A DNA stretch of 64,000 nt, taken from NCBI RefSeq assembly GCF_032062105.1, contig NW_026927339.1, positions 186,001 to 250,000 on the forward strand, given 5' to 3'. The translations under genes were made by a program, and so were the position numbers. Positions 1 to 64,000 of the stretch are shown here, one piece after another. This DNA is from Saccostrea cucullata. Lineage: Eukaryota. The notes beneath the pieces are model-generated. The model did no database searches, was not told the origin of the DNA, and was given only the letters and a program-made list of their open reading frames with translations. Numbering within the stretch: the first letter of the stretch is position 1; each line of letters begins with the position of its first letter.

Positions 1-308
1 TGATTCATTTTGCTTATCGTGAATACTATCTGTTGTAATTTAATTTCAGTACTGATTTCTATAATTTGTTTGGGGTTGCCGTTTCTACCACAGTCGTGAT
101 CTCTGAAGGTTAGTGAAACATCGTTTCTTTTCAGGATTTTCTTTGAACAACGTGGAGTGTATTTTCCTTGTTTCACAGATCCTGCTTTCTTAGTTAAACT
201 GCATTGTTGAAAATATAGAATACCTGAATTTAATAGCATATCTTCTCTTTTACCACTGCAAAAGTTTTAAAGACATCGGAGATTAAATTGATATACTTCA
301 ACTAAATT

Positions 309-484
309 ATGGATGATTCGATAGTCACATAAAGTTTAACAGCTTAGATCAGCAGCAATCATGGATGATTCGATCGTCACATAAAATGTACCATCTTGGA
401 TCAGCAGCAATCATGGATGATCCTATCGTCACATAAAATATACCAGCTTAGATCAGTAGCAATCATGGGTGATTCGGTCGTCAC
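309..484. repeat. 52-bp tandem repeat, about 3.4 copies
   Basis: Units start ATGG(A/G)TGAT at 309, 361, 413 and 465. Confidence 0.9.
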
Positions 485-979
485 TTTGATCTTATAATTA
501 TTTGATAATCTTAGCATCTTCTTTGCTTGTCCTGTACATTGTTTTTAAAATAAATTTTTATTCACTTTTTTCATTATTATTTGTTATATTTTCAACTCGT
601 TTAGAATGAGATTTGGAATTATCAAGATTAAAGATTATTCTTTTTAAAGTAATTGGACTTAATTTATTAGCAATATTAAATAAATATTAATAATTTATTT
701 AATAAAACCAATTTTTCCCATAAATATATATAAAATGTTCAGAAATTTTATCATTCCTCTTAAGAATACATTAGACTAAATACGTAAATACAGGTAAATC
801 TAAATCATAATGCTGACTATAATTGTTATAAAAACACATTTTACACCTCTGTTCTATATCTAATTATTAAATGTGTGCAAAACGGGAACACACTATAAAA
901 AAATTAAAATAAATAACATTAAAGACAATGCATACATGTTAGGTACATCATCTCTTTGATAATGCTTAAGAAAACTCAC

Positions 980-2706
980 AAATAGATGTTAGCCTGCTGC
1001 ATTGCCCAGTGACTTTATCACATGTAAGCTCGCAAGGTTTGTGGCATTTTGATATACACAGACGTCCAAAGTAACCTTCTGGACAGGATTCGCTGCAGTT
1101 AATTCCATATGTTCCAACTTTACAAACTTTGAATATGAATTATGGATTTATTCTATGAAATGTATGGAGATATTTAAGATCAAAATCATAAAACAATACA
1201 AAATAGGAGCAAAGCAGACAGGGGACCCCAAGACATCAGAGGAGGGATCAGGTGCCATGGAGGAGTGAGCATCCCTCTATGATACTTTCTTAGTGTACTA
1301 GTAAGGCGATGATATTAAATTGTAAAGAGAAATATCTTTTTTTAACTTCCAGACCATTCATACTGTACCTGTACATACGCCATTTTTAATATGGTAGCCT
1401 GAACAACAACTGGATCTAGAAAAAAAAAATAGAAAATATTTTCATTTTGCAAAATTAATTTATGGATTGAACTATAATGTTGTTTAATTTAATATAATTT
1501 AATTTTACTTGTATTCTAGCCTCTCATCGGTTGATTTCCAAAAAGAAACGAAAATTAATCTGACAATGTATGATCTGGTTTAGAATGGAGACACACTCCC
1601 TTGACAACCAGCTGAATCATCTGTATCCATGCAACCCTCTTATTTCTCGTCCTCGGAATTCATGGAAAATTCCAGATTTAATAAAATAATGTACCTTTAA
1701 CTTCAAACAGTAGCTCTCCTAACAAAAATATTCCATAGTAAAATATAGTTAACTATAGAACCAAAATTAAAACTTTTGAACTTTGATTAATTATGGTGAA
1801 ACTTTGGAACTCTGATTTACTTTGGTAAAAACTTTGGAACTTTGATTTACTATAGTGAAAACTTTGGAAGTTTGATTTACTATGGTGAAAACTTTGGAAC
1901 TTTGATTTACTAAAGTGAAAACTTTGGAACTTAAAAAAAACAGACAAAATACATAGGCTTATTTTTAACATTTTGCTATTCCCCATAAAGTTAACCTGAC
2001 TTAGAATATTTTTCTGAGTTATATATTACACTATAATTTAATTTGGTAGTAATGCATCATTTAATTGGATAAAAAATTAATCTAAATTGTAAAATCTGGT
2101 TTGCCTACGTCATAATTATGTACGTCGAAAACGTATCAATCCGCTTGGCGATACGTTTAAAATATGAAAAATTTGTAGGCGTTCTAAGGGAGAACTTCTC
2201 TTGTTTTATATACTCAATGATTGAAAATTAAATTGTAGGGAATGAATTAAATAGCAATCAAAATTATACTGCCATTACCTGGGTTGGAGCAGTATACTTT
2301 TTTTATAAACCACGAAGCGTAAGCGTATTTCATTTTCCTTGAATTTGGAGAAAACCTACTAAGAATTATCCTTTATCCAAACCAGTGACATAATATTAAG
2401 TCTCCTCCAAAGAAAAAAATTGTTGTATCGTCTGTCCTTTACTTATATACCTTTTATAAAGAGGAATTTGCAGTATTAATGTGTCAATATTTCTGTTAAT
2501 AGCATGTTTATAGAGAACCATTAGGCATAAAGCAATGCTATCATACCATGCATAGTTGAGAAATTTATGAATGCTAAATCATTATGATAACAAAGTGATA
2601 CTTACCCACACTGGTTACGATCATGTGTAATCTGACAAATAATTAAAGTAAAAATTTGAGCAAAACACACAAAAATTACAGTTTTTAGAAACTTCTTTGT
2701 ATTCAT
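980..2706 (-). CDS. R1: mini MEGF10/Draper/Nimrod-like receptor, partial. Exons 2706-2606, 1415-1369, 1126-980; downstream exons not identified in the window
   Basis: Spliced translation MNTKKFLKTVIFVCFAQIFTLIICQITHDRNQCG|SSCCSGYHIKNGVCT|VCKVGTYGINCSESCPEGYFGRLCISKCHKPCELTCDKVTGQCSRLTSI. GT-AG introns have the same phases (2,1,1) and cysteine spacing as the paralogues. The EGF exon is 15 nt longer because the usual donor position lacks GT. Confidence 0.85.
1497..1716 (+). repeat. Dispersed repeat of about 210 bp, second copy at about 23900-24105
   Basis: Shared GGTTGATTTCCAAAAAGAAACG, CCCTTGACAACCAGCTGAATCATCTGTATCCAT and TGTACCTTTAACTTCAAA. Confidence 0.85.
1770..1932. repeat. 30-bp minisatellite, about 5.5 copies
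   Basis: AAAACTTTGGAACTTTGATTTACTATGGTG units; these account for ORF 1753..1986. Confidence 0.9.
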
Positions 2707-3109
2707 TTCTGTTTTGTCCGTTTAGATTCTCCGTAACAAAGTTCATTCGAGGAAAATAAATTATTTGAATTTTTTTCCTTTATCACTTTATCAAAGGTTC
2801 AATAGAACATCGTACTTCCTGTTCAAAAATAAAAAAAAAAATTATAAATGGAATCAGCGATGGAAGTCATTTGTATGAACAACTAGTAATAGACTAAGCA
2901 TGGGAATGTGCAACAGACAACGGGTTATAAGGAAGCATAAAGAAAATTCTAACTTGACTAAATCAGGGATACATTTTGACGTCATGGTAGGCAAGACGTC
3001 AATTTTAGAACACGAGTTTTTCTAATACTGGTATTTAAAGATGTAATGTAACCCTAGAAAATGAATAGAAACGTGTGATCATTAACAAGAAAATGTTTAT
3101 ATTATGATA

Positions 3110-4396
3110 TTATGTTATGCATCTGTCATTTTGATTAAAATCTACCACTGATTATGTCATATGTGTACATCAAGTAACTTAGGTCGTGTATAGAGAATTT
3201 GGCCAAGAAAGACGGCATGTACAGAGACGTAAAATGGAGTTTAAAAGCAAATATCGTTAAAAATTTTTAAATTACATATGGAGTTCAGTTATTTAAACAT
3301 ACATTTTTTTCAATCAATTATATTTTCGAAGACAGTTAGCTATACACGTATTCCGTTCGGCCTTTCCTCTGTCATTCGTGACAAAAATGATGCAACAGAA
3401 CAACAATAGGCTTGATATTTTAAAAAATAAGATTTGTACAGATGGAAAGTTTGCCTTATGAAATACTATCGTCAACTTCCCTTACTTATGCAGCAATATA
3501 CCTTCATCATCTGCATACGGAGTATATATATCTCAGTTGATTCGATACGCAAGAGCGTGCTCTACGTATGAGCAATTTCTTAAACGAGGTAAATTATTGA
3601 CAAGCAAGTTGATGAAACAAGAATATCAACAGTCTCGTTGAAAGTCATCATTTCGTAAATTCTGTGGTCGATACAATGACCTTGTCAGCAAATACAATTT
3701 ATCATTGAGTCAAATGCTGACTGACGTTTTTCATACCACTTGTTAGTCCATTATTTATACACTGAATTGACGACGGATTTTTTCCGTTAATTCCTGATCA
3801 AGACAACAAGCACACGGCGGGTGTGACCGGTCGGCAGGGGATGCTCACTCCTCCATGGCACCTGATCCCACCTCTGATGTTTCAGAGGTCCGTGTTTGCT
3901 CTGCTCTTATTTTGTATATTGTTTAATGGACGTTGAGATTGAATACTGTTCGTTATCTCCATATCCTTCTTGGAAAGTGCTGCTAATATCCAGTGTTATG
4001 CATGTTTTTACGAAAATTCTAGGTTCATATGAATAATATTTAAAACACCGGATAATTTGTCGTGCGAATGTGTGGAATAATTATTTTTCTGACAGAACAG
4101 TGGGATTCTAGTATCACTTTTTAGGCAAAATAGATGTTTTTCAACTATAGTATTTACTCAGAGAAATTATTGAACTCCGGGTTATTGTTGGTCTGTTAGC
4201 ATTTTTATTAAGGACCATTTTGCTATTAATAGAATTTATGTGATGCTATGGTGGTGGTGCACGTCCGATGTTAGACACTTTTTTATCTTTATGCAATGGT
4301 TAATAATAGTTTACGTTCATTAGCAGTTCTGGTCAATTATCAAACTTAGTTTTCTTAAAACAGTTTAAATTTCCCGATAAATGATTTATATGCTTC
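3110..4396 (+). repeat. Dispersed repeat of about 800 bp (interrupted here by a Penelope-like insert); inverted uninterrupted copy at 54322-55138
   Basis: Collinear reverse-complement matches, e.g. TTTGTACAGATGGAAAGTTTGC, GGTGGTGGTGCACGTC and TTTTTAGGCAAAATAGATGTT. Confidence 0.85.
3466..3969 (+). mobile_element. Penelope-like element 3' end (RT C-terminus plus conserved 3' tail), inserted in another repeat
   Basis: IVNFPYLCSNIPSSSAYGVYISQLIRYARACSTYEQFLKRGKLLTSKLMKQEYQQSR*KSSFRKF, followed by the tail GGGTGTGACCGGTCGGCAGGGGATGCTCACTCCTCCATGGCACCTGATCCCACCTC. Assignment to PLE is from motif recognition. Confidence 0.8.
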
Positions 4397-4699
4397 CTTA
4401 ACATACCTGCTAAAATAGGTATATGTATATATATGATTTTTAGATGATGTTGATGTTGTAACATTACTATTTTGTATTCATGAAAACACACTTGTCGCAT
4501 CTTAAGATTTCAGATTGATCGGGGCTGTAAACTAAAGTGGTTTTAAACAAAACCAAAGATTACTTTACTAACAGAACTCCTTAGATTCTAAAATACCTAT
4601 GTTGATATATAGAACAGAATTTCTTCTCACTACTTGAAAATATACTAAATTAAATTAAAGATATAATTTTTCTGTGTTCATAGTAACATTTGATATAAC

Positions 4700-5107
4700 A
4701 AATACTATGGAATCGTCGTTGTTCGTTGGGAGCAATGTTAGTGTATTCGTATCATGAATTTGCATCCCAAATGATCATATTTTGTCTTAATATTTATTAA
4801 TAGGATTATCTGAATATACGAGTTGTCCTTGAAATTACTATTCCACGAGCCAAAAGAAAAGTGCTCACCAAGGAACATAACCCCAACGAATTAAAATGAT
4901 AATAAATACTATGGAATCGTCGTTGTTCGTTGGGAGCAATGTTAGTGTATTCGTATCATGAATTTGCATCCCAAATGATCATATTTTGTCTTAATATTTA
5001 TTAATAGGATTATCTGAATATACGAGTTGTCCTTGAAATTACTATTCCACGAGCCAAAAGAAAAGTGCTCACCAAGGAACATAACCCCAACGAATTAAAA
5101 TGATAAT
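4700..5107. repeat. Apparently exact 204-bp tandem duplication
   Basis: AATACTATGGAATCGTCG...GAATTAAAATGATAATA at 4700-4903 and 4904-5107. Confidence 0.92.
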
Positions 5108-7514
5108 ATATAATATATATTATAACAGTTTATTATATTCATATGATGCTTTGAAAATACCATGAAATTGTTTACTGAATTAAGGTCAAATAAGAAATAA
5201 AATAAATATAAATATCGGAATCTCATAACCTGAAAATTTTAATTAATGGCATACTTTAAAAATGATTATTGATAATCTCGAAAGCCACAAAAATGTATAA
5301 ATAGAAATAGAATGAATGGAGATAATAAATAGTATTCAAGAATGAATGGAGATAATGAATTGTTTTGAAGATTAAAAATCCATTAAACAATGATAAAAAA
5401 GGAGCAGAGCAAACACGGGCTTCAAAAAATAAGAGGTGGGATCAGGAGCCATGGATGTGTTAGCATACCCTGCCGACCGGTCACAACCGCCGTGTGCTTA
5501 TTATCATGATTGGGAAATAACGGAAAATGAAATGAAAAACAATACTAGTCCATAGCTAGATTCCAGAATGAAAGCTTCTTTTTGTGATTATGGATGTTGC
5601 CCAGTAGACGTTCTTCATATTAAATGTGTTTCAGAAGATAATTCTGAATCTTCTCGTCGGTTCGTTTGCATAAAATTTGCATGCAAAAGAATAGATGCTG
5701 TAAACATAAGTATTGTTCTTAATCATCATAATATATAATGGCATTTTGCATTCCAGTACATTTTAAGTTGGTGGCTACCCTGCATTTTCTCCAAATATTC
5801 CCAAAATGACTTTTTAATTATAATTAACATTTAATAATAACATGTAAAAAATCCTCTCAATATGATTGCTTTTCGTTTTCTTTTAACCACTGGGCACTTC
5901 ATTATTGGTGATATATAGGATCTCCTATGGTTTGTTATCCCCGAGCTTTGATGAAACATAAAAAATCATATCCAACTACAAATAATCGGAGATTCTTTTT
6001 ATCCCGTGTTAAATACTTCACAACTAATGTTTTACACTAGTTTTATATTGGACTCCTCTTTGTTTTATAAATTTATTTATCCCGTGTATAAATACTCCTT
6101 TATCACATGGATATAACTCATTTGATATTTTTTGATATTCACACTTAAGTGCAGTTATGACGTCATAATTGTTATTGCGTTAGCCTGATGAAGTATAATA
6201 GCGTTGATTCCAATATAAAAACGGCTTAAAATATTGGTTGTGAAAAATTAAACATGGAATGAAAATAATCTCCCATGATTTGTCGTTGATTTAACTTTTA
6301 TCCAAATCGATGTGTGTTTTTATCCCCTCGCCAAGGCTCAGAGATAAAATAAAACACGCAACTTGTTGGATAGACGAAGGGATAAAAACACACAAGGTGT
6401 TGGATAAAAATCATATTCAACTATGTGTACAAATCATGGGATATCTTACATATATTTGAAAATGAAGAAATTAAAGCAAAAAGTGTAAAAAAAAAAAAAA
6501 AAAATTATCTGATCAACTTCATTTCCTTTATGAGTTCTGTCGAAAATTATGACAAGCTATGGGCTAAATATTTATAATTTTGAAATTTTGAAATAAAAAA
6601 AAATCATTTGATTAAAGATATGAATAGACACACTTATTCATGGAGCATTTTGATTTAATGAGATACCAAATACCATTATCATTCTACATTTTTGATTTGG
6701 ACTGAGATTGGCATGCTTTGTATTCTCCGCCTCGTCATGCATGTTGTCAGAACTTGATCAGTGATGAAAGTGATGGAAGCTGTTTCTTTATTTTATCAAA
6801 TATATATTTTCTACAGTACTTTTGAAGTAACTCCTTTGCCTTTTTCTTTATAAAATTCTTGTGCTCGGTAAGTATCTATAGAAGATTTTTATAGATTTTT
6901 TATGAGTTTTCATAATATTAAGTATGCTTTTATCACTAAATTATGACAAATAATGACGTTTATTGGGACAACGAACAGTTTTCAAACTCAAAGTTCCATT
7001 AAACAATACAAATGTTAATAGACTTTTGAGAGAAGCGCTGACCTAAATAGATTACGTTTGAATTAGACATTAAAACCTGTATCATGTACGGAGGAACAGA
7101 ATTGATGAAAGATAAGAAAAACCTGTTTAGTAGTCATAGCTATGGTGTTTGGGGCATGTGAAGGCCGGGAGTTAAGGACAGGTTGGTTGTCGTTTTCTTC
7201 AAGGCCAACTTATATTCGCATTGAACTTATCCATTACTTTCGTTTAAAAAAATGTCGAAATGAATATCTATATCGTAAAGGAGCTTCCGTACATTGCTCT
7301 AGTGAAAAATAAGATGACAACTGTAAAAGTCAGTATTTCCCGCAAAATTCCATAGGAGCAGAGCGAACGAACGTTTTGAATATCAGAGGTGGGATCCTTA
7401 TTTAAATAAAAGTGTCAATTGGTATTTTAGTAAGCTAAATAGATCGGCATATTATTTTTTTAATGTAGAAATAGAATACAATGAAAGTTATGGAAATTCG
7501 ATTTAGAATACAAT

Positions 7515-9624
7515 CTACCAAATATGTCCATAATTGGTGCTATTCCTTTTTCTGTTCTGTTTGCTGATACCTGATGATCGGAAAGTTTTGAAAGACTGAT
7601 TCATTGGGATTCCGGAAATTTCTACACCGCCACTAGTATCTGTAAAGTCATCAAACTCGTCACTATCAAAATCTCCTTCTTCCGGGCATGTCAATTCCTG
7701 CGATACCTTTAACTTCCGGACCAGGCTGTAGCGCTTTTTGGGTTTTGGTTTACTGTATACAACTTCCGGTTTATCTGTTTCAATATTATCTGTGGACGGT
7801 GTAGTTCCCCTACAATTCTGAGCTCTTGGGGGTAGAATGGGGCTGGTTGAGGTGTTATGCTCAAGGTCTTGATACCTTTCGCTATACGTAGAATGCTGGT
7901 TCTGGTTGGATGGCGTGACATAATCTTTAAAAAAATGAAATTTGTTTATAGAGAAAGTTTCCGTAATTGATTAATTTTCTGTAACTTTATTTTTATATTT
8001 TATTATATATAGATATCGCTTAGGTAATCATTTTCCATGTTTTAAATTCTAGTTGTGATTTACCCAATGCCTCGTTTTTCTTCTGTCTGCCTTTACTGAT
8101 AAAAATAAAAAGAAACAAATTAAATATTGATATGAAAACTGAAGTCTTAAATTTTCAACATTCAACCGCAGTATTTTAATGTAAATATCATACGATTTTG
8201 TTTGGCAAACATTGACGATGTTTTTCCTATAAATGTTTTTAAAGGATGCAATTAAAGACTTACCAAACCTTACACAGGAAAAAAAGTCCAACACAACTAC
8301 ATGAAAGGATAACAAGAAGAAAAGAGGCTCCAGCAATGATCCATAGCTTATCCTTCAGGAAGTCCTCTATCTTTTTGTCAATACTGATATTGGTAAAGTT
8401 TGTATTTGTATCAGTACTGCTATTCTTCAAACTTGGAGTTTCTTCAGGGTTACTCTCTGTATTTAATTGTATGTAAAAAAGAGATGATTAAAAAATGAAT
8501 ACAATGCTGGCATACAAATGTTGGCCTGTTTTGAAATTATGCGAATATTTCATATTTCAGATTATCACAACATTGTAAATTTTATATAATTTTCACATTT
8601 CTAACTTATAAAAATATTTTGTCCCCTTGTAGAACATTATAGTGAAACTTTACAATTATGACTACAGTTGTTATTTCTATTCTATTTTGTAAAAAAAAAG
8701 CTGGTTTAGAACATCTGTATATAACTTCAGTATAGTATATAACATTTTTATCTGTGTTTGAACACATGACAGGTCACAGCTATAGACTCTACAAATCAGT
8801 GAATAAAGATCTTTACTACATGTAGTGCCTGGTTCCAAATTACCTGAACATATCCCTGTTGATCTGTTACAACTTTTTAAACATTTTATTGGACATTCTT
8901 TCTTACAGCCTTTCCCATAATAGCCTTCAGAACATGTTCTACTACAGTTGATTCCTTGTGTTCCAGAAGGACATTCTATAAAAGACGGTATATACTTCTG
9001 CCAATACTTTTTAAATGTATTGTCCTAGGATATCATCTCACTATTACTCCTCATGAACTAGACATAAGATGCAGACAATTTTTGATATACTTCTTGCTTA
9101 TCGATTGATTTTTATTCAAGTAACAAAGGGCATAAAAATATAAAACGTAAAAGGATATGAAAAGGAAAAAAGATGTTTTTTTTTGCTTTCCTCTAAAACA
9201 GTTATGTATTTAAGTTAAACCGTGTGGTGGTTCATTAATTTTAGTTATTGTCCTTGATGTAGTTTATACAATGTATAGATAATTTTGCTTTATATATCTT
9301 AAATAAAAACAAAGAAGGAGACTGTGTTTTAGTTGATTTGATTCTTCATCACAGATTCATTTTCTATTCCATGAAAAATCTTTTTTTTTTCTTGTATTAT
9401 TTGATAATTGATGAATGTTACCTGTACATAAATCCTTGTAGAGGAAATAACCAGGGCAGCATTTGCCAGAACTGAAAAATAACAGTAAAAGATTTATTAA
9501 TACCTCCAGCTAAAAGCGTGAATTCCACCTACAAAAAAGGATTTCCTTACCCACACATGTTTGGATCGTTTGTGACAGCCAGATGGACGACACGTAGGAT
9601 CAAAACAAAAAACAGAACGTCCAT
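7515..9624 (-). CDS. R2: complete mini MEGF10/Draper/Nimrod-like type-I receptor, 296 aa. Exons 9624-9551, 9471-9422, 8975-8844, 8456-8264, 8095-8064, 7924-7515
   Basis: 891 nt in frame, all introns GT-AG. MDVLFFVLILRVVHLAVTNDPNMCG|SGKCCPGYFLYKDLCT|ECPSGTQGINCSRTCSEGYYGKGCKKECPIKCLKSCNRSTGICS, then a Ser/Thr/Asn stalk and TM LWIIAGASFLLVILSCSCVGLFFL, basic juxtamembrane KGRQKK, and tail DYVTP..YQDL..PILPPR..VVYSKP..KRYSLV..FDSDEFDD..SFKTF..TNYGHIW*. An in-frame upstream ATG is at 9630. Confidence 0.92.
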
Positions 9625-9660
9625 TTTCATCTTTTGTAATTAAAATTTATTTCAGTGACT

Positions 9661-9714
9661 GCTTCCTGGTTTATCCTAATTCACGACAGATTTATATTTT
9701 TAACAACCAGGAAA
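9661..9714 (-). promoter_or_regulatory. Paired opposite-orientation GGAA (ETS-like) motifs just upstream of the R2 start codon; equivalents upstream of other paralogues
   Basis: Plus-strand TTCCT/CAGGAA pairs: 9661/9707 (R2), 14646/14678 (R3), 21814/21864 (R4), 28105/28153 (R5), 42672/42735 (R7, second site CGGGAA). Single sites at 2814 (R1) and 35208 (R6). Confidence 0.5.
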
Positions 9715-10659
9715 AATGTCCTTCCCTCTTTAGTTGATGCAATTGAAGTATTTATTACTATAGAATATTTCAAAAGTATATATCCTGAAAACATTAAATT
9801 GAAACATATATAATGTTTAAAAAAGATTTTGCAGTACAAAAACTATACCATATTTCACATGTACACTTCCTTCAAAAACATGTTCCGTATGAAATGAGTT
9901 TATTAAGTATACTTTGTCTAGTAATTATACGTAATAGTCTTTATTTATCCAGGATCAGACATTAAGTATTAAGCTATCTATAATTGCTGTTCTGCATTGA
10001 ACCGTAATTTCAATCGAGTGTTGACATATGAAATTTAGCATTTTTAAATAAACACACAATATTAGAAATACAATCACATTTCATACAAAAAGACTACAAA
10101 ATGATCTTGAGAGAAAAAAATGTAATTTAAATGTTGACAAATGAAATATATAGAGATAACGAACAGCATTTAAGACCAAAAGTCCACAAAACAATACAAA
10201 ATAGGAGAGAGTAAACACAGACCTTTAAATCATCAGAGGTGGGGTGGAGGAGTGGGTATCCCTTTCCGACCGGTGTGCTCCTTGTCATGATCAGAAAAAA
10301 CGAAAATATCCGTCGTCAAATGGACTAACAATTAGTATGAAAAACATCATTCAGCATTTGACTCAATGATAAATTGTAATATCTTCGATGTCATTGTATA
10401 GACCAAAGAACTCAAGGAGTAAAACTTGATAAGATTCATAGATTGAAAAAATACTCAGAATTGACGGTTATATGGGCCAAAAGACGAAAGGATAGTCAAA
10501 ATTAAAATTTATGCTATAAAATAAATCGCTTTATATATTTCATCATTTGAATATGACAGTTCATGTGTTTCTTTTGTGTCATTACTGATTATTGATCATG
10601 TAGCACATTTAATTATTTCATGAATTGACTTAAGATTTTTATTATTATTATTTGTTTGT

Positions 10660-11495
10660 GTCCCTCGCAAAGTTGCTAAATCTCTGTGCGTTTCAAAGGG
10701 ACATTGATTTTGAATCAATGCTTTGATTTTGGCAATATCTTGAATTTGAAAAATGCTATAGTACGACCCTCGATTAAGCGACAGAGACTTGACACCATTT
10801 TCGAAGATGAATTCTTAAATTACAGACCTGTTTTAATTTGCCATTTCTATCTAAAGTATAAGAAAAAGCGGTGGCATCCAGACTTGAAAAAGACCTAATC
10901 TTCATGACCACGAGCAGTCGGCCAACCGAAATAGTCACTTTACAGAAACTGCCCTTCTCCTGGTGCACCATGATATTACATCTGCATTAGATAAGAATTC
11001 ATTGTTGATGTCGTAATGCTCCATCCCCTGGCTGTATTCGATTTAATTGTTCATAATATACTAATCAGTCGAATCGAATACGCGTTTGGTATCACAGAAT
11101 CGCTGCTTTTATGAATAGAGTCTTATGTATCTGGTCGACGACAGCAAATTGCGGTAGGGTCGAAATTCTCGAGAGAGTTCCTACTCCAGTTTGGTGTACC
11201 ACAGTGGTCTGTTCTAGAACGTCGTCTATATTGTATGTTTTAAAACCCATCGGAGACATTGCCGGAGACATAACATGTATTATCATTGTTATGCTGATGA
11301 CACACAGGTTTAACTGATTATCAAATCGAAGGACAGTTGGGACAACATTGCGAATAGACTTGAACGGTGTCTGTCTGATTTACAAGACTGGATGCAAAAC
11401 AACATCCTTAAGTTGAACCAGTATTAGACTGAACTCATCATCGTTACCCAAAAACGTATGGCAAATGAGTTTTCAGGACGTAAACTCACTCTTGG
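10660..11495 (+). mobile_element. Degenerate L2/CR1-group LINE reverse-transcriptase fragment
   Basis: Frameshifted RT motifs: NYRPV..FLSKV*EKAVA, TETALL, FGVPQWSVL, YHCYADDTQV, DWMQNNILKLNQY*TELII. Confidence 0.85.
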
Positions 11496-13874
11496 TTTGC
11501 TTTTCTTATTGTTTTTATTTCATATTTGCTCTTTATGGTTTCCATACTTATTATCCATTATCGATAGTGCAGTAGAAGTTCACCCAACCGAAAATGTCCA
11601 ACAGGGGCTAACAAATACGATATCTTTGAAAAATGGTTCGGGTAATTGGGCGGAACGTGTAGAAAAAGTCATGAAATACCGCAAGTCTTAGAATTCCAGA
11701 GAAAACGTAAGACTTGGTTGAAATGAATGTTGGGCAAGACATAGGTAATTCTTCATGTGTTTGCAATTATGATTACGAGTGCTTATTTTTTCAAAAAACA
11801 ATGCTAGTACATTCAAGTTTGTTTCGTCGATGCAATGGTGAAACTCACGTCAGACAGACGGTTGATAGGTAAATGTTAAGTTATATAAGATTTTTTATAG
11901 TTGATTTTATATAGAAATCCAATGAAAACTGTTACTTTCAGAAGCAAGGTTGGTTTTGTGACGTAAATGAGCAGTGCTGGTGGTGACAAGGCGATTATTA
12001 CTGAACCTCTGAAATGTATTGAATAATCATCCAAAACAAATGGATATTTCATGTTTACCTTACTTACTAGTAGAATGGTACTGTCATCAAATGTTAGATA
12101 CAGGAAGGAAAACGTCCAGTTTCCAAAATTTGTTCATTATTTTGTAATATATTTTGAACTCATTGGCAGTACTTACTAAAGACAATCATGAGGCGCAAAA
12201 TAAATTGTTTAGTATTGCATGAATAGTAAGATTTGCAATCCTGTCAAATCTCGGAACGGAGATTTCAGTAGTTACCTTTATATATTAATATACGGTGATA
12301 CGTCACTCTGTATCTGATGGTGCATCCATCTTAACAAACTAAATAGCAGAATTTCCTCCATTGTTCTGGTATTCTGGAAGCTTTTTATTATTTTTGTACA
12401 AACTCCAGCATATAATGACTATCGAGCAAATGTTGTGTTTACTTATATTCAAATTCCATTTAGAAATACCCTCCGTACAAAGTATTGTCTACAGTAGCTA
12501 TGGTGATATAAAGTTGGGGGTGAATTGTGCTTAGTTAGTTCTATGGCACATATTTTAATCTGTTGATGTGTATAAAGTTCTGTCGAAAATATTAGATTCT
12601 GATTGTTCAACTTTCTGCAATCTCAAGACAATTCCTTAGTTGCAGATTGCGGTATGAATTACTCCATGTCTGGAAGAAACATTTAGTTTTTATATATTTC
12701 TTTCTGGACATCTAGTTGGAAAAATATTCCAATATTTCCTATATCACTTTAATTCAGCTACGATGAATTTAAGGTTTTGATTTCGAATTAACGTAATTGC
12801 CAAAGATTTCATACGCATCAGTATCGTCAAACGAAAAGTAATATTATTTAATGACGAAAACATTTCATTGTGTATCAAACTATTAAATTATTTTGATTTG
12901 TTCAGTTTTGATTTTTTTTTTGGCACTGAAATTATAGTCCAACAAGGATATTGTACCAACTGCAGGATTTGCGAAATTTTAAGTATAACCGAGACAGGTG
13001 ATATCTTCAATCAACTGAGAGACATAAACTTCGTATGCAAGTGATAATTGTATAATGCAACATAAATATGATAATGACATGAGCAAACTTGACGTCATCA
13101 TGTTTATCAGAATGTATTGATGTAAGCTGACGATCAATATTTTTTTTCTAATTATAGAACAAATGTGTAAGTCTCTAAAGTGGTCTTTTTCTAGGTGTAT
13201 AAGAAATCAACGTGGAATTAAACGGAATATTTTGTATCACTAAAGCGTCATCGATATATTTAAAAATTACGTTGAATATTACACCAAAGGACTTCTTCTT
13301 TATATGTTTCTTTTATAAAATAGATTCTGCTAAATAGGAATACGAAAGGAAGTCTGCTACTATGACGGCACATTTCGAATACGTGGTTTTTCAACAGATA
13401 ACATCAACATTGGAAAACGTATGTGTGTGTCCAGAATGTATTTTAATGAATCAGTTTTGCAGAGGACCAAGGCCATGATTTTATAAATTTTGTAAATTCA
13501 TAAACTTAAAATGTTCTTTTCTATCGCGAAGAAGTTGTTTTTGATGTTTCGACTTTTAACAGGGAATGCCCATTCCTCTATGGTGTATGACCCCACTTCT
13601 GAATGTTTTGGAGGTCCGTCTTAGCTCTGCTCCTATTGAATTGTTTCATTGCTCTTCCTACATGTATTTCTTCTTTAATGTCCACATCCCATACCCCTAG
13701 GAAGACTGTTATGCTGCTGAAGATAAGCTTCAAATACTGACAGAAAAACCCTTTACACTTCCAGAAAAATGTAAAAGAAAGACTTATTTCGAAGACTGCT
13801 CATATACTAGTATAACAATCAAATTCTCATAATATATGATTTACTGCAAAACCATTCATATGATTTTATAATAC

Positions 13875-14614
13875 CTGGACAATACTCTGTTGCGCTGTTA
13901 CAATTGCGTACACATTCTAAAGGACACCTCTTCCTGCATTCTCTTCCATAATAGCCTTCATTACATTCCTCACCACAGTTGAATCCATATGTTCCAGGAG
14001 GACATTCTATAAATGATAATATAATGAAGTATATAGTTTTGCCACTTTCTTTCTACCATCTACTGAGTATTTGTAAGGTCCGTTTTACGGTTTAGATAGT
14101 AGAACTAAAGCGTATCGTGAGACAGAAACGCGCCTAAATATTAAAGTAAGATAACATAATTATTAAATGGACTTTAATTTTATGTGGCAAACAACTTAAC
14201 ACAAACTTACCTGTACATATATTGTCATTTAGAAAATAACCACTGCAGCAAGATCCAGAACTGAAAAAAAATTAGAATCTTTTATTGCTTTTTAACTAAG
14301 TGAAATATATGGCTATAACGAATAGTATTCAAGCTCAAACGTCCATGAAAAAACAAACGGACTTCCAAAACATAAGAAGTCGAATCAGGTGCCATGGAGG
14401 AGTGAGCATCTCCTGCCGACTGATCACATCCACCGTGTGCTACTTGTCATGATCAAGGAAAAACGGAAAAACCAGTCTACAATTCAGTGTGTTAAAATGC
14501 TAATTGCAGAAGTAAAACCTACAACGATTGTTTCTCTTACCCACACTTGTTTGGATCATTAGCTGTAGAGACATGGATGATATTTAGGAATGTAACAAAA
14601 GATAAAATATCCAT
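13875..14614 (-). CDS. R3: ectodomain-only paralogue (signal, CCxGY and EGF exons). Exons 14614-14541, 14260-14211, 14006-13875; no TM or tail exons found before R2
   Basis: MDILSFVTFLNIIHVSTANDPNKCG|SGSCCSGYFLNDNICT|ECPPGTYGFNCGEECNEGYYGRECRKRCPLECVRNCNSATEYCP. Exon sizes 74/50/132 are identical to R2 and R4. No stops, all 12 Cys present. Confidence 0.88.
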
Positions 14615-15435
14615 TTTCCTTTCCGACACGTTTATTTCTTTTTACACTTCCTCGTTAGATTTTCATATTTCAAACAACCAGGAAAAATAACATTTTTCCT
14701 TATTTGGAAATTATTTTCTAATGAGGTAAGTTACACCAAAGTATATTTTATATGTGTTCGAAGTATCATTCTTGACATGTGAGTGAATCAATAAAAACCA
14801 AGTCACCTCTTATTTATTTTATTTAATATATGTTTTCAAATTTAGAACTTACATGAAATATTGCTGTTTTTCAAATAAAAATATTAGAGGCTAAGATTTT
14901 CTGTTCATTCATGCTTATCAAAGAATCAAGTATCAGGGTTTTTTTTAAAAACAACGACATTAAAGCGTCTGTATTAAGATCATTTCTGAATCATAAGAAT
15001 GTGGTCACAGTTCTCTGAAGTTTTTGATAATATACCATTGTTCTGGCAATAATGGTTAGACCGAAACTGAACCATTTGGCGAAATGGTAATGCTACCAGT
15101 GACTCCTAAGTTACTTGTGGAAAATTATCACGCCAGTTTCTACGTAGTGGTATTTTTGTTACCAGTCAAGAAGCTGATTGGTAGTTTGTACCTACTCCCT
15201 ACTGCAATTATCTCTAAAGTAAAGTTTGGCTTTAATTTAGTCTAGTTTAAAAAACTTATTTTTGTTGCTATTGTAAATATATCAGATCTGGTTCAAATGA
15301 CTTTGCTTAAACCTGCATAGATTGCAAATATAGCATCAATAAATAAGGACAACTTACAAATCAAGGAAAGAAGACTAAGTTGTCTGCAACAGAAGTAAAG
15401 AGGGATGAACTTCCATATTTATCATATGCTGAATA

Positions 15436-16517
15436 CGAGGATTGTCCAAAAAGTTCGTGGATAATGAAGTTTTTGTGAAAATAAATGGTTCTATATAAAT
15501 CTGTTGTATATCAAAATATTTCTTATGAAAAAACAAGTCAGAATGATTTAGTTTTTGTTGATGGAACGTAATATTTTTGCAAAAATCGGGGTCTTTAGAG
15601 GTCGCAGATAGTGCGCACGGACCAAGGTTAAAATGATGTAAACTCTGATATAAACAGTTCGGATTAAAATGATTATTTTTTATATAAAACAAGTCAAAAA
15701 TTATAAAAAAAAAAAATTTATGTAACACAAATTAAGAGGTTATTATCATTTTATGATATCTTAAATATCGCTTACTATATAGACAACGAAAATATACAAA
15801 GAAAACCTTAGCAAGTACGTGTCAAAACTCAACAGAAAAAGTGACGTCGCACGTCGGCACGGGGCAGCATCCGGTCAAAAAATTAAGTTTTATAACGGTT
15901 GAAGGGTCAAAATATTTGTTTAAACAACTCAAAATTATTGAAATATATTGAATGTATCGATTAGGGATTCGTAAATACGATTTTTCAACAGTGTGTACAA
16001 ATTTGAAGTCACTACAAGAATTTAAAAACACATGTTATTAACTGTAAATGGAGATTTCTATACATGACGTTGTTATAAATCTAGCGCAGCGTCGGACTGG
16101 GCTGTTCAGTTTGGATATACAAACTGTTCATTTAGATGACCCTCGTAAATTTGTGTGCATTGTTTTGAATTTTAAAAATTAAATAAATTATAATATATCC
16201 TTAATGATTAATGCTAGCACTTCGAAGTGCGTTGCGCCTTAAAAAAGAAATGTAGTGTGAGCCATGAACATGCGTTAAATAAAAATCACATGTTTGACGT
16301 TATAATGAAATTAGCGTAACGTCAGACTGGTCCGTGCACACAATCTGCGATCTTTAAAGACCCCGATTTTTACAAAAATATTAAGTTTCATCAATAAAAG
16401 TTACATCATTCTCACTTATTTTTTCATGAGAAAATATTTTGATATAAAATAGATGTATATAGAACCATTTATTTTAATAAAAACGTCATTGTCCACGAAC
16501 TTTTTGGACAATCCTCG
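15436..16517. mobile_element. Non-autonomous Tc1/mariner-type element with TIRs of about 190 bp and TA TSD
   Basis: TA|CGAGGATTGTCCAAAAAGTTCGTGGA ... TCCACGAACTTTTTGGACAATCCTCG|TA. Imperfect inverted similarity continues to GCGCACGGACCA/TGGTCCGTGCAC. No transposase ORF. Confidence 0.92.
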
Positions 16518-17789
16518 TATACGTTTACTCTACAAAATAAATCTGCAATATTTCACCACTAGTGAATTATCGGTAAAGAAAACTTTTTGAGAAGATTTGC
16601 TAAAAATGGCAAAGATGAATATTTTAGGAAGAAAATACTGCTTAAACAGCCAGATTATTCCTTACAATTTTCAATGCTAACAAAGGGGATATATCAGTTC
16701 ATTTTAATATAATATTTTTTTCAATCTCAAAAACCTTTTTAATGCTTTGCAAAAATATATTTCAGAGGAAGTTTAAAAAACATGTGGATACTTAAGAACT
16801 CCAAGGATTGAAAACTTTAAATTTAAGTCAATTGCATTCCAATTTCCAAAGTTTTCAATATTCTTTAACAATTATTCCTCACGATAAGTTAAGGTACAGG
16901 CTTTTGACATAAAAAAAACAGCTGCCTCTTATCAAGTTATTCTGACGTTTTGTCAACTAGCAATGGTTATTTCCAATACGTCGATTTGATATATCCCGGT
17001 GAGCTTCCGATAAAAAAAAAATCCACAGTGTCTGACACATCTATTTCATGTTTGAATATTTTATTTTTGATGGTAATCTAACAACAAAGCTCTGTGATAA
17101 ACGTGATGACTTGATATGAAGCATAAGGTATTTTTGAAATCTACATAAACAAGGAATCACTTGACGCAGCCTTTAAAACTTTCAACATTTGGTAATATAT
17201 CGACGACGTATTTCAAATAAATAAAAAAAACTCTTGACATTCCTATTTCGAAAAATATAATAATCCTTTTGAGCCCGTAAAACTGACAAATCTTTTTCCT
17301 ATGCAATTCTATCTAGAATTTTTTTTCATTTAAACCTTACAACAAAGCTGTCTTGAAAATGCAATTGATCATTTGTTTGAAAGTTAACTGTCATTTTTCT
17401 TACTATCACAATGAGTATACGTATTGGTTGGCTGGTCAAAATCGATTGCCTCGCCTCCGTGGCCCATGATACTGCCTTTGGTGTCTCCGTGTTACTCAAT
17501 TGCTGATCTTGTTAGTCTATTTCTGATCTCATTGTGTTAAAGGCCATTGGAGCTTTTTCACTGTTTGTTATATCCATTTTTCTTTCTACCTTTTGTGACA
17601 CAGAAACTAGTTAAAAAAATCCAAATTATTTTAATTACAAATTAATTTGTTTAGTATTCTCCCTATTGATTATAGAGAATAAGCACATCAAAATTAAATA
17701 CTCTCTTATTAAGTAAAATCTTACCAGTCATGTTTATAACAAATTTGATAGTCGTTAATTAAAAATCCATTTAAGATAATTTGAGCATA

Positions 17790-18232
17790 AGTATTCATAC
17801 GGCGTTTATATATCTCTGTTGATTCGATAAGCAAGAACATGCTCTACGTATGAATAATTTCTAAAAAAGAGGTAGATTATTGACAAGCAAGTTTATGAAA
17901 CAAGAATATCAACAGTTTCGTTTAAAATCAACATTTCGTAAGTTCTTTGGTCGATACAATGACATTGTCAGCAAATGCAATTATCATTGAGTCAAATGCT
18001 GATTGACGTTTTTCATACTAATTATTAGTCCATTATATATACACTGAATTGACGACTTATTTTTCAGTTATTTCCCGATCATGACAAAGAGCATACGGCA
18101 AGAATGCTCACTCCTCCATGGCACCTGTTCCCACCTGTTATGTTTCAGAGGTCCATGTTTGTTCTGCCTCTATTTCGTATTGTTTTATTGACTTTTATAT
18201 TGCATACTGTTACTTATCTCCATATCCTTCAG
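17790..18232 (+). mobile_element. Penelope-like 3' end; further RT fragments at about 16960-17390
   Basis: Close match to 3515-3969. Confidence 0.8.
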
Positions 18233-19209
18233 AAGATGTCAATATACAGTTTATTAAGAAATTTCTAAATAAATTGTATGATTTGTGGAGAAAAAAGTGA
18301 TAAATTTATTTCATCAAGTCTCTATAGTGAGAACTTTCCACTGACATGATTATGAATAAGAAAAGCGTCTATCAAGGATAGAAAGCATATACTATATGAA
18401 CATAGCAAGAAGAATTAAGGCCCAGATGTCCCATTGAAATGCATCGAATTGGCAGCGGAAAAAAACATAAAAAACACAAATCTCTGAAACAATCAGATAT
18501 GGATTACGCCCATTAAGGAGTAAGCATGTCCTGTGGACATCTTTTATTCACCAAGCGCTCTTTATCATGATCTGTCAAATAGAATATTTTCGTTTACCTG
18601 ACGTGGCTACATCTTCACTTTACTGGTGCGTAGAAATTATTAGCAGGTGCGAATTTTATACAATAGATTCAGCATACCGATTACGTAAAAATGGAAGTAA
18701 AACAAAATTGACCTGTTCTTAGATTCCATGTTGTGCATGTTCCTGAACTTCTGGACAGTAAGAGGTTAATTTCAGGCTAGGGTTTGATCAATTTTTCCAA
18801 CTTTTTCAGATCAATTTTAAATCTAGCTTATTTTTTGTGCGAGCTGTTTTACTGCTGATTTCAGGCGGTAGAAAAACATTTGTATAAATGATATAAAAAT
18901 AATAATGTATTTATTAAAGTTAATATTTTTTTTTAATTTTTCTCTCAACCTAATGAATACTTATATAATTAAAATGCTTTTTAAAAAGATCTTTTTAAAC
19001 ATTTCTCTCAGAGGACGTGAAGCAAAAATTTTGACATAATTACGTATTGGAAATTAAAGAAATACATGACTGTTAAGTGAAAGTGTAAAAAAAAAAGTAA
19101 CAATAAAGTAACTTTAGATCATGTTAAGCTTTATAGATAAACAAAAGCAATAATATTGTAAAAATACATAATATTATTGTTAAAATTAAAACATATGTTC
19201 ATAGCTGGT

Positions 19210-21781
19210 TCACGTCTGTTTCTTGTCAGCTGTGGATATGAAGGTGTTGACAGAATGTTCTACACTGTTTATTACATCCGTTTCGTCATCAAATTCGTCG
19301 CTATCAAATACGTCTTCTCCATCTGACACATCCTGACATAGCAGTTCCAGAGACATGTCCGATTCCTGCTTTGTATTGTGGCACTTTTTCTTTTCTGGTT
19401 TACTGTAAACCACTCCTGACTCGTCTGTTGAGGTTTTGTCGGCGGACCAATTGGTTTCTCTATAATCCTGGGCATGAGATTGTAGAATTGAGCTGCTATG
19501 GTAGATTTGCATTTTCCTGTCATTTTCGTTCCTTTCGTTGTTTGAGGAAATCTGATTTTGGCTAGCGGAAATAGCATTATCTTAAATATAAAAAAAAAGA
19601 AGTTAACAAGTCTGCTCAGGCACTGATGATCTTAATTACTAAATTGTTTTTGGTGCTCTTCTGATTTGTGACAAAACCCTACAAAATATTTTTATCTGGT
19701 GCAATATATTTTCTTTCAGTTATTTTTTATCATAACATTTTTAATGAAACAAGAACCTTTACCAAATTGCCCCTTCTTTTTATGTCTCTCTTTACTGAAA
19801 AAGAAAAAAAATAGATCTATATTTATAAGATAAAATCCCATTTGTTTGAAATAGATATGGTAAGCAAATACGGAATTGCTAATCGATTAACCGCAAGACA
19901 TTCCGACCGATTATCCTGTTAAATCGTATCAAAATGCACAGTTTTCGGCTTTTTCTCCCCAAGAACATTCTGACAATAAATTTTCAAACCACGAAAAACA
20001 TTTCCTCTCTTGTATGATCTATACCAATAGAGAAAAAATGCTTTTCTGCAAGTCGTTCCATCTTTTACCATCAATTTTTTTTTTTAGAAATATTTTCTAT
20101 ATCCACAAAATATAAATTGTCTTAATCATATTTTTCCAGGATTATTTTTAAAAGGAAACAAGAATTTTCAGTGGATAAATCTGCAAATTTATAAAGAATT
20201 CTGAAATTCAGAATGTCACGAAAACTTGTCAAAATAACAAGATGCAAGAGGCAAAGTAGAAACATATGTTTAGATGCATGTATCAAGATGCACTGTGTAA
20301 AACTGTCTCTAATATGAACAGAAAATTGTATGATAGAAATTTTACCAGAGTAGGAAAGATCCCATACAAGTACAGCAAATAAGAACAAAGGCTGATGATG
20401 TTCCAATAACGACCAATAACCTTTCCACCGGGAATTTGTCTAGTTCTTTTACAAAACAAATTTAGATATAAATGTTAATGCTTTCCTTTATTTGAGTCTT
20501 ATTTCAAAAGGTTTCTTTTTATCCTTGCAATGGTTGCTCTTCCGAAAATGTTTGTTCTGAATAGTCTTCAAATTCATGTTCATTAATTTACCTAAACATA
20601 TCCCTGTTGTTTTATTGCAGCTGTCTTCACACATAGTCGGACATCTTTCTTTGCAATTTTTTCCATAATATCTCTCCGGACATTCTTCGCTACAATTTTT
20701 TCCGTAACTTCCAGGAAAACATTCTGTAAAAAATAATTCAATTAATTGCAATATCCTTGCTTTAATTGAATGTAAGAAAAAGGCCTTGGTCAATTCTATC
20801 TAGTCAGTTCTTCTGAGTAAAGAAAATTCACATTATTCTTTTCACATATAATTTTGGGGGAAAAAATTAAACAGAAAAGGCTAGTGGAAAATAAGTTTAT
20901 ATTATAGTCCTTTCAAAAATGGCAAGCAATCATTTAAAGTAAACATTTGGTTCCTTTTTGTTTATTGATTTCCTTTGAAAATTCAATCCTCAACGTGATA
21001 AGTATTCTAACTAGTATTCTGCCCTGAATTCTTTTATTTGTTAGGACGTAATATTTATATCGACATCTGACTACTTTGATTGATGTATATTGTAGGGCTC
21101 CCGTCAGATGCGACTGGTCGATAGGAGATGCTTACTCCTTCGTGGTACATGGTCACATTTCCTATTTTTTTAGAGGCTTTACCATGTTTACTATTTGTGC
21201 AGTAAAGGTTTTTGCAATTGTTCACTGTTCATTAGTTTTATATTTTTTACTTTATTTATGTTTTTTCCCATTTATACTTCACTTAACGATAAATTTCAAG
21301 GACATGGTGTTTTCTGGTTTATCACATTATACACTTGTCGGATCACGTGGTAAGGAACGTAATAAAAATGGCAGTGCTTTTTTATGCGACGTACCGTTAT
21401 AAGTGCATCTATTGTTATTTTTATGTAATTTTAACTTGAAAGAACATATAATTACTCTCATTCATATACACTATCGATGATAATATACACATTTTGTCCT
21501 TATAGAAATTACACATTAAACAGTTGCACTGAAACACTAAATACTTACTCATTTTTTTTTAATTACCTGTACATTTGTTTTCTCGGAGAAAATATCCAGT
21601 ACAGCATATTCCCGGTCTGTAAAACACATTATTGTTATTTTTACGTATAATATGTCTATGCTATTGTTTGAAACACTAATAAAACCAACAAAACTTGTTC
21701 GACTCACCCACACATGTTTGGGTCCTTTGTGACGGCAGTGTGCAAGACGTTTAGGAATATCACAAACGACACAAGGTCCAT
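19210..21781 (-). CDS. R4: complete paralogue, 252 aa, short stalk and tyrosine-depleted tail. Exons 21781-21708, 21616-21567, 20723-20592, 20445-20346, 19794-19763, 19580-19210
   Basis: 759 nt in frame. MDLVSFVIFLNVLHTAVTKDPNMCG|PGICCTGYFLRENKCT|ECFPGSYGKNCSEECPERYYGKNCKERCPTMCEDSCNKTTGICL|ELDKFPVERLLVVIGTSSAFVLICCTCMGSFLL|CKERHKKKGQF|DNAISASQNQ..VVYSKP..FDSDEFDD..KKQT*. The tail matches ORF 19210..19512 and the EGF exon matches ORF 20488..20793. Confidence 0.9.
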
Positions 21782-22002
21782 TTTCATTTACCTCAAATTA
21801 AATTTTAATGTATGTTTCCTTGTAAAGTCCTTTGAATGTATAACAATTATATATTGAAAATGACCAGGAAAAAAGGGCCCTTCCCTCATTAGTAAATATG
21901 TACCAGGTGTTTAATTTTTAGAAAGTTTTGATGTAAGGCATTACTCAATATATCAGAAACATATCAAATAATTAAATATTTTATACTAATAATGCAACAT
22001 GT

Positions 22003-22046
<44 letters not shown>

Positions 22047-25000
22047 TCTCTCTTATTTCTCAAAGAACACTCAGGACATTCAAATGAGGTACACTTGCTT
22101 TTACACTTAAATTGATATGAAGTTTTAATAAAATTCCTTATGTGCAATATGCTTTTAACTTTTTATTTGCTCTATTAATGTATTTTTTCCTTTTTTAAAA
22201 AACATAATTAGAAATGGATTGAAAAAGTATTTATCATACCAATGTACAATTTATCTGAGGGTTCTACACGAAAAACGGACATTTGCAATTACAAGTTAAA
22301 AATGTGCATACATAATAATTAATATTTTTTTTAAATTTAAATTGCTTCAAAATTTCAATAAACTATTTCTTTATGATTTTTTTTATGTAAAACTTGTCTC
22401 ATTAGGTTTCTATATAGTCCGATAATAAAGACATTTTAAAAAATCATTATGTTTTTTAAGTAAAAAAAATGCCATGTGACCATAACCAATACAAAACGTG
22501 CATATGGCATAAACTATTTTGTCAAAATAGCGATAACATTCAACTTCTCAATGAAATGGGTTTGCATTTTTTCTGCGATGTGTACTGATAAAGAACTACC
22601 AATAAGAATATGTTTCTTACCCTCCAGCTATAGGTACTTGTTCTTTTAAGAGAGGAGGTCAATCTATATTTCTCAAGATTTCCGTAACTTTAACTTGTAG
22701 AACATTTACGACTTCTTGCTATATCAACATTTCGAAAAGTCTTTGTTCAATAAAATATTCTTTTTAAATACAATATTTATTTTTTAGTGTTTCATATTGA
22801 CAATTTTGAGGACAAACGAGACGTTCCTTAATAATAGATAATTTTTTCTAGGAGATTGTCATTGAAGTATTACTACTTAAATATGTCTACTCACAAAAAT
22901 TGAGGAACCTTACCAGGCATTTCTGCAAGATAACAGGAGTACCGTAGTTTTTCTTATATAATCCTTTGGGGAAGAAAAATAATTTTCCAATTTCAGATGT
23001 TTAAGTGTTTGGATTTTTTAAAAAACATCTAGAAACTGGTTTAGAAATCAGAATATTAAGAAAATTTTAAATATTTTTCATACATTACGAAGATATACAA
23101 GACATATTTTGAGGAACGTTTCGTCTGACTTTAAAGTACAATTTTATATCATTAGACTTATACTTATAATGTTTATTGGATTCCGTGCTTGTCAAAGGAG
23201 CTCACGGTAGGCTTGGCTTTTCGGTAGGGTTTCTTACTTCTCCATATGGAGGCAAGTGATCCAACCACTGACTTTCAACTTGATACTCAGTGAAAAGCAA
23301 ATCTATCGTTTTCTCCTTTTATACTCCTCCATGACAATTGATCCCACCTCTGATGATTCGGAGGTCCGTGTTTGCACTGCATTCTTTTTAGTATTGTTTT
23401 ATGGACTTTTGAGCTTGAAGATATAATGTTTGTTATCTCCATATACTTTATGTTGATATTCTTTGTGAAAATAACACTTTAACTCTAAATATTACTTGTA
23501 AATCATTATTAAAGATTATGAAAACAAATTATATTTACATGTGATTTTCAATGGTCGTACAATGTTTGTGGCCAACGATATATCCAAGATAGTACATATT
23601 GTATAGTTGATGTTGAAACAACATTGACAGGAATTTTTTTTCGTATGCTCCTACACCTGTAAATTATGGAGAAAAATGCATAATCAAGCAATAAAATTAA
23701 AACCTATATTTTTGATTCAGTATTCGTAACTTCCTTATGGAAAATGCACTGAAAGCTACGTCAAATATTTCCTTTACAACGCAAGTGTGATTCCCGTGTG
23801 AAAGAATTATTAATAACATTTTAAAATTTATACAATATCAATGTATCATATGATATGATAATGAAATACACATAATGCACAGATACATATAGATAATTTA
23901 ATTTTGTTTCTATTCTAGTCTCTCATTGGTTGATTTCCAAAAAGAAACGCAAGTTATTTCTTTATAACCTGGTTTGGTATGGGGACACACCCCCTTGACA
24001 ACCAGCTGAATCATCTGTATCCATATGTATCCTCATTTCCAGCCCTTGGAATTCATGGGAAATTACAGATTTAATAAATGTACCTTTAACTTCAAAGAGT
24101 AGCTCGATTAAACCGCGTGTAAACAAACATCATGGCTGCTAGATCTGTGTATCAGTTATTACCTCCCCTTGTTTCATATCACTTTATTACTAGGGGGATG
24201 TATTATTGCATGAGCGGCAAATTTGAACTCATAAAAAGCAACACAATTTTACACCCACAGTTGCTTAACCGCCACGCGGATTATAAAAAAGCATAAACTG
24301 AACCCAACCAAGTTATAATCGAATAATTTGGCCAGGAATTAGAGTCATTCCTTAAATATTTATATCTGAATGTTTCAAAATAAATCTAATATGAAAAAAA
24401 TCTTTTTATTCATTGTAGATCAATGATTGTGCTGCTATTTTGTAAGTTCACCGTGAAACGACAACTAAGGGTCAGACCCATCTGCTTCATATTTGGATGG
24501 TTATATGACGATAGACCATAAATAAGGTCAAACAACTTTTAAGTATATTGTATGACAAACATGAAGAACTCAGATTCTCCATCGTCAGTTCTCTGAATGG
24601 TGTAATATTTCACCATCACTCAAATCTGGGGTTATGTAGTTTTTAAGAACATTTGATCTTAGTTATTGTTCAATTCATGCATAAACAGAATTTTCCAAAT
24701 AAACAATAAAAGGAAGAATTTATACTCTGAATTGGTGAAAATAATATACACAAACATTTTTAAATATTTTTTCCGTAATAAATTAAATATATACCATGAG
24801 TATGTCACGGAAAGAACTTTCAATTTCTATGCTCAGTATTAAAATTGTTTTACATATTTTAAATAATTTATTAAATTAACGTAAAGGAAACACATAATTT
24901 TAAAACTAACATATGGAAAATGCAAAAAAAAAATCTGGTGCTGGAATATAATTTCTGTACAGTTAAACTATACTTCAATTGTAAACGATGCAAAAAATTT

Positions 25001-25062
25001 AGTTTTACACCGTATTATCTTTTTCAAAAGTAAATGAACAATTTCTAGCAATGTGCATGAGT

Positions 25063-28000
25063 CTACTCCCAAACATTTCCATATGCTGTGTTTGCTCCAT
25101 AATCTGCCTCTTCCTTCTCATCCAGGGACTGGAAGGTTTTGAAGGATTTTTCTTGGGGAAGTCCTGAAATTTTTACACTCCCCTTGGGAAGTCCTGAGAT
25201 TTGTACACCACTTGTTGTGTCTGCACCAACACCAAAATCGTCACATACCTCCTCATCCTCAGAAACATCTGGACACAACGTCACTTCCTGTGACACCGAT
25301 GACCTCCAGATAAAGCTGTAGCGCTTCTTTGTTGTAGGTTTACTGTATTCACAGGATTGATTGCTTTCCTTTGTATTTGATAATTGTTTGGTTAGTGTGC
25401 TTTTTACACTACAGTTGGTTCGAATGGATCCACTCGGGATGTTAGAGTAATCAGGTTCATGTCTCGAACTGTTTGATGACTGTGGTTTTTGATTTGTTGG
25501 ATGAGTACCATCTAAAAACAAGAAAAAATGAAATTGAAATTGAAAACGAAATCCGTGTTTTATATAATTGAATACTGTTCGTTCTCTCCATATGTTTCAT
25601 TGATAGTCAATTCCTATACAATTATCAAAAAACATTGTCGAAAGTCTATTTCTCTACAAATATAATTGTGTCAAACTAACGTGAACGTTAAAAAGCGCCT
25701 ACTGTTGACTTGTGTTTAATTCAAGCAATAAAATATATTTATCCTTTATCCATTTTTGTTCATCGTGACAAGGAGCTTACGGAAGGTGTGTCCACTCGGA
25801 AGTGTATGCTCACTCCTCAATGGCACATGATCTCACCTCTGATGTTTTTGAGTTCCGGATTTGCTCTTCTACTATTTTGGTTGATGGGCTTCTGAGTTTG
25901 AATACTGTTTGTTATATCCATATATTTCATTACTATTGATGAATGTAAGAGATTATGCTAATATTTACCATTTGTTCTATTCATCTTGAAACATTTTCTG
26001 CAAAATGAGAGAGAAAAATATAATATTAAAATGAATCTTGAAATATTTACAAATTGAATTATTGAGTTAAATTTAATATATTTATCTTCCAACTGTAATT
26101 AAAAAAAAATTATTTTTAATCGTTCAATTTTCATATTAAAACATTCATATTTCAATCATTCATGATGATAACAGGGATGATAAAATTTGGAAAAAAAACA
26201 TTAAAAGACGTTCTACAAAGTTTACACAACAAAAATGAATTTATACGTACAGGGCTTGAGAGAGGTGAATTAAGCCAATAGAACCACACAAAATGAGCAG
26301 TAAAAGAAAGGTCACCCCTCCTATAAGCCACGCGTTCTTCTTCAGAAAGTGCTCTATCTGCGTCTCAATGCTGTTGTTCTGGGTGTTGTTATCTACTACA
26401 AATAGATATCCTATTTTATCAGAAAAGTCACAAGGCCGTAACTGCTATTGAGGCAAGTGAGGCAAATGCCTCACTAATTTTGTAGAGGTTTCTGAAAAGT
26501 GAGTAAAGTTTTACATTTAACTTATGAATTATGTGCGTCTTCATGCCAAATTAATATTTTCAAATTTTGTTTCAATTTTGTAAATTGTTAATCTCATCAG
26601 GTGTCTCGTTTTCATTTAGAATGCATCATTGTGAAATGTGATTCAAAATGTTTGTTTTGTAAATTGTTTGATTGTTTTACATCCCTTCTAAGAATACTAG
26701 TATTCCATTCATATTGAGACACCACTACTTGCCGGTGGAGAGTTAAATCTGTACTGGGCTTTCAGGGTCACTGAAGATGATTGAACAGTGAGACATCTTT
26801 TTGTGCCATCACTTACTGTGATATAGGACCTCGGTTTCTACGGTCTCATCCAAAGGACCAGTTTCCACATCTTGCAGTGGAATTCGAATCCATAATGTAA
26901 GGATCAACTCCTTAGTCTGCGACTCTAGAGCATACCTCAACCACTGTGCCATGCGGGTGACAGTTTAAAACGTAAAAACCTTCTAAAATTTTTTATCTTT
27001 TATTTATATTCTAATACCAAGGTGTAAGGATCCCCTGTAACCCCCGTCACTACCCATCAGGTATAACCCTTGCCCCGTCTAGGACAAGGAGTGCCCAACA
27101 CCCTTGCCTCACTAAAAATTTGAGCCTAGTTACGGCCTTGAAAGATGGAGATAAAGAAAAGCATTCAAGATCAAACGTCCATATTTCTTTTTTTTTTTTT
27201 TTTTGACAAGAAAGATGTTTAATTCAGTGTGAAAGTAATGATCAAGCTTGCATTTTTAACATAATGAAATATTTTGCATTATCTTTATTAACGAGAAGAA
27301 CAACACAATTGCTTTATTAATTAAAGGCTTAAATATCTCCTAACTTCCATTGACTACAAAACATGCGAAGAAAGGTTTTTAAAATTCGAACTGATAATTG
27401 ATACACTTACGTGGACATCTTCCCGTGACCTCATTACAGTTGTTCTTACATTCAAATGGACAATCATTCCTGCAAAGCTCTCCATAAAACCCAGTAGGAC
27501 ACGCTTGACTGCAGTTTTCCCCAATTTGACCAGACCTGCACACTGAAAAAACACTGTCGTTTACTTTAGATTCCGTTAAATATAAGAGGGATTAATTACC
27601 GTGTAATGTCGCGAAAAGTACCGATCGTGAAATAGAATTACTAGTATGCTTTAATTTTAATGTTTCTGTCCATTTAAAATCTCTAAATCAATTGTTCACT
27701 CGCGAATTATTGTTCTCACAATTTCATGTTTAAGACCCGTTTGCAATATTAAGTACTTGCGTAAGAGAGGAAATCTAAATTATTGAAGATACAAACCCTT
27801 CAATATATAATGGATTAGAAAAAATATATACCTGTACATATCTCATTATGAAGAAAATAGCCCGCACAACACCGCATTCTGCAATTAAAGCAGATCTTAT
27901 TCATTTGTAAGATCCGTTTATCTTTTCTGAATATATAAAAGAGAGACAAAAAAGACAAACAAACTAGCAGTTTTGTCTTTCAGGTCTTACCCACACATGT

Positions 28001-28073
28001 TAGGATCCGGGGTGGCAGATGACACATAAATTTTAATGAAGCTTGGGAGAAGTATAAGAACAATTCCATCCAT
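25063..28073 (-). CDS. R5: complete paralogue, 294 aa. Exons 28073-27991, 27878-27832, 27542-27411, 26395-26251, 25997-25969, 25511-25063
   Basis: 885 nt in frame. MDGIVLILLPSFIKIYVSSATPDPNMCG|MRCCAGYFLHNEICT|VCRSGQIGENCSQACPTGFYGELCRNDCPFECKNNCNEVTGRCP|LDNNTQNNSIETQIEHFLKKNAWLIGGVTFLLLLILCGSIGLIHLSQA|LKCFKMNRTN|DGTHP..DYSNI..EYSKP..KRYSFI..SFKTF..DYGANTAYGNVWE*. The tail corresponds to ORF 25063..25521. Confidence 0.92.
26431..27140. mobile_element. hAT-like MITE (13-bp TIR CAAGGCCGTAACT) in intron 3 of R5, with a nested SINE at about 26665-26960
   Basis: CAAGGCCGTAACT...AGTTACGGCCTTG with subterminal GAGGCAA/TTGCCTC repeats. No clean 8-bp TSD. Confidence 0.7.
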
Positions 28074-28182
28074 TTTCCCCACAATATACCAAGTAAACAT
28101 GCACAGTTCCTGTTGTTTTATTTCATATATGAACATTTTTGATATAAAGCAAACAGGAAGAATACGCGGAAAAATGAGCTTT

Positions 28183-28215
<33 letters not shown>

Positions 28216-28507
28216 TTAAATTCAAAAAAAAATGTTGGATTGAAGAAATTGTTTAACATTTATTTGATGGCATTTGAAAATCTTGGTAATTCCAGAGCTA
28301 ACCCAGAAAGTGAGAATAGATATTTTGTCTACTTTGGTCAACTGATGATATATCAGGCTCAAAACAAAATGTAAATGAATTCAAAATTCCATCCTTTATT
28401 CTAGAAGTTGTGTAATTCAGATGTACATTATTAAAAAAAATCGAAAGAGTTTTCAGAAAATTTATATCGACATTTTCCTTTAAGTTAAAAATATCGACTT
28501 TTATACA

Positions 28508-28570
28508 AATCGCCCGAAATATGGCTGAAATTTTGCCGACTCGGCGTTAAACAAAAATGATCAATCAATC
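28508..28570 (+). mobile_element. Short SINE/LINE 3' tail
   Basis: ATATGGCTGAAATTTTGCCGACTCGGCGTTAAAC..(ATCA)n, flanked by ATCGACTTTTA repeats. Confidence 0.55.
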
Positions 28571-28929
28571 GACTTTTACGCACTTAATATGACTGTTTCT
28601 CAAGATAAATAAAAAATGAGCTTTTTAATTTGACATCAAATTCAACTGTTCCTTCTGTAAAAATTGAACTCGGAAGGAAAATTTGCTATCCTTTGTTTTT
28701 ATTTTCATCAAGAAAACCCTTTTATAAAAAAAAAATCATTCTGATTATACACATAAGTACTCTGAAAGTGATTTTTAAAAGATGCTAGATTTCCTTTTTG
28801 GCAAAATTTATGTACTATTCCGGGAACTGATCATTCAAAAAGACTATTGGAAATCGAATGGGCACAAATGTTGATGGTTATTTTGACCATCTTTTGATGT
28901 TAAATCGGAATTTGAAAAAAGAGAACATA

Positions 28930-29204
28930 CACTGAAAAAAAATTACTGAAAGTCACTGGGAAGACAAGTAAATTTACTGTCCATACAATCACTACCTCAA
29001 AAGTAGTTTTACTGGGAATTGGGTAGATTTACTAGATAACATTAGTAAATCTAAGAATTATAAGTAACTTTCACTAGGTATTTAAGTATCTTTACGACCA
29101 CTACTCCACTTTTCACTATTTTACTAGTAAACAGAGTGATTACTAATCACGAAGAACGCTTTACTAGGCACACTAGTTAAATCAACTAAGTATTTCTTTC
29201 AGTG
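28930..29204. mobile_element. MITE with CACTG...CAGTG termini and TA duplication (CACTA/EnSpm-like)
   Basis: TA|CACTGAAAAAAAATTACT ... AGTATTTCTTTCAGTG|TA with internal TTTACT/AGTAAA repeats. Confidence 0.7.
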
Positions 29205-29219
29205 TAGGAAAAAGAAAGC

Positions 29220-29890
29220 ACAAGCTTTATGAAGCATTCAAATTGGCATTTAGATAAACCGATGATGTATTATAAATAAAGAAAAGTTACATCCCTTTTT
29301 ATGCCAAAGAGTATTCCATTGAAATCATATTTAGATATTTTTGAGAAAAATACGTTAACGGTTATCAAAGAACCAAACTTTATGATAAACGTCGTAATTC
29401 ATTTTCTTTAATTGTCAACTTTCTTTGAAAAAAGGAATAAACCCTCACACCAGCATATGATTTGGTCTTCCAGTAGACTCGATACACAATATCCTGCTCT
29501 ACGTAAGAACAATTTCTAAAGCAAGATTCAATTTTGACAATCAAGTTGATGAAACAAACGTTTGCAATTATCTTTTAGCAAGTTCTCTTGTCGACATAAT
29601 GGCCTTATCATTGCCTATCGAAAGCTCATCAATTACATTTTTCTTGTAAAGTGTTATGCCATCATTAACACGCAAAATTTCTTACGTATATTTCATTTAA
29701 CTCACCATTACAAGGAGCACAAGTGGATGTGCCCGGCCGATAGGATATGCTTACTCCTTCACTGTACTTGATGTGATATTTTATAGCTCCAAGGAACCTC
29801 CATTTTTTTTTTTTTTGGAGAGTTGTGTTTGCTCTTCAATCGATTTGATTGTTTCAAACGATTCTGGGTGATTGGTTGTGGTCATTTTAG
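29220..29890 (+). mobile_element. Degenerate Penelope-like fragment. Similar short fragments at about 1165-1278(-), 5380-5530(-), 10150-10415(-), 13560-13650(+), 14310-14490(-), 21090-21250(+), 23160-23450(+), 25750-25930(+), 33760-34300(+), 36420-36580(+), 53620-53980(+), 54065-54322(-), 62445-63060(-)
   Basis: By-eye similarity to the RT C-terminus and tail of the 3466-3969 and 44560-45262 copies. Boundaries are approximate. Confidence 0.65.
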
Positions 29891-30624
29891 ACTTTATTGA
29901 TCTTCTTTAGAAGAAGAGTTACACATAAAGATTTACAAAAAAAGATCAAAATTTAAAACTGAAATGTACGAATTTTTTTGACAATGCTCAAGATTTCACA
30001 TCTTAGAAATCAAGGTATAACTGATGGTTTTTTATACGTATTCCTTATAAGTCAATGTTCACATCACATGATATTTATTGTGTATTTCTCAGTGATCGGA
30101 GGTTGTTCTTGAGATGAAGCCAAATGAAGCTGAATGCGTTGTATGACTTGTCCGTCCATGCTACTTTACTCAAAGTCCATTCTTAATAAGGCATCCTACA
30201 GTGAGTGTAGTGGTTGAAGGCTATCCCATATACTGTCCGTCCTGAATAAGGCATCCTACAGTATATGCGGTAGTCCGAGGACGACTAGGCTCTTGTGTCA
30301 GGGTAGAACTCTCAGTTAATTGTTGCAAGCCTCTGATTATTATAGTAATTTTAAACATTTGATCTAATGGTTTTCGAGGTTTCTGTTTCCATTGCTCTCA
30401 ACTTGTATCATTTAAATGGACTTGTATACTTTATCTTAAGATTATACCTCTCATATTTATTCTTATTGCATTTTCCTATTAAATATATTTTAATTCTTAG
30501 ACAAAGTCTCTGACATGAAGACATTTAGAACAATTTCTTGAATTGTTCTGGCACATAATGTTTAGTAATTGATCTGATTCCTTGCTGTAAATGCCTGAAA
30601 GGAATTTTGAAGCTGAAGATCCAT

Positions 30625-33600
30625 TTATACAACGTCTAAATATTGCTCGCTTTGCTCATGGGCTTCTGGTAAGTAATTAAAATCGTTTCCTATCGTATGA
30701 CGTTTCTGTGCCGATTCCACACTCAATCTTGTATTCAAAGCTATTCTGCCCTGTCCTACTTTGTAGTCAGCAGATGTAAACGATGGTTTATTAGCGATCT
30801 TTTTATCTGTAAGAGTTCATACTTAGCTATTTACTGTTATCAAAGAGACTATTATATCGTGTCTTATATCACGAAATGAAATGTTAAAATTTCGGTCCAT
30901 ACCCTTCAAAATTCTTTTTCCAATCAATCTAACTTTATAAATGGTGTAGCTGAAAAAGAAAAAAAGAAACACACCATTGATTCATGAAGATAATCTTACA
31001 AACCACAAAGGAACTATATAGAGTTTAATGTATGATCATGAGGATATGAGAAGAAAAAAACAAAATCATAGAAAACAATGTAGGCTTTTTTTTACAGACA
31101 TTCTAAGTTTAAATGTATAGAAATAGAATTAGTTATTAGATCAACCTGGTCATTACAAAGATTCCAAATACTGAGATGGTAATGATGATCTGCAGGGCGA
31201 ACAGTCCAGACAAATAAGTCAAACTGTTGTTCCAATCCTCCACAGTTATAACTGCGTTAGGCCTTCAGAAAAAAAAACAAACTCAACAAAAACAAATTCC
31301 CTTTTAAAGCGGAGTAACAACAAGATTTCTTTTCCTAATCATTTGAGAGTTTACTTTTTAATACATTTATCCAATACATACCTTGTTTTTATAACTTCAA
31401 TTGATTCAGTTTTCATTTTCTGTTTAATATCTGGACAAAGATCATGAAAGAAAATAATATATAAAAATATGATTTTATTTTCTATATTTTATTTCTTTAA
31501 TTTATTCTAATTATTGTAAAATAAAAACAATGCGGTTAGGATAAGTGTATCTCAGAGAAGTGTGAGGAATTATTTATTTATTTCATTTCATGGATGCTTT
31601 TATATTTGTATTATTTATTACACAAAAGATTGTATTCGTATGGATTTGTGATAACAATTCCAGTAAAGCTAATTAACATGTATTTTCATACCTAGACATG
31701 TTCCGTTAACTTTGTTACATTTCCCCATACACTCCTGTGGACACTCCTGCCTGCACTGTCTTCCATAAAATCCCTCAGGACAAATTTCAGTACAGTTTAT
31801 ACCAACTGTTCCTTCATAACATTCTGAAAAGAAGCATTATTTCCTTATTCCTGTTTTTTTTTCATGCAATTATGGTAAAAGGAAGAGATTTTTTTTTTCA
31901 TTTTAATTCCTTCAAAAAATGATTTGTCCCAATTTTAAAAGAAAGGTTTTATTTTATCATGACCTTATAAAAAATGATATAAAAAATTAAATGTCCATGA
32001 AATTAAAAAAAAACTCACCTACAGAATCAAAATTTCACTAATCTATTGGTAAAATTTCATGAACCGCTCACGTGCAAAGAAAACAATCAATCAAAATATT
32101 AGGACATCAATTTCATCTAATCAGTTTATTGTCTGTTGTCTATTTTATTTTATTTTATTTATACATTATTTATTTCTTTGATAGATATCTTGATAGGATT
32201 TGCATGCTCATGCAGTTGATATTTACACTAGTACCTGTACATCTGTCTCTATAGAGAAAAAATCCAGCACAACAATTGTTTCTAAAAGTAAATCAAAATT
32301 TTCATTTTGTTTTTCTCAAAAAATTTTAAGCTAATTCTTATACATGTAATAACATTCATAGACATCCTTATGGAGTTCTGATCAAGCCACTTTTAGAAAT
32401 TAAAAATATTCATTTCTAAAAAGAAACTGAAGAGTTTTCTCAATTTGTACCCTTGTTATAATTTTGATAAAATTCTTCATTAATTAGATCTAGTATATGA
32501 AAGATTCCTATCAAATTTGAGAAATATATTCCTTTAATGATATGAAAAGAATTCAAAAAATCTACTAGATCTTGACCTTATGTGTCAGATTTATAACTTA
32601 TAACAATAGAACATTGAAGAATATAGATAGATTAATTGTACACCACAAAAATATAGTTATTTCCACGATTTGATTATTATTTTCATATAAAAATACCATC
32701 CACCTGCTCTTTAAAAGCCATATTTGAATCAAGTATACTTTCAAAAATAATTTTTATTTCCGTATGTACAAAAAATAGAATTGAAAAAGAACTTGAACGC
32801 AGAGGAATGAAATTTATTGATTTCATTAAAAAAAATTCTATAGTAAATCACTTTAATATATAATACTTTGTCTCAATATGATTCATTATAACTCTATCAA
32901 TTTTTAAAAATTCTTTTATACAAGAACTTATTCATTTTTTTTTTCAAAATAAAAACACTTGGTGTTCCATTTAACTCGATATTTCAATATATTTCAGAAG
33001 TAGCTTTCAATGTCGACATGTTTTGTCCTGGTAAACTAGAAATTTGACATTAACATAGTAAGCCATGTTAGAATAAGATTTTTTTTTTACTGTAAAACGA
33101 AAATGGCTAGCTTGTCAACTTCTTCAAATCATAAAAAATTATTTATATTTATATCAATACTGTAAATCACTTTTTATTCCCGAGAACGTTATTTTCGCGT
33201 ATTTTAGTCTTTCTTATGATTATACAGAGCAATAACCACAAAATGTTCAAAATTTTGTCTCGCTTATTAAGAATCAATGCTTGTATTGGGAGAATAAGGT
33301 GTTTTGAAAAGTGATCTACTGTGTAAGGTAGAATTTAACATTTTGAGCAATAATTCTTGACTTGAACTTGTCAAAACTCTTTGGTTTGAAAACGTCAAAA
33401 CTCTTATTTTACACCATGAAGAAGATTTATCGTGGCAATGACATTTGGAGATAACGCCAAGCTCAAAAGACCATCCAAAAAATACAAATTGGGATCAGAG
33501 TAAAACAAACCTCCTCAACATGCCATGAAAATGTATGTATTCCCTGATTTACAAATCCCTTCTTAGCAAAGCAGCAATGAATAAATATTACATGTATTAG

Positions 33601-35158
33601 TATGATAGATTGAGTAGAATTACTATTTTCGGAAAAAATTATGTTTCTCTTTAAAATAATTACACACTGTAGCAATAAACCCTATATACTAAAGGATTAT
33701 TGTTACCTGCTTTGTTAAAATGGATAATTTTATTGACTAGGTATAGTCAATTAACAATGAAAACTTCCATTCATATCTTGCCTGGATATATCCTAATGAG
33801 CTTTAAACAAAAGATACAACAGATTTCGACAGATTAGTTTCGTATTATGATGTTTCATTAGCAAAAGACGTTTTAAATTTAAATTCTAAGTTGACAACTT
33901 CCTTTACTTCTGTTGTATATAACCTTATCAGATGCAAACTGCTTTATATATTCTATTACAAAAGATCATGCTCTATGTTTTAACTATTTAAAAGAAAGCA
34001 ATCTATTGAATGTGTAAATTCTAAATTTCTACGTATGGTGATTTTGTCAGCAAATACAATCTTTCATTAAGTAAAATGCTGATTGACATTTTTTCAACTA
34101 ACAACTGTTAGGCTGTCATTTTCACTCTGAAGTGTCAACGAATTTTCTTGGTTTTTTGTTGTTTTTTTTTTTTACACGACAGGTGTGACCGTCTGCAGGG
34201 GATGCTCACTTATCCATAGCGCTAAACGCCCCTTCGAGTTTTTTAGAAGTCAGTGTTTGCTCTGCCCCAGGCTTGTAGTGTTCAAATGGATTTCTGATAT
34301 TGAATATTAGATTGATTGATTAATTGTATATTGTTTAACGTCCCTCTTGAGATTTTTTCACTCACATGGAGACGTCACCGTATGCCGTTGAAGGGCTTCA
34401 AATTTTGACCTTTTCTCGGCACTCAGGGCCATTGAGAAGTGAGGGATCTTTTTCTTGCCAACACCTGCTGCTTTCACGGGGTCTCGGTTTTATGGTCTCA
34501 TCCGAAGGACCCGCAACTTTCACTTCAAAGTGCCGAGCGCATGGCCAAGGAACAGTTGCTACCCATTTTTTATAGACTTAGGTCAGTCGCGGCCGAGATA
34601 CGAACTCACGACCTCCTGTTCACGAAGCGAGTATTGAATATTAGGCGTTATCTCTTTTTCCCTTTTTATTTTAGCTTAAAATTTGATTATGTAGTACAGT
34701 AAATGAAATGAATTTGCAGTAAATTTATTTCTTTGAGAAAACTTTCAACCTTGAGATAAATCTTCAAAATAGTACTTTCAATGTTTATTTTATTATATTA
34801 ACATTCCTTTGCTTAGCATTTTTTGTGTTTTCAGTTGTTCGATAAGTTTATCAAAATTCACAAACTAAGAAATCAAATTATGTTTGAATAAGTTATTTTA
34901 TTATATTAACATTCCTTTGCTTAGCATTTTTTGTGTTTTCAGTTGTTCGATAAGTTTATCAAAATTCACAAACTAAGAAATCAAATTATGTTTGAATAAG
35001 TATATCTTCATTGAAATACGTATTAAAAGAGACTTTCTATTCCAGAGAAGTATTTTAAATGTTCTGCAGAATATAACCTACCCGCAGTGATTAGGATCCA
35101 GAGTAATCGATGTCAGATTGTTGTTGTTAAGAATTGCAGTAGTAAAAACAAATTCCAT
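30625..35158 (-). CDS. R6: complete 7-exon paralogue, 216 aa, short tail. Exons 35158-35082, 32281-32235, 31823-31692, 31430-31382, 31262-31146, 30949-30903, 30806-30625
   Basis: 651 nt in frame. MEFVFTTAILNNNNLTSITLDPNHCG|NNCCAGFFLYRDRCT|ECYEGTVGINCTEICPEGFYGRQCRQECPQECMGKCNKVNGTCL|DIKQKMKTESIEVIKT|RPNAVITVEDWNNSLTYLSGLFALQIIITISVFGIFVMT|SYTIYKVRLIGKRILK|DKKIANKPSFTSADYKV..NYLPEAHEQSEQYLDVV*. The signal peptide is weak. Exon phases mirror R7. Confidence 0.82.
34311..34631 (-). mobile_element. tRNA-derived SINE (5'-clipped) with a 13-bp TSD, inserted in a Penelope-like tail
   Basis: TSD TATTGAATATTAG at 34298-34310 and 34632-34644. B-box-like GAGTTCGTATCTC on the minus strand and an (ATCA)n tail. 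Confidence 0.88.
34785..35001. repeat. Apparently exact 108-bp tandem duplication in R6 intron 1
   Basis: TTATTTTATTATATTAACATTCC...GTTTGAATAAG twice. Confidence 0.92.
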
Positions 35159-36786
35159 TTTGAAATTTGTACAAATGGTGTCCCTTTTTGGAACTCTATA
35201 CTTACAAACAGGAATGATTTTTAAAGAGGTTATGTCCTCCTATAGATAGCATCCGCTTAATAAAAAAAATAGAATATTTTTTTTAAATATAGAAATATTG
35301 TACAGGATTAAACACTTATATCTGAAGAACACTTTAATGTAAATCAAAGTGGATTCTGAAATTATCGAAAGAGTTTTTATAATTTTTAATTCTTTTACAT
35401 GTTTGAATACTCACAGTATTTATAACATAAGGAATAATTTCTTAATTGAAAATATAAAATTTACAGTCAATTTTGAAGATCGGGTATTTCAGCAATCTGT
35501 CAAAATTGACAAATTAATGCATGGATTGAACAGCAAGCATAAATGTCTATGATCGTTCTCCCTGTCGGTCTTTAATTGAGTAATATTTGTGTACCTTTTT
35601 ACAAAGACCTAAATGTTTGTTCTTAGCTCGATTTAAAAAATTCAGTTCAACATTCAAATATATCGGAGAGTAATATAATATTATTTATAGTACATGTATG
35701 AAGAAGTATTATCAATTTACAATAGAAACATCCATCCGACTCAATATATCCTTGTGAACTTAAAGATTAAACTAGAGATACTATAAACAATAAGTTCAAT
35801 AAATGATATTGTACCACTACTTTTATTTGGTTATAATGGCAAAGTCCATTTGTCCTCTAGAAGAGGCAAAATAAGTGTCAGATCAAAATGTAAAAAACAG
35901 GTGGTCAAAATTGAATTATGTAATAAAGAATCAGTGAAAGTTATAATCATTACATTTTATTCAGAGGTGTAGGAGGTACAGAGAAGATATGGATATCCTT
36001 CAATATACAGAAAGAATGAACGTGTCCATGTTTTGCTCTTGAAAACCCAAGGTATATTTGTACTCCAAAGCGTAACAGAGGGACGGACGGACAGCCGTCA
36101 AGACAGACATATGTATGGACGGACGGATGGACAACCCGAATACTATATACCCCCCGCTTTTCAAACGGATGGCTTAAAATTTCACAAAATCTGACCAGTA
36201 TATTAATTCAACTTTTATATATTTTAATAGAACATGTTAGTGATAAATTAACAAAAAATCAAAACATAATTTTAGAAAACGCGACATAACTACAACTATT
36301 GTCCTGCAGAACACATACTACTGGTGACGTAAGTATTGATAATGAAGAACTCTAATTGCTTATTTTAAAAAGGATAAAAATGTAGGGAATCTTTATTTTA
36401 AAACTAGCGTCTTAATTTTGTTATTTTACGATTGTGTCAAGGAGCAAGAAACAGGTGTAACTGGCCGGCAGGGGATGGTAGCTATTCCATGACCCCTGAT
36501 CCCATCTCTAATGTTTGCTCTCCGTCTTCTTCTCTTTTTTGTGAAGCGTGAATTATGCTCGTTTTCTCCATATTCTCATACTTCTTGAATTATTAAGAAG
36601 ATGACATCAAGTGCCCGAATGAAATACTTTCATAGAAATCATTTTGAAAAAATTCAGTTTGAATCAATTTTAAACTTCTAAATCAAAGATCGAGCATTTT
36701 TATTCTTCATCATTCAATAAAACTGCCTCCCTACGTAATATTTCAACAGTATATATTTTTTTCCAGTTGTTTTTCTCTGTAAGATA

Positions 36787-39700
36787 TTACAAGACTTCTG
36801 TATACTGTCCACTGCGTTCTGTGGCCATAGGAGTCAGGTACTGCCCAGTAGAGGAAGTCAAATGCTGGCCAGTAGAAGGGGTCAAATACTCTGACTGGTT
36901 CTGTAATGTAAGGCCTGTATATGTTGATGATTTCTCTTTCTTAGAAACGCCAGCATGGTCTGACTGGTAAACAGCCTGATAATCTGCAGATAATAACATA
37001 CTTAAAAATATACTGTATAAGAGTTATATTTACAACAACAACATGAATGGTAAACTTAAAGAAATAACGAAAGGATGCTCCAATATGTACCTCTCTGGGA
37101 AGTTTTCCTGTTGTATTTCGTTGAGAGGAAAGTTGTATAGCTACATTAATAATATAAAAATCTTCTTATTGACAATTCAATTCATTATTTGTATTTATTA
37201 CATACATAGTTATAAATACAGAATTTTTGCATATGTGATATGCCTAACATCATAATAGTCGTATCGACTGATATGGATCTGCGTGGCTGATACGGATCAA
37301 TATTATATAAGAGGATTATTTTCGTAGTTTTCATTGGCTGAAAGGACGTCACATGACATTCCTCCTTTCGCGATAGCGACGCGAAAGCGCGTCCGCAGAA
37401 AATGATATCGCACGACACGCCGTTCGGTTGCACTGAAGTTACGTAGAACGTGACGTCATAATAAAAAAAACGTGAATCTAACCATTGTGACGTAATTACA
37501 GCCAAGTCCGTTGTGTTAGGACTGTGTCGGTGCATTCAATTTGAGTGATTATATAATATAAATATTATGGACTTCAGTGAACGGTCAATATGTGGTTATA
37601 AGGACTCATGGCAATTGATATTGACCTCAGACACAGAAAATGATAGCGACCTCGCAGGCTCGGTCGCTATCACTTTCTGTGTCTTCGGTCAATATCAATT
37701 GCCATGAGTCCTTATAACCACATATCGACCTACACTGAAGTCCATAATTGTATAATATTACACCCCTAGTAAGTGAAACCTTTACAAAACAGTATCTTGT
37801 GATAATACACACATAATTTTGTGTTCACATTCTCATAATTTTTAAATTATTGGTCTTTGAAACAATAAGCTACATATTGTCAGTAGGTAGTGCTTGATTA
37901 TATATTTGTATTTTTGTCAAGTTAAAGTGTGCTGTACATTATTACTAAGTATGTTATAAACATTATAAAACATCTCGTACCTTTTCTACATCATATCCTG
38001 TAAGCACTCGACCAATATCAGCCCTCGGGCCTTCGACCCCCTGACTGATATTGTTGTCTCGGGCTGATATAGGACGTGGCATGGAAAAGGGGTATGTATT
38101 ATTCTCTATGTATTCCTTCTTTTGTGAATCTATGTCAACATTTCTTGATATAAAATTAAAAAAGAAAGTTTGATTTGTACATACGCTTTTATTGAGCTCA
38201 AAAGTCTGTTTGAACTGTACAAAAGAGAGAGAATATACGCACCTGGTAACAACAAGTAACAGAAGAACCGCTATTACAACCACTATATGTGATGCCAGAA
38301 GTCCCAGAATAAAACTTGTAATGTTGCTTAACTTCTTATCTACGTCACTGCTGTAAAAAAGAAAGACGGATATAGCTGTTTAAGGTCAAGATCTAGTAAA
38401 TGAAAGATGCCTACAGATTTATCAAATTTGAGAAACAAATTCCTTTAATGATGCTTTATAAATAAAGATTGGCTAAATAAGGTGTTTCGGGTCATAATTT
38501 GTAGGTAAACAAGGTGAAGAACCATATTTTAAACAGTCATTTTCAATATAAAATTAAGAAAACCGATCATGAATATGGTTTTTTTTTTCATATTCGACAA
38601 AGGAAATTTATCCAGATTGCCTACAGTGTCTCAGAAAACGGTAATTTGTATGTTCACGGTCTCTTCTTTAAAATAATGTCAAATTTAATATGGGTATCCA
38701 GATTACTTTTCATATAATTTCAAATTGAATGCCATGAAAATACTCTTTTTTCTACATAATTCTGCTACAGCCGTAAAGTACGGAAAGAAAGTTGAAATTG
38801 ATTATGACGTCATCATGGATCTAGCACCACAAAATCAGTCTAAAGTCATTTACTAGATCTTGACCTTAATTACGTCTCTACTTCAAAATTTAAGTCTTAG
38901 AAACTAGATTCTTTAAGTTGTACTAATTTAACATATGTTTTTCCTATCTTTAATGTATTTGCAATGTTATGGATTCTAAAAATAAACTTTTATAAAACTA
39001 TTACATAACATTTTTCTTATTGCTAACCTTCTCTTTCACACATTTGCAATGAGGGCTAGAGAGGGATAAAATATTATTTGATTACATTTAAAATAACTTT
39101 ATCTGGTCACAAAAGCTTACATATTATACTTCTGAATCCGTTGACCTGTTGGAAACGTCGATGTATTTTCCTCGTACGCCTCTTCTGATTAAGAAAGCAT
39201 GTAGTTAATTCGAATATGTAAAAATAAAAATGGTATGAGGCAAATTACGTATGAAAGGAATTAAAGTTTTACGCATTAATAATGCAAAAAAAAAAAACAA
39301 TTACGCTATTAGCAGCTTTAAAATTCTACTTAAATTTACATGTACATGTACATCATGTAATACTATGGTAAACCTTTCTTAGTTATCAAACAGAAAAACT
39401 TTCCCTACCGAATCATTATTTTTTATGCGCCCGTATCGACAAATCAGAGGCGTATATTGTTTTTGTCCTGTCTGTTTGTTTGTTTGTCTGCAAACTTTAA
39501 CCTTCGTCATAACTTTTGAACCATGAAAGATAGAGACTTAACATTTGGTATCCTTACTACACTAGTTAAATTCTTACAATGATACCAAGGTCATTGACTT
39601 TGTGACCTTGACTGTGACCTATATGCTAAAAATAACGTCTTTGTCTGCAAAATTTAACCCTCGTCATAACTTTTACGCCTTGAAAGATGGAGACTTTATA

Positions 39701-42655
39701 TTTGGTATGCATACTGCACTTATTAAGCTCTTACAAATGACAGACAGGTCATTGACCTTGTGACCTTGACTGTGGCCTATGCTCGCTGTCATAAACTTTT
39801 GAGAATTCTCAAAAAAAAATTCTAAACTCAACTTTTGAGAATTACTCATCTGAGAATTTGAGAATAAAAGAGTTTAAGGAGTTTTATTTTGCTCAACTTT
39901 TTTATGACGGTCACTGAGTCTGAGATTTTGGATTTGAGAAAATTCTCAGACTTGCGTATGTTTTATAACGGCGGACTCTATATGCTAAAATTGCTTTTTA
40001 GAACCTTCACCATAACTTCTGAATCATAAGAGATAGATACTTCATGTGCTGGTATGCATACTCCACTAATTTAGTTCTTTAAAATCACATCAAGGACAAT
40101 GACCTTGTGTCCTTGACTGTGACCTATTTGCTAAAAATAGCTTTTCCGTACCTTCGCCATAACTTTTGAATCATAAGAGATAGAGACTTTATATTTGGTA
40201 TGCATACTCCACTAATTAAGTTCTTTAAGATAATTTAAAGTTCAATAACCATGTGACCTTGACTGTGATTTATATGCTAAAATAACTTTTCAGTACCTTC
40301 GCCATAACTCTTGAATCATAAGAGATAGAGACTTTATATTTGGTTGCATACTCCACTAATTAAGTTATTTCAGATAACACCAAGTTCGTTAACTTAATGA
40401 CCTTGACTGTGACCTATATGCTTAAATAGCTTTTTTAAAACTTTGTTGCCGCCGGGCGCATAGTGTTTCAAAATATCATCTTCTTACATTTAATATCATC
40501 GTGAAATCTACGAGGGGTTATCAAAAAGTTCGTGGAATAGCGTCATAAAATTAAAACCGCTTTAGGTACTCGGATGAATTTTAAAATATATAGTTATCAA
40601 CATCTTTTCTATCTAAAGAATAAACCATGAATCATAAATTTTATTTTTTAATAAGTTAGTAATGTTTTTGTAAGCAATTGTATGTCCAGGCGGCGCAACC
40701 TCGAACACGATGTTTTTGCGACCTATGTGTAACTGAGAAAAACTCTTTTGATATGATCATTTGACATCCTAAATTCCCGTTATTCTATGTATGTGTCGGG
40801 ACACAATTGTTCCATAAAATATGATATTTTCACTTCATTTTGGGAGTTCTATGAAATTTTATTGTAAAGTTTACACGGAATGTCCAAACAAATGAGGCCT
40901 CGAAAATTACGTCAAAAGGGGGGAGGGGTTTCCCTTTCCAACATTCTATAAAGGTTTGCCTCTGAAAAAACTGATATAGACCTAAAATATGTTGAAACTG
41001 GTTACAGAGAAATAATATGCATCCAGATTACTTGTCTTTTAATGTGAAAATAGATTCAGAGAGAAAAGGGATACACGGTAAATGTCGATTTGCAGACAAG
41101 GTGTTAAAAATCAATCACGTCAAAAAATGACGTTGATCATATGTTGTAGATATCGAACTTCCAAAAGCAAAATATGCCGGCACAATCAAGTGCGGATCTC
41201 TCCCAATGTATTAATCCATTTAGAATATTATATTTATTGAAGACCACTGTTCATGACATTGTAAAGTCATATAAACAAGGCGGGTTTAAGTCCTTATTCA
41301 GATCCAAGGAATCTCATCAAAACAGTGTATGAGATAGAAGAAGCGAACATTGAAAAAACAATGACGTTATCGGACGTCAAGAAAACAAACGACGACAGCC
41401 CCGGATGATCACATAATGTCGTTTTAATGTTATAATAATTTGCCAAATAATGAACGTATCAGGCTAAAATTTTCAACATTTCTTTATTCTTTCAAGCAGA
41501 ACATGGCAGTCAGTATATAGTTAACGGCTACCTTGAAATGGCAGTCAGTATATAGATAACAGCTACCTTGACATGCCAGTCAGTATATAAGTATATAGAT
41601 AACAGCTACCTTGACACTTCCCTGTATCCTTATGACAGCTCAGCTGACATTCTGTCGGGCACCGACCCAAACAAAATTTACCATGGAAACCATCAGGACA
41701 AACCTGACTACAGTTCTCGCCAAAAGTTCCTACATCACACGCTGTAAAATTACCAGTTTGTTATTAGGAATTAGAGTTGTATGCTGTCTTGACAGAAAAA
41801 AAGGGTTAAATTGCAAGAAATTACCGATGCACTGGCCACCTCGTAAAAAGTAATTGACACAGCAAACGCCAGGCCTGAAAACAGAATGATACCGAATCAC
41901 AGAGTAAATGTAATAAGCTTTTCATCTCATAAATGTAAGAATTTAATGGTTACATAAGTTATACCTAATAATCATCTTTAGGAAGTTTAAACAAATGCAA
42001 GCCGATAAGCACTTTTCAAACAGTGTAAGCGATTTCAGACAAGGTGTTTTAAGCTATAGTAACTAGTACTTAGGAGGATTGAAAATATTAATGATGTTTT
42101 ATTTTTCAATATCATTAAGGGAAACGATTTTCTTTCAAAATGGCTTTAAGTTGTACAGGTTTAGAATTTCCCATGATCTTTAGTTAGATTTGTATTTAGA
42201 TATGATTTTTACTCAACGAGTTGTGTGTTTTTTAAAAAACACAATCAGTTGGATAAAAATCATATCCAACTACAAATCATAGGTGATATTATTAAACCCA
42301 TATTTAATATTTCACAATCAATGTTTTACACATTTTTTTGGTATATAGTACTCCACTTTATATTACTTCATTACACTAACGAAAAACCCATTGTGAAGTC
42401 ACTTCTGTGGGATACGAAAACGATATTGCATGAGCTATACCCATGGGATAAATGAAACGCTCTTTCGTTCTCAGTCAAATCCCACGTATAATTAAACATA
42501 ATATTATAATATAATATTAAATATAATTAAATATTAAATATAATTAAATTCTGAAAATTATTTGCTCACCTGCAAAGATTTGGATCCGTGGTTGTAGAAG
42601 ATTGAATAACATTTACGTTTAAGAAAGCAAATATTACCGAAACCAGCATTCTCAT
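36787..42655 (-). CDS. R7: complete 7-exon paralogue, 228 aa, Tyr-rich short tail. Exons 42655-42570, 41874-41825, 41741-41610, 39184-39121, 38350-38243, 37140-37091, 36983-36787
   Basis: 687 nt in frame. MRMLVSVIFAFLNVNVIQSSTTTDPNLCR|PGVCCVNYFLRGGQCI|ACDVGTFGENCSQVCPDGFHGKFCLGRCPTECQLSCHKDTGKCQ|EEAYEENTSTFPTGQRIQKYN|ISDVDKKLSNITSFILGLLASHIVVVIAVLLLLVVT|SYTTFLSTKYNRKTSQR|DYQAVYQS..STYTGL..EYLTPSTGQHLTSSTGQYLTP..SGQYTEVL*. Confidence 0.88.
37564..37748. repeat. Long near-perfect palindrome (arms of about 88 bp), probably the terminus of a non-autonomous Crypton-like or foldback element
   Basis: ATTATGGACTTCAGTG..GGCAATTGATATTGACC..GATAGCGACC[loop]GGTCGCTATC..GGTCAATATCAATTGCC..CACTGAAGTCCATAAT. 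Confidence 0.85.
39419..40486. mobile_element. Helitron/HINE-type non-autonomous element with about 5 internal 125-160-bp tandem units; a small inverted-repeat insertion lies at about 39781-39978
   Basis: Starts TTTTATGCGCCCG..(TGTT/GTCT)n, units begin CCTTCG(T/C)CATAACT at about 39500, 39659, 40003, 40150 and 40276, and it ends GCCGCCGGGCGCATAGTGTTTCA..TCTT. Similar elements at about 35769-36170, 56262-56796, 59861-60360 and 60821-61445. Confidence 0.75.
40511..40720 (+). mobile_element. Left end of a related mariner-like element; right TIR not found
   Basis: TA|CGAGGGGTTATCAAAAAGTTCGTGGA resembles the TIR at 15436. Extent is uncertain. Confidence 0.55.
41503..41615. repeat. 35-43-bp tandem repeat, 3 copies, overlapping the R7 EGF-exon splice donor
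   Basis: ATGGCAGTCAGTATATAGATAACAGCTACCTTGA units. Confidence 0.85.
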
Positions 42656-44194
42656 TACAGATATCATTATTGCTTCCTGTTATTTCCAATAAACTGAGTA
42701 AGTGAGATAAATTATTCTAGTTTAGAAGAACATGCGGGAAGCATTTGAGTATATATTTGAAGCTAGTAACAAAATTCAAGTATACAATTATGAAAATAAT
42801 TTAGACGAAGCCCTACAATTATCACTACGGAAATTTTTAACACATCGTATAAACGTATTTAATTATTTTCCCAATTTGGTTTTTGAAACAAATTCTGGAA
42901 ATCAATTTTATCTTATACGAGCGGTTTTCAATAACAGTGCATTAAAATGAATGTTAAAGAATCAGTAAACTATAATGAAATTAAATGCTTCATTAAAGCT
43001 GCTGTAAAACGTGTACAGAATTTCAAAGAAATATTTACTGAAATTTGTCTTTATTACAGCAACCAATGTCTGTTTTATACACACATAAGCAGGAAGATTT
43101 GAATGAACAAAAATGATTAAATGGGCGTCAAAAGTGGATACCGTCCATGGAGACAAAGTTTTACAACAACCAATGTTCTTTTGATTAAATTCAACAAATT
43201 ATCACAAATTATATTTGATTGACTTTAAGACATATATAAGATTTGATAGGCGTCATTTTGGGGGTAATTCACAATGTTTTAAAGACACATTTGACAGTAA
43301 AAAAGCTTTATATGCATAGGTCACCCTATGTTTTGAAAAATGAGTGAAATGACAGCGTGTAAGAATATCTAAATAATTAATTTAAACATCAGAAATTGTA
43401 CTTATTCACGTTTGTCTGAAATTCAAGCAGATAATGAAACTTGAATCCATTGCTATAAACCCCCAAAACAAATTAACATTAATAAGATGCACTTGACAAA
43501 ACAGCAAAGGCCTGACAAGAGCAAAGAATTGCAAGAGCACAAAATAGTTTTATATGCTATTTTCCTAAATATTAGTGGTCTTGTTGTTCAAATTCTTATA
43601 CTGGGAGTTAATTCAATTGAAAGAGTCTAGAAAGCAAATTTTTTGCAAAAAAATTGAAAGGTGTATTAGAGGAAGGAACCAGAATAAGGAAACCACTACA
43701 GTACTTTTCTTTGGGACAGCGTCCAAACCTACAAGCCATGAAGGGTAAAGAGTTTTGGGGTTAAACAGAAACTTCATGCTTTGTCGGACCAACAATATTC
43801 ACCACATCTTTCAACCATTGACTTATTGTATTTCCTTAACTTGAAAAAACACATTTCAGAAAGAGAAAAGAAGTACAGGTAATAATAAGATCTGCCATAA
43901 TCCAGTATATGAAGGGTCATACTCAAAAATGTGTTCTAAAAACAATTAGAAATTGAATAAAATTGTTACAGACATATATTTTAATTAAAGAGAATATTTA
44001 ATTGAAATTATCAACCATACTAAATCATTGAAAGGTGTTTTTGGTTTCTTTCCGAGCACCAATGACATTATTTATTGAACGTCCCTCGTATTTACCGAAA
44101 CATTTGGTAATTTGCTTTCTTTCTTAAAAATATTTTTGAAAAACTTATTTACAAATATTGCTAGTATTTGTTTCTCATGTCATGACTTGTGATG

Positions 44195-44480
44195 GAATAG
44201 GGAGCTAACGAACAACATTTGATAAGCTCAGAATTCCATAAAACAATAGAAATCAAGAACATATAAATGCGGACCTCTACATCAGATGAGGAACGGGGTG
44301 GCATTAAGGGGTAAGCATCCCTTGCCAACAGATCACATCCACCGTATGTTTCTCTTCATATCGTTAAATAATAAAAAAAAAATCCGTCGAAAATTCAATG
44401 TATTAATAATAGCCTAATGATTATGATGAAAAACTTGAATCAAAATATGACCTAATGACAGACTGTATTTGCTTAGAATG
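44195..44480 (-). mobile_element. Penelope-like 3' tail fragment, inverted relative to the adjacent copy
   Basis: Reverse-complement similarity to the 3700-3960 region (e.g. GCATCCCTTGCC..ATCACATCCACCGT). Confidence 0.7.
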
Positions 44481-44559
44481 TCGTTTTAGTAACCAAACAA
44501 TATATTAAATTAGATGTGTCAGACTTTTATTTCAAGCTCAGAGTGATACATCATGTATT

Positions 44560-45262
44560 TTTCCTCCATTAGATGTATCGACGACGTATTGTCAATTAAC
44601 AATAGTAATTTCCATTCATATGTCGATATGATATATACTGGTGAGCTTGAGATAAAAGATACAACAAAGTCTGACACATCTGTTTCATTCTTGGATATTT
44701 TACTTGAAAAAGACGTCAATGGTAATCTAACAACCAAGCTCTATGATAAACGGGATTACTTAAATATTTCTATCGTTAACTTCCCTTACCTATGTAGCAA
44801 TATACCTTAATCAACTGCATACGGAGTTTATATATCTCAGTTGTCTGATACGCAAGTGCATGCTCTACGTATGAATTTATAAAAAAGAAGAGGTAAATTA
44901 TTGACAGACAAGTTGATAAAAGAAGAATATCAACCTTTTCGTTTAAAGACATCGTTGCGTAAGTTCTTTGGACCTTGTCAGCAAATAAATTTATCAATGA
45001 GTCAAATGTTGACTGATGTTTTTCATATTTATTGTTAGTCTATTATTTATACACTGAATTGACGACGCATTTTTCCGTAATTTCCAAATCATGACAATGT
45101 GCACACAGTTGGAGCGACCGGTCACCAGGGGATGCTCACTCCTGCATGGCACCTGATCACACCTCTAATCTTTTTGATGTCCGTGTTTGCTCTGATCCTA
45201 TTTTGTATTGTTTAATGAACATTTAATCTTGGATATTGTTTGTTATTTCCATATCTTTCATA
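44560..45262 (+). mobile_element. Penelope-like element 3' portion (RT YIDD-region to tail)
   Basis: ORF 44553..44810 RCIDDVLSINN..ELEIKDTT..SFLDI..TKLYDKRD..IVNFPYLCSNIP, followed by the same 3' tail. Confidence 0.85.
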
Positions 45263-45459
45263 TCCATATCCTTCATTGTATAAATAAATAATATGTTTTT
45301 AGATATTGTCAATCGGAAAATCAAGAATCATTTTCAAGCCAATTTAAGAGTACTTTTGTGTGCAATGAGATCGAATTTTGTTAACAAAATAAGTTTGCAA
45401 ATTACTGTTCACGATGTAAATTTAGAAAGGGCTCACGGTGGATGCTCGGTCAACAGATG

Positions 45460-45605
45460 TCATTAGAAAAGAACATGTACTAGAGTTTCACAACTTTTTA
45501 GATATGTTGAAAAAGAAATTACTGCTTAAAAAAGAAGTGTATTGCTCAAATAGTGATTTAGATAATTTTAATGAAATCTGGCAACCAATATTAGATATAT
45601 TATAA
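45460..45605 (+). mobile_element. Short 3' remnant of a second L1/Tx1-type ORF2
   Basis: Translates to HVLEFHNFLDMLKKKLLLKKEVYCSNSDLDNFNEIWQPILDIL*, resembling the typical F...W C-terminus of Tx1/L1 ORF2. Confidence 0.5.
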
Positions 45606-45628
45606 TCATTATCTTGGATTTTATTATT

Positions 45629-47940
45629 ATTATTATTTTTTTTTTTTTCACATTATGCTAATATTTAATTATTGACTTCATTTTCATACATATACATAAG
45701 TATCTCAAAGAAAATTTTTTACCATTTATATATATATATATAAAACAAAGTATTCGTTTAACATCAATAGAAGATAGACCCTTGTTGCAGTGGAGATTGT
45801 GTAAAAAAAAAAAAAGAAGAAAGTCTATATCAATCTCACTGTAACTAGTATTTAGGGCCAGGTCACCCTAAAATACTGGTCTTTTTTATGTTTTACATCT
45901 TAAAAACAGGATCAATATGCAGAGTTTTGTGATAATAAAATTAGATTATAAAAACACATCAGAATGAATGAATTTTACAAAGACATGAAAATTTTTTCCT
46001 CACATACATAATTTTAATCATATTTTAAACATAAAGTTTCCAGAACCATGAAGAATAACATAGCAAAAACATATTGTGTCTTATAGTGGATTTAAGATTT
46101 GAATACATGTACATGTATAAATGGTTTATCACGGGAGCATATACTAGTATTAGAATCACAAAGAATTTTGAAATACATGATTAATTTTCTCTTTGAAATT
46201 TGTCAAATCATGTGATTGTAAAAGTGAAAAATTCGATTTCATTTCATTTTTGAATGCGTTTTTAATGCTGAAGTCAGTTATTTTTAAATTCTCATATTTA
46301 ATTTTATTTCTTGTTTTCCATATGACCCATTTATAAATAGATATTAAAATGTTAACAACGTTTCTTTGGGTTTGCGGTTCCTTCAAGTAGCCTAATGTTA
46401 TTGTTTGTTGGTTAATTTGTAAAGTTTCATTTAGTTGCAGCACATTTTCAATTATATCTTCTAGTAATTTAAGTGTTGTTTTAACTTTTGTGCAATGGAA
46501 AAAGAGGTGTTGTTGATTTTCTTTATGATTTTTACATAGGTTGCATAAACCATTGGATAGTCCGATTTTACATAATTTATCTTCAGTATACAATATATTA
46601 TGCACGCATTTCCATTGGAATTCTTGAATTTTATTTTTAACTTTCATTTTTGAAATACTGTCCCAAACTAAGTTCCACTGTATGTTATTTTGGTAAATAT
46701 TTTCCCATTTTTCTTGACATTTTGGAATTATTGTCTTGTTTAATATTTTTTCTATGTTCTTTAACTTGATATCTTCAAAGGTTTCCACTTTATTAGTATC
46801 TCTTTTTATAAGTAAATTATTATTCAATTTATAAGGGAGTTTTATTTCGCTATTCGATACTGAGCTGTTTCTTTTCAGTATTGGATAAAACAGTTTAGGA
46901 ATGGCTGATTTTATTTTACTATATTCAAATATCCAACATCTTTTGTCTACTAATTTATTAAAAATGGTGTCGTTATATTTAAAACAATTTTCCGCATCAT
47001 TCCAAATGTCTTTAATTTTTAATAAACCACTTTTGATAAATGATTCTACATATAGGCTTTTCCCTTGGAATTGTATAAGTTTATTACCAAAGAGTGAGAG
47101 GTTAAGTATTTCCTCTCGATTCTCTGGCACAAATTTTGACTGAAATTCGCTGTATGCGATGAGTGCTTTCTTATAAAAACTAGACATGTTATTTAAGGAA
47201 ATTGGAGATAAATCTGAACAAGTCCATAAGAAATATTCTTGACTTGAATGCATATCTTTACTCTGTAACCAGTATTTACCAATAGCATTCCATGTTTCTA
47301 ATTTTGAATGCATGATTTTATAAATTGTTTTTATTTGTTTACTTTTTATAAAATTAAATAAATTTATCATGTTCATTCCTCCTTCGTTCTTGCTTAAGCA
47401 GCACACGTTTCTGTCAATTTTATTTAATTTATTATCCCAAATAAAAGACCAGACAATGTCATTTATTTGTTTTGCATATATATCAGGTATTCCCCTCATT
47501 TCGATTTCATAGCCAATAATTGGAATTATCAAATTTTTTATTATCAAAGTTTTCCCTTTGAATGTAAGGTTCCTTGTTTTCCAGACATGCAAGCTGTTCT
47601 TTATTTTTTCTATTTTTTCCAACCATATTGCATTAGTATCGATACCATATCCATGATTTACCCCCAAAGTTTTTATATTAGTTTTTATCCACTGTATCTT
47701 TTTAAATTTTGGTGTTTTACCTTTTAATTTGCCTATAAACAGGCCCTTTGTTTTCGAGAAATTGATTTTTGCCCCAGAGGCTTTTTCATATATTTCTAAC
47801 ACATTGAAGGAATGTATTATAGATTCTTCGTCCTTATTAAAAAGTTGTGTATCGTCTGCGAACATATTTATTTTACATTCTATTTTTTTGTCTTTATTAG
47901 GAATTAAAATACCCTTTATCTGCGGATTTTGTCTAATAGC
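45629..47940 (-). mobile_element. 5'-truncated L1/Tx1-clade LINE (ORF2 3' half: RT from FADD, plus zf-RVT)
   Basis: ORF 46156..47865 is uninterrupted and extends upstream (AIRQNPQIKG..MFADDTQLF, ASGAKINFSKT, LGV, W..RNLTFKGK, GGM, CNLC..ENQQHLFFHC, IWKTRN). A-rich tail at about 45629-45648. Candidate low-complexity TSD ATTTTATTATT at 45618-45628 and 47941-47951. Confidence 0.93.
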
Positions 47941-48511
47941 ATTTTATTATTTTTTAATATACTATGCTATTCAAATAAGTGTTAAAATCAAATCAAAATG
48001 TAATTTCCCCTGTAAAAGATTTCTTTGTAAAAACAATGAACAGATAATTTGTATAAAATTATGTAGATAGTAAGCTCCACAATAATTTTTATTGATTTAT
48101 AAATCAGAAACATTGTCCTAAATGATGTAGATAGATGTTATTGTCTATAGTTGAATTTATTACCTATTAATATTATCTATTTTATAATTTTGTATATGAA
48201 GAGCCAATAAAAAAATTAAAAATATTTATCCTCTTAATTTTCCTTCTCCGGACAGCTGATATATTTATTTACCACTACATAAGAGGCATTATAAATGAGT
48301 CACTTGGATTACGTAGAATTGGCATTCGCCCTCGTATGACGAGTCCTATGGCGAGATTAATATTATCGTTACCTTTGTGTTCAACTTCGGTGAACATCGT
48401 AACACTGCACTCTTACATTTGAGTGCTCGTCTATCATTGGTTAGGGAGCTACTTCCTAGCGGCGTCGACTTGAATCAAGGGCAGGTAATAGTGTTTTCCC
48501 CATTTCAGGCG

Positions 48512-50246
48512 ATGGAGGTACTTGAGATAGAGGAGACGATCGCCGGTGTGTGGTCATTTCACAGGGACGAGAATCTGGATGGATACCTCAAAGAATGTGG
48601 TAAGGAAAATACAATTTAGTAAAAATTTGATACTTACGTTCAATATTCGACTTTTTTTCAAAGATTGTTTACAGTGTGTATAAAGAAATATTACACATTA
48701 TATTAAACCTAAAGAGTCAAAGATATTTGGGATGAGAGAAGGAGAAATAGAAAAAGAAAGTCTTTGTGAATGCGTGCTTCTATTTGCATTACTTAGATAT
48801 GCTTCTTTTTACAATTTTACTTTGAAAGTGGTCTTACATTTGTTTTCCTTCACTAGGTGTAAATTTCATCTTACGTAAGCTTGCCCGGGCTGCCTGCCTC
48901 TGTATTACAATGGTGATCTCTATAGAGGAGGGTCAGTTACGGATACAAAACAAAGGCCCTAAAAACACAGACCACAAAGCTCACCTGGGAACAGAGATCC
49001 ACATTACAGACTTGAATCATAATCCTATGATGGTATTTTTTTTTCTTTCTTTTTTTTTTTTTTGATTAGGCAATTTTTAAAGGAATAAAATGAATGCCAC
49101 TTTTAAGGACGACAAATGATTGCATTTTTATTAAATCAGTCAAATTTTCTTTTCAAAAATCGCTTTACGTTTTTTTCCTTTTTTTTTTTTTGTATCAACT
49201 GATGTTGGATTTATTTATTTATTTTTCATTTTTCATTTGTCATGTTGTTCGAGTTATTTTTATCTATTTGACTTACTGATGGCAATTTCTATTTATTTAT
49301 TCTAGCTTTACAGCAATTCAGTATGTTTAAAAAAAAATGACTAGCTTTCAAAAAATTTGACGGCAAATTCTACTATAGAAAACCAAGCTTACCTAATTAT
49401 ATATGTCATATCTTGAAAATAGAAGTTTTTTAATTTATGCGTACACGCTTGTACCGCGTGTTGTGAATTACAGACACTGGTTTTTATTTGAGTTTTGTTT
49501 GACGTAAAAACACTGCACAATGAACCATGGTAGCATGAGAAAAAAGTTATCCATCACTTGTTAATATAACACGCTGGGATGGCCATGATTCACTTCAAAA
49601 TAATAGTTATACAGAGTTCTGCAAACAAACAGATTTCTTGATGATTAAAAGTTCTGATAATTCCGTCATTTAAACCCCTAGTGGCGTGTTGTTCATTTAA
49701 ACCCTGTACTGAGCGACCTTACTTTTGACAGGTCCCTATAATTAAGTATTTTTAAGCTGCTATGTGTGTATTGTTGATTCACAGGAGGTACACACGTGGG
49801 CTAACAATCAGCTGATTACAATGTCTAGACCTACAGAGGGCTCTAAAGCACTTCCTACAAAGGTCATACGGGAACTGGTGGATGGCCATTTAGTCATGGT
49901 AAATAATTCTGTTAAACATTTTTTTTTTATATTGACATATTAAATACTGATTGTCATTTCTTAATTTATTACGACATATTCAATGATTATCGTAAAGTGT
50001 ATGATCATAAATATTTATTTGGCTATATGATTGGAATTTTGATAATGTTAATTTAAAATCATTTTGTTTTAGGTTCTTCAAATTAGTTTCATTTTATAAT
50101 GCACGTATCTTAAATTGAATATTTCAATCTGTATTATTTGCTAAAAATTTCTAATTTTTCTAATGATGTCATTTTTTGATATTATTTTGTAGACTCTCCT
50201 GGTAAACGATGTTGTCTGTAAAATGATTTATAAACGGAAAAGTTAA
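48512..50246 (+). CDS. Fatty acid-binding protein / intracellular lipid-binding protein (FABP/CRABP family), 143 aa. Exons 48512-48599, 48857-49032, 49785-49898, 50193-50246
   Basis: MEVLEIEETIAGVWSFHRDENLDGYLKECG|VNFILRKLARAA..HLGTEIHITDLNHNPMM|EVHTWANNQLITMSRPTEGSKALPTKVIRELVDGHLVM|TLLVNDVVCKMIYKRKS*. It has the GxW..EN.D.YLK..G signature, the RE motif and the canonical iLBP 4-exon layout with intron phases 1,0,0. AATAAA is at about 50585. An acceptor-like site at 48508 suggests an upstream UTR exon. Confidence 0.93.
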
Positions 50247-50759
50247 TCAGTCATCACAAAAGAAAAATGGAAAACTCAAAGGAGTGGACGTAAAATCCAC
50301 AGCTACTGTCCATCTGTCAACTGTGTTTAGTGTTTCAAGCTCAGGAACTGCATTAGTGTGTACATCGAAGACTTGTTATGTTGGATGTAGCAGAACTGCA
50401 AAATGTGAATGTTAGTGGCGGATCCAAGTACATGTAACCGTGTGAATGGAAATGACATACTGGGTGCCACGTTATCTGAACAAATCAATATATGGTGCTG
50501 TTTTTGTGTGATAATTCATGAGATATTGTTATTATTACATTGTTTTTTTTATTTCTGAAAGAAATGTTTTACGATCAATGTTAGAATAAAGATCGATGAT
50601 TGAAAACAATATTTTACTAGATAAATCCAGCAAAAATATATATCTTCAAAACATTCATTTTTTAATGACCGTTTTGTCTGTTTGTTTAGTTCTCTTATCT
50701 GCTAAAATATTTTTAAGAAGGATTCCAATACTCAAAATATGCTATGGGGATAATGAGGA

Positions 50760-51270
50760 CAAAATCGGTGTATTAATAATGGACTTACTATTAGTATAGA
50801 AAAGTCATTCAGCATTTGTCTTAATGACAATTTGTATTTGCTGACAAAGTCATTGTATCGACTATAAAGCTTATGAAATTATGACTTTAAACGATATTTC
50901 TGATATTCTTGTTTCATCAACCTGCTTGTCAATAATTTACCTCGTTTTAGAAATTGTTCATAAGTAGAACATGCTTTTGCGTATCGAATCAATAGAGATG
51001 CATAAACTCCGTATTGCAGGTGATGGTGATGAAGGTACTAGTATATATTGCTGCATACATGTAAAGGAAGTTACGATAAAAATGCCATCACATTTATCAT
51101 AGAGCTTGGTTGTTGGATTAACATTAACGTCTTTGTCAAGTAAAAAATCCAAATATGAAACAGATGTGTCAAACTCTGTGGTATCTTTTTTCTCAAGCTC
51201 ACTCGGATATATCGAACCTGCACATGCACGAATGGAAATCACAATTGTTATAACTGACAATACGTCGTCT
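50760..51270 (-). mobile_element. Penelope-like RT fragment
   Basis: ORF 50958..51260 IYPSELEKKDTTEFDTSVSYLDFLL..TKLYDK. Confidence 0.8.
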
Positions 51271-54200
51271 AAAAACTTACATCTTTAGAAATTGTTTTTT
51301 TTTTTGAAAGATGCCTTAGCCCATTTAAGCAACTGGGAGACATGAACTCTATATACAGATGACAAGGGTATTTATCGCTACATACGTAATAGAAGTTGAC
51401 ACTTGAAAAGAAGTCATCAAGTTTATCATAAACCAGGGTTGTAAGGTTATTACGGTCTTATTCTAGTACAATATCCAAATATCAAACAGAGTATCACTCA
51501 GTGGTATCTTTTATTCCAAGCTCATTGAGATATATCGAGTCGACATTTGAATGGTAGTGTCTATAGTTAATTGTTAATACCTCATCGATATACCCAAATA
51601 TCAAATCCAATTATGAAAATGATTTGTCAGATTCAGTATCTTTAATTTCCAGTTCAAATGGATATATCGAAATTAGGTTGTAATAAAAATTAATAATGTT
51701 AATTGAAAATCTAGCTGTTATTCTATTTTTCGGCGGTATTGACCTTGTCAAATCAGTATTGCATCAATAATAAATACTTGTGTAATCTTTTGGCAGGGAA
51801 AGCTTACTCCTCCTAGGCATGTAGTCCCATCTCTAGGTTTCAAAGAGCTCGTGTTTATCTCCTTTTCAAAGATTCGATATCTTTACTAGATTCATGAGAT
51901 TGATCACTGTTCGTTACGTTTAAAATTTGCACATAAAACAGCCATGTTTGTTCGATGTAAAGAAATTCATATGTGCAAAATAATTTAATGCGAGTATTAA
52001 ATGGTCGAATTGACATAATTTTGTATTTTACTTCCGATCTCTATTGGAAAAAGCATTGCTGTTTGCAGTGTTTATAATTAGCCACACAGACAACAGCTAC
52101 ATGTTCCATCAAAATGCAGAAGGTACACATGTTCTTTTATTATTGGTTTTTGTTCAGCAGCATAAGGTAAGCAAATGCTACAAATTTTGCATCTGACATA
52201 GTGCATAATAAGTGCTTTCTGTGCTCTAGTACCAAATATTTGATCTGAAAATTGGTCTGACAACTTTTTTACTCTAAATGTAACTTTATCACTTTAGACT
52301 AAGATCTCATTACTAACATTCTGTCAAATAATTGTGGATGAGGACGGGTGGGAAGATTTTGATAAGGGAGATAAAGATACAGGGCGTCTGTGGATTTCCC
52401 TTTTTGGGTAACATTGATAAATTCTGTCCTGAAAAAAAATAACAGGATTTGATCGATTTTTTACCTCGTTATTGCAGTTGCACAAGGATTTTTATTTGTT
52501 ATGTGGTTTTTGTTCTCTTTAAACGACAATCAATGACGATAATGTTTTAAATTCTAGGATGTTTGCTATTAAAACAGATGAAATTATAAATTATTCAGTT
52601 ATAAATAATATGCCCCTTTTAATGTAAAAAAAATAATATTATAAATAAAGGACATTTTCATATGTTATGTGTTCGTCGTAATATACTTTGAAATAAACAG
52701 TTATGAGAACATGTATTAAGTGACGATGTCAAAAAATAAATGTGAAGATGAAGTTCATTAAATTGTAGTTGCAAAACATGATCCACTACTACAGAAAAAG
52801 TTACTCCAGACTAAAAAAAGTTAAATAATTCCTTTTGATAACAGAATGCCCAGTAATCGAAGTTTTGCACAACTTATTAATCTGCAATATACGTAAACAA
52901 TCAAAAGTTTCTAACGATCGTGGAGATATTAAATCATTTAATAGATTGATCTACTCTTCTGTTTTCTTACACTACTTTACAAGTCAACGAAGTCACATAT
53001 GATTTGTTTGTGTAGCAAGATAATGCACGTGTTGATTAAATGGTCAAATGCGTTGCATAAAAGCATATCAACGCCAATGCATCGTAAAAAATTTTTATTA
53101 AATAGGGACACAGTTATAATTTTTGAGTGATTAGTATAATAGATGCTACGAATATATTTGCTGTTTTATTTTCCTGTGACCTAATAGATGTTTCCCCTTG
53201 TCGGAAAAATGTAAACATTAAGTGTTTATTTCTTGATCAATAAGATTCTCTGCTATATTATGGTAAGCTTTACATTTTGATTTTCGGAGTTATATTTTCA
53301 GTTGTATATCGTCTTGCATAACAAAATGGCAGACATATGTATGCGAGGAACATTATAAGTGCAGAGTGACAGTTATGATAATTTCTAAGGCATCTATGTT
53401 TGTTCCATCATCCCTGCAGTGAATATGTTGCTCTTTTAATTTAGATTATAGGAAAAATCTTCTGAATAGCAAAGTACTTAGTTACTAGGCTGTTGAGAGT
53501 CTTCAGGATCGACTAAAAGTCCACCAGCAGATGCCTCAACCAGGGATAATAATATGTAAATGACGAAAAACATAAAAAGAAAAATAATTGAATTTTGAAA
53601 TTAAACTCAAAATTCAAAATAAAACTTTTATACCTGCTGTTTATATCTCCCAACTTATTCGATACTAAAGAGTATGCTCAGCGTACGACCAATTGAGAAC
53701 CCGAGTCAGACTACTTACAGATAAGTTGATCTTACATGGATTTTAATAACCTTTCAAAGTCAGACTTTAATGAATGATGTGGCCTTTATAAGGTATATGA
53801 TAATATAACCATTAATTGGGACGTATTTAGGCTGACTTGTTTCACATCAATTGTTTTAAAGACCTTTGTTTCTTTATACTTTAAATGATTGTGTATACCT
53901 CATTAATATATTGGTCTCACTGCAGGGGTGACGTATCAACAGGGGATATTATCTCCTCTAATGCACCTGCTCCCATCCCTGGAATTAAAAACAAATCATT
54001 GTGTTTATAGAAATGTTAAAATTACAATAATGCACTTACGTAATATACCACGGAATATAAAAATCACGATCGAACAGTAGTCAAGCTCAAAGGTCCATTG
54101 AATACATTCAGATTGAAAGCAGACAAAACATGAAAATGTAAAATAATCAAAGGTGGGATCAGGTGCCATGGAGTAGTGAACATCTCCTGTAGACTGGTTA

Positions 54201-57050
54201 CGCCCGCCATGTGATCTATATTATGATCTGACAAACGGAAAAAATCATTCGTATACAATTTGGTATAAAAATAATGGTCTAACAAATTGTATGAAGAAAG
54301 TCATTAAACATTTGAGTTAATGAAGCATATAAGTCATTTTTCGGGAAATTTAGCCTTTTTAAAGAAAATTAAATCTGATTATTTACCAAAACCGCTGATA
54401 AACGTCAACTAAAATTTTTCATTGCATCAAGATAAAAGAGTGTCTAACGCAACGACGTGCACCACCACCACCGCATCACGTGACTTCTTTTTATAGCCAA
54501 AATTTTCCTTAATAAAAAAGCGACCAGAACAACAATACCCCAGAGTTTAATAATTTTATTCTTTGAGTAAATAATGTAGTTGAATAACATCTATTTTGCC
54601 TAAAAAGTGCTGCTAGAATCCCACTGTCCCGGCAGTAAAATAATTATTCCACACATTCGCACGAAACCTTACCACATGTCTTAAGTTTTTAACCTATGAA
54701 CCGAGATTTTTCGCAAACCGTGCTTAACTTGGAATTCTAGCAGCATTTTCCAAGTATTGTAGGGTGCAAACTTTCCATCTGTACAAATTTTATGTTTTGA
54801 AATATACAGCTTATTGTTGTTCTGTTGCAATTTCTTGTCTCAAATGACAGAGGAAAGGTCGACCGGGATACGAATATAGCTGGCTGTCTCTGAAAGAGAA
54901 TAAAATAAATGAAAATAATTTAGCATACCTGTTTTATTAACTGAACTCCATATGAATATCACAAAATATTCACGATATTTGCTTTTAAACTTCATTTTAT
55001 GTATCTTTGTTCATGCCGTCATAGCCAAATTCTCTTTACACGACATGATCTATTCCCGATCAATTCCCAAGTTACTTGATGTACAATATGACGTCATCGG
55101 TGGTAGATTTTAATCAAAATGACAGAACACCTCATAACGAAATAATATGTAGTCCCATCGCTGGATTTCTAGGGGTTAGTAGTGTTTATCACCCTTTCCA
55201 CGATTCGATATCTTTACTAGATCCATGAGATTGACCATGTTCGTAATGTTCAAAATTGAACATAAAGCGGCCATTTTTGTGATATAAAGAAATGCCTGTG
55301 TTCAAAATTACTAAATGCGAGTATTAATGGGTCGAACTGACATAATTTTGTATTTTACTTCCGATCTTTATTGGAAAAAGCATTGCTGTTTGCAGTGTTT
55401 ATATATAGTCTCAAAAACAACAGCTACATGTTCCATCAAAATGCAGAAGGTGCACGTTTTCTTTTATTATTGGTTTTTGCTCAGCATAAAGTAAGTAAAT
55501 GCTACATTTTTTGCATTTGACATAGTGCATTATAAGTGTTCTCGGTGTCCTGGCACCAAATATTTGATCGGCAGATTGGTCTGTCTGACAACTCTTCTAC
55601 TTTAAATATAACTTTATCACTTTAGACTAAGATCACATTACTAACATTCTGTCAAATAATTGTGGATGAGGACGGATGGGAAGTTTTTAACAAGGGAGAT
55701 AAAGATACAGGGCGTCTGTGGATTTCCCTTTTGGGGTTACATTTATACTTTCTGCCCTGAAAATAATAGCACGATTTGATCGATTAATGACCTAGTTATT
55801 GCAGATGCAGAAGGATTTTTATTTGTTATGTGGTATTTGTTCTCTTGTAAACGGCAATCAGTGACGAAATGTTTTAACTCTAGGATTTTTGTTATAAAAA
55901 CAAATGAAAAAATGAATAATTCAGATTATAAATAAAATACCCCTTTAAATTCAAAGGAAAAATAATATAATAAATGAAGTACATTTTTTTATATGTCTTG
56001 TGTTCGTCTTAATATACTTTGAAATAAAGAGTTATTTGCCCCTCGGTGACAGGAAAGCCCTGGAGTGTTATGACACTCGATGCTGAACATGTATTACGAG
56101 ACTATGTCAAAAAACTCTAAATAAATATGACGAATATTAAGTTCATATTTTCGTTGCAAAACATGATCCGCTACTAAAGAAATAAATAACTACTGCATAC
56201 TAGAATTTTTGTTTTAAAATAGAAAAATAATTCTATAGATAATATAATGCCCAGTAATCGCAGATTCAGGGGGCATATAGTTTTTGCCCTGTGCACTCGT
56301 CTCTTTGTCTGTTTGTTTGTCTGTAACACCTTTTACATTGCCCATAACTTCTGACTGATAAGAGCATACTTCAGTTGCATATTCCCTTTCTTGGGTAAAA
56401 ATATTTTGATCTTTTTCTTGGTTTTTGGTCTTCTTTTAAAAACCGTAAGCCTTGTCCATAACTTTAAAAAAGTTATTGCTCGAGCTCTAATATTTCACAA
56501 GTTTTTTCCTTGTGATAAGCGTTTCTTGGAAGTTGGGTACGAATATTTCTGACATTTTCACCTTGATTTGGTTGTTGGGAGGGACTTCATATTTCACAAG
56601 TGCATTCCTTGTGACAAGTCCATCACTTGGATACAAATAATTTTGACCCTTTTATTTTGACCTTGGAGTTTGGCCTAATTTTAAAAACATTTATCAAATG
56701 AGCATAGAGAACAAGACATGTCAAATGGTTCAATTGACTGTATGAGAGTCTCTGTTTATGCACTACTAAACGTTGTAAAAATAATCTGCACTGTGTAATT
56801 TTGCACAACTTATTAAGCTGCAACATATATAAACAACCAAAAATTTCTAACAATCGTGGAGCTATTAAAACAATGTGAATAGATTGATCTATTCTGCTGT
56901 TTCCTTACACCACTTTACAAGTCATTGAAGTCACATATAATTTGTTTGTGTAAAAAGATCTTTTTTTCAGCTCAAGGTCCTGCTCCTCTTTAAGTGATGT
57001 ATTGTCTTCAAAACAAGCAGAAAACACACACACAATCACACGCACAGAGC

Positions 57051-57053
<3 letters not shown>

Positions 57054-57090
<37 letters not shown>
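57054..57090. repeat. (GA)n microsatellite
   Basis: Directly visible. Confidence 0.95.
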
Positions 57091-57094
<4 letters not shown>

Positions 57095-57454
57095 TAATAC
57101 TTTTTAGCTGATAGCATATTGCATAACTAAATGACAGACACATGCATTCCAGAAACATTATTACTGCCGAGAGACAGTTATGGTAATTTCTAAGGAAGTT
57201 ATGTTTGCTGCATCATCCCTGTATTAAATATGTTGCTCTTTTGTTTGAGATTACACATGAGAAGGAAAATGTTGTGAGTAGCAAAGTATCAGGGACTAAA
57301 AAGTCCATCAGCAGAGGCCTCAACCCAGGGGTCATAATGGTATTGACGAAAAAAACCTTGAAAAGAAAAAAACACATCGAATTTTGAAATTAAAATAAAA
57401 AATTAAAGCTTTTCAAAGTCAGACTTTAATGAAGGATGAGGCCTTTATAATTAA

Positions 57455-60400
57455 GAGTCAAAATCAGCAAGCATCGAGCATTTAGTTAAAAAATGTGGAA
57501 AGTGGCATAGAAACAGATTTGGTTAAAACTCATATATAAATTTTCAGAACAAAGGGTATGATAGAAAAAAGCAAGCAAAAATAATTTTTCGCATTGTTGC
57601 TATGGAAACCACGCGCCTTTCCGATAGCGTGTTTTGTAGTTTATCATGACACTTGAATTTATGGTTAAACAAATACTTTTTTATTACTAGTCATTAAAAA
57701 AAGCTTTTTTAAATTATTATTTTATTTATATAAATATACTCTATTTTAGCAACTGTTGATTTTTGAAATTCTCTTCACCTTTTGATAAATATAACTAGTT
57801 TTTGGAGGTTTATTTTGCTTTAAAAGACAGCAAATTTGAAGTACTTTATAAGAAATCTACAACCACATTAAAGCTTATCAACATAAAATATTTATTAAAC
57901 AGTATTTGTTCTAGAAGAATCATGAAAAAAATCTGCAGGCAACTAAAGCATTTACATATGATAACTGATTTAAATCCATATTTTCCTGAAACTTTTGCTT
58001 CAAATTACCTCCCTTTGGTGTAGCTCTCTAACATAGGAGGAATAAACGGTGGTTTGCTTACATTGTTTTCAATAACAATGTACCAGAAGACTAGTAGAAA
58101 ATTACAAACTTGGAGCGGTCTGAGCCTCAGTTTTGGCGTTTTCATGGGTCTTAATTATGGTGAGTGATTGATTTTTTTTTCCAGTTACCATTACAACAGT
58201 TACTAAAGCATGATTAGCATAAATTAATCATGCAGTAAGATTTGTACACTTGACAATCAAGTGTTTTTGTACATTTTAATTTAATTTAAATAATTCTGAT
58301 TGATTACATATGTTAGCATTATTTAAGTATTTTATAATATTAAAAAGAAAGATTATGCATGGCTCGTGGAACAAAGAGGAGGGGGTATGTCCCCCCCCCC
58401 CCTAATATTGCCGATATTAAACAATAATATCAATTTATCATGATAAAATAAATTTAATCCCCCAACTTAGATTGTATCTGTGGACCTAACGTGAAAAGGT
58501 TGGTCAGTCACATCACTGTATCACAAATTATAAAGTTTAATTTTAATTTAGTTTATAATTTTGATTTGTCGTATTCACGGTATGTATGCAACCAAAGTCA
58601 CTCACCAGCTACAATGATTATAATTCATAAATTGATAGTCTGGTAAATCAAAATTTTGTAAAGAAGATATTTTTATTTAACATTTAAGATAATACCTGCT
58701 TTTCACATGAAAAAAAAGATATGAATCTATGAAACCAACACTATTATGAAATATTTGTAAAATTGAAAGACTTTTGTTAGGGCGTCCGTAAAAAAAAATG
58801 AAAAGGAGGAAGGGGGTTAACTCTGTTACTGTACTTAATATTTTTAGTTTAGGAAAGGGGATTACCTCGGAAGTATTGTGATACAGACAACTGTATAAAG
58901 TAGTGTACTAGTGGTAACTGAATTGTAAATATACCACAGCAAAATAATGAATTAAAAAAAAAACTTTTTGCTGCTGTCATCCAGTGTTTACCTATAAAAG
59001 AAAATTCATGTCCAGCTAACATTTTCTCCGGTACCACTGAACTAATTTAAGCCTACTAGGTTCAAATAATAAGCATCATTAGATTGAAAGCACAAAAATG
59101 TTACGAAATGAATATCTATATGCCATTTATTCTTTGGGGGGGGGGGGTAATGGAAAGATATGAAAAACATAATTTAGAGTTTTGACAAAATGACAAAAAC
59201 CTAGAATCAGTTGACCTTTTTATTATCTAATTTGTGTTGTTCACTTCTGTTTTTAGAATGAAATTCGGCACTTTGAAGTCAAACTCGGGAAGAAGCAGAA
59301 ACAGAATTGAATGAGCTGATAATTAGAATAACACAGGAAAAACATGTAAATAATACATTAAAATTAGTAGAAACGTTAATTTTTTTAAATAAAATGATAA
59401 ACCATTGAGATTTCTTGGAATTTAATTGATTTCAATAATCATGCTTGCATTCATCACCATTGTTCAAGCTCAACTAGACATTGATCCTAGTAAATGAAGA
59501 CAAAGCTGTATAATATTATTACATTTTAATTTTATCACTTTTTCAGATTCCGAGAATACATTATTACAGTACAGGCCCATTGATGCAGGAAGTGAGTGGA
59601 TAGTACATGTAATACCCTCAGGGAGCCAGAAAATAAATCCATAAATTGTATTCATTAAAGTGGATCAAATAAAAATGTTCAATCCAAAAGTAACATTCTT
59701 TGTTTGTCTGTTATCAATTTTGTATCGATGTAAATCTAATGACTATCACTTTTTGGCATGCAGATTCATAATAAGATAGTAGAAGAATCTGAAACATATC
59801 TTTATATTCTGCATTTTGAAGTATATGTATCATATATAATTAAAACAAGGTCAATATTAAACTAGAACTGTCCAAATGGGACAAAATACCCCCGCTGGGT
59901 TTTGTTTAGAGGTGCTAAATCTTGAATATTTTATGGATCTAAGAGAAGAGAGAAATGCTAAAACATTTTTAGTGCAAATGTAGTTGCTCATTAATTTTTT
60001 ATAAATGAAACGAAGGCGCAGCCTAAAAAAAAAGACTTTATATACAGATCAGACACAAATTATTAACTTCTTCTTCAGTGACCTTGAACTTGCATAAATG
60101 ACTTTGGTATAAAGTCATGACACAAACTCAGGTGTGTATTCAAGTTTTTCAATTATAAACAAGAATTAGGAAATTTTTCTTCTAGTGTCCTTGAACTTCC
60201 CCAAATGACCTTTGGTCAAGGTCATGACACACCCTTAGGTCATGGGCAATCTTTGTGTGGAGAAGTAGATTCTAATGTTCCTCTAGAAGAAAGATATGGA
60301 CCGGACACTTTTGCACAGCTAGACAGACGGACGGTCAAACTGATTCCTATATACCCCCAATCAATCAATTAATTTCAAAACTGACAAAATATTTTTGTGA

Positions 60401-62167
60401 GAGAAAAAAATGAGGACTAGTTTAATACAAAGCTTTCATTTTAAATATTTCACTTTATAGCATTCTTATAATTTTTTTTAGAGTCAGTTGAAGTTTGAGA
60501 CATTCATTTATATACATATATAAATAGCCCTTGTAGATTTTCATTTTTGGTACTTAGAGATCTTAGCTGTCATGAAATATTGTTTCTTAATTAGGGCAAT
60601 TTTGAAAGTGCATGGTGTTGGGTAGGCATAGATAAAACTGCAAGAAAAAAAAAGAAAAGTGGGGAATTTCTCCAAACTCAGGGGGATGGGGCTTTCAGTG
60701 AATATCAGGTTACGTTGTGTGTCATCCCCCCCCCTAAGCAACCCAAAACTGATGCCACATGCCTGATTGATATGGTTTTACTTTAAAATTATATGATGTG
60801 TCAAAGTGATTCTCTTTTATAAACTAGCATTATTGTGAGCAAGCTCATTAAGTGATTACCCACCCTCCTGCTATTGCATAAAATGTTTTAATTACAAACA
60901 AAGGTCCAAATATTTATTTAAAACCTTTTTAAAACTTTGCAATACAGATATACATATCCAAATGAATATGACATATACTCAAGTCATAGGTAGTAAAACC
61001 TTTAAATTGTGTAGAGCACAAACTTCCGATTTCTCTTCATTCGAAGTTATAAGAATATGTAAATGTACCAAACTCATATAGTACACTTTTACTGCAGTGA
61101 CCTTGAAAAAGCTATGTCCTTGAGTCAAGGTCAAACATGTCCAAATGAACTTTGGTCATAGTCATGACAAACCCACAGCTCAAGAACAATCCCTGAGAAG
61201 AAATTGTAAGTCTTTCCATTAGAATGGGCAACGATTGCACTATTCCTCTACCAATGACCTTGAAATTTTTCAAATGACCTTGGGTCAAGTTTTGGACACA
61301 TCTCCAGATCTTAAGCAATCTTAATATCAAGTATGAACGTTCATTGGTGCTTCATTGAAATGTTATGAACATGTAAAAATTTAACATACATATGGAGGGA
61401 TGAACAAGGTGATTCCTATAAACCCCCCCCCCTTTTTTTTTCAAGTTTCGATTGTGATGAATATAAAATTCCTTTTTGAAATAATTGAATGTGCATTTAT
61501 TTATCAACAATAGTAAAATTATGAGTATGCTTTGATCAGAATCAATATGACCAATATAATGGGCACTGTACATGTAATCAATTACCCCCACCCCTTCAAA
61601 ATAGCTTAAATAAATGCCAGATTGTCACACATTTTAACCATTTGTAACTTTTTTCTACTAAAGTTGCCTGCAAATTTTATTGTATAGATATGACATATAG
61701 ATAACCCCTAACAAGATCACAGCATTCATTTTTCCAGCAGTGGTTGTAGATTTCGCATATAAAGTGATAAACATATGTATTTTTTTCAAAATTAATAAGC
61801 ATTGACGCCATGTTCTTTTCCCGTTGTCATGGCAACAATATCACTACAGAAATTTTGTTTTTCCTATTTTTTAAGAATAAAGTAATTCCATCCTTTAACA
61901 AAAAAGTAACCAAAATACCTTATCTTATCACGTTCAGAAAACATATTCATAGAAAAATGTCTAAAAATCATTGATTTTCATAAGGATTTATGGGCCCGTT
62001 GCTAGGGAAATGAATTTCCTTGGATACCAGACCCTTCATACGTTCAAAAAAAAATTTTAATTGTGTTTTAGCATAAGTTAGGACAAAATATTTTATATAA
62101 CAAAAGCTTTTTGAAAAATAAAATTTTGAATTTCCATTCAATGCTCGATGCTTGCTGATTTTGACTC
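57455..62167. mobile_element. 4.7-kb non-autonomous DNA transposon with TTAA TSD and 28-bp perfect TIRs (Kolobok-like)
   Basis: TTAA|GAGTCAAAATCAGCAAGCATCGAGCATT ... AATGCTCGATGCTTGCTGATTTTGACTC|TTAA. RR..YY termini with a TTAA target fit Kolobok rather than piggyBac. The homologous empty site is at about 53785-53800. Confidence 0.9.
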
Positions 62168-64000
62168 TTAACTTATATGATAATAATAACCATTAATTGG
62201 GTTGTATTTAAGCTGACTTGTTTCACATCAATTGTTAAGACCTGTGTTTCTTTATACTTCAATTGACTGCGTATACCTCATTAATACATTTGCTCACTGC
62301 GGGAGTGACTTATCAACAAGGGATATTATCTCCTCTTATGCACCTGTTCCCATCCTTGGAATTAAAAACAAATTCTTGTGTTAATAGAAATGTTAAAATT
62401 ACAATAAAGCACTTACGCAATATACCACGGAATATAAAAATCACGATCAAACAGTAATTAAGCTTAAAGGTCCATCGAATACATTCAGATTGGAAGCAGA
62501 CAAAACATGGAACTGTAAAATAATCAAAGGTGGGATCAGGTGCCATAGAAGATGAGCATCCCCTGTAGACTGGTTTCGCCCGCCATATGATCTATATTAT
62601 GATCTGACAAACAGAAAAAATAATTCGTATACAATTTGGTATAAAAATAATGGTCTAACAAATTGTATGAAGAACGTCATTAACATTTGAGTTAATGATA
62701 GATTGAATTTAAAGGCCATTGTATCAAACAAAAAAGTTACAAATGTAGGCTTAAAACGAGGTTGACGAGGTTCGTGTTTTGGTCTTATTGTTTAATCAAT
62801 ATCAGTTTGTCTGTAAGTTGCTAAAAAGCTCCTCGTAGAAATTATTCGTAGAGCAAAATGGGAGACATAAGCTCCATAGGCAGGTGCTACTGATAGTAAA
62901 TACATAAATAAGGAAGGTTGACAACAGAAAAATTGAATTAATCACTTTTATCTAAAAATGTTATTGTTAGGTTACTACAAAGGTCTTTATCAGGTAAAAT
63001 ATCTAATTATGAAACAGATTTGTAAGATTCTGTATCTTTTAGTTCGAGTTCAAAGGGATATATCAAAATAAGGTACATGTAGTAATAAAAATTAATATTG
63101 TTAATTGATAAACTAGTAGCTATACTGTTTCCTTTGGCCTGATCTAGTCAAATCAGTATTGCACCAATAATAAATGCTTGTTTGATCTTTCGGCAAGGGA
63201 TGCTTACTCCTCCTAAGTATGTAGTCCCATCTCTGGATTTTTAGGGGCTAGTAGTGTTAAGCTCCCTCTCCACGATTCGATATCTTTACTAAATCCATGA
63301 GATTGATCATGTTCGTAATGTTCAAAATTGAACATAAAACGAAAATTTTGTGACTTAAAGAAATGTATGTGTTTAAAATTACTTCATGCGAGTATTAATG
63401 GGTCGAATTGACAGAATTTTGTATTTTAAATTACTTCCGATCTCTATTAGAAAAAAAAAATCAACAGCTACATGTTCCATCAAAATGCAGAAGGTGCACA
63501 TTTTCTTTTATTACTGGTTTTTGCTCAGCATAAAGTAAGTAAATGCTACATTTTTGCATCTGACATAGTGCATTATAAGTGTTCTCGGTGTCCTGACACT
63601 AAATATTTGATCTGAAAATTGGTCTGTCTGACAACTCTTCTACTTTAAATATAACTTTATCACTTTAGACTAAGATCACATTACTAACATTCTGCCAAAT
63701 AAATGTAGATGAGAACGGGTTGGAAGTTTTTAACAAGGGAGATAAAGATACAGGGCGTCTGTGGATTTCCCTTTTTGGGTTACATTTATACTTTCTGCCC
63801 TAAAAATAATAGCACGATTTGATCGATTAATGATCTAGTTATTGCAGATGCAGAAGGATTTTTATTTGTTATGTGGTATTTGTTCTCTTGTAAACGACAA
63901 TCAATGACGAAAATGTTTTAACTCTAGAATTTTTCTTATAAAAACAAATGAAAAAATGAATAATTCAGATTTAAATAAATAAAAAAAACCTTTAAATTTT

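What the first reader, a model, noticed from the sequence alone, without database searches (positions are those of the whole stretch)
980..42655. Hidden tandem array of seven miniature Draper/Nimrod-like receptors with divergent ectodomains and Tyr-motif tails: a candidate invertebrate paired-receptor cluster
Seen in the sequence: seven co-oriented minus-strand paralogues made of micro-exons (29-200 nt for most), largely invisible to the ORF track. All share intron phases 2,1,1, a 132-nt EGF exon (147 in R1) and 12 invariant Cys: D(P/R)NxC-x3/4-CCx(G/N)(Y/F)-x6-C-x2-C-x2-G-x2-GxNC-x3-C-x8-C-x3-C-x3-C-x3-C-x6-C. Most intervening residues differ. Established: CCxGY followed by EGF/NIM repeats marks the Draper/CED-1/MEGF10/Nimrod phagocytic receptor superfamily, whose typical members carry many repeats. 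Here the whole Cys-rich ectodomain is only about 65 aa. Inference: a compact, diversifying recognition domain is coupled to different signalling tails, with complete, tail-degenerate and ectodomain-only members. This mirrors the organisation of vertebrate paired-receptor clusters and invertebrate allorecognition loci. Bivalve MEGF10-like expansions are known in general, but I do not know of a description of this minimal architecture with signalling classes.
Basis: partly seen in the sequence, partly recalled or inferred. Interest (0 to 1): 0.92.

Follow-up and report, generated by a model that had tools for sequence, protein, structure and literature searches.

The report
Oyster mini-receptor cluster with variable tips
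A rock oyster carries a row of very small cell-surface receptor genes, plus one secreted copy, whose outer tips change fast while their inner signalling tails stay put, a pattern typical of immune-recognition loci, though nothing yet shows what they bind.

Summary
Real. The window is Saccostrea cucullata. All seven minus-strand paralogues, intron phases 2,1,1, the 132/147-nt exon and 12 Cys are confirmed. RNA shows the R2 ectodomain-to-TM junctions and shows R3 spliced to a stop exon, so R3 is a secreted 86-aa form; these are not pieces of one long MEGF gene. R1 is decaying (TM exon lost).

The array runs beyond the window (9 copies). A collinear second haplotype differs in copy number and is only 70-90% identical over R4 and below. 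The locus is syntenic in Crassostrea/Magallana, with separate expansions. In the R2 clade the ectodomain shows positive selection (p about 0.001, post hoc subset) while the tail is conserved (dN/dS 0.23); across all 17 copies the test is not significant.

The domain resembles the SCARF1 N-terminus lacking its first EGF core. No EMI, NIM repeat, NPxY or ITAM was found, so it is not Draper or Nimrod by definition, and paired-receptor criteria are unmet. At least 150 related exons occur genome-wide, and the scan noted similar arrays on other contigs. Best reading: a diversifying recognition-receptor cluster like snail PTC2/GRC. Ligand and tissue are unknown.

The parts
36787..42667 (-). R7, complete 232-aa receptor; 7 exons (42667-42570, 41874-41825, 41741-41610, 39184-39121, 38350-38243, 37140-37091, 36983-36787); Tyr-rich tail with YxxP-x8-YxxV end and one ITIM-consensus match; His in TM
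   Evidence: second-haplotype tail 92% identical; junctions not tested by RNA
30625..35158 (-). R6, complete 216-aa receptor; 7 exons (35158-35082, 32281-32235, 31823-31692, 31430-31382, 31262-31146, 30949-30903, 30806-30625); weak signal peptide; ends QYxxVV like R7; Gln in TM
   Evidence: junctions not tested by RNA
25063..28073 (-). R5, complete 293-aa receptor; 6 exons; tail with EYSK, KKRYSF, acidic patch, terminal YGxVW
   Evidence: RefSeq protein of the second haplotype 99% identical over the first 87 aa and S. echinata orthologue 67% over the whole length
19210..21787 (-). R4, 267-aa receptor with reduced tail; RYSL motif lost, terminal Tyr motif cut off by a haplotype-specific stop
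   Evidence: ectodomain dN/dS 0.28, tail 0.70 against second haplotype
13424..14614 (-). R3, secreted 86-aa ectodomain-only form; exons 14614-14541, 14260-14211, 14006-13875 and terminal exon from 13713 that reads Ala-stop
   Evidence: junction 14211/14006 in two runs; one 557-nt contig joins 14006-13875 to 13713-13424
7515..9630 (-). R2, complete 298-aa receptor; 6 exons; Cys-rich juxtamembrane, PxxPxR, VYSK, KKRYSLV, acidic patch, terminal YGHIW
   Evidence: junctions 9551/9471, 9422/8975, 8844/8456 in raw RNA reads and two contig sets; ectodomain 55% vs tail 92% identical to second haplotype
980..2706 (-). R1, intact signal peptide and ectodomain exons (2706-2606, 1415-1369, 1126-980); TM exon deleted
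1..255 (-). Frameshifted remnant of the R1 cytoplasmic tail, continuing beyond the window start
48512..50243 (+). Lipocalin/FABP-like neighbour gene, head-to-head with the array; synteny marker, not a member

Best explanation
A birth-and-death cluster of small type-I recognition receptors of oysters. Shown: each gene makes a signal peptide and one 12-Cys domain of about 65 aa related to the SCARF1/MEGF10 N-terminus, usually followed by a short stalk, one TM helix and a 75-160-aa tail; one copy (R3) is spliced as a secreted domain. Shown: in the R2 clade non-Cys ectodomain residues turn over fast while the tail is conserved, and the two haplotypes differ deeply in sequence, copy number and terminal-Tyr status. 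Inferred: the disulfide scaffold displays a variable surface that binds non-self or damaged-self ligands on haemocytes or mucosa. Inferred: clustering leads to Src-family phosphorylation of the conserved tyrosines (YSK, YSL/F, terminal YGx(I/V/L)W), SH2/SH3 adaptor recruitment and uptake, with juxtamembrane Cys likely palmitoylated. Inferred: secreted copies act as decoys or opsonins, and tail-reduced alleles dampen signalling.
For: Gene models and RNA junctions. Same architecture and tail motifs in Ostrea, Magallana, Crassostrea and S. echinata. Syntenic locus with separate expansions. SCARF1 is the best vertebrate sequence and fold match. R2 pair: ectodomain dN/dS 1.09 vs tail 0.09 at similar dS, Fisher p 1e-6. 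R2-clade M1a/M2a LR 14.1, p 0.0009, tail no signal. Magallana paralogues 58% ectodomain vs 78-85% tail. Draper-/MEGF-like genes as a class are enriched in oyster agranulocytes (PMC13070813). Polymorphic single-pass clusters control parasite resistance in snails (PMC7494358).
Against: No ligand, tissue or challenge data for these genes. Site tests over all 17 copies are not significant (p 0.09-0.49). The significant subset was chosen afterwards, tested with my own code, and gene conversion can inflate it. R4 and R5 ectodomains are under purifying selection (0.23-0.49). Flanks are also only 86-90% identical between haplotypes, so deep divergence is not confined to the receptors. Expression in the runs laid is low. 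A related small Nimrod protein, NimA, works in adhesion, not scavenging (PMC13076899).
Confidence: 0.55

Rival explanations
1. Mostly neutral birth-and-death of a redundant small receptor with a non-immune job (adhesion, development, shell or gill biology); the deep haplotype split reflects hybrid or structured ancestry of the sequenced animal rather than balancing selection.
For: About half the ectodomain sites look neutral and the all-copy test is not significant. R1 is broken in both haplotypes and there are stray broken exons. Flanking haplotigs are 86-90% identical. NimA is an adhesion protein (PMC13076899).
Against: Tenfold ectodomain/tail contrast in dN at equal dS in R2. R2-clade site test significant. 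Same contrast recurs in Magallana. R5-R7 haplotypes are 92-97% identical right next to the 70-90% block.
Confidence: 0.2
2. A true paired-receptor complex: members with shared ligands and opposing outputs (R2/R5 inhibitory or switch type, R6/R7 activating, R4 and R3 decoys).
For: Two unrelated tail classes. ITSM consensus at the end of R2 and R5, one ITIM consensus in R7, polar TM residues in R6/R7. Terminal Tyr present or absent among copies and haplotypes.
Against: Ectodomains of different tail classes are 42-53% identical, and the closest ones share a tail class. No ITAM, and no charged-TM short-tail member. Thr at -2 of the terminal motif is not conserved in Crassostrea/Magallana.
Confidence: 0.15
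3. An allorecognition or gamete-recognition locus: ectodomains bind self-allele products on other cells.
For: Two very old, copy-number-variable haplotypes (dS 0.1-0.5) in one tight cluster; positive selection in the R2 clade.
Against: No data on homophilic binding or tissue; many similar arrays genome-wide argue against a single self locus; R5-R7 are barely polymorphic.
Confidence: 0.08
4. Fragments of one long MEGF/Draper gene, or the second 'haplotype' is a paralogous duplicate.
For: RefSeq fuses neighbouring copies at this locus: an isoform uses R2's first exon with the R0 body, and a Magallana 'draper-like' model joins an upstream cassette to the next gene.
Against: Every copy has its own ATG and signal peptide; RNA joins R2 EGF exon to TM exon and R3 to a stop exon. 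Second-copy contigs tile the locus once, collinearly, and grade into 92-97% identity.
Confidence: 0.02

Closest known systems
Scavenger receptor class F (SCARF1/SREC-I; PDB 8HN0, 8HNA)
   Same: Best vertebrate sequence match in two stretches (chain positions 18-36 with the CCxG motif, and 56-100) and top fold match (Foldseek E 0.018, prob 0.99; VIA Z 3.5-3.7, weak); type-I protein with long tail.
   Different: The roughly 20 residues between the two stretches (first EGF core) and all later EGF repeats are absent. SCARF1's modified-LDL site (R160/161, R188/189; PMC11563577) lies outside the matched part.
Draper/CED-1/MEGF10/PEAR1 and Nimrod superfamily
   Same: CCxG(Y/F) motif before an EGF-like unit; weak PEAR1-like EGF Pfam hits; both membrane and secreted members, as in NimB versus NimC/Eater (PMC4073527).
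   Different: No EMI domain, no NIM repeat, one unit instead of many, no NPxY, no ITAM. Even NimA has EMI + NIM + two EGF (PMC13076899).
Oyster 'MEGF10-like / draper-like / SCARF2-like' RefSeq gene swarm
   Same: Orthologues carry these automatic names; nearest Atlas cluster is a 161-aa mollusc 'MEGF10' cluster (score 0.88, a lead only); at least 150 related exons in this genome.
   Different: I found no paper defining this minimal architecture, its tail motifs or this locus; five orthologue LOC ids return no papers.
Biomphalaria PTC2 and GRC polymorphic single-pass clusters; SudRes1
   Same: Tandem single-pass TM genes, deeply divergent haplotypes with gene presence/absence, TM-less paralogues in the cluster (PMC7494358); MEGF-rich resistance region (PMC12297450).
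   Different: PTC2 genes have no known domains and no shown homology to these; SudRes1 receptors carry galactose-binding and phosphatase domains; those loci have phenotype links, this one has none.
SCIMP-type palmitoylated transmembrane adaptors
   Same: TM+tail of two Magallana orthologues pass the Pfam SCIMP cut-off (E 3e-7, 1e-6) and five more hit weakly; Cys by the membrane, Pro-rich stretch and spaced tyrosines are arranged alike (PMC9052152).
   Different: Most of the score comes from the TM; tails alone are not significant (E 1.4-2.5); the Saccostrea proteins do not hit; SCIMP has no folded ectodomain. Analogy only.

Membership tests
Nimrod superfamily | [quoted passage not shown] | tested here: met
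   CCxG(Y/F) in six copies, CCxNY in R7; definition from PMC4073527
Nimrod superfamily | NIM repeat CxPxCxxxCxNGxCxxPxxCxCxxGY | tested here: not met
   The 12-Cys spacing in all copies and orthologues has no such repeat
Draper/CED-1/MEGF10/PEAR1 | N-terminal EMI domain | tested here: not met
   No EMI hit in 16 ectodomains; only 3-4 residues lie between the first Cys and CC
Draper/CED-1/MEGF10/PEAR1 | Multiple EGF-like repeats | tested here: not met
   One 132-nt unit per gene; RNA joins it straight to TM or stop exon
Draper/CED-1/MEGF10/PEAR1 | NPxY and YxxL/ITAM in tail | tested here: not met
   No NPxY or ITAM in any window model; R6/R7 have a non-canonical YxxP/E-x7-8-YxxV pair
Scavenger receptor class F | SCARF-type N-terminal Cys/EGF module | tested here: met
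   Sequence E 3e-4 (single) and 3e-5 (profile) to 8HN0; top fold match, weak; NAGPA and Tie2 EGF units match as well or better by sequence
Scavenger receptor class F | Long multi-EGF ectodomain with modified-LDL site | tested here: not met
   Ectodomain about 65 aa; site region not covered (PMC11563577)
Scavenger receptor class F | Binding and uptake of modified-self or microbial ligands | not testable with these tools
   Needs binding assays
Paired receptors (own knowledge of KIR/LILR/Siglec criteria) | Near-identical ectodomains on opposite tail classes | tested here: not met
   42-53% between R6/R7 and the others; closest ectodomains share tail class
Paired receptors (own knowledge of KIR/LILR/Siglec criteria) | Inhibitory member with ITIM/ITSM | tested here: inconclusive
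   ITSM consensus ends R2 and R5, one ITIM consensus in R7; -2 Thr not conserved in other genera
Paired receptors (own knowledge of KIR/LILR/Siglec criteria) | Activating member with charged TM residue and short tail, or ITAM | tested here: not met
   Only Gln (R6) and His (R7) in TMs, both with long tails; no ITAM
Polymorphic transmembrane cluster (PTC2/GRC type) | Tandem single-pass genes with deeply divergent, copy-number-variable haplotypes | tested here: met
   two haplotypes of one animal only, allelism inferred
Polymorphic transmembrane cluster (PTC2/GRC type) | Association with infection outcome | not testable with these tools
   No phenotype data
SCIMP (PF15050) | Profile match independent of the TM helix | tested here: not met
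   Tail-only E 1.4-2.5

The most novel reading that the evidence does not exclude
An oyster-wide, anciently balanced recognition locus in which a minimal SCARF-derived domain diversifies under selection, while secreted copies and alleles that gain or lose the terminal tyrosine set opposing outputs: a paired-receptor or allorecognition system built on an EGF scaffold instead of Ig or lectin domains.
Probability: 0.18. Interest if true: 0.85.

Novelty: new variant of a known kind. Interest (0 to 1): 0.55.

Why it matters
Oyster transcriptome papers list dozens of 'draper-like' and 'MEGF10-like' genes without knowing what they are. This locus gives a defined family, exon structure, conserved tail motifs, a confirmed secreted member, an orthologous position in farmed Crassostrea and Magallana species, and candidate selected residues. 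A 65-aa domain is easy to express, so ligand and signalling tests are now direct. If it behaves like snail PTC2/GRC it is a candidate marker for disease-resistance breeding. It also shows that current RefSeq models here are fused or truncated.

Tried and rejected
One long MEGF gene: rejected by separate signal peptides and RNA joints. R3 as an alternative cassette for R2's TM: no such joint among those listed, and R3 has its own stop exon; 20 weaker joints were not shown, so rare read-through is not excluded. R6 as tail-degenerate: rejected, frame is open to 30625. R1 as a designed secreted form: more likely decay, broken differently in each haplotype; its expression was not tested. SCIMP homology: rejected as TM-driven. 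Prokineticin Pfam hits: below cut-off Cys-spacing matches. R6 and R7 tail exons give no BLASTP alignment. Ectodomain word search found only itself, a sensitivity limit. Array-wide positive selection: not significant. Paper searches for the family or its LOC ids found no description. Spliced models were joined only inside scripts for inspection and codon counts; searches used single exons by reference or database proteins, and the joined-model search was left out.
Full report
Source. The window is contig C9476:186001-250000 of a 1.17-Gb assembly. A RefSeq protein from the same 306,144-nt contig names it Saccostrea cucullata.

Observation. Six-frame scans found seven CCx(G/N)(Y/F) exons, seven Cys-rich exons and seven signal-peptide exons ending D(P/R)NxC, all on the minus strand. 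Models with GT-AG sites give phases 2,1,1, a 132-nt third exon (147 in R1) and 12 ectodomain Cys in every copy. The pattern occurs 7 times against 0 in 20 shuffles; ectodomains are 42-58% identical. R7 (232 aa), R6 (216 aa), R5 (293 aa), R4 (267 aa) and R2 (298 aa) are complete type-I proteins. R3 and R1 have no TM exon.

Expression. Laying four runs on 8265-14264 showed R2 joints 9551/9471, 9422/8975 and 8844/8456 in raw oligo-dT reads of one run and in contigs of two others, and the R3 joint 14211/14006 in the two contig sets. One 557-nt contig joins R3's third exon to 13713-13424, which reads Ala-stop, so R3 makes a secreted 86-aa precursor. No R3-to-R2 joint was listed. Depth was low and tissues are unknown. 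R5's model is backed by a RefSeq protein from the second haplotype (99% over the first 87 aa) and a 281-aa S. echinata orthologue. R1, R4, R6 and R7 were not tested by RNA.

Extent and haplotypes. Two more copies lie at C9476:164.4k and 157.9k, making nine. Contigs C11087 and C14731 overlap each other and run collinearly with R4 and below at about 70-90% identity. C201 covers R5-R7 at 92-97%, and flanking contigs are 86-90% identical. I read these as a second haplotype; that is inferred, not phased. It has at least one extra full receptor, a broken extra EGF exon and a broken R1 ectodomain. In the window's haplotype R1 has lost its TM exon and its tail is frameshifted. The terminal tyrosine motif is cut off in R4 of this haplotype by AGA>TGA and mutated in R0, but kept in the other haplotype. 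The R2-type tail occurs only at this locus, but at least 150 related third exons occur in many arrays genome-wide, and the scan noted similar arrays elsewhere.

Other oysters. A tail profile found ten proteins among 1.84 billion representatives; those with names are from Saccostrea, Ostrea, Magallana and Crassostrea. Full-length ones share the architecture and the tail motifs EYSK, KKRYS(L/F) in most, an acidic DSDEF patch, QISxLP and a terminal YGx(I/V/L)W. The array sits between a lipocalin/FABP-like gene and another small EGF receptor in C. virginica and M. angulata too. C. virginica has two ectodomain cassettes and one TM/tail. M. angulata has a separate expansion over about 100 kb, and the gene nearest the FABP-like gene has ectodomain exons but no TM. 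So an ectodomain-only or extra cassette beside a full receptor recurs in three genera. RefSeq's 355-aa 'draper-like' protein there is a join of that cassette with the next gene.

Selection. Between haplotypes dS is 0.1-0.5 in the ectodomain, TM and tail exons, close to the 0.4-0.8 seen against S. echinata. R2: ectodomain 55% identical, dN/dS 1.09; tail 92%, dN/dS 0.09; Fisher p 1e-6. Pooled over five pairs: ectodomain 0.56 (0.91 without Cys), tail 0.31. R4 is reversed (0.28 versus 0.70), fitting a relaxed tail. My codon site models gave no significant positive selection over 17 copies (M1a/M2a p 0.09, M7/M8 p 0.49). For the seven R2-clade ectodomains they gave LR 14 (p 0.0009), about 17% of sites at dN/dS 3.5, and nothing in the tails (0.23). 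That subset was chosen after seeing the pairwise data, branch proportions were fixed, and conversion between copies could inflate it. Magallana paralogues show the same direction (58% ectodomain, 78-85% tail for the most distant pairs).

Structure. AlphaFold gave pLDDT 87, a small beta/disulfide module; disulfide pairing was not available. The best fold match was the SCARF1 N-terminal fragment, weak but first in both searches. By sequence the domain matches SCARF1 chain positions 18-36 and 56-100, skipping the first EGF core; NAGPA and Tie2 EGF units match similarly. Pfam finds no EMI and only sub-threshold EGF hits. The NIM consensus (PMC4073527) is absent. From memory, unverified here: the DPNxC...CCxGY start looks like a MEGF10 EMI domain with its middle deleted, and R7's YxxP-x8-YxxV spacing resembles the MEGF10 tail.

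Tails. No NPxY or ITAM. R2 and R5 end in an ITSM consensus, but the -2 Thr is not kept in Crassostrea or Magallana, so the conserved element is YGx(I/V/L)W. R2-type tails carry PxxPxR and juxtamembrane Cys. Two Magallana orthologues pass the Pfam SCIMP cut-off, but mostly through the TM, so this is an analogy to palmitoylated adaptors that scaffold Src-family and SH2 proteins (PMC9052152), not homology.

Mechanism and verdict. Most likely (0.55) a diversifying recognition-receptor cluster: variable disulfide-held tip, conserved phosphotyrosine/endocytic tail, secreted decoy or opsonin, turnover by tandem duplication. Anatomy, splicing, synteny and the ectodomain/tail contrast are shown; ligand, cell type and signalling are inferred. 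Draper- and MEGF-like genes as a class are enriched in oyster agranulocytes (PMC13070813), polymorphic single-pass clusters control infection in snails (PMC7494358, PMC12297450), and divergent immune haplotypes are known in pearl oyster (PMC9646362). Rivals are neutral turnover with a non-immune role (0.20), a true paired system (0.15) and allorecognition (0.08). It is a new variant of known kinds: undescribed in the papers searched, but one of many such arrays and not a Draper, Nimrod or paired receptor by definition. Interest 0.55.

Noticed in passing
window 48512-50243 (+): Four-exon lipocalin/FABP-like gene, head-to-head with the array; same arrangement in C. virginica and M. angulata.
   Followed up: partly
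window 46156-47865 (-): 569-aa ORF of a non-LTR retrotransposon remnant (zf-RVT, E 1e-9).
   Followed up: partly
window 55413-57454 and 63456 onward: About 2-kb direct duplication at 93% identity, with shorter related copies near 51819-52704.
   Followed up: no
L004 (C9476 ~145.2-150k) and L005 (~139.4k): Further small EGF-type receptor genes of a different subtype just downstream of the array; the first is also the downstream neighbour in C. virginica and M. angulata.
   Followed up: partly
P0004 (RefSeq XP_062612381.1): RefSeq isoform joins R2's first exon (window 9630-9551) to the body of the copy at C9476:164.4k, about 31 kb away; cross-mapping artefact or long-range splicing.
   Followed up: no
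P0001 (RefSeq LOC134274136): RefSeq model of R5 in this haplotype replaces the ectodomain with intron sequence from about 26.9 kb; the second-haplotype model is correct.
   Followed up: partly
L001 (C9476 ~176.4-177.2k): Stretch similar to R3's first exon and upstream region, without exons 2-3; a relic partial duplication.
   Followed up: no
   Followed up: partly
window 10140-10412, 13560-13650 and many other places: A very abundant short interspersed repeat, heavily represented in RNA reads; one fragment lies in R3's terminal exon.
   Followed up: no
window 305-484: 52-nt tandem repeat (3.5 copies) sits where R1's TM exon is missing.
   Followed up: partly
L021:1-2835 (-): MazG-like domain gene beside the FABP-like gene in M. 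angulata.
   Followed up: no

Follow-up and report, generated by a model that had tools for sequence, protein, structure and literature searches.

The R3 gene and its neighbours

The window analysed here, 64,000 nucleotides of contig NW_026927339.1 from an oyster (the RefSeq protein from the locus is labelled Saccostrea cucullata), carries an array of small EGF-like receptors set in tandem. Two of them, R3 and R2, concern us most, with the following features, all on the reverse strand except the spacer, to which no strand is assigned:

14678..14687, upstream motif TTTTTCCTGG, with a GGAA core on the opposite strand; its TCCTG core is invariant in 7/7 aligned upstream regions
14647..14652, upstream motif AGGAAG; its AGGAA core is invariant in 7/7 aligned paralogue upstream regions
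14614-13424, R3 gene, a member of the array
14541..14614, R3 exon 1, coding part, 74 nt, ATG at 14614; encodes the predicted signal peptide and the first Cys; spliced to exon 2 in runs X1, X2 and X3
14211..14260, R3 exon 2, 50 nt, CCSGY motif; joint to exon 3 in X1, X2, X3 and X4
13875..14006, R3 exon 3, 132 nt, eight-Cys EGF-like module, phase-1 donor
13717..13874, R3 intron 3, 158 or 161 nt; contains a read-through stop (13821-13819) and the acceptor 13736 of RefSeq XP_062612372.1
13424..13716, R3 exon 4, terminal; tandem CAG-CAG acceptors (13716, 13713) giving Ala or Ala-Ala, TAA at 13711-13709, then 3' UTR
13560..13649, decayed fragment of a dispersed repeat within the R3 3' UTR, 72-80% identical to 14 copies in the 124-kb context, with many copies genome-wide
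13442..13447, ATTAAA
9630..13423, spacer between R3 and R2, made up of repeats and unique DNA, with neither a TM nor a tail exon
9624-9551, 9471-9422 and 8975-8844, R2 exons 1-3, its own signal peptide and ectodomain; joints in contigs
8264..8456, R2 exon 4, stalk and TM; joint 8844->8456 in 6/6 runs
8095-8064 and 7924-7515, R2 exons 5-6, cytoplasmic tail with Tyr motifs; joint 7924/8064 in X1, X2 and X6

R3 is a complete stand-alone gene of four exons with its own terminal exon. It is transcribed and spliced, with spliced contigs in five of the six runs X1-X6, which are presumed to be RNA, bear no RNA label on record and give contigs that skip GT-AG introns. All R3 introns are GT-AG, and contigs of 557 and 563 nt span exon 1 through the 3' UTR. 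Exon 3 is joined to 13713 in X2 and X5 and to 13716 in X4, that is, in three of the four runs with a complete joint table, these three direct joints all coming from a single study (P2); pieces of exon 4 are also present in X1, X3 and X6. The initial annotation had given R3 its own start, a conserved upstream GGAA pair and three clean exons, the last ending in phase 1. All of this holds, but a fourth exon, from 13713 or 13716 to about 13424, had been missed where only transposable element debris was reported.

The R3 transcript carries its own exon 1, upstream of which sits the motif pair; from its conservation, TTTTTCCTGG is likely a promoter element, still to be regarded as a candidate. The longest R3 contig would extend to about 14647 if ungapped (X4 record, 563 nt, with 106 letters before 14261), although the true transcript start is not readable from contigs. 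At the other end, contigs stop at 13424, 13429, 13431, 13443 and 13464, and the ATTAAA located 18 nt before the furthest of these is, as a weak hint, the likely poly(A) signal. Contig depth was left unused for ranking genes. Contigs also drop rare forms, and an uncovered region is weak evidence unless a contig joins across it.

The array is present as two colinear copies only about 66-91% alike, the second of which (C14731/C11087) is either a second haplotype or a segmental duplicate. A TM exon occurs in each of R2, R4, R5 and R6 and a tail in each of R2, R4 and R5. R2 encodes 296 aa, and its tail ends in a TxYxxI motif, presumably of ITSM type. Some array members besides R3 are damaged: R4 has a stop in its tail and R1 has no TM exon.

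The predicted R3 product

The spliced product has 86-87 aa and 12 Cys, its stop falling one or two residues past the exon 3 joint. The hydropathy of its N-terminus (1.7-2.0 over the first 15 residues), the sole basis for the signal peptide, together with the lack of a TM leads us to predict that R3 is secreted, without membrane anchor. Residues 29-33 form CCSGY, the N-terminal CCxGY signature of the Nimrod superfamily. The NIM repeat CxPxCxxxCxNGxCxxPxxCxCxxGY was found in R3 under neither the strict nor the relaxed pattern. R3 matches the profile of the SCARF1 N-terminal EGF-like domains (E 7e-11); no family passes in a Pfam search, EGF_PEAR1L (E 0.051) falling below cut-off. An AlphaFold2 model of the 105-aa RefSeq form reaches pLDDT 85-95 over residues 21-90; fold searches with it gave no significant match, the top one being again SCARF1, weak (Foldseek E 0.06, Z 3.3).

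A soluble product had been foreseen in the initial annotation as a 103-aa protein read through the exon 3 donor to a TGA at 13821-13819. The transcript does end without a TM, but its product is the spliced form. The read-through frame is open in the DNA, as is that of XP_062612372.1, the same gene under the name 'multiple epidermal growth factor-like domains protein 10' (Saccostrea cucullata), identical over residues 1-85 and likewise without TM, which is annotated with acceptor 13736 and reaches 105 aa. In the C14731 copy of R3, read-through would yield 87 aa. It is nevertheless most improbable that either is the main product: the read-through form was not seen in contigs, acceptor 13736 is absent from the contigs examined, 13874-13720 is uncovered in 4/4 runs with bin depths matching the exon-only expectation, and each form adds an odd 13th Cys. 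The MEGF10 name, for its part, overstates a one-module protein.

Search for a membrane anchor

That no TM or tail exon lies between R3 exon 3 and R2 was borne out by two approaches. A hydropathy scan of 13874-9630 found no phase-1 hydrophobic frame, while it recovered 4/4 known TM exons. Leave-one-family-out profiles found neither exon type between R3 and R2 (best E 0.91); in the controls they recovered the held-out TM exon for R2, R4 and R5, three of four intervals, with R1 giving none, and the tail in 4/4. As two TM exons, those of R6 and R7, went unnoticed in the first profile run, while the scan did recover R6, very divergent TM exons can escape a profile. Neither scan nor profiles found an R3 TM exon within 13874-9630, including the diverged, R3-specific one that might have been sought between 9.7 and 13.8 kb. 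On C14731, the R3-R2 interval does contain three hydrophobic frames that pass the scan, two of them behind weak acceptors, but none matched the TM profile.

Does R3 splice to R2?

The initial annotation had also suggested that R3 serves as a variable 5' cassette, joined by splicing to the TM and tail exons of R2, as in clustered protocadherins or chelicerate sDscam. On paper this works: the phase-1 end of exon 3 is compatible with the R2 acceptor 8456, through a 5,418-nt intron and with an open hybrid frame of 296 aa. The joint 13875->8456 is however absent from the complete joint table of four runs and from the 15 rows, out of 58, covered in a further contig listing, with the reservation that contigs could miss rare hybrids, sDscam cross-cassette forms having required nested PCR according to the excerpted text of PMC4835542. 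Instead of joining shared constant exons, R3 exon 3 goes to its own last exon, which carries a stop and a poly(A)-type signal. R2 possesses a start and ectodomain exons of its own, and from the third of these exons contigs run unbroken past 8456 in 6/6 runs. Nor is there one constant region per cluster, since the neighbours have their own TM exons and tails. A search for proteins of 185-2000 aa containing R3, a weak test with seven candidates, returned none at E<=1e-8.

Two RefSeq models do combine exons of different paralogues. XP_062612381.1 joins R2 exon 1 to exons 2-6 of R2', 31 kb away, and XP_062573657.1 joins exons 1-2 of the C14731 R3 copy to exons 3-4 of R2', 35 kb away. Yet the R2' allele on C14731 is itself a mosaic, its exon 1 being more similar to R2 but its exons 2-3 to R2' (p 2.5e-5), so that a join of the XP_062612381.1 type can be faked; both models are probably misalignments of such mosaic alleles. 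We thus consider splicing of R3 to R2 very improbable. Hardly less doubtful is the broader proposal that the array is a mollusc counterpart of the sDscam and protocadherin clusters, in which phase-matched paralogues would swap exons in RNA over at least 30 kb and an R3-type N-terminus would be either secreted or placed on the TM and tail of another gene, adding a combinatorial repertoire to exon-level gene conversion. If cross-paralogue splicing were true, molluscs would have a new way of diversifying their receptors.

History of the R3 lineage

Four R3-lineage copies lack a TM, two intact and two decayed, the latter being the R3' duplicates; the loss is therefore old. R3 would descend from an R2-type receptor copy that, ahead of the duplication into R3 and R3', shed the exons for stalk/TM and tail and acquired a short terminal one. 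The TM-less state nevertheless appears labile, as exon 4 is absent from the C14731 R3 copy and TM-less relatives recur across oysters, scattered over the tree without forming a clade. We reject a single ancient secreted subfamily, since a 42-row tree requires 16 changes of the TM-less label, no fewer than 9 of them forced by supported branches; the alignment had only 67 columns, and partial models or isoforms may be among its rows.

The C14731 copy differs from R3 at 48 of 255 nt (19% in coding DNA), and both retain frame, splice sites, upstream motifs and the 12 Cys. All 12 Cys are kept against 46/73 other residues, which neutral simulation gives in 0.5% of cases or less, a contrast inflated by conversion from working receptors. 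Between the two copies dN/dS is 0.78 on 85 codons, not distinguishable from neutral; R2, a complete receptor, gives 1.0 in the same test. Exon 3 of the C14731 copy resembles R2-type exons more than its exons 1-2 do (Fisher p 4e-5), the pattern to be expected were conversion maintaining the likeness of decoy and receptor.

Decoy, by-product or opsonin

We tentatively favour the reading that this stand-alone gene encodes, as a predicted-secreted 12-Cys EGF-like module, a soluble decoy for the Tyr-motif receptors next to it. A stop in the last exon spares an mRNA from nonsense-mediated decay, and since the R3 stop lies there, its mRNA should escape. The mature chain, some 68 aa long, would leave the cell and bind the neighbours' kind of ligand without signalling. 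The spliced joints, the kept cysteines, the decay of both R3' duplicates, the conversion pattern and the position of the module as sister to R2 in the tree (97/89) all speak for such a decoy. On the other side, R3 shares 39/67 mature residues with R2 and equally 39/67 with R4, so this haplotype gives no clear sign of a shared specificity, and the near-neutral dN/dS, the labile TM-less state and the loss of exon 4 in the C14731 copy weigh in the same direction.

These last three observations would also be cited for the view that R3 is a by-product of birth-and-death evolution, transcribed but of no selected function: a receptor copy that was cut short and acquired a terminal exon. The dead R3' copies, the partly repeat-derived exon 4, the damage to R4 and R1 and the scatter of TM-less forms fit with it. 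We hold this to be rather unlikely: two copies that differ by 19% in coding DNA have both kept frame, splice sites, upstream motifs and cysteines, a complete receptor scores no lower than R3 for dN/dS, and spliced R3 contigs recur across runs.

R3 could alternatively be an opsonin or bridging molecule, coating microbes or dying cells and passing them to a membrane receptor like secreted Nimrod B proteins. The CCxGY motif and EGF-like fold are common to phagocytic receptor families, and NimB2 and NimB4 act in this way in the partial accounts consulted. With a single small module, no evident second arm and no NIM repeat, such a role seems unlikely.

As it stands, the finding on R3 is modest: it corrects a gene model and adds a soluble member to a fast-evolving, uncharacterised family of oyster receptors, on which our literature search found no paper. 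Still, expressing a soluble module of 68 residues is easy, which offers a small handle for finding the family ligand.

Comparison with known systems

SCARF1/MEGF10/CED-1-type receptors have many EGF-like repeats, a TM and a cytoplasmic tail. R3 shares with them the EGF-like module, but has only one, of 12 Cys, no TM or tail and no passing Pfam family.

Clustered protocadherins and sDscam resemble the R3 array in their tandem 5' units with their own upstream motifs and matching exon phases. Their cassettes splice to common exons, as stated in the portion of PMC4835542 consulted, whereas each unit of the R3 array has its own 3' end.

Members of Nimrod B (Drosophila NimB1, NimB2 and NimB4; Anopheles AgNimB2) share with R3 a signal peptide, CCxGY, EGF-like modules and the lack of a TM. 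R3 differs by the missing NIM repeat, by having one module against several (seven in AgNimB2, in the partial account available), and by nesting among oyster receptors as a recent loss. From the same partial descriptions, NimB1 inhibits uptake, a precedent for a decoy, and NimB2 and NimB4 promote it. AgNimB2 adjoins the TM-bearing AgEater, with which it was formerly merged in annotation, and RACE showed it to be a separate gene (excerpts of PMC4073527).

The closest parallels for the decoy reading are LAIR-2 and LILRA3, which, in the excerpts consulted, are like R3 soluble relatives of signalling receptors, in human inhibitory or paired receptor families; LAIR-2 is described there as a secreted decoy (PMC8225389, PMC10679719). 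They are unlike R3 in their Ig folds and unrelated sequence, and the shared ligand shown there is for R3 predicted at most. As with LAIR-2, R3 is a separate ectodomain-only gene among signalling paralogues, and by analogy with these partly consulted cases a soluble member beside membrane-bound receptors would be a familiar arrangement in immune receptor clusters. With its two diverged copies, exon conversion and repeated TM loss, the array has the look of a paired-receptor system evolving under pressure from pathogens.

Organization of the receptor array

Small receptors (R1-R7) are encoded in tandem on the minus strand of the window (G000:C9476:186001-250000). Their exons follow the order signal-peptide exon, CCxx[YF] exon, eight-Cys exon, stalk/TM exon and tail with Tyr motifs; the R2 gene model encodes 296 aa. 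The unit R3-R2-R1 occurs again left of the window as R3', R2' and R1', and contigs C14731 and C11087 of the 1.17-Gb assembly hold the array once more in colinear order, ~66-91% identical in aligned blocks. These two contigs share an end-to-end overlap of 5.1 kb (98.7%), and C11087 contributes one further R2-type gene. This second array is either a very divergent haplotype or a segmental duplicate.

Several members display peculiarities of their own. R1 (2706 to ~1000) has exons 1-3, with a GC donor at exon 3; a TM exon was searched for there and none detected, while a minisatellite occupies 305-484 and the tail exon persists at the left window edge (990 to the edge). R1 is possibly a second TM-less copy or a dead one. 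In R4, a TGA within 19212-19189 lies just ahead of the terminal Tyr motif, so that this allele (252 aa) is devoid of it; the C14731 copy reads through. R7 (42660-36790) and R6 (32280-30620) have other tails than these, with several YxxL/V motifs, so that more than one tail type occurs in the array, as in paired-receptor clusters. An R7 intron harbours a 206-nt near-perfect palindrome (88%; 37553-37758), probably a MITE, and an element of 0.8-1.1 kb is present in three copies of 80-89% identity at 51605-56266 and 62174-63998.

R3 ends in a spliced fourth exon without TM segment

R3 features, in window positions:
14614-14541, minus strand, exon 1
14260-14211, minus strand, exon 2
14006-13875, minus strand, exon 3 (donor 13875)
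13716/13713 to ~13424, minus strand, exon 4

The start, three exons, phases and upstream motif pair of R3 were found as initially annotated, and a RefSeq protein labelled Saccostrea cucullata, an oyster, matches R3 identically over residues 1-85. Transcripts were sought in the assembled contigs of six runs (X1-X6) that are presumed to be RNA and in which the GT-AG introns of R2 and R3 are skipped. R3 is indeed transcribed, as spliced contigs join exon 3 to a further, terminal exon, at 13713 in X2 and X5 and at 13716 in X4 (all three direct joints from one study); the gene therefore has four exons rather than three. An X1 piece ending at 13719 with 10 unaligned letters is consistent with the 13716 acceptor, and X3 and X6 also hold pieces of exon 4. 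Contigs of 557 and 563 nt span exons 2, 3 and 4, exon 1 being a loose end, and ATTAAA lies 18 nt ahead of the furthest contig end. Exon 4 contributes Ala or Ala-Ala, then TAA, so that the product has 12 Cys in 86 or 87 aa. In X1, one contig of 153 nt on exons 2-3 jumps back oddly from 14261 to 13942, 7 letters lying in between; this is either a library artefact or a partial duplication.

The initial annotation had proposed a 103-aa form by reading through the exon 3 donor. The frame exists in the DNA, as does the compatibility of exon 3 with the R2 TM-exon acceptor at 8456. However, since the intron-3 bin depth equals the exon-only expectation in all four of the runs X1, X2, X4 and X5 (0.37, 1.58, 1.25 and 0.44), neither this read-through nor the RefSeq acceptor at 13736 was seen, bearing in mind that contigs drop rare forms.

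The absence of a TM or tail exon between 13874 and 9630 was confirmed in two ways. Phase-1 frames behind every NAG acceptor in this interval gave no hydrophobic segment, the same scan recovering 4/4 known TM exons. Profiles for TM and tail exons, each built without one family, picked up the withheld TM exon for R2, R4 and R5 and the tail in all four cases, and their best match downstream of R3 had E 0.91.

Cassette splicing into R2

R3 could alternatively be a variable cassette of the protocadherin/sDscam type, spliced from 13875 to 8456. This joint is absent from the full joint table (9 rows; X1, X2, X4 and X5 over 8200-14290), in contigs that drop rare forms, and from the 15 of 58 rows listed of another joint table. 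Instead, R2 exon 3 joins 8456 in all six runs, in contigs continuous there; judging from how assemblies are built, a frequent second exon entering 8456 would tend to break such contigs. R3 therefore departs from two defining features of protocadherin/sDscam clusters as described in PMC4835542. According to the same source, cross-cassette sDscam forms surfaced only by nested PCR, which leaves room for rare joints, and RefSeq contains two cross-paralogue models within the array, neither being the proposed junction. Altogether, the cassette reading is not supported.

RefSeq annotation models joining paralogues:
XP_062612381.1: window 9630-9551 and G000:C9476:164.4-162.0 kb; R2 exon 1 with R2' exons 2-6, 31 kb apart
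XP_062573657.1: G000:C14731:36.2 kb and 0.7 kb; C14731 R3-copy exons 1-2 with R2' exons 3-4, 35 kb apart

The isoform X1 counterpart of the former takes R2' exon 1. On C14731, R2' exon 1 is R2-like (6 differences to R2 against 11 to R2') whereas exons 2-3 are R2'-like (8 and 14 differences to R2' against 17 and 43 to R2; p 2.5e-5), so mosaic alleles can, on paper, account for XP_062612381.1. This account covers that model alone, not XP_062573657.1, which leaves unused the intact exons 1-2 of R2'. As for R2 itself, exon 5 (8095-8064) occurs in two divergent versions in X1 contigs and the tail (7924-7515) carries many letter differences between runs, which points to the expression of several alleles or paralogues.

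History of the R3 lineage

Copies of the R3 lineage:
R3: spliced four-exon gene
C14731 counterpart: three intact exons (1-3), followed by a repeat insertion and a second, degenerate exon 3
R3': frameshift and stop
fourth copy: exon-1 fragment without ATG

None of these four copies has a family-type TM exon. Since the alignment of R3' to R3 covers 14267-11596 and takes in exon 4, TM loss is older than the R3/R3' duplication; the exon 4 acceptor region is present only in these two. Between R3 and its C14731 counterpart 48 of 255 nt differ, with 12/12 Cys and 46/73 other residues kept, and dN/dS is 0.78 for R3 (against this counterpart), 1.01 for R2 and 0.29 for R4. Exon 3 of the counterpart (L012:5698-5567 = C14731:35698-35567) is nearer to R2-type exons than to that of R3 and appears to have undergone exon-level gene conversion towards the R2 type (p 4e-5). 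This weakens the argument from Cys retention and would fit a decoy that tracks its receptor. The degenerate second exon 3, in phase, lies 3.6 kb past the first.

A predicted soluble protein among membrane receptors

By profile the R3 module is SCARF1-like; it has a confident predicted fold and a CCxGY motif, and no NIM repeat was found in R3. The homologue search, over 1.84 billion representatives, gave 175 matches, 150 of them listed. Of 121 proteins with at most 400 aa, 53 combine a signal-like start with the CCxx[YF] motif; a TM was scored in 32 of these and missing from 21, among which are R3 itself and one evident miscall. Ten were looked up, and the TM-less ones carry the labels Ostrea edulis, Magallana gigas, Crassostrea angulata and S. 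cucullata; one of them is the shorter of two isoforms, the longer of which has a TM. A tree was built from 35 of these 53 proteins together with an extra isoform and six models from the array. TM-less forms do not cluster on it, and the R3 module is sister of R2, yet its plain identity to R2 and to R4 is equal.

The spliced four-exon transcript encodes a TM-less protein, and R3 is a soluble receptor-cluster member, real and of ordinary kind. R3 without TM was already annotated; what is new here is the corrected last exon. Its N-terminus is predicted from hydropathy to be a signal peptide, and the chain, with six predicted disulfides, would be secreted. The soluble branch of what was first proposed is supported by the transcript. 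R3 may be a neutral truncation or, in the manner of NimB2, an opsonin. In the leading reading it is a putative decoy that would vie with the array receptors for ligand, by analogy with LAIR-2 and NimB1.

Follow-up and report, generated by a model that had tools for sequence, protein, structure and literature searches.

A Derived Stop Codon Ahead of the Terminal Tyrosine Motif in One Gene of an Oyster Receptor Array: A Probable Segregating Nonsense Allele

The R4 Gene and Its Neighbours

The window, a stretch of 64,000 nucleotides from the 1.17-Gb assembly of Saccostrea cucullata, carries a tandem array of an oyster receptor family. One unit of this array, R4, is a six-exon gene on the minus strand that encodes a single-pass receptor. 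Gene models were based on the six-exon logic, on GT-AG introns and on homology between paralogues. R4 was compared with a second copy found on another contig of the assembly (C14731, the alternate copy below) and with X1, an independent DNA sample whose word share with the window (0.12) is the best among the runs listed and which might come from a related species.

21708..21787, minus strand: R4 exon 1, start codon and hydrophobic signal peptide, ending DPNMC
21567..21616, minus strand: R4 exon 2, CCxGY motif, PGICCTGYFLRENKCT, in the R4 form CCTGY
20592..20723, minus strand: R4 exon 3, one EGF-like cysteine module
20346..20445, minus strand: R4 exon 4, stalk of about 9 residues and Cys-rich transmembrane (TM) helix, with an alternative in-frame acceptor at 20439
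20340..20345, minus strand: R4 donor after the TM exon, a weak GTAAAA (GTAAGT in X1, GTACGT in the alternate copy)
19763..19794, minus strand: R4 exon 5, basic juxtamembrane segment KERHKKKGQF
19213..19580, minus strand: coding part of R4 exon 6, cytoplasmic tail with VVYSKP, FDSDEFDD and three tyrosines, disordered as predicted on the R2 model
19210..19212, minus strand: R4 stop TGA, derived, AGA (Arg) in the alternate copy and X1, codon 255 of the 262-residue sense form
19186..19209, minus strand: stranded R4 terminal motif TSYEHMF and ancestral TAA (TDYEHMF in the sense copies)
7515..9630, minus strand: R2, intact, equal to the recorded protein P0049 and ending TNYGHIW, last exon 7924-7515
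13876..14617, minus strand: R3, limited to exons 1-3, with neither a TM exon nor a tail exon found before R2
25063..28073, minus strand: R5, intact, ending TAYGNVWE, last exon 25511-25063

The same exon logic gives the recorded proteins of R2 and of three flanking paralogues (P0011, P0047 and P0048, the last with a longer N-terminus), so that the R4 model is well founded by homology. No further in-frame stop is found across the six exons, all introns are GT-AG and, in alignment with the paralogues, all ectodomain cysteines are retained. The preliminary description of a gene otherwise intact, with a very short stalk, thus holds for the frame, the intron ends and the stalk, but has to be qualified for the donor that follows the TM exon, which is GTAAAA in R4 and GTAAGT or GTACGT in the other seven of the eight models.

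Read again in the minus-strand frame, the last exon (19580-19210) runs DNAIS...RNEND...VVYSKPEKKKCHNTK...FDSDEFDD...KKQT and then TGA; the motifs DNAIS, RNEND, VVYSKP and FDSDEFDD and the TGA at 19212-19210 are as first described. Beyond the stop, the same frame continues ACC AGC TAT GAA CAT ATG TTT TAA (19209-19186). A 9-base micro-intron (GT...AG, 19213-19205) around the stop was considered and rejected, being far below the minimum size of spliceosomal introns.

The sole protein record found for the window copy is P0003, a piece of 100 residues that starts at an internal Met and stops at the TGA. For the sense copy, a tail-profile search and exact look-ups with two internal-Met forms of the tail exon gave no full-length record. 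In three RNA runs (X5-X7, 44-47% of each covered), 23, 17 and 32 reads were placed (21, 17 and 31 partial). A few X5 reads fall over exons 1-4 and 6, none of the three runs has reads over the bin of the stop and no splice joints are among those listed, and these fitting reads are too few to judge expression, splicing or the codon itself.

Other units of the array carry lesions of several kinds. For R1, the tail is frameshifted and a search for a TM exon found none; in its second copy, a stop interrupts the EGF exon. An R3-like unit also has a stop in the EGF exon, and one of the two copies of Rm3 has a tail stop that is absent from the other. Judged from its gene content, the array is one that undergoes birth-and-death turnover. 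A nonsense change near the end of one paralogue in a tandem array, such as the R4 TGA, is likely to be an ordinary event.

The Stop Codon and the Sense Codon

Protein and DNA searches of the assembly revealed only one other R4 tail, on C14731, with 73% identity in protein and 85% in DNA. It reads ACG AGA ACA GAC TAT GAA CAT ATG TTT TAA, i.e., ...KKQTRTDYEHMF, and thus encodes in frame the peptide that the TGA strands in the window. The stranded TSYEHMF, proposed in the preliminary description to be the homologue of the terminal motif of the paralogues, does align with it, and since the second copy encodes the matching peptide its presence is not due to chance.

In X1, one contig covers the codon and reads AGA followed by GAC at a depth of 105.6 of 105.6. 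Two X1 contigs of depth 62-66 span the 5' part of exon 6, which makes it likely that both X1 haplotypes carry AGA. Both other sources that cover the site (2/2) thus have the sense codon. X1 differs from the window at 17/289, 19/214 and 12/235 letters (plus 17, 2 and 0 gaps) and is, among the pieces listed, nearer to it than C14731, which suggests that the TGA arose within the haplotype class of the window. On these three sources, the TGA is derived and is found in the window haplotype only. The idea of a segregating nonsense allele, one of those first put forward for this codon, is supported by the AGA found at 19210-19212 in C14731 and X1, or by C14731 alone if X1 is a related species. The TGA of the window is the base call of the assembled contig.

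The TGA removes 8 of the 262 residues, including the terminal, family-conserved tyrosine, and would leave a product of 254. Three derived changes, at 19212, 19206 and 19205, lie within 8 bases; the chance of two more changes within 7 bases is about 0.02-0.08.

Tail Tyrosines of R4 and of the Family

Tyrosines were counted in a 20-row alignment of eight gene models and 12 proteins from other oysters. Four of them are family-wide: RYE (17/20), YSK (19/20), KRYS (13/20) and the terminal one (19/20, the stranded one counted). The DYVTP and TYSE tyrosines are found in 3/20 and 5/20 rows, every one in the R2/Rm2 clade, and are likely to be gains on the R2 side. Both R4 copies lack the RYE and KRYS tyrosines, have a short stalk and hold YEHM, the sole YxxM of the 20 rows. 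Both also have a new tyrosine (IYHS/NYLS), and the window copy alone has a DYRE tyrosine.

The coding tail of R4 has three tyrosines vs. six in R2. The statement that R4 has shed most of its tail tyrosines, made from R2 as the only reference, is thus right for RYE and KRYS, i.e., two of the four family-wide tyrosines, but overstated. In particular, DYVTP to DNAIS is probably not a loss in R4, the polarity having been taken from R2 alone whereas the family alignment places DYVTP as an R2-side gain. The window allele strands a third family-wide tyrosine, the terminal one, and YSK is the only one of the four that remains. As read from the alignment, the two tyrosine losses and the short stalk are features of the whole R4 lineage and predate the stop. 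The preliminary notion of a signalling-switched paralogue therefore suits the R4 lineage (short stalk, two lost tyrosines and, in both copies, YEHM in place of YGHI) but describes something separate from the stop and older than it.

Of the 53 records that pass the tail filter (58 fetched, redundant; the filter dropped P0008, P0016, P0021, P0022 and P0050), 45 have an intact terminal motif YGx[VLI]W. The eight other records correspond to four genes and to one Logan fragment. These genes are one Rm2 copy, with Asn for the Tyr, a second Rm2 copy, which lacks the Trp (last Trp to stop), R4 and a gene behind two M. gigas records ending ETY. One of these ETY records shares its locus id with a full-length form, and this Magallana truncation is known from protein records.

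The patterns of the tail motifs differ between groups. TxYxx[VI] ends R2, R5 and their kin, YxxM is found in the two R4 rows only and [ILVS]xYxx[LVI] occurs in the short-stalk rows of Magallana, a clade in which 4-5 rows gain V-x-Y-x-x-V. By consensus, TxYxx[VI] would be a switch-type motif, YxxM a PI3K-type motif, YxxPhi a sorting signal and the pattern of the Magallana rows an ITIM-type motif; no canonical ITIM was found by pattern in R4 or R2.

The Second Copy and Selection on R4

A single collinear second copy of the array is made up of three contigs, C11087, C14731 and C201, of which the first two overlap at 98.7%. Identity between the copies is 92-99% from R5 onwards (95-100% for the R5 exons) and 75-90% across R2-R4 (82-88% for the R4 exons). 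The second R4 copy is likely to lie on an alternate haplotype that was left unpurged and contains a deeply diverged block, as suggested by the presence of two R4 tail copies only in the assembly, by the short contigs and by the convergence on one side. Gene number is unequal between the copies. A local duplication, which would make the two R4 copies paralogues, might also account for their dS (0.32), for the 82-88% identity of the R4 exons and for the one extra R2-type gene.

Between the two copies, R4 has a dN of 0.144, a dS of 0.321 and a dN/dS of 0.45 (Fisher p 9e-5; outside the tail, p 8e-5). The dN/dS check suggested in the preliminary description thus reveals purifying selection on the gene as a whole. 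For the R4 tail alone, dN/dS is 0.65 (p 0.15), which is indistinguishable from neutral. The R2 tail, at 0.09, is below the R4 tail (p 3e-5), and the R2 ectodomains are at about 1.2. So the R4 tail appears relaxed or re-purposed in both copies, without clear extra decay in that of the window.

In the tree, R4 groups with the R2/Rm2 clade (99/97). Orthology of R4 with the Magallana short-stalk clade, a group named before the tree was seen, was rejected (AU p 0.0005), which indicates that the short-stalk, KRYS-less architecture arose twice. Signalling-switched paralogues may therefore have evolved independently in two genera of oysters.

Origin of the Stop Codon

On balance, we favour as the probable explanation a nonsense allele of recent origin that segregates in a receptor array under birth-and-death turnover; it would clip eight residues from R4 and be tolerated through redundancy. 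Both other sources carry the sense AGA, and the second copy would be the other allele. Premature stops in a last exon generally escape nonsense-mediated decay; the R4 stop, placed by the gene model in the last exon, would thus leave an mRNA that escapes decay and is translated into the 254-residue protein. From motif resemblance, the lost YEHM is a predicted YxxM/YxxPhi site, which could serve in endocytic sorting or bind a protein with an SH2 domain, for instance PI3K p85. YSKP would remain the only family-wide tyrosine of the clipped receptor and the outcome would be a weak-signalling allele drifting in the array. According to a study of a human exome, premature stops are enriched in duplicated regions and in larger gene families (PMC2493042). 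If two alleles of R4 differ by a terminal tyrosine motif that is conserved across oyster genera, they amount to a natural deletion that makes the role of this motif testable.

It is unlikely, though worth weighing, that the TGA haplotype is instead a null or decaying allele, without expression of a full receptor, with the stop as just one lesion among several. The donor that follows the TM exon would be a second derived change (GTAAAA vs. GTAAGT in X1), but GTAAAA is also present at exon 5 of the other R4 copy. P0003, the only record found, is a 100-residue piece while R2 and other neighbours have full-length records; however, none of full length was found for the sense copy either, which makes the annotation gap not allele-specific. 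Polarised amino-acid changes number 22 in the window copy and 14 in the other, a difference that is not significant (p 0.24; 33 unpolarised). Although pseudogene-like units lie nearby, R4 itself keeps six exons in frame, GT-AG ends and its ectodomain cysteines, and a few X5 reads lie in the bins over exons 1-4 and 6.

We consider decidedly unlikely the view that the stop makes an adaptive, signalling-off decoy allele maintained by balancing selection in a paired-receptor system. The terminal motif, kept in 45/53 redundant records, is damaged in four separate genes of two genera, but such end-of-protein lesions are what tolerance alone predicts and the Magallana truncation rests on protein records. 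The R2-R4 block has deeply diverged haplotypes next to ordinary divergence at R5, and R2 combines an ectodomain dN/dS of about 1.2 with a tail at 0.09. The separate origin of a short-stalk, KRYS-less clade in Magallana, some rows of which gain V-x-Y-x-x-V, would also suit the decoy idea; against it, the TGA is present in one source of three.

The wider proposal behind the decoy idea is equally doubtful. It holds that miniature SCARF/Draper-like receptors of oysters form a paired-receptor system in which tandem paralogues swap tail tyrosine motifs and signalling-off decoy alleles, which clip the terminal motif, originate time and again and persist on ancient, deeply diverged haplotypes. The swap may run between a switch-type TxYxxI in R2, a PI3K-type YxxM in R4 and an ITIM-type motif in the separately evolved Magallana clade. 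If true, oysters would offer an invertebrate example of paired receptors with on/off alleles, of interest for their immunity and for breeding.

An error of consensus or polishing in the assembly has a slim chance of being the source of the TGA. The codon comes from one source and forms, with two other private changes, a cluster of 8 bases, and a contig overlap that should be a single haplotype has clustered differences (50 substitutions in 5124 columns). However, the first 1777 columns of this overlap have no substitution and three of the four patch regions tested are multicopy repeats (47, 12 and 28 matches; the fourth, with 5 substitutions, has 0). Mis-mapped reads of the other copy would be expected to push the base towards AGA. 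Furthermore, most of the roughly 124 codon-level differences between the two R4 copies would be real, and a stop results from about 5% (117 of 2358) of random changes. As only 5 of these 117 possible single-base stops fall in the last 10 codons of R4, a stop at the protein end is better accounted for by a real variant that has been filtered than by random error.

The remaining idea, that the TGA is a programmed readthrough, editing or splicing switch that sets the dosage of the terminal motif, is highly improbable: downstream of the TGA, the frame still encodes a coding-like peptide closed by a second stop, but the context is TGA-A (in full TGA-ACC), unlike the leaky TGA-C, and the fold of the 3' region (z -1.09) is equalled by 29/200 shuffles. 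In a study of insect genes, TGA is prevalent among readthrough stop codons, but stops shared by close relatives only are excluded as likely recent nonsense (PMC5100048); the R4 stop is absent from both other sources. With a stop that is not conserved, the readthrough-controlled motif envisaged at first can thus be set aside in favour of the segregating nonsense allele.

Relationships to Known Receptor Families and Systems

Run against 1.84 billion proteins, a profile of the eight tail exons retrieved 10 at E 0.001, in whose clusters every named member is an oyster (Saccostrea, Ostrea and Magallana/Crassostrea), whereas the R4 tail alone as a query gave nothing at E 0.01 among 142 candidates. 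A literature search, mostly without subscription journals and at the level of titles and listings, found no publication on this oyster receptor family.

Records of the family are auto-named MEGF10-like, draper-like or SCARF2. The likeness of its ectodomain to SCARF1 is weak: the family profile matches SCARF1 at E 0.00049, Pfam EGF_PEAR1L reaches R4 exon 3 at E 0.018 (under the cut-off) and SCARF1 is the top row of a Foldseek search at E 0.14 (PDB 8hn0, 8hna), which gave no match at E 0.001. A wide structural search (VIA) gave matches to the TM helix only. In the Atlas, unnamed mollusc clusters score 0.93-0.94 and MEGF10/draper clusters 0.83-0.85, as leads only. The AlphaFold model of R2 has a mean pLDDT of 52.5, with 74-90 for the ectodomain and under 50 for the tail.

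Like SCARF, MEGF10 and Draper, the oyster proteins have a signal peptide, CC-x-x-Y/W, an EGF-like module, one TM helix and a disordered tail bearing tyrosines. SCARF, MEGF10 and Draper have many tandem EGF-like repeats, and MEGF10 and Draper also have an EMI domain and NPxY. In contrast, 8/8 oyster models have one cysteine module in an ectodomain of about 60 residues (a relative, P0028, has three), Pfam matches to the EMI domain are absent from 18/18 members at E 0.1, NPxY is found in 0/20 rows and tail homologues were found in oyster records only. From these likenesses, the R4 protein would function as a small-scale counterpart of the SCARF/Draper receptors, its tyrosine tail resembling that of an adaptor.

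The Nimrod superfamily (NimB/C, Eater) is described as having a signal peptide and CCxGY before the first cysteine-rich repeat (PMC4073527). R4 recalls this with its hydrophobic exon 1 and CCTGY, but strict CCxGY is found in only 8/20 rows of the oyster family. Membership in Nimrod was rejected, the NIM repeat (CxPxCxxxCxNGxCxxPxxCxCxxGY) being present in 0/20 rows, strict or relaxed. R4 is thus filed under neither the SCARF/Draper nor the Nimrod families.

The TM helix with cysteines, the basic juxtamembrane segment and several tail tyrosines without a catalytic domain are also reminiscent of PF15050, which we take to be SCIMP, a palmitoylated transmembrane adaptor. This Pfam family matches 13/18 members at E up to 0.1 (best 1.3e-7; R2 has 26 bits vs. 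a cut-off of 27), although such matches may be compositional, and the oyster proteins differ by their EGF-like ectodomain.

As for the stop itself, the R4 allele resembles the PTC-SNPs of multigene families (PMC2493042) by a stop in one haplotype, close paralogues in a duplicated region and a sense allele elsewhere. It differs in that it cuts only eight residues, which hold a family-conserved tyrosine motif. With the insect readthrough genes (PMC5100048), it shares a TGA followed by a short peptide, coding-like and in frame, that ends at another stop, but not the conservation of the first stop.

The immune role of these oyster receptors is putative, and R4 and R2 differ from the vertebrate paired receptors in having no canonical ITIM by pattern. 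In vertebrates, activating and inhibitory immune receptors occur in pairs, and polymorphic null or decoy alleles are known among them. The likeness of the oyster array to such systems lies in its tandem paralogues with similar ectodomains, its differing tail tyrosine motifs and its diverged haplotypes.

Divergence of the Two Array Copies

Three contigs of the same assembly (C11087, C14731 and C201) tile a collinear second copy of the array, likely the alternate haplotype. When window positions about 1-25000 are compared with C11087/C14731 and 25283-38891 with C201, the identity of the two copies steps sharply, being 75-90% over R1-R4 versus 92-99% from R5 on. Such a step points to introgression or to a haplotype block that is old and deeply diverged. 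The window copy of R4, the gene with the early TGA, is nearer to X1, a DNA run from another sample, than to the other R4 copy.

The ectodomain of R2 (exons 2-3, window 9471-8844) displays a dN/dS of about 1.2 (dN 0.36-0.41) relative to its counterparts, whereas that of the tail is 0.09-0.23. Diversifying selection or gene conversion could possibly have shaped this ectodomain.

Composition of the Array and Joined Isoforms

In R3 (window 14617-13876), as in its C14731 counterpart, the signal, CCxGY and EGF exons are open, and a TM or tail exon was sought for both copies and found in neither. R3 and its counterpart may encode a secreted form or be fragments. Two isoform records join distant units: P0001 runs from R2 exon 1 into the main part of a paralogue that lies about 31 kb downstream, and P0050 combines exons 1-2 of an R3-type unit with a paralogue about 35 kb downstream. 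These joins would reflect either cross-gene splicing or mis-mapping of annotation reads.

The window also holds two further family members, with a TM-like exon near 38379 among them, as well as a retrotransposon piece and two tandem duplications. The two tandem duplications could be either recent or assembly artefacts.

Loci, further members and repeats (window coordinates unless stated)
9630-9551; G000:C9476 (contig of the window) about 164.4 kb; C14731: recorded joined isoforms P0001, P0050
35161-31693 and 42649-38000, minus strand: receptor-family members, exons 1-3 found
47943-46159, minus strand: non-LTR retrotransposon piece whose open frame of 595 codons carries the RVT_1 end and zf-RVT
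4695-5116: near-perfect tandem duplication, 218 bases, 98.6%
34785-35001: near-perfect tandem duplication, 109 bases, 100%

Elsewhere on the contig (about 274-297 kb), loci L047-L049 carry long open frames resembling mobile-element integrase, polymerase and zinc-finger proteins, as named by eye, and a tandem repeat near 291 kb is open on two strands.

Comparison with Magallana Receptors

The M. gigas protein records P0014 and P0018 stop at ETY; P0015 and P0017 reach ETYGKVWL or EAYGKVWL. P0014 and P0017 share one locus identifier, LOC105337920.

The Magallana and Logan records P0010 and P0040-P0043 form a separate clade, with a short stalk, loss of the KRYS tyrosine and an ITIM-like pattern, V-[EQ]-Y-S-K-V. 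This clade is convergent with R4.
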